A stretch of 64,000 nt of DNA from the NCBI GenBank assembly GCA_964016885.1, contig OZ024742.1, forward strand, positions 317,254,001 through 317,318,000, written 5' to 3'. The notes beneath the pieces were generated by a model that saw only the letters and a list, made by a program, of their open reading frames with translations, did not search any database and was not told the DNA's origin. The DNA is from Eledone cirrhosa (lineage: Eukaryota). Position numbers and translations under genes: made by a program. This document shows positions 1 to 64,000 of this stretch, piece by piece. Numbering within the stretch: position 1 is the first letter of the stretch; the number at the start of each line of letters is the position of its first letter.

Positions 1-744
1 TAGCATTGAAAGACAGTGTGAGGAAGAGAAATCTTACCAAAGGCGGGAAAGAGTAAAACAATGAGAAAGAAAGTATTGAAGGGAACAGAAATAATAAAAT
101 GTTCAAAAGAAACAAAAACAATGAATAAATGATTTAAAGAGAACAGAAAAGTAAGACATAAATAAGTAACAAATTGATGAATATAATTTTGTTTAAGAGG
201 TAAATCTAAACACAAAATAATAATATGAAATCTTACTATTTCTTTTGCTTGTGATTCATTTAATAATTCTTATTGGAATTAAAGAGATTTAATTTACTTG
301 TATGTTTTGCCTCCGGCATTCTGTGGTGCTTTAGCAATTGTTTAAGTATTATATTTCCCAAAACATATTCCTACTCCCGAACCACACCATGTTTTATAGC
401 GAGACACACTGTTCTTTGGAGAAGTCGTTACTTTAACGCAGAAAAGTTTTCGCGCTTTTTCCGACATTGTGTGGCTTCCAATTTCACTTGGTGGTATTGC
501 ACCCACGATATGATAATAAGAATGATGGATCTTCCACTGATTTTTGACGATGAGTATTTAGTTTTTCTGTCAACTGAGCCTCTAACTCATGACTTGATGT
601 GTAAATGAACAAATATTCTACAGACACTTGTATCTTTTACTTAATTTTCACAAGGCTTATCCTTTGAACTAGAGTATACTCAATGGAATGTTAGGAAAAG
701 CTGTATCTGTCTATTGAATTTTGTTCTGATACATTGAGTCGGCC

Positions 745-818
745 CAAGGTGTTACTCACTGGGATCGAAACCGGAACTTTATGATTCGGAAGCGAAATTC
801 TTAAATATTCAACCATGT
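745..818 (-). mobile_element. Degraded tRNA-headed SINE fragment (family 2)
   Basis: Minus strand reads tggttgaatatttaagaatttcgcttccgaatcataaagttccggtttcgatcccagtgagtaacaccttgggc: a box-B-like GTTTCGATCCC followed by CACCTTGGGC. Similar remnants lie at ~15190-15280 and ~19110-19220. Confidence 0.45.
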
Positions 819-847
819 TGCGAATGCTCAGCCATTTTCACGTTAAT

Positions 848-1121
848 TTAATCTACAACTGAAATAAATATTTTCGAAACTGACGGCTGTCCATTTTCTA
901 TTTCTCGCGTGTACCTTATTTTACATTTACTTTGTGATATTAGCAATTCTTTCATCACTACTTCGTCAAGTATAGGGAATTCGTTGACTTTGAAGATATC
1001 TGACAATAGAGAAATATGTCCGTTTTCAAAGCTATTATTCAAAGCAATGACTGTGGTTATATTATTCCGGGGCTCTATAGAATAACAATGTCGTATTTCA
1101 TATTTTCCTACAAAATTTATG

Positions 1122-1126
<5 letters not shown>
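848..1126 (-). pseudogene. 92-aa ORF, possibly a degenerate cadherin-repeat fragment
   Basis: Ends ...RYTREIENGQPSVSKIFISVVD*, loosely like the cadherin Y-x-L-x-V-x-A-x-D-x-G-x-P...V-x-I-x-V-x-D motif. The LDRE and DxNDN motifs are missing. Confidence 0.2.
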
Positions 1127-1160
<34 letters not shown>

Positions 1161-1163
<3 letters not shown>

Positions 1164-1381
1164 AAAAAGTATGACCCCGACGGCAGAGCTCAAGCCGTTT
1201 CGACGGCTATTTCTGGACGACAGTTAGTTTACCATACTGAGAACAGTCCAGAAATAGCCGTCGAAACGGCTTGAGCTCTGCCGTCGGGGTCATACTTTTT
1301 CCTATTTTCCACTCTACTACCCTAAGTATTGAGTACTCTGGTGCGTTATGGTCCATCTGGTTCCTTACCACAATTCCTTTG

Positions 1382-1382
<1 letters not shown>
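1161..1382 (+). mobile_element. Fold-back element in (TA)n, family F1 (Penelope-like pLTR derivative)
   Basis: Perfect 58-bp inverted repeat 1161-1218/1246-1303, then an ~80-bp tail. (TA)n on both sides. Homologous to 2443-2600 and 14479-14655. Confidence 0.75.
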
Positions 1383-1418
<36 letters not shown>

Positions 1419-1446
1419 TATGTGTGTGTGTGTGTGTGTGTGTATT

Positions 1447-1518
<72 letters not shown>

Positions 1519-1849
1519 TGGCTGCCAACTCGTTTTCGAGTACGGCCACTACTTTATATCCATGTAGGAGAACCCCTACCGATACGCTGAACCAGTGTGA
1601 CTTTTTAGTCCAGCCAGTGACTTGAAAATTCTGGTACAAACACTACACTTGTGACAATTATTGACACATAGTGCTCGGCCCATGGTACCATGTGACGACA
1701 AGTGCAGAGAGATCTCCAGATATAAAGCAATGCCTGTGCCGTGAAGCTTTTATTGTGAGCAAAGGCACTGCACAAAGCCAGTCCCACTCTCTTAACCAAG
1801 ATGATATTTACCAAAATGTAGAACAAGTCAACATCATTGGATACCATCA

Positions 1850-2124
1850 GGGTTGCAGGTATTATATCAGAGTTTTCCTTCTCCTAGAATTCTGCCTTGA
1901 CAAAGGCTAAGGGGTCATCTCTCCCGGTGATTTTGGATGGCCATTGACTCTTAAGAGCTCCTTTGCATTTTGACAGGTTTTGTTTTTAGTCCTGCAGGAT
2001 GTCCAATGTCACCCTCCTCACCAAGAAACCTTGGTGGCGTTGCCAGTTTAGTCGCCAACGACCCGACCATGAGACAGGTTTTACTGGGATACATGTTACC
2101 AGTAGCACCAACTGGTGACCTGAC
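1850..2124 (-). mobile_element. Probable 5' fragment of an RTE-type LINE or derived SINE
   Basis: Minus strand has ctaggagaaggaaaactctga, a motif I associate with RTE-clade 5' regions. Abuts (TA)n. No ORF. Confidence 0.35.
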
Positions 2125-2400
2125 ATATATATATACATATATATTTATATAAAAGAATTATATTAGTTAAATGCTTGAAATATATATGCTAGAAATATGT
2201 GTAACTATAGTTAAAGCACAGTGTTGTTACGCGGTAGCGTCTTGTGTAGGTTTATACTTCAGTGTATTCCAGGGCCAAGGCGGATGAAACGTGCATAGTG
2301 TAAATACAAGTAAGGAGGAACGAAGTCAGGTTTGCGCCATATCAGTCAATGAACTTAATTGTATATGACAATTGTTTCGATATCGAACAGCTCATATAAA

Positions 2401-2442
<42 letters not shown>

Positions 2443-2445
<3 letters not shown>

Positions 2446-2600
2446 GAATGGGTGTGGTAAGATACCAGTTGGACCATAACGCACCAGAGTACTCAATACT
2501 TAGGGTATTAGAATGGGTAATAGGAAAACATTCAGCACCCCGACGGCTGAGCTCCCGCCGTATCGGAGCTCAGCCGCCGGTGTCCTAACTCTCTTCCTAT
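2443..2600 (-). mobile_element. Fold-back element family F1, reverse copy
   Basis: Carries the reverse complement of the F1 tail (ggaccataacgcaccagagtactcaatacttagggta) and an imperfect hairpin at ~2519-2600. TA-rich flanks. Confidence 0.7.
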
Positions 2601-2764
2601 ATACATATATATACAAGTTATATATTAATATATATTATGAACACAAACGTGTTTGTATTGTAAGAGACAAAGTTAGCTAGCATGAAATAAACTAATTAAA
2701 GTGAATACAATTTGTCTGTCTCGATATAAGTCAATAAAGACAAGCTTATATTGGCAAAAGCCGT

Positions 2765-2940
2765 GATTCCTGGACAAATTTAAATTTCAAAATCCAAACC
2801 CGCTCCGTAGATGAATTTGACCTTCGAAACCCAAATATGTTTCGCAACGATGGTACATGAATTGAAAAATAAAGAGAATCGAAATGGAATTGAAATAAAA
2901 AGTGAAATATCCAAATCTTCTGTGCTTATCAACAGGAATC
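2765..2940 (-). ncRNA. Type I hammerhead ribozyme, U3:A8 core variant, intact GAAA
   Basis: Minus strand: GATTCCTG-TTGATAA-GCAC...GTTGC-GAAA-long stem III-GTC-CAGGAATC. Perfect 8-bp stem I and GUC cleavage triplet. Confidence 0.7.
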
Positions 2941-3736
2941 CAGTAAAATTAGTACATTCCACCTTCAAACATTTTGCAGGTCTGATTACACGTGGTGTAG
3001 CCAGCTATACTAGCCATCCCGTATTCCCGGTGCTAGAAATAACAGCCGTTTATACGGGATTAAAGATCAGCTCTACAGTTAAGGAGCAATATACTATATT
3101 ATATTTAGAGATTAAACTCATAGTCGTTTACAATTAATCAGCTCAAAGAAAGAGGCATTTCTGAGCAGTGAAATACAAGTTATATATTAATATATATGAT
3201 CAACACAAACGTGTTTGTATTTCAATTCCATTTCGATTCTCTTTATTTTTCAATTCATGTACCATCGTTGCGAAACATATTTGGGTTTCGAAGTTCAAAT
3301 TCATCTACGGAGCGGGTTTGGATTTTGAAATTTAAATTTGTCCAGGAATCACGGCTTTTGCCAATATAAGCTTGTCTTTATTGACTTATATCGAGACAGA
3401 CAAATTGTATTCACTTTAATTAGTTTATTTCATGCTAGCTAACTTTGTCTCTTACAATACAAACACGTTTGTGTTCATCATATATATTAATATATAACTT
3501 GTATTTCACTGCTCAGAAATGCCTCTTTCTTTGAGCTGATTAATTGTAAACGACTATGAGTTTAATCTCTAAATATAATATAGTATATTGCTCCTTAACT
3601 GTAGAGCTGATCTTTAATCCCGTATAAACGGCTGTTATTTCTAGCACCTGGAATACGGGATGGCTAGTATAGCTGGCTACACCACGTGTAATCAGACCTG
3701 CAAAATGTTTGAAGGTGGAATGTACTAATTTTACTG

Positions 3737-3912
3737 GATTCCTGTTGATAAGCACAGAAGATTTGGATATTTCACTTTTTATTTCAATTCCATTTCGATT
3801 CTCTTTATTTTTCAATTCATGTACCATCGTTGCCCAACATATTTGGGTTTCGAAGTTCAAATTCATCTACGGAGCGGGTTTGGATTTTGAAATTTAAATT
3901 TGTCCAGGAATC
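3737..3912 (+). ncRNA. Hammerhead copy with GAAA changed to CCAA (predicted inactive)
   Basis: Same architecture as 2765-2940, with CCAA at 3834-3837. Confidence 0.65.
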
Positions 3913-4298
3913 ACGGCTTTTGCCAATATAAGCTTGTCTTTATTGACTTATATCGAGACAGACAAATTGTATTCACTTTAATTAGTTTATTTCATGCTAG
4001 CTAACTTTGTCTCTTACAATACAAACACGTTTGTGTTCATCATATATATTAATATATAACTTGTATTTCACTGCTCAGAAATGCCTCTTTCTTTGAGCTG
4101 ATTAATTGTAAACGACTATGAGTTTAATCTCTAAATATAATATAGTATATTGCTCCTTAACTGTAGAGCTGATCTTTAATCCCGTATAAACGGCTGTTAT
4201 TTCTAGCACCTGGAATACGGGATGGCTAGTATAGCTGGCTACACCACGTGTAATCAGACCTGCAAAATGTTTGAAGGTGGAATGTACTAATTTTACTG

Positions 4299-4474
4299 GA
4301 TTCCTGTTGATAAGCACAGAAGATTTGGATATTTCACTTTTTATTTCAATTCCATTTCGATTCTCTTTATTTTTCAATTCATGTACCATCGTTGCCCAAC
4401 ATATTTGGGTTTCGAAGTTCAAATTCATCTACGGAGCGGGTTTGGATTTTGAAATTTAAATTTGTCCAGGAATC
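4299..4474 (+). ncRNA. Hammerhead copy with GAAA changed to CCAA (predicted inactive)
   Basis: Same sequence as 3737-3912, offset by +562. Confidence 0.65.
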
Positions 4475-4860
4475 ACGGCTTTTGCCAATATAAGCTTGTC
4501 TTTATTGACTTATATCGAGACAGACAAATTGTATTCACTTTAATTAGTTTATTTCATGCTAGCTAACTTTGTCTCTTACAATACAAACACGTTTGTGTTC
4601 ATCATATATATTAATATATAACTTGTATTTCACTGCTCAGAAATGCCTCTTTCTTTGAGCTGATTAATTGTAAACGACTATGAGTTTAATCTCTAAATAT
4701 AATATAGTATATTGCTCCTTAACTGTAGAGCTGATCTTTAATCCCGTATAAACGGCTGTTATTTCTAGCACCTGGAATACGGGATGGCTAGTATAGCTGG
4801 CTACACCACGTGTAATCAGACCTGCAAAATGTTTGAAGGTGGAATGTACTAATTTTACTG

Positions 4861-5036
4861 GATTCCTGTTGATAAGCACAGAAGATTTGGATATTTCACT
4901 TTTTATTTCAATTCCATTTCGATTCTCTTTATTTTTCAATTCATGTACCATCGTTGCCCAACATATTTGGGTTTCGAAGTTCAAATTCATCTACGGAGCG
5001 GGTTTGGATTTTGAAATTTAAATTTGTCCAGGAATC
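4861..5036 (+). ncRNA. Hammerhead copy with GAAA changed to CCAA (predicted inactive)
   Basis: Same sequence as 3737-3912, offset by +1124. Confidence 0.65.
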
Positions 5037-5373
5037 ACGGCTTTTGCCAATATAAGCTTGTCTTTATTGACTTATATCGAGACAGACAAATTGTATTCAC
5101 TTTAATTAGTTTATTTCATGCTAGCTAACTTTGTCTCTTACAATACAAACACGTTTGTGTTCATCATATATATTAATATATAACTTGTATTTCACTGCTC
5201 AGAAATGCCTCTTTCTTTGAGCTGATTAATTGTAAACGACTATGAGTTTAATATCTAAATATAATATAGGACATATATATATATATATATATATATAACC
5301 AAATATTAATATGGTTCGTTGATTATTCAACTAATGGAATTTTACAATAGATTAGAAGCACTAGACAGATGGT

Positions 5374-5603
5374 TTATTCAAAATATTAATAAATGAAAAA
5401 TATTCTCTTAATCAAAATATATATTTTATTATACATATTTCAAAGGTACAATGGTGTTTATGTAAGTTTTCATGTCGCATATCAAATCTTATATTTTGTC
5501 TGATGAAAGCGTACTTAAACACCATTGTACCTTTGAAATATGTATAATAAAATATATATTTTGATTATGAGAATATTTTTCATTTATTAATATTTTGAAT
5601 AAT
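5374..5603. repeat. ~100-bp inverted repeat fold-back element, family F2
   Basis: ttattcaaaatattaataaatg...ggtacaatggtgtttatgtaagttttcat (5374-5473) is the near reverse complement of 5503-5603. Confidence 0.85.
5490..5556 (+). ncRNA. Minimal type I hammerhead ribozyme (Penelope-type)
   Basis: TATATTTTGT-CTGATGA-AAGCGTAC..GTACCTTT-GAAA-T-ATGT-ATA-ATAAAATATA: canonical core, 10-bp stem I, 8-bp stem II with one mismatch, AUA cleavage site. Confidence 0.7.
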
Positions 5604-6561
5604 ATATATATAACGGCGATGAATTAGTTTTGCGAGGTTTTTTATATGAAATCGTGTGTCGAAACAAATATTGTTATACTTGGTGAGATGGCGCAGGCAT
5701 ACAATACAACAGGAGGAAACATAATAGCACCACTGACGATGTTGCAGATGTGCAACGAAAGAACTTTGTTAGACTATATATATGTCTTTGCGTCTATATT
5801 ACATCTGTATTTTTGACCGTTGGTCAGTCAATGATAACATTGAGGACCGAATAAATTAAATTAACCGATATAAAAGATAGAGAAGCGAAAACCAACCAAA
5901 CAGTGAGTGTGTTCTGTTATTAATTCTGGCAATATTACACAAATATGACCCTCCCCAAGTATAACAATATATATATATATATATATTTATTAATCACAGT
6001 TGATTGGACCCAGCAATCCACTAAATAAAGTGTAATCCATCATAAGCACTCCACATCATGTGTTCCATAAGGTATTGCGTATGGAATGGCACTACCAACG
6101 CATCTCGCTTACGATCCTCCGGGAAAACACCTTCTCCATTCTCTCTGCCGGGGCTGTGGGGCGTTCAGCACGTGGGACCCCATTTGCTCACTATACAGAG
6201 AAATGGGGGCGATGACGGTGGGAGTTCGGCTCTTCCGTGTTCGGACATATTACACCTGTCATGTAGATCATGTGATAATTTCAGAAAGGTTAAAGCATCT
6301 TTATAGCATCTAATACATTATGTCTATGTTTTACCATTTAAAACCATTTCCTCGTGCATTGCGTATATAGTATCAGACGGAGTATCAATATTAAGAAAGA
6401 AGACGAGAAATGGTTTCACATATTCAACATTAGTTTATTATCCTTACATCACATCTGATATATACATTAAAAATACATTAGAATGCCATTATGTAATAGT
6501 TATTTAATATGTTGTCGGCAAACAGCATTTGAAAATGTAAGCATTATTCTGTCTTTGTTTT

Positions 6562-6753
6562 GGGGCGGTGAATTGGCAGTATCGGTAGAGGGTCGGACGC
6601 CATGCTTTCCAGCATAGTTACGTCCCTTTACAATCTGAGTTCAAATCCCGCCGAGGTTGACTTTGCCTTTCATCCTTACGGGGTCGATAAAATAAAGTAC
6701 CAGTAATGAACTGGGTAATTGCTGGCCTTGTGCCTAAAGTAGAAACAATTATT
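6562..6753 (+). mobile_element. tRNA-derived SINE (family 1), full length with 19-bp TSD
   Basis: Box A-like TGGCAGTATCGG, box B GAGTTCAAATCC, central gcctttcatccttacggggtcgataaaataaagtaccag, 3' ggccttgtgcctaaagtagaaacaattatt. TSD attattctgtctttgtttt at 6543-6561 and 6748-6766. Confidence 0.85.
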
Positions 6754-6771
6754 CTGTCTTTGTTTTTGGTT

Positions 6772-6806
<35 letters not shown>

Positions 6807-7125
6807 ATATATATACGTTTTTTTTTTATTATTCAACAGGAAGTGACCAGTCAACCTGAAACATTTTTTTAGATTTCCTTTCAGTTCTTCCGCTTCTTTG
6901 TTTTCTCTTTTCTTAATCTACTTTGATAAACATATATAAACCAAGACTTCAGATCAATTCTCTTTCTATTCGGCGTAGACATATTCAGTTTACACACATT
7001 GTTCAAAATTGTCTCCATCTATTTTGTCAACAACGTATCTTTTTTTCCCCCAACGTTTCACTTTCCCTTGTTTTCTGTTTTAAGCTTTAGTTGTTTACTT
7101 TCCTATCGAGTAAAATACGTCTGAA

Positions 7126-7178
<53 letters not shown>

Positions 7179-7180
<2 letters not shown>

Positions 7181-7830
7181 GATTTAGAAACACACAGATA
7201 CATGCGGACACACACATATACATGAATGCATCCGCACCCAACCGTGAGTTAAGGGTGCCAACTTCACCGATGTTGCTCAATGAATGACTGGGACAGACCA
7301 ATCTGGTTGAACTAGACTGAACCAGTATCAGAGTTAAAAATACATTATGAAGAGAGAAGAAACATTTAGATATAATTAGTAATAAAATGTATCATACCTA
7401 AACTGCTCCTAGATTCCTCGACTACGTAGTTTCGTGGCATAAACAAAAACAATACATCATAAAGATATAGAGTCCTTGCGAGGTCTGCCGACTTATCAAG
7501 AGGATACCTCATTTTACTAGTCTCAAGAACGCGTCTACACGACGTGAGAAAGAATCCCAAAAGGCGGAGGGGGAGATAGTCACGCGATATAACGGTCGAG
7601 AAACAGAGCTAAGCCTCTTATAACCCCGAAGAAAATACCACGGAGGCGGAGGGGGTATTTATATCGAAGCCGTAGAAGAGGTGGTGAACGAGACGAGAAG
7701 TATAAGTAATGGAAGCTTTCCTGCAGTCCCCACACTTCAAAGATTGCTCGACCAGAGGGAGTTATTAACAATAGATTTAGAAACACACAGATACATGCGG
7801 GGACACACATATACATGAATGCATCCGCAC

Positions 7831-7833
<3 letters not shown>
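7179..7833 (-). mobile_element. ~590-bp unit with ~62-bp terminal direct repeat between (TA)n and (GA)n; retrozyme/pLTR-like
   Basis: aatagatttagaaacacacagatacatgcgg..acacacatatacatgaatgcatccgcaccca occurs at ~7179-7240 and ~7770-7833. Contains an HHR. Confidence 0.65.
7415..7504 (-). ncRNA. Type I hammerhead ribozyme, U3:A8 core variant
   Basis: Minus strand: TCCTC-TTGATAA-GTCGGCA...TGCCAC-GAAA-C-TACGTA-GTC-GAGGA, with palindromic stem III/loop and a GUC site. Confidence 0.65.
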
Positions 7834-7900
<67 letters not shown>

Positions 7901-8039
7901 TTGATAAATAGATAGATAGATTTCAGCCTCCAAGTGTACTGTACCCAATTCTTTCAACTAGTATCCATAGATATCTGCATTGTGGCGACTATATTTTGAT
8001 ATATATATGTGTGTATGTGTGTGTCAACCACATCTCACC

Positions 8040-8461
8040 CACCCCACCCCCTCCCGCACGGTGCTAACCTCTTTCGGAGGGAGTGGGTGTCCCTGAATCG
8101 GCTACTGACATGTCAGCCAATTGAATTCAGCCATACAACACTAGGGTCTACTTTCATCAGAAGCTTGCCTGTGTGGCAGACAGACTGCTGAACATATATT
8201 AAGTGGCTATCCGGATCTCGCCCTCTTCAGGATGTGAATCTGCCCACCGTGAGTTGGGTGAGGCACCTGGAGGACCACACCTGATTGCTGTCTCATACGC
8301 TGGAAGGGACGAGAGGAGAAGGAGTAGGAGAAGAAGAAGAAGAAGAAGAAGAAGAAGAAGAAGAAGAAGAAGAAGAAGAAGAAGAAGAAGAAGAAGAAGA
8401 AGAAGAAGAAGAAGAAGAAGAAGAAGAAGAAGAAGAAGAAGAAGAAGAAGAAGAAGAAGAA
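8040..8461 (+). mobile_element. 3' fragment of a Vingi/Ingi-like LINE with (GAA)n tail
   Basis: Frameshifted translation GANLFRREWVSLNRLLT / SAIQH*GLLSSEACLCGRQTAEHILSGYP resembles the W..LNRLRTG...WG...CxCG..QT..HI...CP C-terminus. (GAA)n runs from ~8329 to 8461. Confidence 0.55.
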
Positions 8462-8749
8462 GCGGTTAGTAGATGGGCTTATGACCATCTCCGGACCTTT
8501 GGTGTCGTTAAGTAGAAAACAGTGTTTGAAGACTCCCCACCAATCAATGAAGACCTGACAATATCAATAGACAGTGCCCTTCCTCCTGTCTAAAAAGATA
8601 AAAATATATTTAGTTTTCTAATCTGTATTATATATAATTATATTGAATTGCATATTTTTCTAATGTATAAATAACACATACATAGAAGTTCAGAAATATA
8701 CTTGAGTATATATATATATGTGTGTGTATATGTTTATATATATATATAT

Positions 8750-8851
<102 letters not shown>

Positions 8852-8863
8852 TATATATACATG

Positions 8864-8944
<81 letters not shown>

Positions 8945-9572
8945 AATGTTTGCGTTATTTTGTCTGTAATGAATCTAGACAAATTGTGTACTTTTGCACG
9001 TACAAAAGCATAAAACAGAAAATATTTTGAGGTTGTTTATCCGTTTTTCAAGCAAAACAATAAAAGAGAAACTTGTCAGATGCTTTCGAAAATAAAATAT
9101 AAATTAGTTTTTCTATTTTACTTCACTTATTGTAGAAATCTTATAAATTTATAATGATTTTTCTTCGACGTAACTAATGATAAAATTTCCTATAACTAAC
9201 AAAGTAAACATAACATTCTTATCAAGATTTTAAAAGATATAAAATAAATTTTTGAAAAATGCATAAGAGAAATATAAATAAAAGATATTTATCAAAAACA
9301 ATGAGAGGCAATTTCGAATGTCATTCGTACTTTGTTTTCCAATAAAAGTTTTAACTCGATTTCAAATATCTATTTATACCCTTCTTGAAAATAATGTATT
9401 CGTCTTTTATCTTAACTCGGCTTATATATCTGAAATTTTATTTCATTTTGCTGACATGCATTTCGATTTGGTTGTTTCTTAATATCAAATCTATTGGTTG
9501 AATATTAGAATTTTCCTGTGTCACTCTGCTATACAATATACTATGACTATGCATGTGAGTCTGTTTATCGAA

Positions 9573-9610
<38 letters not shown>

Positions 9611-9642
9611 TTTTATATATATATATATAGAGAGAGAGAGAG

Positions 9643-9756
<114 letters not shown>

Positions 9757-10097
9757 CACAAGTATCAAAGTTATGTTTAAATCATTTAATCGCTGACAAT
9801 TGTTTCTTCCAAACTTAAGCTTGGAGTCCTCGGAGAATTATCAATGTTTGTACATATAATTAACCTCCTATTCAACTGAAGAATCATACAGATACATATA
9901 TATTGATGTTGTGGACAACAGTTTCATGTTTACAGGGTGGAATGGATGCGGCATATATTATACTAGAATTGTACAATAATTCAAATAAAGATTAAATTAA
10001 TTCAAATAAAGTTTAAAAAAAGGTAGTAATAAATTACTGACCTTCCCTGTTTATAGTTGTTTATAGTATAGTATATACATAACTATAAATAGTACCT

Positions 10098-10128
<31 letters not shown>

Positions 10129-10135
<7 letters not shown>

Positions 10136-10435
10136 GAAAACGAAAAATCAGTGATGCATCGGAACTCAATTTATTGTGTGTTACAATTATTGTGTGTTAC
10201 AGAAAGAGGATGCGCTCCGAAATCAATAGACGTGTCCGAGGAACCTGCGAGTCTAGAGTCAGGTAGCTCCACACACGGATCGCACCTCGCCGGGGAAACA
10301 ATTGTAACATACAATAAATTGAGTTCCGATACATCACTAATTTTTCTTTTTCCATTCTATAATACTCTGCTCCGTAGGAGCATAGAGTGCTCAACCGGCA
10401 TACCGCCTATGGAAGCATCTTAGCTACCCTTAGAC
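10129..10435 (+). mobile_element. Fold-back element in (TA)n with a hammerhead 3' half
   Basis: ~60-bp inverted repeat 10129-10188/10299-10360, internal hairpin gaggatgcgctccg/cggatcgcacctc, GAAAC-AATT-GTA motif, unique tail. Confidence 0.6.
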
Positions 10436-10539
10436 ATATATATATATATATATATATAATGAAAGAGTGAAGAATAACATGGTAAACAGTACAAAAAGGG
10501 TATTATTTACAGTATTATATATATATATATATATGTATA

Positions 10540-10570
<31 letters not shown>

Positions 10571-10674
10571 CTATATATATATATATATATAGTAACAATA
10601 AATTTGAAGAGTAAAATCCAAAGAGGTCTCGATAAGGATAAATATATGTCAAATATATAAGAACCGTAGAGCAA

Positions 10675-10773
10675 ATATTTATTAGAATAACAGATTAAAG
10701 TTTCAGAAGATCCCGTTAATGGCGAAAGCAGCGATTCTTTGCTTAAACTTTAATCTGTTATTTTAATAAATAT
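10675..10773. repeat. ~29-bp inverted repeat abutting (TA)n
   Basis: atatttattagaataacagattaaagttt / aaactttaatctgttattttaataaatat. Confidence 0.7.
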
Positions 10774-10786
10774 ATATATATATATA

Positions 10787-13500
<2,714 letters not shown>

Positions 13501-13949
13501 TAATAGGGGGGAGGGGGGGAAGGGGATTATAGTAAATATAGGTTTCAAGAAACATAGAATATTAATCTGCATTTAGATCATAATATGTGTTTACATAGTA
13601 GTTTCAGTATTAGGAAATGTAAGGAAGAAGGCAAAATTATGCATTTTAATATAAGTAGACTATTAATTATAGGTTAACTAAATTAAAGATAGTTAATATA
13701 TTGATTTCTAAGGTGTATACTACTTAGGTTTATAATATTTGAAGCGGAATTTTGAAGTTAAATAGTAGTAGAGTATTAATTATAGTATAACTAAATTAAA
13801 ATTATTAACGTTATGGTATCAATATTAGGAAATGAATTTAGTAATAGGGAAAAAAACCAAATAAAGTATTACATCGGTAGTAGAATATAAATTATAGGTT
13901 AACTAAATTAAAAATTATATATTAATTTCTATAGTATATGTTAATTAGG

Positions 13950-14346
<397 letters not shown>

Positions 14347-14364
14347 TATATATATATATATATA

Positions 14365-14463
14365 CAGGCTATCCCCAACATTTTATACACACTTTGATGA
14401 CATGTACAGGCAATATTTATCAGAATGCTGTTGAAATATGTATACATTTTGGGGGATACCCTG
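14365..14463. mobile_element. Tiny Tc1/mariner-type MITE
   Basis: ta|CAGGCTATCCCCAACATTTTATACAC ... ATGTATACATTTTGGGGGATACCCTG|ta: imperfect ~27-bp TIRs with TA flanks. Confidence 0.65.
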
Positions 14464-14478
14464 TATATATATATATAT

Positions 14479-14655
14479 AGGAAAAGAGTCAGGACCCCCA
14501 CGGCTGAACTCCGGCCGTTTCGACAGCTAGCTCGGATCTAGCTGTCGAAACGACCGTAGCTCAGCCGTCGGGGTCCTAACCCACTCTACTACCCTAAGTA
14601 TCGAGTAATCAGGTGCGCTATGTTCCACCTGGTTTTTTATCACACCTTCTTTGTT
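14479..14655 (+). mobile_element. Fold-back element family F1, third copy
   Basis: Hairpin centred on gacagctag/ctagctgtc, then GAAAC-GACC-GTA and the F1 tail ccactctactaccctaagtatcgagta. Confidence 0.7.
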
Positions 14656-16161
14656 ATATATATAACAGCGTTTCGAGTTCAATCTAAGTCTACAACAAGC
14701 ATAAGAAGACGATTCTTCTCATCACTGGTATAATCTGTAAAAGTAACTAAGAATCAATCTTCATGGAAGGAAACGAGCAGTTTGAATGTAATGGCATATA
14801 GCACATAAATAATAATACAAAGTAGCAAAGATGAACATTAATTCATTTTCTCCTAACACATCTTAAACATTGTATCTTCAATGATAACACTGTCATGACT
14901 GGCCTTGTAACTTCCACAAGAACAGTTTCCAGTAATAGAGTGTCGAAGTGCGGTAGCAAACTCAATGGAAACAGGCAAAGAGTAACATTTGTCAACAGAA
15001 TATATGTGTCTGATGTGTGAGTGTATGTATATGTGTGTGAGTATGTGTGTGTTCGTATGCGTGTGTGTGTGTGTGTGTGTATGTGTGTGTGTGCGTGTGT
15101 GGGTGTGGGGGTGTGGGGGTGTATGTGTGTGGGTGCGTGGGTGAGTGCGGGTGGGTGTGTGTGTAAGTGAGTGTGAGTATGAGTCTGAATTTCTGTCCCA
15201 CTGCGTGGTAATATGGGTTTCTTTACAATAGCCTCGTGTCTACCCAAGCCTTCTGACTGAACCTAGAAAAACTGAAGCTAGTGGATGGATTGCACCTGTA
15301 ATGCAAGATTCATGCTGAATCTACCTGAAAAGTACACCTGTCTATAGAATACTCAACCGCGTACACCTTAATGCATGAGTCCGATGTTCAATTGATTGAA
15401 CGACTGAATAGTCATCGTCGAAACCAACGAAGGATCCATCACAGTGATATATGAGTAGGTGAATCTTTGTGCTTATGTACGTGGAAAAAGTACTCAATGC
15501 TGAAATTAGAACGTGCATGTGTTATTACACACTGAAGCTTTTTGAATTGTAAACCTAAGATAAGACAGAGAGTAGATTGAAACGAGTGACAATAGAAATA
15601 AAAAAGAAAAGGGGAGATGGTGGGAGAGATGTGAAGAAAGATGATAGGTGAAAGGAGTTAGGAAGAACAAGACAGAAGTAGTGTTTTGAAGAACAGTAAT
15701 AACACCTTTCCACGTATAATACTTTAGTAACCTTCACCCTTCCCGTAAAATATAATATAATATAATATACACAGATCATAGAAAACAGAAATCAATGTTT
15801 TATTTCTTGGGGTATCAATATATTATGATTCATTGTGATGTATATGTCCAATGTCATTTGATTTAGTATAACTAAATATAAGCAGGTTTTAGAAGATAGT
15901 GAAATAAGATCGCATTTACTTTGTTAAATAGATAATTTGATATTTACACAAAAGCAGCTAAATGGCATTATATACATCATAAAGAACGTGTCTTTGTTCT
16001 TAAACGAATTACTGATTAATGCATAGAATTAGTGCCGATTAATTCATAGACAATAGTGTTGTCAGAGAATCGATATATAAAAGTTTGAATCTCGCTACGA
16101 AACTCTTATTGTTCATACACACAAACACAGACACTCACACACATCTATATATATATGTGTG

Positions 16162-16192
<31 letters not shown>

Positions 16193-16199
16193 TTGTGTG

Positions 16200-16250
<51 letters not shown>

Positions 16251-16363
16251 GTAATCTAAAAAAAGGTTTTTCGAATATTAATGATAATATTCGAAAATCT
16301 TTTCGAAAACCAAGACTGGAATTGAACCATCAGCACAGTTGAGGTATGTCATACATCAATTTA

Positions 16364-16433
16364 TATATTTTATCTGATGAGAACGTACGGAAAAAACACC
16401 ACAGAACCTCCGAAATATATATAATAAAATATA
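16364..16433 (+). ncRNA. Minimal type I hammerhead ribozyme, homolog of 5490-5556
   Basis: TATATTTTAT-CTGATGA-(degenerate stem II)-GAAA-T-ATAT-ATA-ATAAAATATA: perfect 10-bp stem I and palindromic loop III. Confidence 0.6.
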
Positions 16434-17744
16434 TTTTGACTACGTTGAATGTCTATATTTCTATATGTTCTATGTCTATATACTCTATGTCTATATACTC
16501 ACACAAAAGTGAACACTTACGGACGACGAATGGAACCGAAATACGCAATGCTATATGTCAACTATTTGATTAATATTAGAATTCGTTGCTCGTATTTTAT
16601 ATTTAGATAACTTAAGATATATGTTCATTTTATTAAGGAATCTTGCAAAATATCAACGGGAAAGTAAATATCGTTGAACATCATAGCATGAATTCATATC
16701 TCTTCATTAACATATAGTCATACAAAAAGAATAAACATCTGTTATCCTCCCACTAATATCTTGCAGCACGCAAAGAACGTAGGGGAGGTTATTCGGTATC
16801 AGAGTTCAAGACAAACTAGAAATTAGTATACAGTTTAGAGGCGTCAAAATCAAATATGTTACATGATGACGAATTTCTTAGTCGGATTTTGCTAAATCTT
16901 AGGCACGAAAGATAAATTGTCTTCCTCCCGAAAGATATAAACCATGAAACTATTAATATTTTTGTTTGTGCAAATAGCCATCTATTAGATGCCACAACCA
17001 TTTATCAACTAAATCATAAGATGCAAATGGAGTAAAAGGCCTCATATATGATTTATTATAAGCATGCAGGATCTGAACTTCTAATCAGAAGGTAGCTGGT
17101 TTGGGTACACATATTTATCTGAAAATATAGTATAAGTTCTCATTGAAAATACGTATATACGTGTCAGGTTGAATATGTAATAGAGGTAACGAGATTTATA
17201 CGAGCTAATTCTCGACTAAATATAGATACAACCTAAATTCCTCAGAAAGATACTTGAAAGCAAAGGGGAAAAAACAACGGCAAAGAGCACAAAGACAAAT
17301 ATGTATAGCAAAGGAAAACAAATCGAAGTTTCAGACAATAGTGTATCCCCAGGAAATAATGTAGGAGAATTGAAAGAATGAAATTAAGAAAAAAAAATAG
17401 AATGGGGGTGGGGTGGTGGTGGTTCTTGCGTCGGCAGTGATGGTGGTGTTAGTGGTGGTAGTCTTATGTAAATTAAGTTCGTTATTGATACCATAGTGGG
17501 TAGCTTTTTTGAAGCTGAAGATTAATTACTGTTTCCGAAAAAGCTGGAATCGAGAGTACTAGCGTATTATATCATCACAATTGTGAGATGCGGGTGACTT
17601 AGAGAATTAAAATCTCGGGATTTAGGCCTGGCAGCTTTGGTGTTGTTACATAGGGCGTCAAATATATGGTTCTCAAAACAATCAGCCAAACCCTCACAAT
17701 AGAGTTGACATGCAATGTAGTATATGACTTCACACATTCTTGTA

Positions 17745-17998
17745 TTAACCCTTTCGTTACCATATTTCTAATGAAACGCAATGCCTAAGATTTTCAATTA
17801 ATTTTCTAAATAATAGATAGTTTGGAGATATATAGTAAAAAATCTTCTAATAATTAAACTGACACTTGGAGCTTAATGTAAAAGTGTTCTTAGATACATT
17901 TATGGTGGAACGTTTTTAGAAAGATATAAACACTCTAAAATAAACAGTGTTCTTGCCATTGAACCAGGAGAGCTTAGAAATATTTTGATATCAAAAGA
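17745..17998. mobile_element. Degraded piggyBac-type MITE
   Basis: Starts TTAA|CCCTTTCGTTACC. The right end gatatcaaaagaaa is only a degenerate match. Confidence 0.4.
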
Positions 17999-18324
17999 AA
18001 GAGCTTATTGAATAATAAGTAGCAAGATACATGTCTTGGAATATATACGAAATGGCCACGACTTGATAAGTTTGATCATATATGTGGTCCTTCAGAGCTC
18101 TCTTGATGTTAAACAACCACAACGACGAGATTTATACCATGTGTTTTTACTTTGTAATTGGTTTGAAACTGGTGAACCCGAACTATTGTACGCAGGTTTC
18201 GTTTATCTCTGATTGCATGTATCTATGGCATATAGGTCGACTATTGGGATACGTTCCACAGATCAATTGTTTCAGATATAACAACTCCCAGCCTAGCTGT
18301 AGGCCATGTTGTACACTCTGACAC

Positions 18325-18400
18325 AAATGTCTCTACGTTTTGAGTTTAAATCGTAACGAGGTCAACTTTGCTTATCATCCTTTCTAGGATTGATAGATAA
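18325..18400 (+). mobile_element. SINE family 1 internal fragment
   Basis: tacgttttgagtttaaatcgtaacgaggtcaactttgcttatcatcctttctaggattgatag aligns with the 6562 SINE core. Confidence 0.55.
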
Positions 18401-20661
18401 AGAGGTATACGTTTCGAATGCATTCTGAATTCAAATTCCATTCCCTGTTACTGTTATCACTGTGGTGCTTTGTCCAAGCGTTACAGACAATATATAGTAT
18501 CAACCATTGGAAAACTAAAGGAAACAATTTTCTTGAATTGTTATATTATCAGATTTTTTTATTTTATACTAATCCAGCGCACGAACTACAGTCGGATCCA
18601 TCGAAAAGAAATATTGTCCGTTAATATTTTAAAACAGCTCATTATATTTCATCCCACGTTCTTTTCTACTGCTTAATAAATACAAAAAGCATGTTAATAT
18701 GCAAAACAGTATCTGTGTAACTGAATTGTTAAAAGAGATGGGTTGCTTTGAGATATAACTAACAAGAAACAGAAAATGAATAAAGAGCATGCATATATAT
18801 GTGTTTATACATGTGTGAATTGGTTGAGATAAGAAAATCAATAGCTCTAAGTCACTTGCGTCTTCTTGTCGAAACTCTTCGATTACAGAGAGAGTGAAAA
18901 CAAAAGAGATAGATAAACAGGAGAATGATGAATAATGAGGATACCATGATGGGCAACTTCCTGTCAGTAGAGAATCTAACGGCAAGAATTGCAATAATAA
19001 CAACGACATCAATTACAATATTTCTTACATAGTCATGAAATATGATATATTTTTAAGGAAGAATCAGATAAGCAAGATTTGTTGTATACGACTGCAGTGA
19101 TGCAAAAGACGCTGGTATGACTGTGTAGTTAAGTGATCTGTATCCAGCTTCGAACCACGTGGTGTCTTAAGAAAGTGTTTTCTATTATAGCTTTGAGTTC
19201 ACCAAAAATTTATAAGAGGAATTTATTAAGTAATGAAAAGTACAGTTGACTACCGACAGGGTTGGAAATCCGAAATAAATAACACAAAGCATCCTGTTCA
19301 TTGGTGTACTGTTTCTTCTTATATCTTATGAAAACTAGACACGAATAAACGATACAAGTTCTATGACTATCAGCACTTCATGGACCACTATGACATATTT
19401 ATCCGCCTCAAATACATTTATGTTTGGATGCAGAACATTGATGATTGGATGTAAATCCGTAAAGGTTCGACTAACAGTATTTCCAGAGCAGAGATGTCTG
19501 GAAGTTATCTAATGAAGCTCCTCCAGAACAGAACATGCAGCCAATTCATTATCTCCGAAATCCAGAATTTTCCCGAGAAGGTCGCTGCTCTTCCACATCG
19601 CTAATTTTCTATACAGAGCTAATGTAATATAGGAGTTTCAATGGGTGTATTTACACAAACCTCTGACAACGCTCCAGATGTTTGCTTGATCTAAGCGGGA
19701 CTGTCTCATATTATTTCCATGTTAAGATGTATAGGACTACGATATTGAATGAGCACTTTCTTCTCTACGATGATAACGTAATTTAAAAGAGATTTCAGAG
19801 TTATATTTAGCATGTTGCTTCCGTTACTGACTCATTCAGCGATAGACCAATATTGTAACTGCTTTTATATTCTGGCGGTGGCATGTCATTTTTGTTGATA
19901 TATTTATTTTACTATTTAGCCAAGGATTGAAAGGTAGTGCTCAAGGCCCTTCCCTGTGCCTCCAAGACTGGTGGTAAGAGGGAGGATCTGTCCTCGAAAC
20001 TGAGGTACACCTTGATCGAATGCTTGCATCAGAGTGATCTCTGCTACCGGTATCCAAGTGCTAGGTGGTGGTGTTAAACCAGATGGCAGAATATCTCTAT
20101 CACTTTTCTTTTGTCTGTTATTGCAGATACTGTTGATATTGTTGGTTAAGTATGAAACTGTAACATATTTGATAATGGAATACAGTAAACAGCCTCAGAA
20201 GTGGAGATAATCAAAAATGTTATAACATAGTGGGGATTCTCTGTTGAGGATTGTATAGAAATTATAACACAGAGAGACAAAACTTTTGGTATAATTAAAT
20301 CTAATCACATCAAAGAACAGAATATTCTCAGTAAATTATTTTGTTTTAGCCCGAGAATCTTTTGGGGATAAAATGTATTAGATATCTAGAGTAAACGACG
20401 AAATCACATTAGTATAAAATGCGTTTGGAACGATTTTTTTTTTATCCTAATGCACAATTTAAAGATTTATATCTTTAATATAAATACAATATTCAATCGG
20501 AATATAATGAAATAATAATAACAATAACAACAATAATTAGTATCATTATATTGTTGCTGTTGTTTCCTTTGTTGTCCAGAAGGCCTCATACCTAAAATAA
20601 AGTACGTGTAACCAAAACAAGGTTACAAAATCTGTGGTATTATATCTAGAGAGAGAAGTAA

Positions 20662-20764
<103 letters not shown>

Positions 20765-21079
20765 CGAGAGCGAGAGAGAGAAATACATACATGCATACAA
20801 ACATAGAGGGCGAGAGGGAGAGAAAGAGGTGTGAGTGAGTCGTTGTTCAGGAATAAGGCGCAACACACGAGATGAACATTCAAAAGCTTATACCTTTCTC
20901 GTCCGTCACTCCCTGGACAATGAGATTTCGTACATAAGTATGATCATATTAGGCTTAGTTTGTTCGACGACTTGAACAAACTACAGGTAAGATGCATATG
21001 AGACATAACAACACCGTTGCGGGAGAGGAACACAACACCGTACCTCACGACTACGAGAGTAAAGCGAGTACATAAACCT

Positions 21080-21250
21080 ATAATTGTTTCTACTTTTGGC
21101 ACAAGGCCAGCAATTATCCTAGTGCATTACTGGTACTTTATTTTATCGAAGCCGTAAGGGTGAAAGGTAAAGTTAACCTCGGCGGTATTTGAACTCAGAG
21201 CGTAAAGGGTCATAATTCTATACTGCAAAGCATGGCGTCCGACCCTCTAG
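21080..21250 (-). mobile_element. SINE family 1
   Basis: Reverse complement of the 6562 SINE from the tail (aattgtttctacttttggcacaaggccagc) to catggcgtccgaccctcta. Confidence 0.85.
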
Positions 21251-22130
21251 GTCATACGGTTGGAAACAGGACAGTATTTGGTGCATTTAAGTTGAGTAAA
21301 TGGAAGTTGGGATATATAGATAGACTTAGACTTTCGTCTAAATAGTCATCGTAGAGGAGGGCCGACAAATATGTCTTGTCTCTTTCGAAGGAAAAGTAGG
21401 TGCCGGAAATTGGGGACTAGTAGCTAAGCATGTATCAGTAAGCAAAGAGGAGAGAACAGGAAGAGAATAGCAAGAATAGAATGTCACCTTCCTTTGTGTG
21501 GGTTTTACTACCACACATGTCAACTTGACCTTTTAATATATGCCATCAATCTTCTTCACTTCATCTCCGTTCTCGAATTGAGATATAACTTCGTATTAGT
21601 CCTGGGGTTATTTTGTGGCTGTATCATAGGACCTTTTATGAGTACCCGTAACTCTCTTTTGACCAAGTTCTCTTCTATATGTACTATAGTCAGGCGTATG
21701 TCGCAACAAGTTGCTTTTTCGATATTAGCAATAAAAGCACATGCGTAGAAACTGGACTTTCTGTTGCTGCTACATCATTCTGATTTCCACTCTACTCCCA
21801 CATTGAGATACAACTCCGACGTAGCCAAACATACATGTTGTCGCGGAGCGTACTCGTTCTCACACACAGCTCATAGTTTGTCACAAAGGAGATAACGGGA
21901 AAACGGTCAACTTCCGTACTAATTTCCTTGGCTGTGACACTAATGTTTCGTTACCTATGAGCAGCTTCGTGTTACAACAGCCGTGCGTAAGATTTCTCAT
22001 TGGCTTTGATATGAAATATTAAATATGTCATCTCCCAGTCAATCAAGAAGACATCTTTCATCAAAACATATCATTTTTCTTATTGCTTTTTACTAAAGGA
22101 ATTCCTCTTCCGAGGAAAAACTGTGCGTGT

Positions 22131-22300
<170 letters not shown>

Positions 22301-23476
22301 ACGCGCATACCACTCTGATTCGCAGGTCGAGAGAAATATTTGCCACTGATACTGTTACCTTCGTTGTTAAAGTATGTGCTACCATTAACTTCTTTTGTTT
22401 GCAACTGTGCTTTTTGGTTCAATTTTATTTATCATCATTATATTTAGTTGAGAGTTCATAATCGGTTAAATGCAGAGGTATTTGTGTTGCTACCTAGTAT
22501 GTGGCTAGCAGCTTTTCCTCCTCACAGCTGGTCATTGGGAATAACAATCAAACAAGCAAAATGCTTGTTTGCCAAAATGAAACCTTTTTAAAATGAACCT
22601 TATTTTTTCCAATACTACAAACTTTAAAGTGTCTTGAGGCCATTATGAACGAAATATACAAAAGCAAGGTGGTATTGTGTTTTTGTCGGTTTTTTTCATT
22701 CAAGTGGGTGTGTTAAAATCCTATTTTCTCGGAAGCTCTGCTAAAGGCTTCTGCTTACGGCAAGTAGTTGAGTGAAAGGGAAGGGAGAGACTATAAGAAA
22801 CAGAAATTGAATATTGCCATTTTCAGGCATTTCCGAAATGAATTGAACTTGTTTGAAATGCTCATTCCAAACAAAACCATGGACTTGACACGGTGAGAAT
22901 ATTTTCCTTGATTTTTCTATGCTTCCTCTCTCGTACACTTTCTCTCACTCATATAGTTGTGTTGCTACCCCTGTCAATAATAATAATAGCTTTATCTCTA
23001 ATATTGGCACAAGACCATCAATTTAGGAGAAAGGGAAATCCGATTAAACGTACCCCAATACTTAAGTGGTACTTTATTTTATCGACCTTGAAGAGAAATG
23101 GACAAAGCTGAACTAGTTAGAGCACTAAACCTGATAAACAAGGGACAATGCTAATTCTTGGACTATATACCAAGTAAACCTTGTATAAACGAAATTCAGA
23201 AAAACCTACTTAATACTACTGCTCACATTTGGCGAAGAACATTGTCAATGTTATTTTGAGAAAGCTAACCACGTATAAATCTTGTATATGATACATCCAT
23301 GGGCCAATTTTTCTACTTTATCCATTATTTTTGTATACAATTCTGGCTTTAAATGTGCTTACATTTGTTAATATAATGTACAACCTGTAAATATTCTAAT
23401 TGGTTTTACTGACTATATGTATCTGTAAATATTATATATAGACCTTTTGAATCTACAAATATTCTCTGTGTGCCTG

Positions 23477-23535
23477 TGTGTGTACGTGTATATATGCAAT
23501 AATGATACATTGTTGCATATATACACGTACACACA
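23477..23535. repeat. 28-bp-arm palindrome with a 3-nt loop
   Basis: tgtgtgtacgtgtatatatgcaataatg-ata-cattgttgcatatatacacgtacacaca, with one G-T wobble. Confidence 0.85.
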
Positions 23536-23658
23536 AAATATCATCAATAATCTATGATGCTAAGAAAAAGGAAATGCGTCATAATCATCAGCCACACCAG
23601 GCCCCTGGTTTAGACCCGGTCGGATGTATGTGAATGTACTGATATACAAGGAAATAAC

Positions 23659-24309
23659 AATAATTGTTTCTACTTTTGGCACAAGGCCAGCAAATTACCC
23701 AGTACATTACTGGTACTTTATTTTAGCGACCCCGTAAGGATGAAAGGAAAAGTTAACCTCGGCGGGATTTGAACACAGACCGTAAAGGGACGTAACTATG
23801 CTGGAAAGCATGGCGTCCGACTCTCTACTGATACTGCCAATCCACCAAATAACAATAATAATGATAGTTTCTGATATAGGCACAAGCCTAGCAATTAGAG
23901 AGGGGTAAATCGATTAAATCGACCCTAGAGTGTTACTGGTGTTTTATTTATTGACCCTCTAAAGATGAAAGGCAAATCTTACCTCGGCGGAATTTGAACC
24001 GAGAACGTAAAGGGACATAACTCTCTGCCGCGAAGCGGTGTGTCCGATACTCTACCGATTCTGCCAATCTACCGCCTTCATAATAATAATAATTGTTTAC
24101 ACTATAGGCACAAGGCCAGCAATATGTAGGGAGAGGAAAGCCGATTAAATCGACCCTAGTTTATTACTGGTGCTTTATTTATCGATTCCGTGAGGATGAA
24201 GCGCAAAGCTAACATCGGCAGAATTTGAACTCAGATCGTAAAGGGATGTAACCCTATGCCGCTAAGCATGGTGTCCGATGCTCAACCGATTCTGCCAATC
24301 CAACACCCT
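23659..24309 (-). mobile_element. Three head-to-tail SINE family 1 copies separated by (AAT)n
   Basis: Copies at ~23659-23848, ~23862-24077 and ~24090-24309, each with ggcacaag(g)cc(a)gcaa, ctggt(a/g)ctttattt and ctcggcgg(g/a)atttgaac. Confidence 0.85.
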
Positions 24310-24364
24310 AATAATAATAATAACAATTATTATTATTATTATTATTATTATTATCATTATTATT
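24310..24364. repeat. (AAT)n to (TTA)n polarity-switch microsatellite
   Basis: aataataataataacaattattattattatt... Confidence 0.9.
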
Positions 24365-24579
24365 GGTTGGTGAAGCCACGCTTCTTATCGCCTCCAGTCT
24401 TTTTCAACGTTTTACCTCTTTTTCAACCGTTCTAAACCTTTTATTCAAGTTTTAAATTTGATAAAAGTTTAGAAGAAGTGACCCACCTAATACAGGGGTT
24501 CACTAGTAAATAATACGGTACCCCTTTACGGGGTGTCGTATTCGTATTTGTGTAAAAATATTTTTTGAAAAATTTCAAC

Positions 24580-26462
24580 ATGGATAACACAAAAAAGAGA
24601 GAGAGCGCTGTCAGACAACACAGAGAGAGGGAGACTTTATCAGCATGTCAACAAGACAGCGTTCCAGCGGAGGTAAATATAAACGAAAATATTACAAAGG
24701 AAAAAAAGATTGTTACTGATTTAAAATTAACAAATATTTCTAACACAAACAACACCAACAATAACACCAACAACATCACCAACAACAACACCAAAAATAA
24801 CAGCGGTAAAGTCGAGAACGACAATAACAATGACAATAACAACAGCCACAACAACAATAATAACAACAGCCACAATAACAGTAACAGCGGCAACAGTATC
24901 AACGAAAACAACACCAACAACTGTACCAGCGAAAAGAACAACAATGACACCGATACCTGTAATAGCGACCTCAGCACCACCAGTAAGACCAGTAGCGGCA
25001 GCAATAGTGGTGCTGCTGAAAAAGGGTCACGTCTTTTGCAGGTGTCGCCCGAAATATCGAGACAGTGTTAGTCACAGAGGAGGAGATGGCAGTCGCAAGG
25101 GCCATGGTGACAAGAAGCGCAAATAGAGTTTCCCTGAAACCTCCACCCGATTTTTTCAATGACCAGCAGCTACGAACGGTGACTTACCGCACCGTAAGCA
25201 AAATCTCGCATCGAGTGGAGAGAGCCACGGAGGCTCAAATCCCAAAGGCCTTGGGGTGCGTCTGGGCACGCAAAACCCACATCACCCGAGGCAGAAAGTA
25301 CGCCACAGTAGACGTACTTTTCGCCACCCCCCAGGAAGCAAAGTCTCACTTTTTGGAAACCCTAAAGAGTGAGGAGTTAGTCTTGGTGCCCTCCTACTGC
25401 GGGCAGAAAATTGTGAGGGTCAAAGTGACCCAGGTCCCACCAGACGTGCCCATACCTTGGCTGGCCGCGTCTGTCCTTGCTGGAATTGAGAACAAGGCGA
25501 CCATGCTGCAAGTAAAAAAAATAGGGAGAGAGAACTGGTCAGGTATAGGCATGCAAATGCTTATACAAACTGACCAGAAATGTATCGAGGCTATCCCCGA
25601 TATCATAGACTTTGAGGAAGGACTCCAACTCCCTATAAGTGTAGAAGGAAGACGGCCAAAATGTTATCTCTGTGGGTCGAAAGGTCACGTCAGGGCCTTT
25701 TGCCCGCAGAAGACACCGAAGAGGGCCCCTCTCCTTCCAATACCTGGTCCGCTGCTACCAAGAGCAGGACAGGCAACAAACGAAGAAGCCCCTTCCACGG
25801 TGAGTATGAGGGCAACGTCCGTAGCACCCGTACCAAGGCCACGGATAACTAAAGCAGCATCATCAGTAGCGGCAACACCAATAGCTACATTTGAAATAGC
25901 TACACCAGCAACAACATTCCCGAAGAGGGCTCCACTACCACCACCAACAGCCGTGGAGCACATACCCCTCCCAGACGCCACAGAATCCGACATGGAGTTT
26001 GAGGCGGGAGTGACGTGGCAAACAGTCTGCCACAAAAAAGAAAAAAGAAAAAAACCCTTAGATTCACCCTCCAAAAGCGAAGGCATAAAAAGAGGAGTAA
26101 AGGCAGCAAGGAAACTTGCAGCAACACCACCACAAACACCAACAACGCAAACACAACAAGATACACACACCAAACAGCAACAAGAAGAAAACGGCAACAA
26201 AATCCCCCCTCCCCCCAAAATGTACACAGCCATAAACATAGCAAAAAAAGAACTCATAAAATATATAAAGCAGCACACAGACATCACGGAAAAAAATGAC
26301 TACACCCCACCAACACCAAGAACTCTCCTGACAAACATAAGCATCATCGAAATCTCAATAGAACAATACAAACCTTTAAAACAAAAATTCCCCAACGCAG
26401 TTGGAGACTTCAGAGGGACGGTTACCAAGAGGATATACACTGACATCCTCTTGGAAACACCC
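24580..26462 (+). pseudogene. ORF1 of element A (Asn-rich N-terminus, zinc knuckle)
   Basis: ORFs 24565-25071 and 25065-26498 with CYLCGSKGHVRAFC. Fused at ~26462 to ORF2 residues LTGAVVNNRW. Confidence 0.85.
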
Positions 26463-28552
26463 ATGTTGACGGGAGCGGTCGTCAACAACAGGTGGTAGTT
26501 CGCCCTGAAAAGGGCAATTAAAGTAGAGTCGATTAGGTTTAGCAAATGAGTAGTGATAGAGGAAAATAGAGTAGAGGGAGAGCTAGTCAGAAAGCTAGAA
26601 GAGGCGTTTAGGACAGGCATCGCAACCGACGTGCTTGCGGTGAGATTGGCACTCGACCAATTCTTCAACGCAAAACACGAAGGCTGCGTTGTCAGAACTA
26701 GAGCGCGTGCTCTGAAACACGAGGGAACAAAAGCCGTCCAATGGGCCCGGGTGGCAGAGGCGCGACGTGGCAATAAAGCTACAATTCGGTCTTTGTCTGA
26801 CCAAAACGGGTGCGTGATGCTCGAACCCGAGCGGATGTGTGAAGCTTTTCAGCAGCACTTTGCTGAACTGTTCGGGAGCGGCGGCGGCCCGGATCGGGAC
26901 ATGGACTTCAGTGCATACCTCGACGGACTGCCTCGGCTCTCGACAACCGCAGCACAGTGTTGCGAAAAGCCAGGCGTTGGATCGCAGCAATGTACAGCGA
27001 CATCTGCTCAGTTGTGAGGGTGAACGGTCACCTGTCGCAGCCGTTCAGCATCATGCGCTCAGTCCGCCAGGGTTGTCCCCTCTCGTCCCTCTTGTACGTA
27101 TTGGCTCTCGAGCCGTTACTGCACAAACTGGGGGCGATGAGGGGCGTCCAACGCGAACTAGGATGCGGGAAATCCGAGTCGGCTTACGCTGACGACGTCG
27201 CCGTGGTGGTGTCGAGCACCAGACACGTCCAGATGCTCGGCACCGCTCTTAAGGAATACGAAACGGTGACAGGAGCAAAGATAAACCAGGAAAAGTCGGT
27301 GGGCTTGCAGCTAGGCACCTGGAGAGGCAAGTCCATGCCGTCCGACAGCGTCGTGGAGCGTTGGACGGACGGACCGGTTAAATTGCTCGGGGTCTGGTTC
27401 GGACCGGACCTCCAGATGGAGAAAAACTGGAACGAGGTGACGAGCAGGGTGGCCTCCGTCACCCAGAAATGGGCTGAGAGGAAGCTGTACCTGAAAGGCC
27501 GGGCGGAAGTGGCGAATGCGTACATCGCATCCGTCATCTGCTACCGCCTCACCGTCGTCTCTTGCTCCAGCCCAACTCTCACCAAAATGGAGCGCCTCCT
27601 CTTCCGCTTTTTGTGGAAGGGACGCGCTCCCATGGTCAGACGATCCATCTGCTGTCAACACCCGTTGCGTGGAGGACTGGGCATGCCATGGCTGATGATG
27701 CGCAAACATGCGCTGCGGCTGCGACATCTCTGGTGCTTCCTTGATGGTGAACGGGTGTGGTCGCCGTTCGCCAGGCACATTTTCCCACAGCTCGTCTCCT
27801 TGACGGAGCTGCAGTCCTGGGGCAGAAAAAGACCGAGGGATAGCGCTTGGAAACTGGAATGTCTCCAGGCGCTCACTGCCCTCTCCCAGTTGGGCACCAG
27901 TATCGGTGCAACATCTACCTCGGCGTTCTATAGAGGACTAGTGGAGGGGAAGAGCAACGACGTTCTCGGAGAGATCCTGGGCGTCGAAGAAGATCAGCTG
28001 TTTGCTCTCTTCCGGAGAACTTTCAGCCCGGGGCCTATGGATAACTTCCAAAAATCCCTGGCCTGGCAGTGCTACCGGGGAGCGCTGCCGGTTCGAGATA
28101 AGCTCTACAGGCACGGAAGTGCCGTCTGCCGAGCCTGTCCGAGGTGCGCGCATAACGACGAAACCGTTGTGCACGCACTCGTTCAGTGCCTGAGCATTGC
28201 TGACTTGTGGAGCTATGTCGAACAGTTGCTGTCACGTGTGGGACTGATCCGGTTGTCGACTGAGTCCATTGTGCCGATGGTCTCGCCGTCTTCCTTTGAG
28301 GAGGAAGGGCCGGCGGTTTTCATCTGCCTGGTGGCCATGGCGAAAGAGATTGTGTGGGGGACAAGGTTAAAAGGATTAAAGACAAACACTTTCCTCTTCG
28401 GCGAATCCCTGATTAACTTTTTCAAGTTTCACTTGAAGAGGAAAATCAGGGTGGAGAGGCAAGTACTGCTTTCTAGCAAGTTTGTTGAAAGGTGGGTGAA
28501 TGTAGCGAGAATGGTCCGAGTGAAAGGGACCACTCTGAATATACGTCTGTAG
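26463..28552 (+). pseudogene. ORF2 remnant of element A (partial RT plus zinc-binding C-terminus)
   Basis: SVRQGCPLSSLLY, AYADDV, VKLLGVWF, GGLG, CPRCAHNDETVVHALVQC. Deletion at ~26970 joins CCEKP to WIAAM. Confidence 0.9.
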
Positions 28553-28811
28553 TTTGAGAGATGGAAAAATTGAGAGAGGGCGCTTGTCCTGGTAGTCAGG
28601 GTGGCCGTGGTCTTTTGTGTGGTTTTCCCTATTGGGGAATTTTTCATTGTATCAATTTTCATTTTATTGTTTATGTATATATATGTTTTATGTCTTTTTT
28701 CTTTTCTTATATGAATAATAAAAATATTTACACGCACAAAACCCACATCGTACCGTCCTGTTCCGTCTGTGATGTTTTTCTTGATGTCAGCCCTTGTAGC
28801 CAATAAAGAAA

Positions 28812-28812
<1 letters not shown>

Positions 28813-28870
<58 letters not shown>
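28813..28870. repeat. (ATT)n: tail of A and target of B
   Basis: Pure ATT run between the 3' end of A and the 5' end of B. Confidence 0.95.
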
Positions 28871-29078
28871 GGCGACCTACGTAGGAAATCGTATTATCGT
28901 GAGCTCCGCAAAGGTTTGTTATTTCCGTTTGTTTAAAAATTGCCATTTATGGAAAATTTTATTGTAAACTGTTTATAAGCACACATACATTGTTTTCCGA
29001 AAAGGACACCCAGAAAGATTGGGGCCTTGTGCCCAAAATTTTAACTTTTATTATTATCCAAAAATTTCTTTGAAAAGA

Positions 29079-31048
29079 ATGGCTAATTCCCCTCTGCACG
29101 AAGCAGCTGAAAGCCTTCCTCACAAAATAACACCTCACACCGACACCACCATTGTAAATGTTACTACGTTTGCCAACACAAAAAAAAATATAAGCAGTAG
29201 CAATATTTTAAATTTGTCTCAGGCAGACATTCATTTCCCGCCATTACCAATGACTGCAGGTGTTAAACCCTCCACCGCCACCACCACCGCGACAACCACC
29301 ACCCCCACCACCACCGCGACAACAGAAACAAAAGAAGAAAAAAATAAATTAACTCGTGATGTCGAAATGAAATCAAGCAAAATCGACTCTTCCGCACCAA
29401 AGACGACTGACGTCACCACCACCACAACTGAAACTAAAATTAAGATTAACACAAATAACGATAGCAACAACAACAACAATGACATTATAAAACCGACCCT
29501 CAGTTTCGCCATAGTAGCAAAACAATTTGAAGCATTCACGGTAACACAAGACGATTTAGAAAATGCCAAACAAATGGTAAAGAAAAATGGGTACAGGGTC
29601 AGCCCCCCCCCCACCCACCTAATAAAATGGAGCATCGGCGCCTATGCACCGTGTCGTATAGAACAATAAATGTAAAATCGCGCCGAGTGGAACGGGCATC
29701 CGAGTCCCGAATCCAAAAAGCTTTGGGACATGTGTGGGCAAGGAAAACCCACATCAGACGTGGGCAAAAGTATGGAACCGTGGATGTGTTCTTTGAAACA
29801 CCAGAGGAGGCTAGAGAACACTCCATGGCCCCATTAAAAAGTGACGACTTCACACTCGTCCCAAGCTATTGTGGCCAGAGACTCGTAAAGATCAGGGTGA
29901 CCCACGTTCCACCGGCCATCGAAATTCCCTGGCTAATAGCGGCTGTCCTCGCCGGCATCGAAGCCAACACGAAAATAATAGCAATAGCAAAAGAAAAGCA
30001 GGAAAACTGATACGGATCTGGGATGGAGCTCCTAATCCAAGCGGACCAAAAAAGCATTGAGGAGATCCCAGAGGTAATAGACCTCACTGACGGCAGCCAC
30101 CTCACGGTAATTGTCGAGGGCAGAAGACCTAGGTGTGTCGTTTGTGGTGAAGGAACCCACCTAAGGGCTTTCTGCCCTCAGGCTAAAAGGTTGAGGCCAC
30201 CTCTCCTACCCACCCCAGTGACACAACCATCAACACCACCAGTAGCAGAGATGGCAGCAACAACTGTAGCAGCAACAACAGAAGCAACTATAACAGCAAC
30301 AACCCCAGCAACAGTAGCAGAACCAACACCACCACCACCCAACGCTTCAGAACTAGCACCAGCGCCTACACCATCCACCACACCACAACCAAAACTAACG
30401 GCTGTGGATGATTTTCCACTCCCCGGCCTATCACAACTGGAGACAGATTGTGACGACGAGGAGTGGGAAACGATATCCGGAAAAAAAAAAAGAAACCGAA
30501 AAAGAAAAAATTCTCTTCCTTCCCCCTCCAAAAACAAAATACAGAGGGAAACAAATAAACTAAGAAACAAAAAAGTTAGGACAGATATGCCACCATCCAC
30601 ACCAGCATCACCAACCCCATCAACCCAAACACCAACACCATCACCATCATTAACTCCAACACCACCATCACCTACACCACAAAAGTCACCAAAATGCGAA
30701 ACAGAAACAAACCCACAACAAACGCAAACAAAACAAAACAACCAAAACGATACACACTACACAGCATTAAATTTGAACAACAAGCAATTATTACACTACA
30801 TCCAACACAACACCAGCATCACAGAAAAAGACTACACAACAACCCCAAAATTCACACCACCTCCACACATACAAATCACTCGCATCACACAGAAAACGTA
30901 CATGACACTAAAACAAAAATTCCCCAAAGACATCGGAGACTTCCGACAAGCACTCTCCAGGAGGATTTATAAGGACATCCTTCCTGAGGAGGCCACAAGC
31001 AGTGAAAAGGATGGAAAAACCGTCCTGCCCCTACGAGAAGTAAGGTAA
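29079..31048 (+). pseudogene. ORF1 of element B
   Basis: Frameshift near the C-run at ~29610 and TGA at 30008-30010 where copy D has W. Contains CVVCGEGTHLRAFC and a Pro/Thr-rich linker. Ends PLREVR*. Confidence 0.85.
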
Positions 31049-31082
31049 GTGGTCTTTCCCATCTGTTCCACTCCTTTTCAAC

Positions 31083-34000
31083 ATGACCTCACTCAGAATA
31101 GGCAGCATAAATGCGCGTGGCTTGGGGTCGTCATGGAAGCAGGGCCACCTGCTCAACGACCTCAGGTCACTAAACATAGATGTAGTGGCCATCAGCGAGA
31201 CCAGAATCTCCGAAGCACAGGCTTTCGCACCGATCTTCGGCGGCTACGATGTGTACGCATCTCCCAGCCGTCCGGGATCGGGAGGGGGGAGTTGCTGTGC
31301 TTTTTCGGAGAGGTTTGGATCTTGCCATACGGGCCATCTTCCTGGACCCAGAAGGTAAGTTGGTGGTGCTGGACGTGACCAGCGGAGACGGGCAAGCTTT
31401 CAGGCTAGTGGCCGTCTATGCCCCGACAGGAGCAGGGCGGCCTGATTTCTTCCGGCGTCTGGAGACCTTTCTTGGAATGTCCCGCTCTTTAGTGTTAGTG
31501 GGCGACTGGAACGGGATCTTAGATGCACGCTGGGATTGTGTGGGATTAGTGGATAGGGAAGGAGGGTGCAAGAGTCTCACCAAACTGCTCAGACGTTTTG
31601 AACTGTCTGACAGGTACCGAATGGATTTCCCGAATGTACCAATGTGGACTTGGACAAATCGCATAGGGTCATCCAGATCATATCTAGATAGAGTATTTTG
31701 TAGGGAAATAGATAGGTCTAGCATAGGCTGTCCACAATTCAAGATAGTCAGCTACACGGACCACAAATTCGTGATCTGTGTGCTTGACTTAGATAGGCTT
31801 CATAGACGAGGACCCGGCTACTGGAAGCTAAACGCGTCCTTACCAGCGCGCAAGGCCTACAGAGACCGGATTAGCGAACTAGTTAAGCGGGCGTTGACGG
31901 GGGCCATCGTCAACAACAAGTGGTGGTTTGCTCTGAAAAGAGCAATTAGAATAGAGTCCATTAGGTTTAGTAAGACTTTAGCAATAGAGAAAAATAGAGC
32001 AGAGGGAGAACTAGTTAGAAAATTAGATGAGGCGCTTAGCAAAGGCATCGCGACCGACGTACTTGCGGCGAAATTGGCCCTTGACCAATTCTTCAATGCA
32101 ACTGTTCGGGGGCAGTGGCGGGCCGGATCGAAGGATGGACTTTAGTGTCTACCTCGGCCACTGAGGCGGAGTGTTGCGAAAAGCCGATAACAACCGCTGA
32201 AGTACGGGATGCAATGACTAGTTGCACAAGGGGTAAATCGCCTGGTTTGGATGGTCTGCCCTATGAACTTTACGTACAAATGCCAAACTTGTTCGGAGGC
32301 CTCTTGGCGGACGTCTACTGCAACTGGCAACAGAACGGGAGAATTCCCAGCTCTGTGAGCCGAGGAGCGGTGGCTCTGCTGAGAAAGGATCCGAACAAGG
32401 GGGATAACATAGATAATTTTAGGCCCATAACTCTGCTAAACACAGAGTTCAAGATTTTGGCCAAGGTGCTAGCAAAGAGGTTGGCGCTTGTCGCTGGTGG
32501 TCTGGTGGGAGAGGCACAGACATGCGCCATTCCCAACAGATCCATCCACGACAACCTCCACCTCATGCGATACATCGTAGAGAGGGTAGCTAGGGAACCT
32601 GGCAAGGGTGGGTCTTTGATGAATTTAGATCAATCGAAAGCCTTCGATAGGGTCGACCATCGTTACCTAGCGGCAGTCCTGAGGGCGGCTGGCTTTGGGC
32701 CCGTCTTCAGAGGCTGGATCGCTGCCATGCACAGCGACATCTGCTCTGTAGTGAGAGTGAACGGTCACCTTTCGGAACCGTTCAACATCATGCGCTCGGT
32801 CCGCCAAGGATGTCCCCTCTCGTCCCTATTGTACGTATTGACTCTCGAGCCATTACTGCACAAACTGGAGACGTTGAGGGGGGTCCCGCGCGAACTAGGA
32901 TGCGGAAGATCCGTGTCAGCATATGCCGACGATGTCACCGTAGTGGTGTCGAACGCCAAACACATAGAGGCGATCGGCACTACACTAACAGAATACGAAG
33001 CGGTGACAGGAGCAATGATCAACCAGGAAAAGTCAGTGGGCCTGCAGCTCGGCACCTGGAGAGGCAGGTCCATGCCGTCCAACAGCGTCGTCGGGCGCTG
33101 GACGGACGGACCGGTTAAATTGCTAGGGGTCTGGTTCGGTCCAGACCTCCAGACGGACAAAAACTGGGACGAGGTGACCAGAAGGGTGGCTTCTCTCACC
33201 CAGAAATGGGCCGAGAGGAAGCTATCCCTGAAAGGTCGAACGGAGGTGGCGAATGCGTACATCGCATCCGTCATCTACTACCGCCTGACCGTCGTACTTT
33301 GTCCTAAGCCCCGCCTGACTGCGCTGGAGCGTTTGCTGTTTCGCTTCTTGTGGAAGGGACGCGCTCCGATGGTCAGGCGGTCCATCTGCTGTCAACACCC
33401 GCTACGTAGAGGGCTGGGCATGCCGTGGCTGATGATGCGCAGACACGCGCTCAGGCTACGACATCTCCACCTCTTCCTCGACGGTGATCAGGTGTGGTCG
33501 CCGTTTGCTAGACACGTTTTTCCCCAGCTCGTCTCCTTGACGGAGCTGCAGTCCTGGGTCAAGCGAAGACCGAGAGGGAGCGCTTGGAGACTGGAATGTC
33601 TTCAGGCGCTCACAGCCCTCGACCAATCGGGCAATGTGATCGGTGGAAACTCCACCTTGGCGTTCTATAGGGGATTAGTGGAGGGGAAGAGCGACGACGT
33701 ACTTGGAGAAACTCTAGGCGTCGACGAAAATCAACTAGCCAATCTCTTCGGAAGGACCTATAGGGCCGGGGCCTATGGACAACTTCCAGAAATCCCTGGC
33801 CTGGCAGTGCTACCGAGGAGCTTTGTCAGTTTGGGATAAACTCTACAGGCATGGAGGTGCCGTCAGCCGGGCATGTCCGAGATGCGCGCAGGGCGACGAA
33901 ACCGTCCTGCACGCACTCGTCCAGTGTCCGAGCATTGCTGACTTGTGGGTTTATGTCGAACACCTGCTGTCACGTGTAGGACGGATCCGGCTATCAGCTG

Positions 34001-34290
34001 AGTCCATCGTGAGGATTGCCCCGCCCTCCTCCTTTAGCCGGGAAGGGCAGGCAGTTTTTATCTGTCTGGTGGCCATGGCGAAAGAGATAGTATGGTGGAC
34101 ACGTTTGAAAGGGCTGAAGACGAGCACTTACCTCTTCGGTGATGCCCTGATTAACTTTTTCAAATTTCATTTGAAAAGGAAAATCAGGGTAGAGAGGGAA
34201 GTGCACTCTTCCCAGAATTTTGTTGAAAGATGGGTGAGAGAAGCAAGTATGGCCCGAATGAATGGGCCTTCTCTGAGTATGTGTCAGTAA
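31083..34290 (+). pseudogene. ORF2 of element B (APE endonuclease, RT, CCHC)
   Basis: SINARGL, AISET, VYAP, GDWN, YLDRV, TDHK; KSPGLDGL, FRPITLLN, LDQSKAFDRV, QGCPLS, YADD. Frameshifts at ~31290 and ~33770 and deletions near 32100-32160. Confidence 0.93.
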
Positions 34291-34580
34291 ATTTAAGGTG
34301 GAAAACTGGGAGAGGGCACTTGCCCTGGTGGTCAGGGCCACTGTGGTCTTTTAATGGGCTTTCTCCACAAATGTCCCTCGGAAGTCTCCCCCCTATTGGG
34401 GAATTTTTCTTTGTTATTTTATTTCAACCTCCGTTTTTTTTACACGCAGAAATGCCCATTTGTACCGTCCTGTATTGTCCTGTACTGTCCTTAATGTCTA
34501 CTTTATGTAAACCCTTGTGGTTAATAAAGAAAACATTATTATTATTATTATTATTTTATTATTATTTAATTATTATTATT

Positions 34581-35442
34581 AGGGGTAAATTGAGCAGAAG
34601 CAACGGAATCCAGGTACCAACAGGTGAGATGATAAAGGAAATTGACACTGAAGAAGGATACAAATATTTAGGTGTTCTGGAGGCAGATGACATCAAGAAC
34701 AAAAATATGAAGGAATTGATAAGATCTGAGTATATTAGGAGAGTAAGGAGCGTATTAAAGTCACATCTGAACAGTAGGAATGCCATAAGTGCAGTAAATT
34801 CCTGAGCTGTGTCTATTATTAGGTACAGTGCGGGAATTCTGAAATGGAATGTTGCTGAACAAAAAGAAATGGATAGGAAGACTAGGAAACTATTGACTAG
34901 CTACAACATGTTCCACAAGAGGAGTGATGTCGATAGACTCTACTTAAAGAGATCTGAAGGTGGAAGGGGTCTTATCAGCATAGAGGACTGTGTTTAGATG
35001 GAGAAAAACAACCTGCACAAATACGTGACCGACAGTAGGGAGCCAATGCTCAGAATTGTACTGAAGGAGAAGACAATAGACCAGGGGATGTCCAAGGAGG
35101 AAATAACAACAAGGAGGAAGACCAACCTTCATAAAAAATCCCTTCATAGTACCTTCTTTGAGAAAACTGAATTTAGAGATCCACAGACATGGAACTGGTT
35201 AAAAAGAGGAGACCTTAAAAAGGCTACAGAAGGAAAGCTAATGGCTGCGCAATAGCAGGCACTCAAAGGATGGTTAAAGAAATTTAGTCCAGCCCCGCTT
35301 TTTGGAACACTTCAAAAGGCATGCTTGCTGGGAACAGCAAGAACCCTCCGATACGTACTGAATATCTGAGGCTGCAGGTAGCGGCTTGATATTCATTTCA
35401 ACAAACTTTCCAGTTAAATAACATGAATGACTGAGATTCAAA
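34581..35442 (+). mobile_element. 5'-truncated R4/Dong (Rex6-like) RLE-type LINE fragment
   Basis: YKYLGVLE..SEYIRRVRSVLKSHLNSRNAISAVN, MDRKTRKLL, SDVDRLYLKRSEGGRGL and terminal LQKACLLGTARTLRYVL. In-frame stops, an internal deletion at ~35265 and an (AAT)n tail. Confidence 0.75.
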
Positions 35443-35465
35443 GAATAATAATAATAATAATAATG

Positions 35466-35493
<28 letters not shown>
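35443..35493. repeat. (AAT)n shared by the 3' ends of the Dong-like fragment and element C
   Basis: Visible directly in the sequence. Confidence 0.95.
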
Positions 35494-35496
<3 letters not shown>

Positions 35497-35746
35497 TTTC
35501 TTTATTAACCACAAGGGTTTACATAAAGTAGACATTAAGGACAGTGCAGGACAATACAGTACGGTACAAATGGGCATTTCTGCGTGTAAAAAAACAAAAA
35601 CAGAGGATGTAACAAAAAAATAACAGTGAAAAATTCCCCAATAGAGGGGGGACTTCGGAGGGACATTTGTGGAGAAAGCCCAGTAAAAGGCCAGAGTGAC
35701 CCTGACCACCAAGGCAAGTGCCCTCTCCCAGTTTTCCACCTTTAAT

Positions 35747-38700
35747 TTACAGATATATACTCAGAGTAGGCCCATTCACTCGGGTCATTCTTGCTTCTCT
35801 CACCCATCTTTCAACAAAATGCTGGGAAGAGAGCACTTCCCTCTCTACTCTGATTTTCCTTTTCAAATGAAATTTGAAAAAGTCAATCAGGGCATCACCG
35901 AAGAGGTAAGTGCTCGTCTTCAGCCCTTTCAAACGTGTCCACCATACTATCTCTTTCGCCATGGTCACCAGACAGATACAAACTTCCTGCCTTTCCGGGC
36001 TAAAGGAGGAGGGCGCGGCAATCCTCACGATGGACTCAGATGATAGCCGGATCCGTCCTACACGCGACAGCAGGTGTTCGACATAAACCCACAAGTCAGC
36101 AATACTCGGACACTGGACGAGTGCGTGCAGGACGGTTTCGTCGCCCTGCACGCATCTCAGACATGCCCGGCTGACGGAACCTCCATACCTGTAGAGTTTA
36201 TCCCGAACTGGCAAGGCTCCTCGGTAGCACTACCAGGACAGAGATTTCTGGAAGTTGTCCATAGGCCCCGGCCCGAAAGTTCTTCCGTAGAGATTGGCTA
36301 GTTGATTTTCGTCGACGCCTAGAGTTTCTCCAAGTACGTCGTCGCTCTTCCCCTCCACTAATCCTCTATAGAACGCCGAGGTGGAGTTTCCACCGATCAC
36401 ATTGCCCGATTGGTCGAGGGCTGTAAGCGCCTGAAGACATTCCAGTCTCCAAAAGCTCCCTCTCGGTCTTCCCTTGACCCAGCACTGCAGCTCCGTCAAG
36501 GAAACGAGCTCGGGAAATACGTGTCTAGCAAACGGCGACCACACCTGATCACCGTCGAGGAAGAGGTGGAGATGTCGTAGCCTGAGCGCGTGTCTGCTCA
36601 TCATCAGCCACGGCATGCCCAGCCCTCTACGTAGCGGGTGTTGACAACAGATGGACCGCCTGACCATCGGAGCGCGTCCCTTCCACAAAAAGCGAAAGAG
36701 CAAACGCTCCAGCGCAGTCAGGCGGGGCTTAGGACAAGGTACGACGGTCAGGCGGTAGCAGATGACAGACGCGATGTACGCGTTAGCCACCTCCGCGCGA
36801 CCTTTCAGGGATAACTTCCTTACCGCCCATTTCTGGGTGAGAGAAGTGCCCTGCTCGTCACCTCGTCCCAGTTTTTGTCCGTCTAGAAGTCCTGACCGAA
36901 CCAGACCCCTAGCAATTGAACCGGTCCGTCCGTCCAGCGTCCGACGACACTGTTGGACGGCATGGACCTGCCTCTCCAGGTGCCGAGCTGCAGGCCCACT
37001 GACTTTTCCTGGTTGATCATTGCTCCTGTCACCGCTTCGTATTCTCTTAGTGTGGTGCCGATCGCCTCGATGTGTTTGGCGTTCGACACCACTACGGTGA
37101 CATCGTCCGCATATGCTGACACGGATCTTCCGCATCCTAGTTCGCGCGGGACCCCCCTCAACGTCTCCAGTTTGTGCAGTAATGGCTCGAGTGTCAATAC
37201 GTACAAGAGGGACAAGAGGGGACATCCTTGGCAGACCGAGGGCATGATGTTGAACGGTTCCGACAGGTGACCGTTCACTCTCACCACAGAGCAGATGTCG
37301 CTGTGCATGGCAGCGATCCAGCCTCTGAGGACGGGCCCAAAGCCAGCCGCCGTCAGGACTGCCGCGAGGTAACGATGGTCGACCCTATCGAAAGCTTTCG
37401 ACTGATCTTAATTGATCAAGGACCCACCCGTGCCAGGTTCCCTAGCTACCCTCTCTACGATGTATCGCATGAGGTGGAGTGGTCGTGGATGGATCTGTCG
37501 GGAATAGCGCATGTCTGCGCCTCTCCCACCAGACCACCAACGACAAGCACCAACCTCTTTGCTAGCACCTTGGCCAAAATCTTGAACTCTGTGTTTAGCA
37601 GAATTATGCGCCGGAAATTATCTATGTTATCCCAATTGTTCGGATCCTTTCTCAGCAGTGCCACCGCTCATCGGCTCACAGAACTGGGAATTCTTCCGTT
37701 CTGTTGCCAGTTGCAGTAGACGTCCGCCAAGAGGCCTCCGAACAAGTCTGTCATTTGTACGTAAAGTTCATAGGGCAGACCATCCAAACCAGGCGATTTA
37801 CCCCTTGTGCAGCCATTCATTGCCTCCCTTACTTCAGCGGCTGTTATCGGCTTTTCGCAACAATCCGCCTCAGTGGCCGAGAGCCGCGGCAGTCCGTCGA
37901 GGTAGACACTAAAGACCATCCCTCAACCCGGCCCACCGCTGCCCCCGAACAGCTGAGCGAAGTGTCGCTGAAAAGCTTCACACTTTTGCCCGGGATCGAG
38001 TAGCATGCGCCCGTCGTGGTCCACCAAAGACCGGATCGTGGCTCTGTTGCCACGACGCGCCTCCGCCACTCGGGCCCATTGAACGTGTCTGAGAGCACGC
38101 ACCCTTGCTCTGACAACGCAGCCTTCGTGCTTTGCATTGAAGAATTGGTCAAGGGCCAATTTCGCCGCAAGCACGTCGATCGCAATGGCTTTGCTAAGCG
38201 CCTCGTCTAATTTTCTAACTAGTTCTCCCTCTGCTCTATTTTTCTCTATTGCTAAAGCCTCACCAAACCTAATCGATTCTATTCTAATCGCTCTTTTCAG
38301 AGCAAACCACCACTTGTTGTTGACGATGGCCACCGTCAACGCCCGCTTAACTAGTTCGCTAATCCGGTCTCTGTAGGCCTTGCGCGCTGGTAAGGACGCG
38401 TTTAGCTTCCAGTAGCCGGGTCCTCGTCTATGAAGCCTATCTAAGTCAAGCACACAGATCACGAATTTGTGGTCCGTGTAGCTGACTATCTTGAATTGTG
38501 GACAGCCTATGCTAGACCTATCTATTTCCCTACAAAATACTCTATCTAGATATGATCTGGATGACCCTATGCGATTTGTCCAAGTCCACATTGGCACATT
38601 CGGGAAATCCAATCGGTACCTGTCAGACAGTTCAAAACGCCTGAACAGGTTGGTGAGGCTCTTGCACCCTCCACCCCTATCCGCTAATCCCACACAGTCC

Positions 38701-39151
38701 CAGCGTGCATCTAAGATCCCGTTCCAGTCGCCCACTAACACTAAAGAGCGGGACGTTCAAAGAAAGTTCTCCAGACGCCGGAAGAAATCAGGCCGCCCTG
38801 CTCCTGTCGGGGCATAGACGGCCACTAGCCTGAAAGCTTGCCCGTCTCCGCTGGTCACGTCCAGCACCACCAACTTACCTTCTGGGTCCAGGAAGATGGC
38901 CCGTATGGCAAGATCCAAACCTCTCCGAAAAAGCACAGCAACTCCCCCCCCCCCGATCCCGGACGGCTGGGAGATGCGTACACATCGTAGCCGCCGAAGA
39001 TCGGTGCGAAAGCCTGTGCTTCGGAGATTCTGGTCTCGCTGATGGCCACTACATCTATGTTTAGTGACCTGAGGTCGTTGAGCAGGTGGCCCTGTTTCCA
39101 TGACGACCCCAAGCCACGCGCCTTTATGCTGACTATTCTGAGTGAGGTCAT
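35747..39151 (-). pseudogene. ORF2 of element C (APE, RT, CCHC)
   Basis: Fragmented ORFs with VYAP, GDWN, TDHK, KSPGLDGL, YADD and CLRCVQGDETVLHALVQC. Confidence 0.9.
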
Positions 39152-39185
39152 GTTGAAAAGGAGTGGAAAAGATGGGAAAGACCAT

Positions 39186-41258
39186 TTACCTTACTTCTCG
39201 TAGAGGAGGGATGGTTTTTACATCCCTTTTCACTTGATCGTCTGGTGAAGGGACCGTTGAATCGTCCCTTCGGCTGGTTGTTGGCTCTTCTATGAGTATG
39301 TCCGAATATACTCTTCGATTGAGAGTCCCTCCTAGGTCTCTGAAATCACCAACTGCGTTGGAGAATTTCGTTTTAATGTTTGTGTATTGTTTCTGTGCTA
39401 TTTTTAGCAGTCTTATGTTAGTTGGCGTTTTGATTGGTGCTGGTATTATGTAGTCGTGTTGTGAAATGTCTGTGTGTTCAATTATGTAAGTCATTAGTTT
39501 CTTGTTGTGTGTATTTATTGCTGTGCATTTGTTCTTCTGGGGGTGGGGGGTGGTTCTGCTATTTTCTTGTCGTTGTTGCTGGGTGTGTGTGTTTTGTTGT
39601 TGTGTTTGCGATGTTGGTGCTTGTGGTGGTGGCGTTGAAGGTGTTGTTGTTGTTGGCGGTGGAGTTTTCGCCGGTGGTGATGGTGGTGCTAGTGTGGGTG
39701 GTGATGGTGTTGGTGGTGTTGCTGCTGTGAGTCTCTTTGCAGTAGCCTTTACCCTTTTTTCATTTCTTTCCTCCCTTTTCGAAGGCGACGATGCGCTGCT
39801 TCTGCGTTTGTGACTTCTTACGACCATTTGCCATCCCTCTCCCACCTCACACTCCATGTCTGATTCTGTGAGGTCGGGGAGGGGTACCAGCTCCACTCTT
39901 TCACTTGTTGTTGTTGGTGATGTTTGCACTGGAGTCTCTGTTGCAGCTGCATTTGGTATTGCTGTTGTTGTTGTTAATACTTCCACTGCTGCTGTTGTTT
40001 TTGATTTCTGTGGCGTGGGTATGGGTGCCACAGACCTATCGTTCCTGGTTGCCGCTTGTCCTGTTGCTGGTAGCCGTGGAGCCGGTTTCGAAAGGAGGAG
40101 GGTTTTCTCCTTTCTCAGGGTCTTCTCGTTGCAGAAGGCCCTGAGGTGAGTCTTCGATCCACAGCGAAAGCATTTCGGGCGTTTGCCCTCAACACTTATG
40201 GGCAATTGAGTGCCGTTATCGAAGTCTATCACATCCGGGATAGCTTCGATGCACTCCTGGTTGGTTTGGATTAACATCTCAATGGAGGTGCCGACCCAAT
40301 CTTCTCTTACTTTTTTCTGTACTTGCAGTACAGTTGTTTTGTCCTCGATTCCGACGAGGACAGACGCGGCCAGCCAAGAAGGGGCCATCCCAGGGGGGAC
40401 GTGGGTCAGTTTGACCCTCACAATTTTTTGCCCGCAATAGGAGGGCACCAACACCATTTCCTCGCTCCTTAGGGTCACTAAGGATTGATCCTTTGCCTCC
40501 TGGGGTGTGGAAAAAAGTACGTTACGGTGGCATATTTTTTGCCTCGGGTGATGTACGTTTTCCGCTGCCACACAGACCCCAAGGCTTTTTGTATTTGGGC
40601 CTCTGTGGCTCTTTCCACCCTACGGGATTTTGTACTTACTGTACGGTACGTGACCGTACAGTGCTCTTGGGTTTTGAAAAATCTTTCCGCTGCCTTGCAG
40701 ATTGCTCGGTGTCCGTTCTTTGTCACCATCTTCTTCGCTTCCTCTAATTCCTCATTTGTTATGAGGATTGTTTCCAAGTTTTTCGCAATACCTGCAAATG
40801 AGATTGGTTTTTCTCTGCTGTTGTTGTTGTCGTCAGAGCTGCTGGTACTTTTGTTGTTGCTGCAGGTACTACGACTACTGCCTCCGCGGCTGTTGCTGTG
40901 GTTGTTGTTGGTGTTGCTGCTGATAATGCTGTTGTTGTTTATGCTGCTGGTGATGCTGTTGCGGCTGCTACTGTTGTTTTCATTGTCACTGTTGCTGTTG
41001 TTATTACGGCTGCTGCTATTATTCCTGAGGTCAGACGAATGAACTGGGTTTTCGTATTTCCCGCACACCTGTTTCGTCGCTGTCGTCCTCGTCGTGAAGA
41101 AACCTTGCACGCTTTGCACGAGACTTTTCTTTTCTTTCGTCGCTTGCGAAAGAGAAGGGAGGGAGAGAGACAATCTTCTCTCTGCTGTAGTGACGATTGA
41201 GGAAGAAGAAGACGGAATGAGTGGGAGTGACCTCAGAAAATTCTTTTTCGTAGCCATG
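39186..41258 (-). pseudogene. ORF1 of element C
   Basis: Asn/Ser-rich N-terminus, RVERATEAQIQKALG, CCHC knuckle, frameshift at ~40520. Ends PLREVR*. Confidence 0.85.
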
Positions 41259-41472
41259 TTGTTTTTTTGTTTAAAATAAATATTGGGCACAAAACCCCAA
41301 TAAGCAGTTATTTAACCCCGAAGGGCCAAATAAGGGGCAGAAAGACCCCTCTCACGAGGAGGAGGGTGTTTTTGTCTACAAGTTGGTTAAAGTTTTAAAC
41401 AATTTACAATTGTTATAGCGGTCAAAATTTACAATACCTTACAGAGCCGAGCCTCCGTCAACCATGGCATTC

Positions 41473-41501
<29 letters not shown>

Positions 41502-41503
<2 letters not shown>

Positions 41504-44500
41504 CTTTCTTTATTAACCACAATGGTTTACATAAATTAGACATTAAGGACAGTACAGGACAATACAGGACGGTACAAATGGGCATTTCTGCGTGTAAAAA
41601 AAACAAAAAACAGAGGATTTAACAAAAAAAGAAACAATGAAAAATTTCCCAATAGGGGGGAGACTTCCGAGGGCCATCGTGGAGAAAGCCCATTAAAAAA
41701 GCCACGGTGATCCCGACCACCAGGGCAAGTGCCCTCTCCCAATTTTCCACCTTCAATTTACAGGCACATACTCAGAGTAGGCCCATTCACACGAGCCATT
41801 CTTGCCTCTCTCAGCCATCTTTCAACAAAATGCTGGGAAGAGAGCACTTCCCTCTCTACCCTGATTTTCCTTTTCAAATGAAATTTTAAAATGTTAATCA
41901 GGGCATCACCGAAGAGGTAAGTGCCCTTTCAAACGCGTCCACCATACCATCTCTTTCGCCATGGCCACCAGACAGATAAAAATTGCTTGCCCTCACGGTG
42001 GACTCAGCTGGTGGCTGGATCCGTCCTACACGCGACAGCAGGTGTTCGACATAAATCCACAAGTCAGCAATGCTCGGAAACTGGACGAGTGCGTGCAGGA
42101 CGGGTTCGTCGCCCTGCGCGCATCTCGAACATGCCCGGCTGACGGCACCTCCATGCCTGTAGATTTTATCCCGAACTGGCAAAGCTCCTCCGTAGCACTG
42201 CCAGGCCAGGGATTTCTGGAAGTTGTCCATAGGCCCCGGCTCGAAAGTTCTTCCGAAGAAATTGGCTAGTTGATTTTCGTCGACGCCTAGAGTTTCCCCA
42301 AATACGTCGTCGCTCTTCCCCTCCACTAATCCTCTATAGAACGCCAAGGTCGAGTTTCCCCCGATCACATTGCCCGATTGGTCGAGGGCAGTGAGCGCCT
42401 GAAGACATTCCAGTCTCCAAAAGCTCCCTCTCGGTCTTCGCTTGACCCAGGACAGCAGTTCCGTCAAGGAGACGAGCTGGGGAAAGACGTGTCTAGCAAA
42501 GGCGGCCACACCTAATCACCTTCGAGGAAGAGATGGAATTGTCGTAGCCTGAGCGCCTGTCTGCGTATCATCAGCTACGACATGCGCACCCTCCCCGTAG
42601 CGGGTGTTGGCAGCAGATGGACCGCCTGACCATCGGAGCGCGTCCCTTCCACAAAAGGCGAAACAGCAAACGCTCCAGCGCAGTCAAGCGAGGCTTAGGA
42701 CAAGGTACAACGGTCAGGCGGTAGTAGATGACGGACGCGATGTACGCGTTAGCCTCCTCCGCTCGACCTTTCAAGTATAGCTTCCTCTCCGCCAAATTCT
42801 GGGTGAGAGAATCCACCCTGCTCGTCACCTCGTCCCAGTTTTTGTCCGTCTGGAGGTCCGGGCCGAACCAGACCCCTAGCAATTTAACCGGTCCGTCCGT
42901 CCAGCGCCCGATAACGCTGTTGGACGGCATGGACCTGCCTCTCCAGGTGCCGAGCTGCAGGCCCACCGACTTTTCCTGGTTGATCATTGCTCCTGTCACC
43001 GCTTCGTATTCTCTTAGTGTAGTGCCGATCGCCTCGATGTGTTTGGCGTTCGACACCATTACGTTGACATCGTCCGCATATGCTGACACGGATCTTCCGC
43101 ATCCTAGTTCGCGCGGGACCCCCCTCAACGTCTACAGTTTGTGCAGTAATGGCTCGAGAGTCAATATGTACAAGAGGGACGAGAGGGGACATCCTTGGCG
43201 GACCGAGCGCATGATGTTGAACGGTTCAGAAAGGTGACCGTTCACTCTCACCACTGAGCAGGTGTCGCTGTGCATGGCAGCGATCCAGCCTCTGAAGACG
43301 GGCCCAAAGCCAGCCACCCTCAGTACTGCCGCCAGATAACGATGGTCGAACCCATCGAAAGCTTTCGACTGATCTAAATTGATCAAGGACCCACCCGTGC
43401 CAGGTTCCCTAGCTATCCTCTCTACGATGTATCGCATGAGGTGTAGGTTGACGTGGATGCGCCAACCTCGTTGCTAGCACCTTGGCCAAAATCTTGAACT
43501 CTGTGTTTAGCAGAGTTATGGGCCTTTAGCAGTATTGGTTATAGATGTTATCGCCACTTTAGCGGGGTGGTAGAATCAGTGGTCGTTAGTTGCCAGTGTG
43601 GTAAGTGATAGTATCCTTGTTGGATTATCTTGTTGACATAGACGTGAGGGAAGGTCCCTCGATCTATTTACCATCTATTTACAATATTCCTTTCGTCAGG
43701 TCACCAATTCCAGCAGCATGGATTAAAGATGTTATTGAGATGCAAGTGACATAATAACAGCAGAAATTAGAGATGAAATGTTTGTTTATTTATATGGTTG
43801 AAGTTACAGATACAAAGAGGTTACAATGGGAAATGTGCCATTGCGCCGTTAAGCCGGCGAGGCTAGGGGTGCAATATCTCACTCCTACATTATGCGTGTT
43901 GCTGGCTCGAAGTTTCTGGTACAAGCTAAAGATTCTTCAAATCTTCGCGGGGAGATTCTTCCTCAGGGCGCGTAGGGATACATCCTCTTCTACTGGCGCT
44001 GATTGGCTGAACTGAGCCAAATCACGCACAGAGAATGTATGTGAGCCCGCAGAATGTAGGTCACTACAGGCCTGAAAGTATCTATGTTATCCCCATTGTT
44101 CGGATCTTTTCTCAGCAGCGCCACCGCTCCTTTGCTCACAGAGCTGGGAATTCTCCCGTTCTGTTGCCAGTTGCAGTAGACGTCCGCCAAGAGGCCTCCG
44201 AACAAGTCTGGCATCTGTACGTAAAGTTCATAGGGCAGACCATCCAAACCAGGCGATTTACCCCTTGTGCAGCCAGTCATTGTCTCCCGTATTTCAGCTG
44301 CTGTTATCGGCTTTTCGCAACAATCCGCCTCAGTGACCGAGAGCCGCGGCAGTCCGTCGAGGTAGACACTAAAGTCCATCCCCCGATCCGGCCCGCCGCT
44401 TCCACAGAACAGCTGAGCGAAGTGTCGCTGAAAAGCTTCACACATTTGCCCGGCATCGAGTAGCATGCGTCCGTCGTGGTCCACCAAAGATCGGATCGTG

Positions 44501-46342
44501 GCTTTGTTGCCACGACGCGCTTCCGCCACTCGGGCCCATTGAACGGCTTTCGTCCCCTCGTGTCTGAGAGCACGCACCCTAGCTTTGACAACGCAGCCTT
44601 CTTCGTAATTTGCATTGAAGAATTGGTCAAGGGCCAATTTCGCCGCAAGTACGTCGGTCGCGATGCCTTTGCTAAGCGCCTCGTCTAATTTTCTAACTAA
44701 TTCTCCCTCTGCTCTATTTTTCTCTATTGCTAAAGCCATACTAAACCTAATGGACTCTATCCTAATCGCTCTTTTCAGAGCAAACCACCACTTGTTGTTG
44801 ACGATGGCCCCGGTCAACGCCCGCTTAATTAGTTCGCTAATCCAGTCTCTGTAAGCCTTGCGCGCAGGTAAGGACGCGTTTAGCTTCCAGTAGCCGGGTC
44901 CTCGTCTATGAAGCCTATCTAAGTCAAGCACACAGATCACGAATTTGGTGAGTCACTGGGGTGGGTAAGAGAGGTGGCCTCAACTTTTTAGCCTGCGGAC
45001 AGAAAGCCTTTAGGTGGGTTCTTTCACCACAAATGACACATCTAGGCCTTCTACTCTCAACGATTACGGTGAGGTGGCTGCCGTCAGTGAGGTCTATCGC
45101 CTCTGGAATTTCCTAAATGTTTTTTGTCCGCTTGGATCAGGAGTTCCATCCCAGATCCGTACCAGTTCTCCTGCTTTTCTTTTGTTACCTCAATTATTTT
45201 CGTGTTGGCCTCGATGCCGGCGAGGACGACAGCCATTAGCCAGGGAATTTCGATGGCCGGTGGTACGTGGGTTACCCTTATTTTTACGAGTCTCTGAACA
45301 CAATAGCTTGGGACGAGTGTGAAATCGTCACTTCTTAATGGGGCCATGGAGTGCTCTCTGGCTTCCTGTGGGGTTCCAAAGAACGCGTCCACGGTACCAT
45401 ATTTCTGCCCACGTCTGATGTGGGGTTTTTTCGCCCACACATGTCCCAAAGCTTTTTGTATCTGGGACTCGGATGCCCGTTCCACTCAGCATGATTTTGT
45501 ATTTATCGTCCGATATGATACGGTGCATAGGCGCCGATGCTCCATTTTATTAGATGGGGGAGGGGCTGACCCTGTACCCATCTTTTTTTACCATTCTCTT
45601 GGCTTCATTTACTTCCTCCTGGCTTACCTCGATTGTTTCGCTTTTCTTGGCTGCTTTGGCAAACGACACATTTTGTTTTGCGCTGGTGTTGATGTTGTTA
45701 TTCTCATTGTTGTTGTTGTTGCTGTTGTTGTTATTGTTATTTTTGTTATTGTTATTTTTAGTTTCAGTTGTGGTGGTGGTGTCAGTGGTGTTCGGCGTGG
45801 AAGAGTCGATTCTGGGTGAATCCATTTCGATGTCACGAGATAATAATTTATTTTTGGGGGTTTCTGTTGTCGCTGTGGTGGTGGTGGTATCAGTGGTGTC
45901 CGTTATTATTTTTGACATTATGGTGGTGGGGATGGCGGCTTTAACACCTGCAGTTAATTGTAATGGCGGGAAATCCATGTCTTTATGCGGCAATTCTAAA
46001 TAATTCAAACTGCTATTAATTATATTTTCAGTGTTGGGAACCGTAGAAAAGCTTACAATAGTGTTGGTGTTGGTGGTGGTGGGGGAGAGGGTGTTGGTCT
46101 GTTAAAACCAGTAAATTTGTCGTCCATGTCTTTTTTTTCAAAGAAATATTTTGTTTTATAAATAAAAAGTTAAATTTTGGGGCTCAAGGACCCAATATTT
46201 TTTGTGTCGTTTACAAAAAGCAATATATGTGAACTTATAAACACTTAATAACAAAAATTTTCCGTAACTGACAATTTGAAACAACTGAAAACAACAAACC
46301 TTTGCGGAGCTGACGATAATACGATTTCCTACGTAGGTCGCC
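41502..46342 (-). mobile_element. Tx1-like retrotransposon D, internally deleted, with nested insertion
   Basis: Same 5' end as B (GGCGACCTACGTAGGAAATCGTATTATCG) and B-type ORF1. A deletion at ~44945 joins ORF1 (PTPVT) to the end of the endonuclease (KFVICVLD). RT with YADD. 3'UTR followed by (AAT)n at 41473-41501. Confidence 0.92.
43525..44068 (-). mobile_element. 544-bp insertion in the RT of D, probable solo LTR
   Basis: Interrupts FRP|ITLLN. GGCC is duplicated at 43521-43524 and 44069-44072. The minus strand starts TGTAGTG, ends TGCTAAA (one change from TGCTACA) and contains AATAAA. Confidence 0.7.
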
Positions 46343-46346
46343 AATA

Positions 46347-46407
<61 letters not shown>
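46343..46407. repeat. (AAT)n: SINE 3' tail and target of D
   Basis: The run lies between the 5' end of D and the 3' end (tgtttctactttggcacaagg) of a minus-strand SINE. Confidence 0.9.
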
Positions 46408-46408
<1 letters not shown>

Positions 46409-46835
46409 TGTTTCTACTTTGGCACAAGGCCAGCAATTACCCAGTACATTACTGGTACTTTATTTTATCGACCCCGTAAGGATGAAAGGCAAAGTTGACC
46501 TCGGCGGGATTAACTTTGCCTAGTATTTACTTTAGGCACAAGGCCAGCAATTTGAAGTGGAGGGGAAAGTCGATTAAATCGACCCAGTCTATTACTGGTG
46601 CTTTATTTTATCGACCCCGTAAAATAATGGTTTCTTATAAAGGCACAAGGCCAGCAATTTTGGGGGAGGGGAAAGTCGATTAAATCCACCCCAGTGCGTG
46701 ACTGGTACTTTATTTTATCGACCCCATAAGGATGAAAGGCAAAGTTAACCTCGGCGGGATTTGAACTCAGATCATAAAAGGCCGTAACTCCATACTGCAA
46801 AGCATCACGTCCGACCTCTACCGATACTGTCAATC
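46407..46835 (-). mobile_element. Three stacked SINE family 1 copies (two 5'-truncated)
   Basis: ggcacaaggccagcaa occurs near 46422, 46535 and 46642. The last copy extends through box B to the tRNA-like head. Confidence 0.85.
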
Positions 46836-47253
46836 AGATATTAATATGTGGAATATCTTAGAATAAGAAAAACAAAAAAAAACACAATGGTTTCATTAAT
46901 CATTTCTACGATGTTGAAGTGGAAGAAGCGGAAGGCAAGAAGCAGGGGTGTGGTGAAAAAGATAATGACATCTTTAGCAACACGCAACCCTCCTTTTTTC
47001 ATCTATTTTCCAACACACCACGCATCTTCTTTATCAGCTCTACATCTATTTAACCACATTATGACAACAGCTTATAAACCCTTTTCTTTTCGAAAATATA
47101 ATTAAAAATACGATCTTTACGTCAACAAAAACCACCAAAAGAAAATAGTTATGAAGAAGGATCTAGCGAGAATTGAATAATTGTCAAGCGATGAATGAGG
47201 TAAACTAGAGCTGCTGTAGAGGGTGGAGTGGGTGTGGGGGAAGAAAGGAGAGA

Positions 47254-48210
47254 CGAAGAAGAAGAAGAAGAAGAAGAAGAAGAAGAAGAAGATGATGGTG
47301 GTGGTGGTGGTGGTGGTGGTGGAGTTGCTGTTGGTGTTGGTGTTGTTGTTGTAGTTGGTGTTGTTGGTGGTGATGGTGGTGGTAGTGTTGTTGTTGGTGG
47401 TGATGTTGGTGGTGGTTGTGGTGCTGTTGGTGGTGGTGTTGGTGGTGTTGTTGGTGTTGTTGTTGGTGGTGGTGGTGTTGTTGTTGTTGGTGGTGGTGTT
47501 GGTGGATGTGGTGGGGGGTCGTGTTGTTGTTGTTGGTGGTGGTGGTGTAGTTGTTGTTGTTGTTGGTGGTGGTGGTGGTGCTATAGTTGTTGGTGTTGGT
47601 GGTGTTGTTGTTTGTGTTGTTGGTGGTGATGATAATGATGATGGTGGTGGTGGTGATAATGGTGGTGATGATGATGATGATGATGATGATAATGATGATG
47701 ATGACGATGATGCTGGCGATGATGATAATGATGATGATGATAATGATGATGGTAATAATGAAAGAGGAACGAAGATGGTGATGGTGATGATGATGATGAC
47801 AACAACGAGGACGATGATGATTATGATGATGTTGATGGCGATGATGATGATGATGAAAGAGGAACGAAGAAGAAGAAGAAGAAGAAGAAGAAGAACAACA
47901 ACAACAACAACAACAACACCAACAACAACAACAACAACAACAACAACAGCAGCAGCAGCACTAGTAACAACAACAACAACAACAACAGCAACGACAACAG
48001 CAGTAACAACAACAACAGCAACAGCAACGACAACAGCAGTAACAACAACAACAGCAACAGTAGCAACGACAACAACAACAACAAAAAGAAGAAAAACAAA
48101 ACCACAGCATAACCTCAGAACGAATGAAAGAGATAAAGAATATATGGATGAATAAATGAATGAAAGGGAGAGGAAAGGAAAGGAAAGGAAAGAAAAGGAA
48201 AAGGAAAATA
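47254..48210. repeat. Mosaic of (GAA)n, (GGT/GTT)n, (GAT)n, (CAA/CAG)n and (GGAAA)n repeats
   Basis: Visible directly in the sequence. The ORFs here are homopolymeric artefacts. Confidence 0.9.
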
Positions 48211-48274
48211 AGAGAAGAATAAAAAATAAATAACTAATAGAGGATGGAAGCTGAAAAAATGGAAAATACTAAAG

Positions 48275-51200
48275 GATGATGAGAAGGGGGAGATGGTGGC
48301 TGAGGTGATGACTACGATGATGGCTATGACAAGATAATGAGAAGGGGGGAGATGGTGGCTGAGGTGATGACTACGATGATGGCTATGACAAGATAATGAG
48401 AAGGGGGGAGATGGTGGCTGAGGTGATGACTACGATGATGGCTATGACATGTTAATGAGAAGGGGGGAGATGGTGGCTGAGGTGATGACTACGATGATGG
48501 CTATGACATGTTAATGAGAAGGGGGATGGTGGCTGAAGTGATGACTACGATGATGGCTATGACAAGATAATGAGAAGGGGGGAGATGGTGGCTGAGGTGA
48601 TGACTACGATAATGGTTATGACAAGATAATGAGAAGGGGGGAGATGGTGGCTGAGGTGATGACTACGATGATGGCTATGACAAGATAATGAGAAGGGGGA
48701 GATGGTGGCTGAGGTGATGACTACGATGATGGCTATGACAAGATAATGAGAAGGGGAGATGGTGGCTGAAGTGATGACTACGATGATGGCTATGACAAGA
48801 TAATGAGAAGGGGGGAGATGGTGGCTGAGGTGATGACTACGATGATGGCTATGACATGTTAATGAGAAGGGGAGATGGTGGCTGAAGTGATGACTACGAT
48901 GATGGCTATGACAAGATAATGAGAAGGGGGAGATGGTGGCTGAGGTGATGACTACGATAATGGTTATGACAAGATAATGAGAAGGGGGGAGATGGTGGCT
49001 GAGGTGATGACTACGATGATGGCTATGACAAGATGATGAGAAGGGGGGAGATGGTGGCTGAGGTGATGACTACGATGATGGCTATGACAAAGGGATGAGA
49101 AGGGGGAGATGGTGGCTGAAGTGATGACTAAGATGATGGCTATGACAAGATGATGAGAGAGGGGGGCCTGAAGTGATGACTAAGATGATGGCTATGACAA
49201 AGGGATGAGAAGGGGGAGATGGTGGCTGAAGTGATGACAAAGATGATGGCTATGACAAGATGATGAGAAGGGGGAGATGGTGGCTGAAGTGATGACTAAG
49301 ATGATGGCTATGACAAGATGATGAGAAGGGGGGATGGTGGCTGAAGTGATGACTAAGATGATGGCTATGACAAGATGATGAGAAGGGGGGATGGTGGCTG
49401 AAGTGATGACTAAGATGATGGCTATGACAAGATGATGAGAAGGGGGGATGGTGGCTGAAGTGATGACTAAGATGATGGCTATGACAAGATGATGAGAAGG
49501 GGGGGGCTGAAGTGATGACTACGATGATGGCTATGACAAAAGGATGAGAAGGGGGGAGATGGTGGCTGAGGTGATGACTACGATAATGGTTATGACAAGA
49601 TAATGAGAAGGGGGGAGATGGTGGCTGAAGTTATGACTACGATGATGGCTATGACAAGATGATGAGAAGGGGGAGATGGTGGCTGAAGTGATGACTACGA
49701 TGATGGTTATGACAAAAGGATGAGAAGGGGGGAGATGGTGGCTGAGGTGATGACTACGATGATGGCTATGACAAGATGATGAGAAGGGGGGATATGGTGG
49801 CTGAGGTGATGACTAACATGATGGCTATGACAAGATGATGTGAAGGGTGGAGATGGTGGCTGAGGTGATGACTAGCATGATGGCTATGACAAGATGATGA
49901 GAAGGGGGGAGATGGTGGCTGAGGTGATGACTACGATGATGGCTATGACAAAGGGATGAGAAGGGGGGAGATGGTGGCTGAAGTGATGACTACGATGAAG
50001 GCTATGACAAAAGGATGAGAAGGGGGGAGATGGTGGCTGAGGTGATGACTACGATGATGGCTATGACAAAGGGATGAGAAGGGGGGAGATGGTGGCTGAA
50101 GTGATGACTACGATGATGGCTATGACATGTTAATGAGAAGGGGGAGATGGTGGCTGAGGTGATGACTACGATGATGGCTATGACAAGATGATGAGAAGGG
50201 GGGAGATGGTGGCTGAGGTGATGACTACGATGATGGCTATGACAAAGGGATGAGAAGGGGGGAGATGGTGGCTGAAGTGATGACTACGATGATGGCTATG
50301 ACATGTTAATGAGAAGGGGGGAGATGGTGGCTGAGGTGATGACTACGATGATGGCTATGACAAGATAATGAGAAGGGGGGAGATGGTGGCTGAGGTGATG
50401 ACTACGATGATGGCTATGACATGTTAATGAGAAGGGGGATGGTGGCTGAAGTGATGACTACGATGATGGCTATGACAAGATAATGAGAAGGGGGGAGATG
50501 GTGGCTGAGGTGATGACTACGATAATGGTTATGACAAGATAATGAGAAGGGGGGAGATGGTGGCTGAGGTGATGACTACGATGATGGCTATGACAAGATA
50601 ATGAGAAGGGGGAGATGGTGGCTGAGGTGATGACTACGATGATGGCTATGACAAGATAATGAGAAGGGGAGATGGTGGCTGAAGTGATGACTACGATGAT
50701 GGCTATGACAAGATAATGAGAAGGGGGGAGATGGTGGCTGAGGTGATGACTACGATGATGGCTATGACATGTTAATGAGAAGGGGAGATGGTGGCTGAAG
50801 TGATGACTACGATGATGGCTATGACAAGATAATGAGAAGGGGGAGATGGTGGCTGAGGTGATGACTACGATAATGGTTATGACAAGATAATGAGAAGGGG
50901 GGAGATGGTGGCTGAGGTGATGACTACGATAATGGTTATGACAAGATAATGAGAAGGGGGGAGATGGTGGCTGAGGTGATGACTACGATGATGGCTATGA
51001 CAAGATAATGAGAAGGAGGAGATGGTGGCTGAGGGGATGACTACGATGATGGCTATGACAAGATAATGAGAAGGGGAGATGGTGGCTGAGTGATGACTAC
51101 GATGATGGCTATGACAAGATAATGAGAAGGGGGGAGATGGTGGCTGAGGTGATGACTACGATGATGGCTATGACATGTTAATGAGAAGGGGAGATGGTGG

Positions 51201-54200
51201 CTGAGGTGATGACTACGATGATGGCTATGACAAGATAATGAGAAGGGGGAGATGGTGGCTGAGGTGATGACTACGATAATGGTTATGACAAGATAATGAG
51301 AAGGGGGGAGATGGTGGCTGAGGTGATGACTACGAAGAGGGCTATGACAAGATGATGAGAAGGGGGGAGATGGTGGCTGAGGTGATGACTACGATGATGG
51401 CTATGACAAAGGGATGAGAAGGGGGAGATGGTGGCTGAAGTGATGACTAAGATGATGGCTATGACAAGATGATGAGAAGGGGGGGGCTGAAGTGATGACT
51501 AAGATGATGGCTATGACAAAGGGATGAGAAGGGGGAGATGGTGGCTGAAGTGATGACAAAGATGATGGCTATGACAAGATGATGAGAAGGGGGAGATGGT
51601 GGCTGAAGTGATGACTAAGATGATGGCTATGACAAGATGATGAGAAGGGGGGATGGTGGCTGAAGTGATAACTAAGATGATGGCTATGACAAGATGATGA
51701 GAAGGGGGAGATGGTGGCTGAAGTTATGACTACGATGATGGCTATGACAAGATGATGAGAAGGGGGAGATGGTGGCTGAAGTGATGACTACGATGATGGC
51801 TATGACAAGATGATGAGAAGGGGGGATATGGTGGCTGAGGTGATGACTAACATGATGGCTATGACAAGATGATGTGAAGGGTCGAGATGGTGGCTGAGGT
51901 GATGACTAAAATGATGGCTATGACAAGATGATGAGAAGGGGGAGATGGTGGCTGAGGTGATGACTACGATGATGGCTATGACAAAGGGATGAGAAGGGGG
52001 GAGATGGTGGCTGAAGTGATGACTACGATGAAAGCTATGACAAAAGGATGAGAAGGGGGGAGATGGTGGCTGAGGTGATGACTACGATGATGGCTATGAC
52101 AAAGGGATGAGAAGGGGGGAGATGGTGACTGAAGTGATGACTACGATGATGGCTATGACATGTTAATGAGAAGGGGGGAGATGGTGGCTGAGGTGATGAC
52201 TACGATGATGGCTATGACAAGATGATGAGAAGGGGGGAGATGGTGGCTGAGGTGATGACTACGATGATGGCTATGACAAAGGGATGAGAAGGGGGGAGAT
52301 GGTGGCTGAAGTGATGACTACGATGATGGCTATGACATGTTAATGAGAAGGGTGGAGATGGTGGCTGAGGTGATGACTACGATGATGGCTATGACAAGAT
52401 GATGAGAAGGGGGGAGATGGTGGCTGAGGTGATGACTACGATGATGGCTATGACAAAGGGATGAGAAGGGGGGAGATGGTGGCTGAAGTGATGACTACGA
52501 TGATGGCTATGACATGTTAATGAGAAGGGGGGAGATGGTGGCTGAGGTGATGACTACGATGATGGCTATGACAAGATGATGAGAAGGGGGGAGATGGTGG
52601 CTGAGGTGATGACTACGATGATGGCTATGACAAAGGGATGAGAAGGGGGGAGATGGTGGCTGAAGTGATGACTACCATGATGGCTATGACATGTTAATGA
52701 GAAGGGGGGAGATGGTGGCTGAGGTGATGACTACGATGATGGCTATGACAAGATGATGAGAAGGGGGGAGATGGTGGCTGAGGTGATGACTACGATGATG
52801 GCTCTGACAAAGGGATGAGAAGGGGGGAGATGGTGGCTGAAGTGATGACTACGATGATGGCTATGACATGTTAATGAGAAGGGGGGAGATGGTGGCTGAG
52901 GTGATGACTACGATGATGGCTATGACAAGATGATGATAAGGGGGGAGATGGTGGCTGAGGTGATGACTACGATGATGGCTATGACAAAGGGATGAGAAGG
53001 GGGAGATGGTGGCTGAAGTGATGACTACGATAATGGTTATGACAAGATAATGAGAAGGGGGGAGATGGTGGCTGAGGTGATGACTACGATGATGGCTATG
53101 ACAAGATGATGATAAGGGGGGAGATGGTGGCTGAGGTGATGACTACGATAATGGTTATGACAAGATAATGAGAAGGGGGGAGATGGTGGCTGAGGTGATG
53201 ACTACGATAATGGTTATGACAAGATAATGAGAAGGGGGGAGATGGTGGCTGAGGTGATGACTACGATGATGGCTATGACAAGATAATGAGAAGGAGGAGA
53301 TGGTGGCTGAGGGGATGACTACGATGATGGCTATGACAAGATAATGAGAAGGGGAGATGGTGGCTGAGTGATGACTACGATGATGGCTATGACAAGATAA
53401 TGAGAAGGGGGGAGATGGTGGCTGAGGTGATGACTACGATGATGGCTATGACATGTTAATGAGAAGGGGAGATGGTGGCTGAGGTGATGACTACGATGAT
53501 GGCTATGACAAGATAATGAGAAGGGGGAGATGGTGGCTGAGGTGATGACTACGATAATGGTTATGACAAGATAATGAGAAGGGGGGAGATGGTGGCTGAG
53601 GTGATGACTACGAAGAGGGCTATGACAAGATGATGAGAAGGGGGGAGATGGTGGCTGAGGTGATGACTACGATGATGGCTATGACAAAGGGATGAGAAGG
53701 GGGAGATGGTGGCTGAAGTGATGACTAAGATGATGGCTATGACAAGATGATGAGAAGGGGGGGGCTGAAGTGATGACTAAGATGATGGCTATGACAAAGG
53801 GATGAGAAGGGGGAGATGGTGGCTGAAGTGATGACAAAGATGATGGCTATGACAAGATGATGAGAAGGGGGAGATGGTGGCTGAAGTGATGACTAAGATG
53901 ATGGCTATGACAAGATGATGAGAAGGGGGGATGGTGGCTGAAGTGATGACTAAGATGATGGCTATGACAAGATGATGAGAAGGGGGAGATGGTGGCTGAA
54001 GTTATGACTACGATGATGGCTATGACAAGATGATGAGAAGGGGGAGATGGTGGCTGAAGTGATGACTACGATGATGGCTATGACAAGATGATGAGAAGGG
54101 GGGATATGGTGGCTGAGGTGATGACTAACATGATGGCTATGACAAGATGATGTGAAGGGTCGAGATGGTGGCTGAGGTGATGACTAAAATGATGGCTATG

Positions 54201-57200
54201 ACAAGATGATGAGAAGGGGGAGATGGTGGCTGAGGTGATGACTACGATGATGGCTATGACAAAGGGATGAGAAGGGGGGAGATGGTGGCTGAAGTGATGA
54301 CTACGATGAAAGCTATGACAAAAGGATGAGAAGGGGGGAGATGGTGGCTGAGGTGATGACTACGATGATGGCTATGACAAAGGGATGAGAAGGGGGGAGA
54401 TGGTGACTGAAGTGATGACTACGATGATGGCTATGACATGTTAATGAGAAGGGGGGAGATGGTGGCTGAGGTGATGACTACGATGATGGCTATGACAAGA
54501 TGATGAGAAGGGGGGAGATGGTGGCTGAGGTGATGACTACGATGATGGCTATGACAAAGGGATGAGAAGGGGGGAGATGGTGGCTGAAGTGATGACTACG
54601 ATGATGGCTATGACATGTTAATGAGAAGGGGGGAGATGGTGGCTGAGGTGATGACTACGATGATGGCTATGACAAGATGATGAGAAGGGGGGAGATGGTG
54701 GCTGAGGTGATGACTACGATGATGGCTATGACAAAGGGATGAGAAGGGGGGAGATGGTGGCTGAAGTGATGACTACGATGATGGCTATGACATGTTAATG
54801 AGAAGGGGGGAGATGGTGGCTGAGGTGATGACTACGATGATGGCTATGACAAGATGATGAGAAGGGGGGAGATGGTGGCTGAGGTGATGACTACGATGAT
54901 GGCTATGACAAAGGGATGAGAAGGGGGGAGATGGTGGCTGAAGTGATGACTACCATGATGGCTATGACATGTTAATGAGAAGGGGGGAGATGGTGGCTGA
55001 GGTGATGACTACGATGATGGCTATGACAAGATGATGAGAAGGGGGGAGATGGTGGCTGAGGTGATGACTACGATGATGGCTCTGACAAAGGGATGAGAAG
55101 GGGGGAGATGGTGGCTGAAGTGATGACTACGATGATGGCTATGACATGTTAATGAGAAGGGGGGAGATGGTGGCTGAGGTGATGACTACGATGATGGCTA
55201 TGACAAGATGATGATAAGGGGGGAGATGGTGGCTGACGTGATGACTACGATGATGGCTATGACAAAGGGATGAGAAGGGGGAGATGGTGGCTGAAGTGAT
55301 GACTACGATGAAGGCTATGACAAAAGGATGAGAAGGGGGGAGATGGTGGCTGAGGTGATGACTACGATGATGGCTATGACAAAGGGATGAGAAGGGGGAG
55401 ATGGTGGCTGAAGTGATGACTACGATGATGGCTATGACAAAAGGATGAGAAGCGGGGAGATGGTGGCTGAGGTGATGACTACGATGAAGGCTGTGACAAA
55501 AGGATGAGAAGGGGGAGATGGTGGCTGAGGTAATGACTACGATGATGGCTATGACAAAAGGATGAGAAGGGGGGAGATGGTGGCTGAGGTGATGACTACG
55601 ATGATGGCTATGACAAAAGGATAAGAAAGGGGAGATGGTGGCTGAGGTGATGACTACGATGATGGCTATGACAAAAGGATGAGAAGGGGGGAGATGGTGG
55701 CTGAGGTGATGACTACGATGATGGCTATGACAAAAGGATGAGAAAGGGGAGATGGTGGCTGAGGTGATGACTACGATGATGGCTATGACAAGATGATTAG
55801 AAGGGGCGATATGGTGGCTGAGGTGATGACTAAAATGATGGCTATGACAAGATGATGAGAAGGGGGAGATGGTGGCTGAGGTGATGACTACGATGATGGC
55901 TATGACAAGATGATTAGAAGGGGCGATATGGTGGCTGAGGTGATGACTAAAATGATGGCTATGACAAGATGATGAGAAGGGGGAGATGGTGGCTGAGGTG
56001 ATGACTACGATGATGGCTATGACAAGATGATGAGAAGGGGGAGATGGTGGCTGAGGTGATCACTGCGATGATGGCTATGACAAAAGTATGAGAAGGGAGC
56101 AGATGGTGGCTGAAGTGATGACTACGATGATTGCTATGACAAAAGGATGAGAAGGGGGAGATGATGGCTGAAGTGATGACTACGATGATTGCTATGACTT
56201 AAGGATGTGAAGGGGGGATATGGTGGCTGAAGTGATGACTACGATGATTGCTATGACAAAACGATGAAAAGGGGGGATATGGTGGCTGAAGTGATGACTA
56301 CGATGATTGCTATGACAAAGGGATGTGAAGGGAGGAGATGGTGGCTGAAGTGATGACTACGATGATTGCTATGACTTAAGGATGAGAAGGGAGGTGATGG
56401 TGGCTGAAGTGATGACTGATTATTGCTATGACAAAGGGATGAGAAGGGGGGAGATGGTGGCTGAGGTGATGACTACGATGATGGCTATGACAAAGGGAGG
56501 AGAAGGGGGATATGGTGGCTGAAGTGATGACTACGATGATTGCTATGACAAAAGGATGTGAAGGGAGGAGATGGTGGCTGAAGTGATGACTACGATGATT
56601 GCTATGACTTAAGGATGTGAAGGGAGGAGATGGTGGCTGAAGTGATGACTACGATGATGGCTATGACAAAAGGATGAGAAGGGAGGAGATGGTGGCTGAA
56701 GTGATGACTACGATGATTGCTATGACAAAAGGATGAGAAGGGGGGAGATGGTGGCTGGATTGATGACTATGATGATTGCTATGACAAAAGGATGAGAAGG
56801 GGGGATATGGTGGCTGAAGTGATGACTACGATGATGGCTATGATAAAAGGATGAGAAGGGAGGAGATGGTGGCTGAAGTGATGACTATGATGATTGCTAT
56901 GACAAAAGGATGAGAAGGGAGGAGATGGTGGCTGAAGTGATGACTAAGATGATGGCTATGACAAGATGATGAGAAGGGGGGATGGTGGCTGAAGTGATGA
57001 CTAAGATGATGGCTATGACAAGATGATGAGAAGAGGGAGATGGTGGCTGAAGTGATGACTACGATGATTGTTATGACAAAAGGATGAGAAGGGAGGAGAT
57101 GGTGGCTGAAGTGATGACTACGATGATTGCTATGACTTAAGGATGTGAAGGGAGGAGATGGTGGCTGAAGTGATGACTACGATGATTGCTATGACTTAAG

Positions 57201-60200
57201 GATGTGAAGGGAGGAGATAGTGGCTGAAGTGTTGACTACGATGATTGCTATGACTTAAGGATGTGAAGGGAGGAGATGGTGGCTGAAGTGATGACTACGA
57301 TGATGGCTATGACAAAAGGATGTGAAGGGAGGAGATGGTGGCTGAAGTGATGACTACGATGATTGCTATGACTTAAGGATGTGAAGGGGGGATATGGTGG
57401 CTGAAGTGATGACTATGATGATTGCTATGACAAAAGGATGAGAAGAGAGGAGATGGTGGCTGAAGTGATGACTACGATGATTGCTATGACTTAAGGATGT
57501 GAAGGGAGGAGATGGTGGCTGAAGTGATGACTACGATGATGGCTATGACTTAAGGATGTGAAGGGAGGAGATGGTGGCTGAAGTGATGACTACGATGATG
57601 GCTATGACAAAAGGATGTGAAGGGAGGAGATGGTGGCTGAAGTGATGACTACGATGATTGCTATGACTTAAGGATGTGAAGGGGGGATATGGTGGCTGAA
57701 GTGATGACTACGATGATGGCTATGACAAAACGATGATAAGGGAGGAGATGGTGGCTGAAGTGATGACTACGATGATGGCTATGACAAAACGATGAGAAGG
57801 GAGGAGATGGTGGCTGAAGTGATGACTACGACGATTGCTATGACAAAAGGATGAGAAGGGAGGAGATGGTGGCTGAAGTGATGACTACGATGATGGCTAT
57901 GACTTAAGGATGTGAAGGGGGATATGGTGGCTTAAATGTTGACTACGATGATTGCTATGACTTAAGGATGTGAAGGGAGGAGATGGTGGCTGAAGTGATG
58001 ACTACGATGATGGCTATGACTTAAGGATGTGAACGGAGGAGATGGTGGCTGAAGTGATGACTACGATTATTGCTATGACTTAAGGATGTGAAGGGAGGAG
58101 ATGGTGGCTGAGGTGATGACTACGATGATGGCTATGACATGTTAATGAGAAGGGGAGATGGTGGCTGAAGTGATGACTACGATGATGGCTATGACAAGAT
58201 AATGAGAAGGGGGGAGATGGTGGCTGAGGTGATGACTACGATAATGGTTATGACAAGATAATGAGAAGGGGGGAGATGGTGGCTGAGGTGATGACTACGA
58301 TGATGGCTATGACAAGATGATGAGAAGGGGGGAGATGGTGGCTGAGGTGATGACTACGATGATGGCTATGACAAAGGGATGAGAAGGGGGAGATGGTGGC
58401 TGAAGTGATGACTAAGATGATGGCTATGACAAGATGATGAGAAGGGGGGGGATGGTGGCTGAAGTGATGACTAAGATGATGGCTATGACAAAGGGATGAG
58501 AAGGGAGAGATGGTGGCTGAAGTGATGACAAAGATGATGGCTATGACAAGATGATGAGAAGGGGGAGATGGTGGCTGAAGTGATGACTAAGATGATGGCT
58601 ATGACAAGATGATGAGAAGGGGGGATGGTGGCTGAAGTGATGACTAAGATGATGGCTATGACAAAATGATGAGAAGGGGGAGATGGTGGCTGAAGTTATG
58701 ACTACGATGATGGCTATGACAAGATGATGAGAAGGGGGAGATGGTGGCTGAAGTGATGACTACGATGATGGCTATGACAAGATGATGAGAAAGGGGGATA
58801 TGGTGGCTGAGGTGATGACTAACATGATGGCTATGACAAGATGATGTGAAGGGTGGAGATGGTGGCTGAGGTGATGACTACGATGATGGCTATGACAAAG
58901 GGATGAGAAGGGGGGAGATGGTGGCTGAAGTGATGACTACGATGAAGGCTATGACAAAAGGATGAGAAGGGGGGAGATGGTGCCTGAGGTGATGACTACG
59001 ATGAAGGCTATGACAAAAGGATGAGAAGGGGGAGATGGTGGCTGAGGTGATGACTACGATGATGGCTATGACAAAAGGATGAGAAGGGGGGAGATGGTGG
59101 CTGAGGTGATGACTACGATGATGACTATGACAAAAGGATGAGAAAGGGGAGATGGTGGCTGAGGTGATGACTACGATGATGGCTATGACAAAAGGATAAG
59201 AAGGGGGGAGATGGTGGCTGAGGTGATGACTACGATGATGGCTATGACAAGATGATGTGAAGGGTGGAGGTGGTGGCTGAGGTGATGACTACGATGATTG
59301 CTATGACTTAAGGATGTGAAGGGAGGAGATGGTGGCTGAAGTGATGACTACGATGATGGCTATGACAAGATGATTAGAAGGGGGAGATGGTGGCTGAGGT
59401 GATGACTACGATGATGGCTATGACAAGATGATGAGAAGGAGGAGATGGTGGCTGAGGTGATGACTACGATGATGGCTATGACAAAAGGATGAGAAGGGAG
59501 GAGATGGTGGCTGAAGTGATGACTACGATGATTGCTATGACAAAAGGATGAGAAGGGGGAGATGGTGGCTGAAGTGATGACTACGATGATTGCTATCACT
59601 TAAGGATTTGAAGGGGGGATATGGTGGCTGAAGTGATGACTACGATGATTGCTATGACAAAACGATGAAAAGGGGCGATATGGTGGCTGAAGTGATGACT
59701 ACGATGATTGCTATGACAAAGGGATGTGAAGGGAGGAGATGGTGGCTGAAGTGATGACTACGATGATTGCTATGACTTAAGGATGAGAAGGGAGGTGATG
59801 GTGGCTGAAGTGATGACTATGATGATTGCTATGACAAAGGGATGAGAAGGGGGGAGATGGTGGCTGAGGCGATGACTACGATGATGGCTATGACAAAGGG
59901 AGGAGAAGGGGGATATGGTGGCTGAAGTGATGACTACGATGATTGCTATGACAAAAGGATGTGAAGGGAGGAGATGGTGGCTGAAGTGATGACTACGATG
60001 ATTGCTATGACTTAAGGATGTGAAGGGAGGAGATGGTGGCTGAAGTGATGACTACGATGATGGCTATGACAAAAGGATGAGAAGGGAGGAGATGGTGGCT
60101 GAAGTGATGACTACGATGATTGCTATGACAAAAGGATGAGAAGGGGGGAGATGGTGGCTGGATTGATGACTATGATGATTGCTATGACAAAAGGATGAGA

Positions 60201-63200
60201 AGGGAGGAGATGGTGGCTGAAGTGATGACTATGATGATTGCTATGACAAAAGGATGAGAAGGGAGGAGATGGTGGCTGATGTGATGACTAAGATGATGGC
60301 TATGACAAGATGATGAGAAGGGGGGATGGTGGCTGAAGTGATGACTAAGATGATGGCTATGACAAGATGATGAGAAGGGGGAGATGGTGGCTGAAGTGAT
60401 GACTACGATGATTGCTATGACAAAAGGATGAGAAGGGAGGAGATGGTGGCTGAAGTGATGACTACGATGATTGCTATGACTTAAGGATGTGAAGGGAGGA
60501 GATGGTGGCTGAAGTGATGACTACGATGATTGCTATGACTTAAGGATGTGAAGGGAGGAGATAGTGGCTGAAGTGATGACTACGATGATTGCTATGACTT
60601 AAGGATGTGAAGGGAGGAGATGGTGGCTGAAGTGATGACTACGATGATGGCTATGACAAAAGGATGTGAAGGGAGGAGATGGTGGCTGAAGTGATGACTA
60701 CGATGATTGCTATGACTTAAGGATGTGAAGGGGGGATATGGTGGCTGAAGTGATGACTACGATGATTGCTATGACAAAAGGATGAGAAGAGAGGAGATGG
60801 TGGCTGAAGTGATGACTACGATGATTGCTATGACTTAAGGATGTGAAGGGAGGAGATGGTGGCTGAAGTGATGACTACGATGATGGCTATGACTTAAGGA
60901 TGTGAAGGGAGGAGATGGTGGCTGAAGTGATGACTACGATGATGGCTATGACAAAAGGATGTGAAGGGAGGAGATGGTGGCTGAAGTGATGACTACGATG
61001 ATTGCTATGACTTAAGGATGTGAAGGGGGGATATGGTGGCTGAAGTGATGACTACGATGATGGCTATGACAAAACGATGAGAAGGGAGGAGATGGTGGCT
61101 GAAGTGATGACTACGATGATGGCTATGACAAAACGATGAGAAGGGAGGAGATGGTGGCTGAAGTGATGACTACGACGATTGCTATGACAAAAGGATGAGA
61201 AGGGAGGAGATGGTGGCTGAAGTGATGACTACGATGATGGCTATGACTTAAGGATGTGAAGGGAGATATGGTGGCTGAAATGATGACTACGATGATTGCT
61301 ATGACTTAAGGATGTGAAGGGAGGATATGGTGGCTGAAGTGATGACTACGATGATGGCTATGACTTAAGGATGTGAAGGGAGGAGATGGTGGCTGAAGTG
61401 ATGACTACGATGATGGCTATGACTTAAGGATGTGAAGGGAGGAGATGGTGGCTGAAGTGATGACTACTATGATTGCTATGACTTAAGGATGTGAAGGGAG
61501 GAGATGGTGGCTGAAGTGATGACTACGATGATTGCTATGACTTAAGGATGTGAAGGGAGGAGATGGTGGCTGAAGTGATGACTACGATGATTGCTATGAC
61601 TTAAGGATGTGAAGGGAGGAGATGGTGGCTGAAGTGATGACTACGATGATTGCTATGACTTAAGGATGTGAAGGGGGGATATGGTGGCTGAAATGATGAC
61701 TACGATGATTGCTATGACTTAAGGATGTGAAGGGAGGAGATGGTGGCTGAAGTGATGACTACGATGATTGCTATGACTTAAGGATGTGAAGGGAGGAGAT
61801 GGTGGCTGAAGTGATGACTACGATGATGGCTATGACTTAAGGATGTGAAGGGGGGATATGGTGGCTGAAGTGATGACTACGATGATTGCTATGACTTAAG
61901 GATGTGAAGGGAGGAGATGGTGGCTGAAGTGATGACTACGATGATGGCTATGACTTAAGGATGTGAAGGGAGGAGATGGTGGCTGAAGTGATGACTACGA
62001 TGATGGCTATGACTTAAGGATGTGAAGGGAGGAGATGGTGGCTGAAGTGATGACTACGATGATTGCTATGACAAAAGGATGAGAAGGGGGGAGATGGTGG
62101 CTGGATTGATGACTATGATGATTGCTATGACAAAAGGATGAGAAGGGAGGAGATGGTGGCTGAAGTGATGACTATGATGATTGCTATGACAAAAGGATGA
62201 GAAGGGAGGAGATGGTGGCTGAAGTGATGACGACGATGATGGCTATGACAAGATGATGAGAAAGGGGGATATGGTGGCTGAGGTGATGACTAACATGATG
62301 GCTATGACAAGATGATGTGAAGGGTGGAGATGGTGGCTGAGGTGATGACTACGATGATGGCTATGACAAAGGGATGAGAAGGGGGGAGATGGTGGCTGAA
62401 GTGATGACTACGATGAAGGCTATGACAAAAGGATGAGAAGGGGGGAGATGGTGCCTGAGGTGATGACTACGATGAAGGCTATGACAAAAGGATGAGAAGG
62501 GGGAGATGGTGGCTGAGGTGATGACTACGATGATGGCTATGACAAAAGGATGAGAAGGGGGGAGATGGTGGCTGAGGTGATGACTACGATGATGACTATG
62601 ACAAAAGGATGAGAAAGGGGAGATGGTGGCTGAGGTGATGACTACGATGATGGCTATGACAAAAGGATAAGAAGGGGGGAGATGGTGGCTGAGGTGATGA
62701 CTACGATGATGGCTATGACAAGATGATGTGAAGGGTGGAGGTGGTGGCTGAGGTGATGACTACGATGATTGCTATGACTTAAGGATGTGAAGGGAGGAGA
62801 TGGTGGCTGAAGTGATGACTACGATGATGGCTATGACAAGATGATTAGAAGGGGGAGATGGTGGCTGAGGTGATGACTACGATGATGGCTATGACAAGAT
62901 GATGAGAAGGAGGAGATGGTGGCTGAGGTGATGACTACGATGATGGCTATGACAAAAGGATGAGAAGGGAGGAGATGGTGGCTGAAGTGATGACTACGAT
63001 GATTGCTATGACAAAAGGATGAGAAGGGGGAGATGGTGGCTGAAGTGATGACTACGATGATTGCTATCACTTAAGGATTTGAAGGGGGGATATGGTGGCT
63101 GAAGTGATGACTACGATGATTGCTATGACAAAACGATGAAAAGGGGCGATATGGTGGCTGAAGTGATGACTACGATGATTGCTATGACAAAGGGATGTGA

Positions 63201-64000
63201 AGGGAGGAGATGGTGGCTGAAGTGATGACTACGATGATTGCTATGACTTAAGGATGAGAAGGGAGGTGATGGTGGCTGAAGTGATGACTATGATGATTAC
63301 TATGACAAAGGCATGAGAAGGGGGGAGATGGTGGCTGAGGCGATGACTACGATGATGGCTATGACAAAGGGAGGAGAAGGGGGATATGGTGGCTGAAGTG
63401 ATGACTACGATGATTGCTATGACAAAAGGATGTGAAGGGAGGAGATGGTGGCTGAAGTGATGACTACGATGATTGCTATGACTTAAGGATGTGAAGGGAG
63501 GAGATGGTGGCTGAAGTGATGACTACGATGATGGCTATGACAAAAGGATGAGAAGGGAGGAGATGGTGGCTGAAGTGATGACTACGATGATTGCTATGAC
63601 AAAAGGATGAGAAGGGGGGAGATGGTGGCTGGATTGATGACTATGATGATTGCTATGACAAAAGGATGAGAAGGGAGGAGATGGTGGCTGAAGTGATGAC
63701 TATGATGATTGCTATGACAAAAGGATGAGAAGGGAGGAGATGGTGGCTGAAGTGATGACTAAGATGATGGCTATGACAAGATGATGAGAAGGGGGGATGG
63801 TGGCTGAAGTGATGACTAAGATGATGGCTATGACAAGATGATGAGAAGGGGGAGATGGTGGCTGAAGTGATGACTACGATGATTGCTATGACAAAAGGAT
63901 GAGAAGGGAGGAGATGGTGGCTGAAGTGATGACTACGATGATTGCTATGACTTAAGGATGTGAAGGGAGGAGATGGTGGCTGAAGTGATGACTACGATGA
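48275..64000. repeat. 58-59-bp satellite array, >15.7 kb (~270 monomers), running off the window
   Basis: Monomer gagaagggggg-agatggtggctga(g/a)gtgatgactacgatgat(g/t)gctatgac-(aagat/aaaag/ttaag/atgtt)-(a/g)at. Length varies mainly in the G-run. Confidence 0.98.

Follow-up and report, generated by a model that had tools for sequence, protein, structure and literature searches.

In the window analyzed here, that is, the whole 64,000-nt stretch of Eledone cirrhosa DNA, a 562-bp repeat with ~590 copies in the (TA)n-rich genome can be drawn, on one strand, as a hammerhead ribozyme with a U3:A8 core pair and a very long stem III. This locus raises the question whether the repeat is a self-cleaving mobile element and, if so, which enzyme copies it. 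We conclude, at a probability of roughly 0.7, that the repeat is a non-autonomous Penelope-like element, or non-LTR retrozyme, that is likely self-cleaving and likely copied by a reverse transcriptase-endonuclease of the Hydra clade.

The repeat and its hammerhead motif

Between 2940 and 2765 on the minus strand, the motif reads, in the 5' to 3' order, GATTCCTG, UUGAUAA, GCA, a 76-nt loop, UGC, GAAA, stem III, GUC, and CAGGAATC, with an 8-bp stem I formed by GATTCCTG/CAGGAATC, in agreement with the type I core consensus (Y3-U4-G5-A6-N7-R8-A9, G12-A13-A14, A15.1-U16.1, H17, and three stems; Table 1). The 8-bp stem I, TTGATAA, the GCA/TGC base of stem II, GAAA and GTC, all named in a preliminary description of this DNA, are present here, and cleavage is predicted to occur after GUC, between 2773 and 2772. 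Stem III of this copy includes 17 Watson-Crick pairs, 8 G-U, 1 U-U and 1 G-A, compared to 18 Watson-Crick, 8 G-U and 1 U-U in typical young copies; our recount agrees with the hand count made earlier, the one extra mismatch of this copy being the G-A. The wobbles are one-sided (8 G-U vs 0 A-C, p = 0.008), as expected under the earlier proposal that they work on one strand only and reflect selection on RNA, and the tree test described below points the same way.

Table 1 Features of the locus (positions in the window)
Feature	Position	Strand	Remarks
Left arm	2611..3221	-	611 nt; unit positions 290-562, then 1-338; short 3' end by TA-rich flank
Intact type I hammerhead motif	2765..2940	-	Stems I, II, III and core
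Stem III	2775..2839; arms 2839-2813 and 2801-2775	-	27-position hairpin
G12-A13-A14-A15.1 (GAAA)	2840..2843 (2843-2840)	-	Intact here
Loop II	2847..2922	-	76 nt, U-rich; enclosed by stem II base GCA/UGC
Core U3-U4-G5-A6-U7-A8-A9 (UUGAUAA)	2926..2932 (2932-2926)	-	U3:A8
Post-tail stem GCUC...GAGC	3070..3087	-	Directly 3' of long end; matches Hydra-A post-tail stem
Tail stem GCUC...GAGC	3141..3166	-	6 nt 3' of short end
Right arm	3214..5269	+	2056 nt; 562-bp tandem units; long 3' end before (TA)n
Hammerhead 3' half	3214..3350	+	GAAA intact; without 5' core
CCAA hammerhead copy	3737..3912	+	CC at 3834-3835 replacing G12-A13; predicted inactive
Second identical CCAA copy	4299..4474	+	Predicted inactive
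Third identical CCAA copy	4861..5036	+	Predicted inactive
Terminal tail	5191..5269	+	Between short and long 3' ends; this end only
(TA)n target microsatellite	5273..5297	.	At long end

The two arms of the insertion are joined head-to-head, with an overlap of 8 nt, and the minus-strand copy is the only complete hammerhead of this locus. The motif had been described as seen in each full unit, which does not hold: the three full units on the plus strand read TGC-CCAA-C, not GAAA, that is, they carry G12C and A13C, and are otherwise identical. Among the 78 insertions of the youngest subfamily, the CCAA form was found in a single one, and it was absent from the first 100 of the 271 pattern matches listed. 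Given this rarity, the change likely arose at this locus once the element had inserted and spread to the tandem units by duplication at the DNA level; the three identical units may instead be an assembly duplication. Tandem intact copies are found at other loci (for example, L008, L026 and L028).

The longest ATG-initiated ORF in the 562-bp unit is 108 aa, an ORF for a reverse transcriptase with a GIY-YIG domain is absent from the unit, and no ORF-bearing member of the family was found among the loci examined. As judged from its sequence, the repeat has the traits by which a non-LTR retrozyme can be recognized, namely, a non-coding unit of a few hundred bp, one type I hammerhead, and tandem copies. 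These observations support the early assignment to non-coding, retrozyme-like repeats that CUGANGA-based descriptors miss, and the Rfam models miss it as well: no hammerhead was reported for the window by either gathering score or E-value, and given that none was reported either for five comparison loci with sister or Hydra hammerheads, the blank for the window is uninformative.

The core pattern gave 594 exact matches in the genome, compared to 0 for the control, and among the 100 listed of the 594, the core letters were UUGAUAA in 97 and UCGAUAA in 2, with 1 unrelated sequence. The best copies are 98-100% alike and spread over many contigs; contigs under two other organism labels cover the hammerhead as well (219 nt with 3 differences and 147 nt with 1 difference), so that the family, hereafter family A, is not confined to this assembly. 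Three sister families with homologous 3' regions and canonical cores were found beside Penelope ORFs: family B (L114; core CUGAGGA; 2686 first-look candidates), family C (L109; core CUGAGGA, GUA cut site; 1322 first-look candidates), and family D (L094 type; core CUGAAGA, 5-bp stem III; 3321 first-look candidates). The units of A, B and D are 58-75% identical. A search for a canonical C3:G8 core with the flanks of family A yielded 3 matches vs 2 for the control, all unrelated.

Beyond the repeat, the window contains near-identical tRNA-like sequences at 10875-10945 (minus strand) and 14242-14312 (plus strand), with Rfam scores of 39 and 41 bits, which are likely the heads of a tRNA-derived repeat. 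Several LINE copies, first direct and then inverted, that end in (ATT)n and encode a zinc-knuckle ORF1, an AP endonuclease and a reverse transcriptase occupy 24500-46400, and a G-rich 59-bp satellite with a strong strand skew (269 copies, 92% matches) extends from 48278 to 64000.

Insertion ends and the candidate mobilizer

The 3' ends of the arms are fixed at unit position 338 (short) or 422 (long), 84 nt apart, with (TA)n following nearly all of them, whereas the 5' ends vary. A census of all 97 exact tail matches, which under-samples short+short pairs, yielded 78 insertions of the youngest subfamily; 52 of these are head-to-head with both ends visible, and include 45 long+short pairs, 7 of long+other, and 0 of long+long. 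A set of 51 insertions picked by their hammerheads, which partly overlaps the census, consists of 27 long+short, 1 short+short, 7 with one other end, and 16 single. One insertion that is short+short and two that are long+long are the exceptions to this end rule (L012, L159, L203). The rule of one short and one long end extends to the sister families: 18 of the 20 pairs are long+short in family B and 10 of 15 in D, and in family C, where the tail is 66 nt, the ends are ~66 nt apart in 14 of 20 pairs.

A pile-up of 5' ends at the cut site, a genomic sign of cleavage, was not found: just 2 of 140 arms start within 5 nt of it. Given that these are so few and that 76 of the 140 arms run through the cut site, the usual template does not appear to be a cut linear monomer and would rather be an uncut multimer or a circle. 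In 6 of 48 two-arm insertions, both arms begin at an identical 5' coordinate, which would be compatible with one RNA having been copied twice. The repeat displays the insertion traits of Penelope-like elements, that is, 5'-truncated partial tandems, an inverted 5'-truncated arm, two fixed 3' ends and a microsatellite target; an inverted arm with a one-sided tail is described for such elements in PMC8557442, and for a purified anole Penelope-like protein, two internal start sites that correspond to the tail are reported (PMC11167929).

Similar structures occur nearby. One is a small element with inverted arms at window 5374-5602, whose hammerhead at 5500 (plus strand) is of the canonical CUGAUGA type and whose family recurs in many of the loci examined. 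More (TA)n-flanked inverted-arm repeats, together with a CUGAAGA motif, are located at 1159-1305, 2442-2600, 5612-5970 and 7114. Penelope-type elements appear to be nested side by side in the same microsatellites.

Among the Penelope families examined, the autonomous element that most closely resembles the repeat in its ends is Hydra-A (L313/P0001), which has a 713-aa ORF with the RWK-like motif RWR, together with DKT, the linker motif CxCX5C, CxxC and CxH. The element was placed in the Hydra clade by these motifs, following the definition in PMC8557442; a Pfam search detected no family in the protein. Copies of Hydra-A are 96-99% identical, inserted in (TA)n, and carry a hammerhead with the core CAGAAGA. 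Its 3' ends are 88 nt apart, with GCUC located 4 nt after each, and among 43 loci there are 11 long+short pairs, 2 of long+other, and 0 of like with like. Hydra-A and families A-D alike have one GCUC...GAGC stem starting 4-6 nt after the short end and another one starting 1-5 nt after the long end; the stem at 3141..3166 is predicted to be the signal for the first start of reverse transcription. The Hydra-A post-tail 17-mer, with up to 2 mismatches allowed, has 3 matches among 2.57 million positions in other loci: two of these lie in copies of Hydra-A, and the third is the post-tail stem of L069, a basal member of family A, which is identical to Hydra-A at 16 of 17 nt (the window's own post-tail stem matches less well). 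Profile searches of the whole unit against Hydra-A gave no match at a useful score, so that only the post-tail stem and the layout agree. Taken together, these features make Hydra-A or a close relative the probable mobilizer. A 180-bp Hydra-A insertion in (TA)n is present in the window itself (10592-10770), where an inverted long-end arm joined to a short-end arm with a CAGAAGA hammerhead displays the long/short rule in miniature.

Our survey of potential partners covered 50 of the 150 listed GIY-YIG places and two Hydra families. Neptune/Poseidon-like families have no tail in common with the repeat among the 50 GIY-YIG loci, and L107 is a separate non-coding relative located beside an ORF, with (TA)n in between. 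The second Hydra family, Hydra-B, is even younger, has an 830-aa ORF that is 46% identical to that of Hydra-A, and was rejected as the partner given its 137-nt tail and the lack of any profile match to the tail or the post-tail element. In the Hydra-B loci (L329-L360), the C-terminal 230 aa are fully identical in at least 55 places, with a tandem unit of ~7 kb, and the family is apparently active now. A 3' fragment of Hydra-B lies in the window at 11146-11500 on the minus strand, with the short end before (TA)n.

The repeat could nevertheless be moved by some other Penelope-like family (Hydra-B, another Hydra, or Neptune/Poseidon) or by several of them, which we consider rather unlikely albeit the most serious of the alternatives. 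Three arms of the repeat run directly, without a change of strand, into the 3' part of an autonomous Penelope-like element, which is Hydra-B at L024/L326/L361, another Hydra-type fragment at L023/L325, and an element outside the Hydra clade at L226/L327. Moreover, the 10,596 GIY-YIG and ~75,000 Hydra-like first-look candidates were examined in small part. The joins, however, may be either template switches or later insertions, in the latter case into AT-rich parts of the arms, the mismatch of the Hydra-B tail applies here too, and among the families examined, tail length, twin stems and the 17-mer are common to Hydra-A only. Hydra-A or a close relative thus remains our preferred candidate. Neither the Penelope-type anatomy of the insertions nor this candidate partner had figured in the preliminary description.

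Evolution and folding of the hammerhead

For the covariation analysis, we aligned 30 hammerheads picked from 96 distinct ones. Changes on both sides of a pair were observed in 5 of the 8 pairs of stem I and 2 of the 3 pairs of stem II as well as at 3:8, counts that are lowered by one row (L069) sitting one column off; position 3:8 is U-A in 17 of the 30 rows and C-G in 13. In stem III, 16 of 28 pairs show one-sided variation only. Overall, 94.1% of the alignment cells pair, compared to 14-55% when the alignment is slid. Because relatives share changes, we also built a tree of 74 full monomers (69 from families A, B and C, and 5 outgroup sequences), on which pairing was retained in 22 of 26 stem III changes on internal branches vs 21 of 43 at tips (p = 0.004). 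Stem III is under selection for pairing, on one strand.

On the same tree, the change to U3:A8 took place once, on the branch leading to family A, rather than 30 times independently. Given the canonical CUGANGA cores of the sister families, with C3:G8 in B, C and D, and the covarying stem I, U3:A8 represents one compensatory switch; the preliminary description had already called the pair compensatory. It had also treated this pair as unusual, for which there is little reason: U3:A8 is a natural, active covariation (Perreault et al. 2011, PMC3088659) that is reported in ~1,300 Schistosoma Penelope hammerheads (PMC4209133). Further motifs at L092, L159 and L315 resemble hammerheads with a UUGAUAA core but have different stems, which suggests that U3:A8 arose more than once in this genome.

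Among the 69 monomers, G5, A9, A15.1 and U16.1 are invariant, and A6, G12, A13 and A14 vary at single tips only, although 230 of the 510 columns are equally constant. Private mutations in young copies are evenly distributed (0.6% in the core and 0.7-1.1% in other regions), as expected with decay after insertion and selection acting on source lineages. Across the relatives, the length of stem III forms a series, from 5 bp in family D, through ~6 and ~10 bp in two families nested in L238 (core CAGAAGA), to 26-27 bp in A, B and C. U4C recurs in families A and D, and U4A is found in the L238 families; for a viroid, the U4C variant has been described as viable although weaker (PMC3088659). Loop II ranges from ~30 to 76 nt across the relatives. 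The loop of ~75 nt, to which importance was originally attached, is only ~36 nt in older members of family A, and the 76-nt form is a late expansion within this family.

More distant non-coding families (L107:40-1500, L033:2288-2700, L155:1056-1450, L015:899-1259, L133, L241, L268) share the tail or the post-tail stems, and most have a hammerhead of their own. They represent a large uncatalogued radiation.

Folding bore out the favored strand and gave a mixed picture of the complete hammerhead. The minus-strand motif folds better than the plus strand (z -1.84, with 13 of 200 shuffles as stable, vs z -0.11), and the whole 562-bp unit yields z -4.0 (0 of 100 shuffles); taken by itself, this is a modest signal, and the comparative evidence above is much stronger. 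In this copy, stems I and III do form but stem II is absent from the minimum-energy fold (first-pair probability 0.006), compared to which the hammerhead fold is less stable by 2.4 kcal/mol.

This weak stem II invites an alternative in which the element is the same but the ribozyme of the young subfamily is weak or vestigial, such that U3:A8 and the 76-nt loop cripple cleavage, the hairpin persists because it stabilizes the RNA or binds a protein, and uncut transcripts transpose. The drop in stem II probability from 0.31 in a short-loop member to 0.006 here fits this explanation, as do the lack of a 5'-end pile-up at the cut site and the in vitro insertion by the anole protein, which is reported as unaffected by ribozyme mutants (PMC11167929); 8 of 9 Xenopus retrozyme dimers reported without cleavage in vitro (Li et al. 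2026, 10.64898/2026.07.22.740005) also count against self-cleavage. However, the canonical families perform equally poorly in the same folding model (0.01 in B and 0.00 in C), core positions 5, 6, 9, 12-15.1 and 16.1 are unchanged on internal branches for the 69 monomers, and the CCAA change, which is predicted to inactivate, is private to this locus. We therefore regard a vestigial ribozyme as unlikely, and a likely self-cleaving element as the better explanation.

Octopuses edit RNA heavily, and the G-U richness of stem III might accordingly be a footprint of A-to-I editing that was fixed as A-to-G at reverse transcription. In 6 of the 8 G-U pairs, relatives have A-U instead, and A>G changes exceed T>C on internal branches (64 vs 51, p = 0.014 after allowing for base composition; 35 vs 43 at tips). 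Pairing selection alone, however, would accept A>G and reject T>C in A-U pairs and explains the bias equally well; in stem III itself, the counts are 10 A>G vs 7 G>A, and young copies show no A>G excess among private changes (20 vs 41 T>C). Editing as the source of the G-U pairs is speculative and appears quite improbable next to pairing selection. Finally, the hammerhead-like pattern could have come about by chance in a satellite or foldback repeat that spreads at the DNA level, to which the three identical plus-strand units with a private core change (pointing to local DNA duplication) and the absence of an Rfam match might be attributed. This explanation is already contradicted by the covariation in stem I, stem II and 3:8, the invariant core, the one-strand G-U bias, and the dispersal of copies whose 5' ends vary while their 3' ends are fixed, and has a negligible chance of being correct.

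Precedents, proposed mechanism and implications

Non-LTR retrozymes have been argued to be non-autonomous Penelope-like elements (Li et al. 2026). The animal representatives, as described by Cervera and de la Pena (2020, PMC7229834) and Li et al. (2026), resemble the repeat in having non-coding, GC-poor units in tandem, each with a single type I hammerhead, and a highly self-paired predicted circle, and in their proposed derivation from Penelope-like elements. The 562-bp unit compares with ~170-400 nt in PMC7229834 and 51-972 bp in 10.64898/2026.07.22.740005. The repeat differs in its ~27-bp stem III, vs 1-2 bp typical of animal retrozymes, and in its occurrence mostly as 1-2 units in inverted arms, vs the long arrays of animal retrozymes; it is known here from DNA alone.

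With the Hydra clade, as described by Craig et al. (2021, PMC8557442), the repeat shares (TA)n targets, partial tandems, an inverted 5'-truncated arm, a one-ended tail, and a hammerhead near the 3' end, but it lacks an ORF, and only a short stem can be aligned with Hydra-A. The 84-nt tail exceeds the 30-40 bp described there for Penelope-like elements. The supplement of the same paper gives Hydra-1_Obim for Octopus bimaculoides and lists octopus Hydra and Naiad elements with (TA)n targets. In the account of PAc, a Poseidon element of the green anole (Frangieh et al. 2024, PMC11167929), two internal start sites likewise define the tail, both strands are nicked and extended, and the template is not cut by the ribozyme. 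PAc, however, starts in an AC-rich stem-loop without target homology, whereas here both ends have short TA matches to the target, each just 5' of a GCUC/GAGC stem.

Helix III is given as 1-2 bp in most animal hammerheads and as large in fungal and protist Penelope hammerheads (PMC4209133). The U3:A8 hammerheads and those of Penelope-like elements with a large helix III offer parallels for the compensatory core pair and for a long stem III that permits monomer folding, respectively, but in contrast to these precedents, both features are found together here in one animal, along with a graded stem III series and U4C/U4A relatives. In a literature search that covered largely open-access papers and the main texts of preprints, no account of this family or of an animal retrozyme with a long stem III was listed. 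The novelty lies in a long stem III under selection in an animal, as part of a graded series, in the link to Hydra, and in an end rule based on twin stems; every ingredient has precedent, and the family is a useful variant of the non-LTR retrozymes, not a new class.

We propose the following mechanism. Tandem or read-through transcripts would be cut after GUC into 562-nt monomers, as known hammerhead chemistry implies, and the monomers may circularize, as suggested by work on retrozymes (PMC7229834). With its long stem III, a single ribozyme would be able to fold on its own, without dimerization, and G-U pairs would be tolerated provided that pairing is kept. A dimer of the borrowed protein would then bind the two GCUC/GAGC stems of an uncut multimer or circle, not of a cut linear monomer, and nick both strands of (TA)n. 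One cDNA would be primed 4-6 nt upstream of the first stem, producing the short end, and the other one 1-5 nt upstream of the second stem, producing the long end, in both cases through short UA/TA matches. Priming by a dimer at two stem-defined sites is suggested by the end rule together with the anole data (PMC11167929).

More tentatively, and as a possibility against which the odds still lean, all these observations could be read jointly as a radiation of non-coding retrozymes that parasitizes Hydra-clade Penelope elements via a two-stem address, with each hairpin positioning one protomer of the reverse transcriptase-endonuclease dimer such that every insertion acquires one short and one long end. 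In one branch of this radiation, a G-U-rich stem III would have grown stepwise from 5 to 27 bp and, with the U3:A8 switch, yielded a ribozyme that is active as a monomer, perhaps with a contribution of A-to-I editing.

This family bears on how Penelope-like elements acquire their inverted arms and tails and on what their hammerheads do. The autonomous mover of animal retrozymes has so far been argued from co-occurrence and pLTR trees; here, a retrozyme and its candidate mover can be named from a single genome, the ends follow a nearly strict rule, and there are two RNA stems that are small and can be mutated. It also provides a natural hammerhead series missed by Rfam, with stem III of 5, 6, 10 and 27 bp, loop II of ~30-76 nt, C3:G8 or U3:A8, and U4, C4 or A4. 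If the proposed mechanism is true, the 562-nt RNA would be a minimal natural substrate with which to dissect Penelope integration.

Follow-up and report, generated by a model that had tools for sequence, protein, structure and literature searches.

The two-base change that three tandem copies of a repeat share in the core of a hammerhead ribozyme was in all likelihood carried along as a commonplace passenger mutation while a retrozyme copy decayed, and reveals no new mechanism. The copies lie in the window, by which we mean the whole 64,000-nt stretch of Eledone cirrhosa DNA that was analysed and to which all positions refer. Neutral decay of the retrozyme copy, with one GA>CC mutation and subsequent local duplication at the DNA level, is in our judgement the probable history of the locus. 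The evidence comes from the layout of the repeats, the anatomy of the ribozyme motif, the family in public sequencing runs and the distribution of changes among the copies.

The locus comprises an inverted arm and a forward head-to-tail array of one 562-bp unit (33% GC), both inside (TA)n. The inverted arm (2611-3221, minus strand) holds one 562-nt unit with 49 nt of terminal redundancy, and its 3' end points left into the TA tract. The forward array (3218-5269, plus strand) contains about 3.65 units, and its 3' end adjoins (TA)n at 5273-5297; TA tracts flank both outer ends of the inverted and tandem insertion. The 5' ends of the two parts are joined over an exact overlap, or microhomology, of 4 nt at 3218-3221. 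Full tandem copies had been described as nearly alike in the initial annotation, and the three full units (3456-4017, 4018-4579 and 4580-5141) are indeed 100% identical. When the forward array is compared with itself at an offset of 562 nt, the sole differences are GA/CC and a C>A change at 5253 (plus strand) in the last partial unit, which is the only private substitution of the array. The amplified units carry a second common change, T at 3649, 4211 and 4773 (plus strand); G is the base of the inverted arm at this site and predominates in the family. Between the inverted arm and the forward unit six bases differ in five events (3201, 3028, 2843-2842, 2821 and 2636), and the overlapping ends of the inverted arm are unlike at 2 of 49 positions. 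A coding role of the unit was considered and rejected, as its longest stop-to-stop frame is just 108 aa, lies on the antisense strand, and no ORF is of note. The host is an animal genome with abundant AT microsatellites.

Positions previously given for the tetranucleotides are correct: GAAA is found at 2843-2840 on the minus strand (TTTC at 2840-2843 of the forward strand) and at 3272-3275, and CCAA at 3834, 4396 and 4958. The type I hammerhead fold places the changed bases at G12 and A13, as had been claimed, and adds a point absent from the initial annotation, namely that the core reads TTGATAA, with a U3-A8 pair, instead of CUGANGA. The sole complete hammerhead with an intact core at the locus lies in the inverted arm (2765-2940, minus strand). 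It consists of stem I (2940-2933/2772-2765), the core TTGATAA (2932-2926), stem II (2925-2923/2846-2844) and GAAA (2843-2840), and cleavage is predicted after C17 at 2773. The core bases of type I, UUGAUAA, GAAA and GUC with the U3-A8 covariation, are all present in this arm; in all three CC copies the core departs from them. The first segment of the forward array retains an orphan 3' half (3269-3350, plus strand) with GAAA at 3272-3275, stem III, GUC at 3340-3342 and the 3' strand of stem I, its 5' half having been lost at the inversion junction.

The first CC hammerhead, G12C/A13C, occupies 3737-3912 (plus strand) with CC at 3834-3835, and identical copies follow at 4299-4474 and 4861-5036 on the same strand. 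Its stem I (3737-3744/3905-3912) has 8 Watson-Crick pairs, the core lies at 3745-3751 and C17 at 3904. Stem II is a GCA/UGC helix (3752-3754/3831-3833) with the G10.1-C11.1 pair and encloses a 76-nt loop II. Stem III (3837-3864/3876-3903) has 28 positions, comprising 19 Watson-Crick pairs, 8 G-U pairs and one U-U; eight G-U pairs with zero A-C mismatch point to selection on the RNA strand. The U3-A8 pair is described as a natural covariation of the core that is active in vitro (PMC3088659), and passages of PMC4209133 report it in some 1,300 motifs of Schistosoma that were identified starting from a Penelope-like element (PLE). According to the part of PMC6155905 on catalysis, G12 is the general base of the hammerhead, and a loss of cleavage upon the G12 and A13 changes would be expected from that literature.

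Standard searches do not see this motif. Rfam gave no hammerhead at the gathering score in the window and none at E<=10 in 2500-6000; its output consisted of two tRNA-like matches in the window and one chance miRNA match in 2500-6000. The miss is probably due to the 76-nt loop II, which lies outside the Rfam hammerhead models. Likewise, a CUGANGA search together with a descriptor limited to loops of at most 60 nt returned no hammerhead in the 562-bp unit, and the resulting doubt about a ribozyme in the unit was given up after a descriptor admitted the U3-A8 core and long loops. This widened descriptor accepts every complementary 3-8 pair as well as loops of as many as 120 nt, and was widened after the motif had been seen. 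It matches in the inverted arm only, and the antisense strand gives no match. Of 3000 dinucleotide shuffles, one matched at the observed stem lengths, 10 matched when stem I was required to have 6 bp or more, and 199 matched at the loosest setting. Folding of the unit against shuffles gave z=-5.0 for the sense strand and z=-1.8 for the antisense strand. The fold of minimum energy pairs the core UUGA with a UCAA inside loop II, and the catalytic hammerhead fold lies 2.4 kcal/mol above it. Pairing probabilities are 0.95-1.0 for stem I, mostly above 0.75 for stem III and 0.01 for stem II. By its sequence this is a real yet atypical type I hammerhead motif, with cleavage as a prediction; that the atypical hammerhead of the family is active seems to us slightly more likely than not.

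Four of nine public runs (X1, X4, X5 and X7) were surveyed by comparison with one monomer. X1 yielded 445 matching contigs and X7 yielded 2014 matching reads, which covered all 30 bins and ranged in identity from below 90% to 99+%, and the unit belongs to a dispersed, high-copy and diverged family. Exact-pattern scans of metagenome contigs and viral contigs gave no match. At the positions equivalent to 3834-3835, GA was read in all 133 X7 reads (about 29 starts), in all 11 X1 contigs and in the single informative record of each of X4 and X5, and record 9 of X4, which has GA, extends over an entire hammerhead (3714-3930). The runs show that CC is not characteristic of the family. At 3649, G was found in 157 of 183 X7 reads and 4849 of 5077 of the X1 depth, and T is a minority allele of the family (26 of 183 X7 reads). 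The non-window allele is the only one in X1 at 3476 and 3707, and X7 has it in 141 of 148 and 6 of 7 reads, respectively. Because X1 entirely lacks the window alleles at these two positions, the runs are probably without this locus; therefore neither CC nor the copy number is read-confirmed, and the absence of CC there says little.

Outside the CC site, the 40 of 148 variant rows listed include three in loop II and none in either the core or stem II, a contrast that is not significant alone. Among the same rows, 3854 A>G in stem III retains its pair as G-U, and 3876 G>A breaks the last pair. The variant 3909 A>T makes up 57% of the X1 depth and 28 of 453 X7 reads and breaks a stem I pair unless compensated; no compensating row was present among the 40 of 148 listed. 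This variant counts against a uniformly active family. A joint of 3961 to 3400 (4 X1 contigs and 5 X7 reads) was considered as proof of intact arrays elsewhere and rejected, since it merely reflects copies continuing across an arbitrary cut. At a joint of 3438/3836, six X7 reads switch strand inside the unit, possibly as another inverted insertion of the family or as library chimeras. Behind 3668, both X1 and X7 repeatedly show a different sequence, which indicates a subfamily.

The initial annotation had left two routes to the array, amplification of the dead unit at the DNA level or survival and integration of a multimeric RNA made of non-cleavable units. The first of these is supported by the identical units, the common T3649, a deficit of private changes and a crossover simulation. 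Since there is no difference among the three CCAA units, and all have the second change at 3649, they descend from one mutation and not three. The forward array of about 2050 nt carries one private change, against three in the 611-nt inverted arm (exact conditional P=0.04, resting on four events); a Poisson P of 0.0005 for this deficit was dropped, as it treats the rate as known. With two units collapsed, the six events of the locus divide 3:3 over 924 and 611 nt, which matches expectation. We also simulated one forward arm of about 1.6 units with CC, T3649 and the change at 5253, followed by two unequal crossovers at uniform positions; the observed pattern, with GA first, CC three times, T three times and one private base, was recovered in 74,595 of 100,000 runs.

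That one of so few differences falls on the catalytic site had been called striking. This impression fades when the three CC copies are counted as one event; the chance of at least one core hit among the six events of the locus is 0.09-0.14, the value varying with the definition of the core. The change GA>CC also creates CCCAA, the reverse complement of a TTGGG 5 nt downstream and the longest such match among the nine possible double changes. It may have arisen from a short template switch; a 5-nt reverse-complement match is reached by 11.5% of all double substitutions in the unit.

The second route, in which non-cleavable units spare the multimeric RNA, finds no support at the locus. The inverted arm, with a complete GAAA hammerhead, reads through the cleavage site, and the first forward segment crosses the site with GAAA too. 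Since both arms cross the cleavage site with GAAA, and the motif of the inverted arm is complete, an intact core was no bar to integration. Selection for uncleavable multimers is unneeded because complete GAAA hammerheads integrate uncut here and elsewhere, as in X4 record 9, which spans the whole GA hammerhead. Uncut integration would be expected if the template were a ligated circle, as in the model outlined in parts of PMC4209133 and PMC7229834.

From these observations a history in four steps may be proposed. The unit would be a non-autonomous, non-coding animal (non-LTR) retrozyme, each 562-nt monomer of which carries a single type I hammerhead of atypical form. By analogy with the literature, arrays of the family would be transcribed, self-cleaved to monomers and circularised, and a Penelope-like reverse transcriptase/endonuclease would copy the circles into nicked (TA)n DNA. 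At this locus, two more-than-unit cDNAs were presumably joined 5'-to-5' over the 4-nt microhomology seen in the layout, each ending in an AT-rich stretch beside TA repeats, which would have left an inverted arm of 611 nt beside a forward arm some 1.6 units long, with GAAA in every copy. The sharing of alleles suggests that neutral decay followed, in which GA>CC arose in the single complete forward hammerhead, and G>T at 3649. Two unequal crossovers or slippages between overlapping repeats would then have duplicated the CC unit twice, and the knockout, as a passenger, would leave the forward array unable to free monomers in cis. A PLE ORF was not recognised by eye among ORFs of at least 150 aa in 1-48300, and the mobilising partner is unseen there.

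The DNA-amplification history is also compatible with a hammerhead that is vestigial in the family or a subfamily. The GAAA form would then be uncleaving too, GA>CC would cost nothing, and the unit would spread as a plain PLE-mobilised or satellite repeat. We hold this to be unlikely, in spite of several features that speak for it: the minimum-energy fold ties up the core, stem II has 3 bp around a 76-nt loop, a loop I-loop II contact is not recognisable and the 3909 variant is frequent. In addition, 8 of 9 tested Xenopus retrozyme dimers were uncleaved according to portions of 10.64898/2026.07.22.740005, and cleavage in vitro by PLE hammerheads is often weak in the experiments of PMC4209133 that concern them. 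However, all core bases, G10.1-C11.1, A15.1-U16.1 and GUC are present and the 3-8 pair is compensated, the catalytic fold is merely 2.4 kcal/mol over the minimum, and the 38 other rows among the 40 of 148 listed place no variant in the core or stem II and three in loop II, which is not significant alone. An artefact of assembly seems less probable still. By over-expansion or homogenisation, fewer true forward units (e.g. 1.6) could have become an array in which the assembler or polisher repeated one CC unit; CC would remain one event or, less likely, be a consensus error. The assembled sequence would then be indistinguishable from a genuine duplication. Three full units with zero differences, CC in 0 of 133 reads and 0 of 13 contigs, and the trouble that tandem and inverted PLE insertions are known to cause in assembly (a point made in part of 10.1101/2021.04.23.441226) all agree with such an artefact. 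However, the examined runs seem to lack this locus, so that the absence of CC has little weight, short-read polishing would be expected to draw CC toward the family GA, and the last unit retains its private base at 5253.

Two further explanations place the origin of the array at the RNA or cDNA stage. The array may have formed at insertion as a retro-copy of a donor array or by a switch between two RNA templates, without selection, the order being CC/T3649 for three laps and then GA. Circular templates are a proposed source of more-than-unit cDNA in the relevant passages of PMC4209133 and PMC7229834, and T3649 is known elsewhere as a minority allele; but a single circular template would put CC in every lap, 3272 included. 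The two arms have in common alleles seldom or never found in the reads of the family (C at the equivalent of 3476 and G at 3707), which indicates one template lineage, and the 2 of 49 differences between the ends of the inverted arm indicate changes during or after insertion, yet the forward array holds one. We regard this explanation as very improbable. Selection at the RNA level, in which core-dead units keep the multimeric transcript whole so that it is preferentially reverse-transcribed and integrated, we believe to be even more so. It would account for the change of exactly G12 and A13 in all three complete forward hammerheads, and how hammerheads spare retrozyme circles is an open point in the discussion of PMC7229834. 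Against it, GAAA was integrated uncut in the inverted arm, in the first forward segment (through GUC 3340-3342) and in X4 record 9; GA is found in 133 of 133 reads, and CC is a single event at a locus with a 9-14% chance of a core hit. Moreover, a circle made only of CC units would not be releasable in cis, so that the RNA route would require an earlier CC donor array and hence DNA-level amplification anyway. We attach hardly any weight to a more elaborate reading, in which the Rfam-invisible hammerhead is switchable, the UCAA of loop II shutting the core, and arrays are enriched for core-dead units. Uncleavable multimers would then be better substrates for retrotransposition or better tolerated by the host, and this enrichment part is unlikely.

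On the preferred history of decay and local duplication, the knockout is one neutral hit that was multiplied locally, and it warns against scoring identical tandem units as independent events. The locus also provides a natural pair of intact and dead hammerheads. Since neither Rfam nor short-loop descriptors pick up this hammerhead, families of its kind may be under-represented in retrozyme censuses.

Other elements were noticed in the window, several of them in or beside TA tracts. A second TA-tract family has three copies (1159-1380, 2453-2600 and 14477-14652) that are 74-85% alike; each starts with an inverted duplication and shows GAAA, a stem and UC. These copies resemble a type I hammerhead reduced to its 3' half, the CUGAUGA half being absent, and look like 5'-inverted PLE-type ends. 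Directly to the right of the TA tract of the array, a structure at 5374-5602 that is present once in the window has 100-bp arms that are 96% complementary around a 29-nt spacer, with a CTGATGA box from 5500 at the border of spacer and arm. A minimal PLE-type hammerhead core at 5733-5762 is made up of CTGACGA, an additional base, a 6-bp stem closed by a 4-nt loop, and GAAA; the descriptor found no convincing stem I for it. By eye, CTGAAGACGG beside TA repeats at about 7110-7120 (plus strand) and about 11339-11350 (minus strand) is like the 5' halves of minimal hammerheads.

Two 213-bp elements in TA tracts, at 10842-11054 (minus strand) and 14133-14345 (plus strand), are 97% identical and each contain a tRNA-like gene (Rfam RF00005, 39-41 bits); they are probably a young tRNA-derived repeat. 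A further TA-tract element at 10127-10365 has long imperfect terminal inverted repeats and is about 70% self-complementary. The SINE-like repeats of the host may resemble octopus SINEs. Between about 24500 and 46100, several non-LTR retrotransposons in a decayed state are clustered on both strands, with an ORF1 carrying a CCHC knuckle and an ORF2 with endonuclease- and RT-like motifs, which we take by these motifs to be Tx1/L1-like. A 59-bp satellite of about 269 copies (92% matches) with a strong G/C strand skew occupies 48278-64000 and reaches the end of the window.

Among known systems, the unit can be compared with the non-LTR retrozymes of metazoans, as portrayed in sections of Cervera and de la Pena 2020 (PMC7229834) and of Li, Clavereau and Pollet 2026 (10.64898/2026.07.22.740005). 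It shares with them a non-coding tandem unit that is poor in GC (33%) and has one type I hammerhead, a high copy number, a self-paired sense strand and arrays of few units; in the latter work, 75% of retrozyme families have at most 7 units. Its 562 nt exceed the invertebrate circles of roughly 170-400 nt described in PMC7229834 and fall within the 51-972 bp range given in 10.64898/2026.07.22.740005. The hammerheads differ: that of our unit combines U3-A8 with a loop II of 76 nt and a long stem III, and the metazoan retrozymes of these sources have a short palindromic stem III. Two consecutive complete hammerheads define an active retrozyme in 10.64898/2026.07.22.740005, whereas the single intact motif of this locus is that of the inverted arm; of the 9 retrozyme dimers from Xenopus that were assayed there, 1 cleaved. 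The same source, in the parts on origin, derives retrozymes from the pLTRs of PLEs and names unequal crossover as a route of local amplification. Our search of the literature, which covered main texts and a minority of subscription papers, found nothing on this family or on an enrichment of core mutations in retrozyme arrays, and the high-copy family is apparently undescribed so far.

With PLE hammerheads the motif shares the type I topology, the U3-A8 pair (Schistosoma) and the G10.1-C11.1 pair, and its large helix III resembles that of fungal and protist PLE hammerheads. Compared with the minimal hammerhead, it has a stem I of 8 bp, a stem II of 3 bp, no extra base between 9 and 10.1, a very long loop II and no attached RT-EN ORF. 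The insertion differs from those of PLEs, as presented in part of Craig et al. 2021 (10.1101/2021.04.23.441226), in that its outer ends differ by 79 nt, against a tail of 30-40 bp in PLE insertions, and in that it repeats a whole non-coding monomer. It agrees with them in the partial tandem and the adjacent inverted, 5'-truncated copy, in the inverted repeats at both outer ends, in the microsatellite target and in the lack of a discernible target duplication. By unit anatomy, copy number and insertion layout the family is non-LTR retrozyme-like, with RNA circles predicted, and the inverted-plus-tandem, TA-targeted layout of such a unit fits the proposed mobilisation of retrozymes by PLEs.

Follow-up and report, generated by a model that had tools for sequence, protein, structure and literature searches.

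We found that four LINEs of the L1/Tx1 type, lying close together in a 64-kb window (the whole stretch of DNA that was analysed), each adjoin a tract of (ATT)n with their 5′ end, and we consider it probable that an octopod L1/Tx1-type LINE lineage prefers (ATT)n tracts, each insertion splitting one tract into two. The LINEs (A–D) are part of a 23.2-kb nest at 23653–46836, mapped parts accounting for 23,183 of its 23,184 bases, which also contains six SINEs and one R4/Dong-type LINE fragment. The first-pass annotation had described this composition, order and coordinates accurately; its statement that the nest consisted entirely of these 11 elements did not hold because LINE D carries a 543-bp insert (43526–44068, minus strand), which begins with TGTAG, is accompanied by a 5-bp duplication, and which we infer to be solo-LTR-like.

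The left edge of the nest is formed by three minus-strand SINEs: S1 (23653–23846) with a short imperfect ATT tail, S2 (23847–24080), the tail of which adjoins the head of S1, and S3 (24082–24309), which has an (ATT)4 tail against S2 and another (ATT)4 on its 5′ side. At 24310–24364, a stretch without assigned strand, the polarity switches from (AAT)4-AAC-A to (ATT)13 (24326–24364), which is the 5′ flank of LINE A (24365–28813). On the same plus strand there follow (ATT)19 (28814–28870), LINE B (28871–34534), an imperfect tract of about 16 units (34535–34581) and the Dong-type fragment (34582–35443), which is 5′-truncated and internally deleted. Its 3′ end and that of the minus-strand LINE C (35495–41472) have in common one (AAT)17 tract (35444–35494, unstranded). 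The remaining parts are all on the minus strand: (ATT)10 at the D/C junction (41473–41502), LINE D (41503–46342), (ATT)22 (46343–46408), which is both the tail of S4 and the 5′ flank of D, the 5′-truncated S4 (46409–46519), S5 (46520–46622), which is also 5′-truncated and has no ATT tail, and S6 (46623–46836) with an (ATT)2 tail and a unique 5′ flank. Thus, the ATT/AAT runs listed earlier are present, although the claim that nearly every junction has one fails for the mutual junctions of S4, S5 and S6 (no run, or two units only). Mapping also bears out that B follows the 3′ tract of A, C that of D, and D that of S4; the order of insertion implied by the phrase “B into A’s tail” is not provable.

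The 5′ junctions of the LINEs, all from one locus picked by eye for its pattern, read ...ATTATT|G in four of four cases after (ATT)10–22, and in the same phase, for which arithmetic gives a 1-in-27 chance if the phases were random. All four 5′ ends are intact and represent three different, unrelated kinds of 5′ UTR. Outside the nest, 12 nt of ATT repeat lie upstream of 2 of 81,646 strand-positions (2 × 40,823), the value for the whole window being 179 of 2 × 64,000. The tracts beside LINEs have 10–22 units, as against 1–6 units in the tails of seven SINEs not touching a LINE. At the 3′ side, each LINE terminates in AATAAA, 6 nt and (ATT)n, and poly(A) occurs in none of them. A strong preference for (ATT)n at this locus is therefore supported by four junctions, three 5′ UTRs and one phase. 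The plus-strand ATT run holding A and B has the wrong polarity relative to the rest of the nest, a point against the reading preferred here.

All four LINEs are broken, and endonuclease sequence is retained in B and C only. LINE A has its own 5′ UTR and an ORF2 without the endonuclease (reference residues 1–241) and the RT core (412–585), while B is near full length, with APE endonuclease, RT and zf-RVT, and is disrupted by frameshifts and small deletions. LINE C spans a complete, though broken, ORF2 and joins an A-like ORF1 to a B-like ORF2 behind the third type of 5′ UTR; in D, which has a B-type 5′ end, residues 1–198 of ORF2 are missing, as is the 3′ half of ORF1. The APE domain (PF03372, N-terminal in ORF2) is above cutoff in B (E 1.8e-8), weak and below cutoff in C (E 7e-4), deleted in A and mostly deleted in D; RVT_1 (E 1.3e-29) and zf-RVT (E 7e-8) were also found. 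P0140, from the same clade as A–D, is closer to L1 ORF2p (1e-50) than to R2 (4e-22). A separate ORF1 with a CCHC knuckle is typical of Tx1; the zf-CCHC of ORF1 is weak in A (E 0.005, below cutoff) and above cutoff in the homologous ORF1 of a sister cephalopod lineage. The elements are thus APE-type non-LTR retrotransposons of L1/Tx1 type, as had been proposed, with an APE endonuclease in ORF2, an RT of the L1 group and a zinc-binding C-terminus. We use the name Tx1 provisionally, from the architecture, and our RT tree, a quick version with 43 rows, contains no named Tx1 reference (Tx1L, Keno, Kibi, Koshi). The nearest named protein is from Argonauta (69%), which makes an octopod host probable; a search for ORF1 homologues gave no matches, and scans of metagenome and viral sequences yielded no octopod loci.

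Since their RT-3′ regions are 81–95% alike and their ORF1s are mosaic (A–C 76%, B–D 87.5%, cross pairs 63–66%), A–D are, judged by sequence, independent insertions. The D–C pair as a simple duplication of A–B is ruled out by the sequence identities. Reads from four of 17 sequencing runs, compared with 28850–35464, revealed many related copies in all four; the comparison skips the ATT junctions and so carries no flank information, and one contig that begins at 28879, with 32 letters of ambiguous side, was set aside. The deletion of B at 32101 is absent from the other copies in these runs, and its extra base near 33758 from many of them.

The preferred reading can be put as follows. A nick by the APE endonuclease would fall on a T-A step of the (AAT)n strand; as only 6 nt separate the poly(A) signal from the end of the element, the RNA may read on into (AUU)n, which would anneal to the nicked strand and prime reverse transcription, and therefore no A-tail would be copied. 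A second cut at the T-A step of the ATT strand would produce a duplication of whole units and a constant phase. One tract would become two, whether the new one is an RNA-encoded tail or part of the split target, and in this way a SINE tail, probably that of S4, may have grown into a landing pad. Other SINEs could have landed on the same pad, as could the TAA-type Dong element, which lies in the opposite orientation.

This last element is 48% alike over 235 aa to its best long relative (P0182), which is nearer to R2 (5e-21) than to L1 (1e-10). In its relatives there is a single ORF, an APE domain is lacking (PF03372 is absent from five of five long relatives scanned), and the C-terminus has a CCHC together with what we presume to be a restriction-like endonuclease motif. 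The sequences of these relatives place the fragment in the R4/Dong clade, and the name Dong is our assumption; an Atlas search with the fragment returned no named match. It is flanked by (AAT)17 on the 3′ side, while its 5′ neighbour is ATT, of polarity opposite to its own (AAT)n end. Isoleucine just before the RGK motif was seen in 0 of the 26 relatives listed, so the ATT run preceding the fragment was rejected as a part of its reading frame. The (AAT)4 at 24310 may be its old 5′ flank.

Outside the nest none of three SINE copies has ATT upstream, their tail polarity being the same as in the LINEs, and from these three copies the SINEs have no (ATT)n target specificity. The possibility that they are partners of A–D through a common 3′ end failed the shuffle test against the 3′ UTR of A, where 15–124 of 300 shuffles scored equally high (60 comparisons, uncorrected). 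Their terminal match to B–D is not better; it is the sister lineage that their 3′ end matches. An OR2/CORE-type, tRNA-derived SINE would have a tRNA-like head and a CORE domain; for these copies Rfam gave no tRNA hit at gathering score.

The sister lineage (G001-type) is stacked head-to-tail: 29 of 31 3′ ends run directly into another copy (26 full-length, three truncated), the linker between them measuring some 17 nt and varying from subfamily to subfamily. ATT occurs at 0 of 31 motif-bearing 3′ ends and 0 of 4 array-first 5′ ends, although ATT tracts do occur on the contigs of this lineage. Since it stacks without ATT, stacking is a trait of the lineage, and RNA 3′-end priming is a live rival. 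Of the (TTA)n-specific family proposed earlier, the preference at the locus (4/4) survives, while a pure (TTA)n-endonuclease account conflicts with the sister arrays and with the SINEs. Tails that regenerate the target, as proposed there, would leave the same pattern as a microsatellite target that is simply split and duplicated.

According to this rival, which we consider unlikely, RNA rather than the endonuclease mainly sets the target: a trailer of some 15–20 nt of donor flank anneals where a nick has been placed with little selectivity, so that single-site tandem arrays would follow from a unique flank (sister lineage) and the use of any such tract from a microsatellite flank (octopod lineage). 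The subfamily-specific linkers and the lack of poly(A) in A–D agree with it, as do an 18-nt repeat at the start, middle and end of one two-copy sister array (first and last alike in 16 of 18) and a 19-nt duplication in one outside SINE, which begins with ATTATT and matches its own tail. However, a near-exact repeat stands at only one of four examined array starts, being partial or absent at the rest, two of the three truncated copies are identical neighbours, and the sister bin is enriched for tandem DNA, since it holds an unrelated 8.16-kb tandem duplication. This ATT-spaced array is a segmental duplication; the pieces in it are of Dong and LTR type, not Tx1. Moreover, in the excerpts available, two insertions into one site with unequal exchange produce arrays without RNA guidance (PMC5932611), and the target of SART1/TRAS1 follows the swapped endonuclease (PMC7265360). 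One can extend this rival, very tentatively and with little expectation that it is right, to cephalopod Tx1-type LINEs inheriting their target via RNA: the terminal poly(A) signal would let the transcript carry donor flank that guides priming, one lineage would in this way line up intact copies in arrays, each at a single site, the octopod one, after a first landing in (ATT)n, would target the microsatellite without a new endonuclease, and the octopus SINE, which is abundant, may owe its 3′ end to this LINE group.

It is improbable that the nest is only a local hot spot, in which a weak genome-wide AT-rich/TpA preference led to a rare pile-up in a permissive region with tracts later lengthened by slippage. 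The choice of the locus by eye fits this account, as do the arrival of other element types (Dong-type, LTR-like insert), the mostly short tails of the SINEs and, in the accessible part of PMC13282606, the 11.6% share that SINEs hold of the O. vulgaris genome, together with the reported TE hot spots. Yet it leaves unexplained four exact tract-edge junctions in one phase within 23 kb of mostly non-ATT DNA, and none of the four LINEs breaks into the body of another element. It is highly improbable that elements from different places were brought together by a chimeric assembly or by ectopic recombination from one (ATT)n tract to another: every join lies in simple repeat, no read piece spans the tested 28850–35464 and no duplication bracketing the whole nest was found (best match 6 nt), but such joining still presupposes ATT at every 5′ end, the very thing observed, and the copies are not collapsed or duplicated reads because their RT differs by 5–19% and their deletions are distinct.

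That microsatellite-specific Tx1 families exist, as stated in the first-pass annotation, is confirmed by the excerpted descriptions of Kibi in (TC)n, Koshi in (TTC)n and crocodilian families in (TTCC)n/(TTTC)n (PMC4494074; PMC3812793). Compared by description, these are APE-type Tx1-like two-ORF LINEs as A–D are; they differ in repeat unit and in their vertebrate hosts (PMC4494074). Every flank of A–D is (ATT)n, none (TC)n or (TTC)n, which separates them from Kibi and Koshi. The same excerpt calls a Tx1 family target-specific when one sequence type occupies >20% of flanks across genomic copies (PMC4494074); here (ATT)n flanks four of four copies, all at one selected locus. Dong and the R4 clade, as excerpted, target the TAA microsatellite (PMC3812793), the same repeat as A–D, which are APE-type and of opposite strand polarity. 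That source places Dong among the APE types, unlike the relatives of our fragment, which lack this domain. In R1, jockey, P and hobo, tandem elements arise through double insertion, and, as in the nest, a preferred target that is duplicated on insertion leads to head-to-tail copies and is itself retained between them; the nest differs in that its microsatellite is common to unrelated elements and that its copies belong to different subfamilies and lie in both orientations (PMC5932611, in part). SART1 and TRAS1, whose targets change with an endonuclease swap, are APE LINEs in a simple repeat at a fixed phase, SART1 inserting at a T-A step; they use opposite strands of one repeat, and the nest likewise has two families in opposite polarity, although SART1 and TRAS1 are telomeric R1-clade elements with poly(A) tails, which A–D lack (PMC7265360, in part).

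The annotated L1-Tx1 class of Octopus vulgaris, into which A–D very likely fall, comprises 80 families and 56 Mb, 13 families having 421 recent copies, and the accessible part of that report gives no target preference for it (PMC13282606). That elements target repeats and stack where a target has been duplicated is already established as a principle; the (ATT)n unit and the probable octopod host look new for the microsatellite-targeting Tx1 group. If genome-wide, the preference would extend these elements to a repeat unit and a phylum both new for them and would partly explain the growth of LINE/SINE nests and (ATT)n tracts in octopus genomes. The two cephalopod lineages, which are related but differ in how they insert, are a natural pair for comparing the endonuclease and the RNA 3′ end as target-setters, a question that also bears on site-directed insertion tools. 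The hairpin-loop region of the endonuclease, which may have a role in target choice, is of another length and another sequence in the octopod clade (three rows) than in the G001-type relatives.

Self-comparison and junction print-outs, by which the parts were delimited, account for 23,183 of the 23,184 bases at window positions 23653–46836, and the nest reported in the first-pass annotation is a real feature that was well described there. From left to right it consists of three minus-strand SINEs (S1–S3), a polarity switch (AAT)4-AAC-A-(ATT)13, the L1/Tx1-type LINEs A (24365–28813, plus strand, followed by (ATT)19) and B (28871–34534, plus, followed by an imperfect tract of about 16 units), a 5'-truncated Dong-type fragment (34582–35443, plus, then (AAT)17), LINEs C (35495–41472, minus, then a 10-unit tract) and D (41503–46342, minus, then a 22-unit tract), and three further minus-strand SINEs (S4–S6). 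The elements and their order stand as annotated; a 543-bp insert in D (43526–44068), overlooked there, carries a 5-bp duplication and looks like a solo LTR.

The 5' ends of all four LINEs are intact, and every junction reads ATTATT|G. The boundary is fixed in B and D because their first 30 nt are identical; A and C have 5' UTRs unlike that of B and D. At the 3' ends, AATAAA and six bases lead into (ATT)n in each LINE, and poly(A) was found there in none of the four. Outside the nest, 12 nt of ATT repeat lie upstream of only 2 of 81,646 strand-positions, so the junction pattern is not due to chance, although the locus itself was picked for showing it. The tracts adjoining LINEs comprise 10–22 units, and the tails of the seven scored SINEs without LINE contact 1–6. 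A net gain of tract at each insertion, via duplication, templating or slippage, is suggested.

LINE B encodes an APE endonuclease (E 1.8e-8), a reverse transcriptase (RT, 1.3e-29) and a zf-RVT domain (7e-8), and ORF1 of A has a sub-threshold CCHC match. Within the same clade, the full-length relative P0140 scores 1e-50 against human L1 ORF2p and 4e-22 against R2; mapped on the ORF2 of P0140, B and C cover most or all of the frame with breaks, A lacks residues 1–241 and 412–585, and D lacks residues 1–198. Among named proteins, the closest (69%) belongs to Argonauta hians. In a quick tree of 43 rows, A and B cluster with this protein and five others (SH-aLRT 99), and their clade is sister (support 98) to an 18-row clade including a cuttlefish protein, which makes an octopod the probable host. 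We take A–D to be probable Tx1 from their architecture, no named Tx1 reference being among the rows compared. Many related copies occur in each of the four runs examined (4 of the 17 listed; four studies).

From RT to the 3' end, B, C and D are mutually 92.5–94.8% identical and 81–83% identical to A, while in ORF1 the A–C pair shares 76%, the B–D pair 87.5% and the cross pairs 63–66%. Judged by sequence, A–D are independent insertions, and the identities rule out the D–C pair as a duplicate of the A–B pair. Since the pairings differ between the two regions, C is a mosaic, which suggests swapping of 5' modules. A common ORF2 type is joined to either of two ORF1 types and one of three 5' UTRs (24365–26500, 28871–31050, 39186–41472 and 44949–46342).

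On balance, we favour A–D as a lineage preferring (ATT)n; such specificity across their whole family is likely but unproven. The (AAT)n strand would be nicked at a T-A step, the RNA would run past the poly(A) signal, 6 nt from the element end, so that its (AUU)n could prime, and a second T-A cut would keep the phase. These steps are extrapolated from established target-primed reverse transcription, the junctions being the observed part. The earlier proposal of a (TTA)n-specific APE-type family whose tails regenerate its own target gains from the APE domain in B and the four junctions out of four; its simple endonuclease form is opposed by the SINEs outside the nest, none of three of which has an ATT run upstream, and by relatives that stack without ATT.

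These relatives come from a genome-contig scan, in which 38 of 44 loci lie on animal-like contigs within one bacterial bin (G001); octopod loci were absent from the metagenome and viral collections scanned. The G001 copies, a cephalopod-like sister lineage 47–49% alike to B, are arranged head-to-tail with many ORFs open. Their Tx1-type arrays (L001–L037, L043, L045–L054) occupy at least 16 contigs with a period of about 6.4–6.9 kb, short linkers and an additional 240–290 nt between two poly(A) signals. A strict motif, which misses variant-motif subfamilies, caught 31 distinct 3' ends, followed by a full-length copy in 26 cases, a truncated copy in three and flank in two. (ATT)3 was found at 0/31 of these ends and ATT upstream of 0/4 array-first copies; in a single array of two copies, an 18-nt repeat stands at the start, in the middle and at the end. 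As the sister arrays stack without ATT, stacking is a trait of the wider lineage for which a microsatellite is not required, and this keeps alive the rival explanation that an RNA 3' trailer guides priming. We consider this rival unlikely. The array data call for some caution: tandem DNA is over-represented in the bin, which also holds an unrelated 8.16-kb tandem duplication, and of the truncated copies, three in number, two are neighbours with identical sequence. The endonuclease hairpin-loop region differs between the octopod and sister lineages, which would permit different cutting preferences. The duplication (L056, L057; G001:C16) is 99.6% identical and holds Dong-type and LTR-type pieces with one ATT tract per unit. 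In L038 (3036–3199 and 9961–10137), U1 snRNA matches flank a distantly related Tx1-type copy (36% to B), whose A-tail adjoins the 3' part of a U1 gene; this suggests a U1-targeting family.

The SINE 3' ends resemble those of A–D not beyond chance (against A, 15–124 of 300 shuffles scored as high). The end of S6 (46629–46700, minus) matches the terminal motif of the sister lineage (L017, 4383–4418) in 30 of 35 columns, with 0/300 shuffles scoring as high in each of the three subfamilies; S1, S3 and S5 gave 0–7/300 and S2 20–73/300, the counts being uncorrected over 60 comparisons. The 3' end of a further branch (L001) shows a comparable motif, and an 11-nt core is also present in the 5' UTR of B, near 29023. 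The likeness may reflect a SINE partner or a shared signal, and is a lead rather than a result. A solitary SINE (6567–6766) has a 19-nt target duplication that starts with ATTATT and overlaps its own tail.

Compared over 235 aa, the Dong-type fragment is 48% alike to its best long relative, P0182, a single ORF without APE and nearer R2 than L1; this short plus-strand piece fits R4/Dong. The simplest account of the nest is a single original tract, probably the tail of S4, which D, C and S1–S3 would have entered with ATT polarity, and the Dong-type element with AAT polarity. LINEs A and B, located in another run whose polarity is inverted, at the 5' junction of the Dong-type fragment, fall outside this account; a reading of their ATT run as part of the Dong-type frame was rejected. 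LINEs A and D have decayed further than B and C. This is consistent with the annotated order (B in the tail of A, C in that of D) without proving it, because any element that inserts into a tract ends up with repeats on either side, and a tail looks like a split target.

Tx1 families with (TC)n, (TTC)n, (TTCC)n and (TTTC)n targets are known, and further ones may be listed in the remainder of PMC4494074; the target list in the available part of a review gives ACAY, AC, TC, TTC and TAA, the last for Dong only (PMC3812793). Excerpts of earlier work describe tandem copies through double insertion (PMC5932611) and SART1/TRAS1 (PMC7265360). In O. vulgaris, L1-Tx1 has been annotated as a class, the accessible text reporting no target (PMC13282606), and the accessible portions of PMC8967140, PMC9115989, PMC4758252, PMC3747384 and PMC8869645 hold no target data. 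The nest LINEs work like Kibi/Koshi but with a different repeat unit, and judged by target they are not members. Neither an (ATT)n/(TAA)n Tx1 nor cephalopod Tx1 arrays were found in the mainly non-subscription literature searched, and the family may be catalogued already, for instance in Repbase.

Elsewhere in the window, two Rfam tRNA matches (10875–10945, minus; 14242–14312, plus) barely exceed the gathering score. One 21-nt tandem recurs four times at 562-bp spacing (about 3200–4930), which implies a tandem repeat of 562 bp. Long trinucleotide tracts, along with recurring minisatellite-like blocks, occur to the right of the nest (47250–56100).
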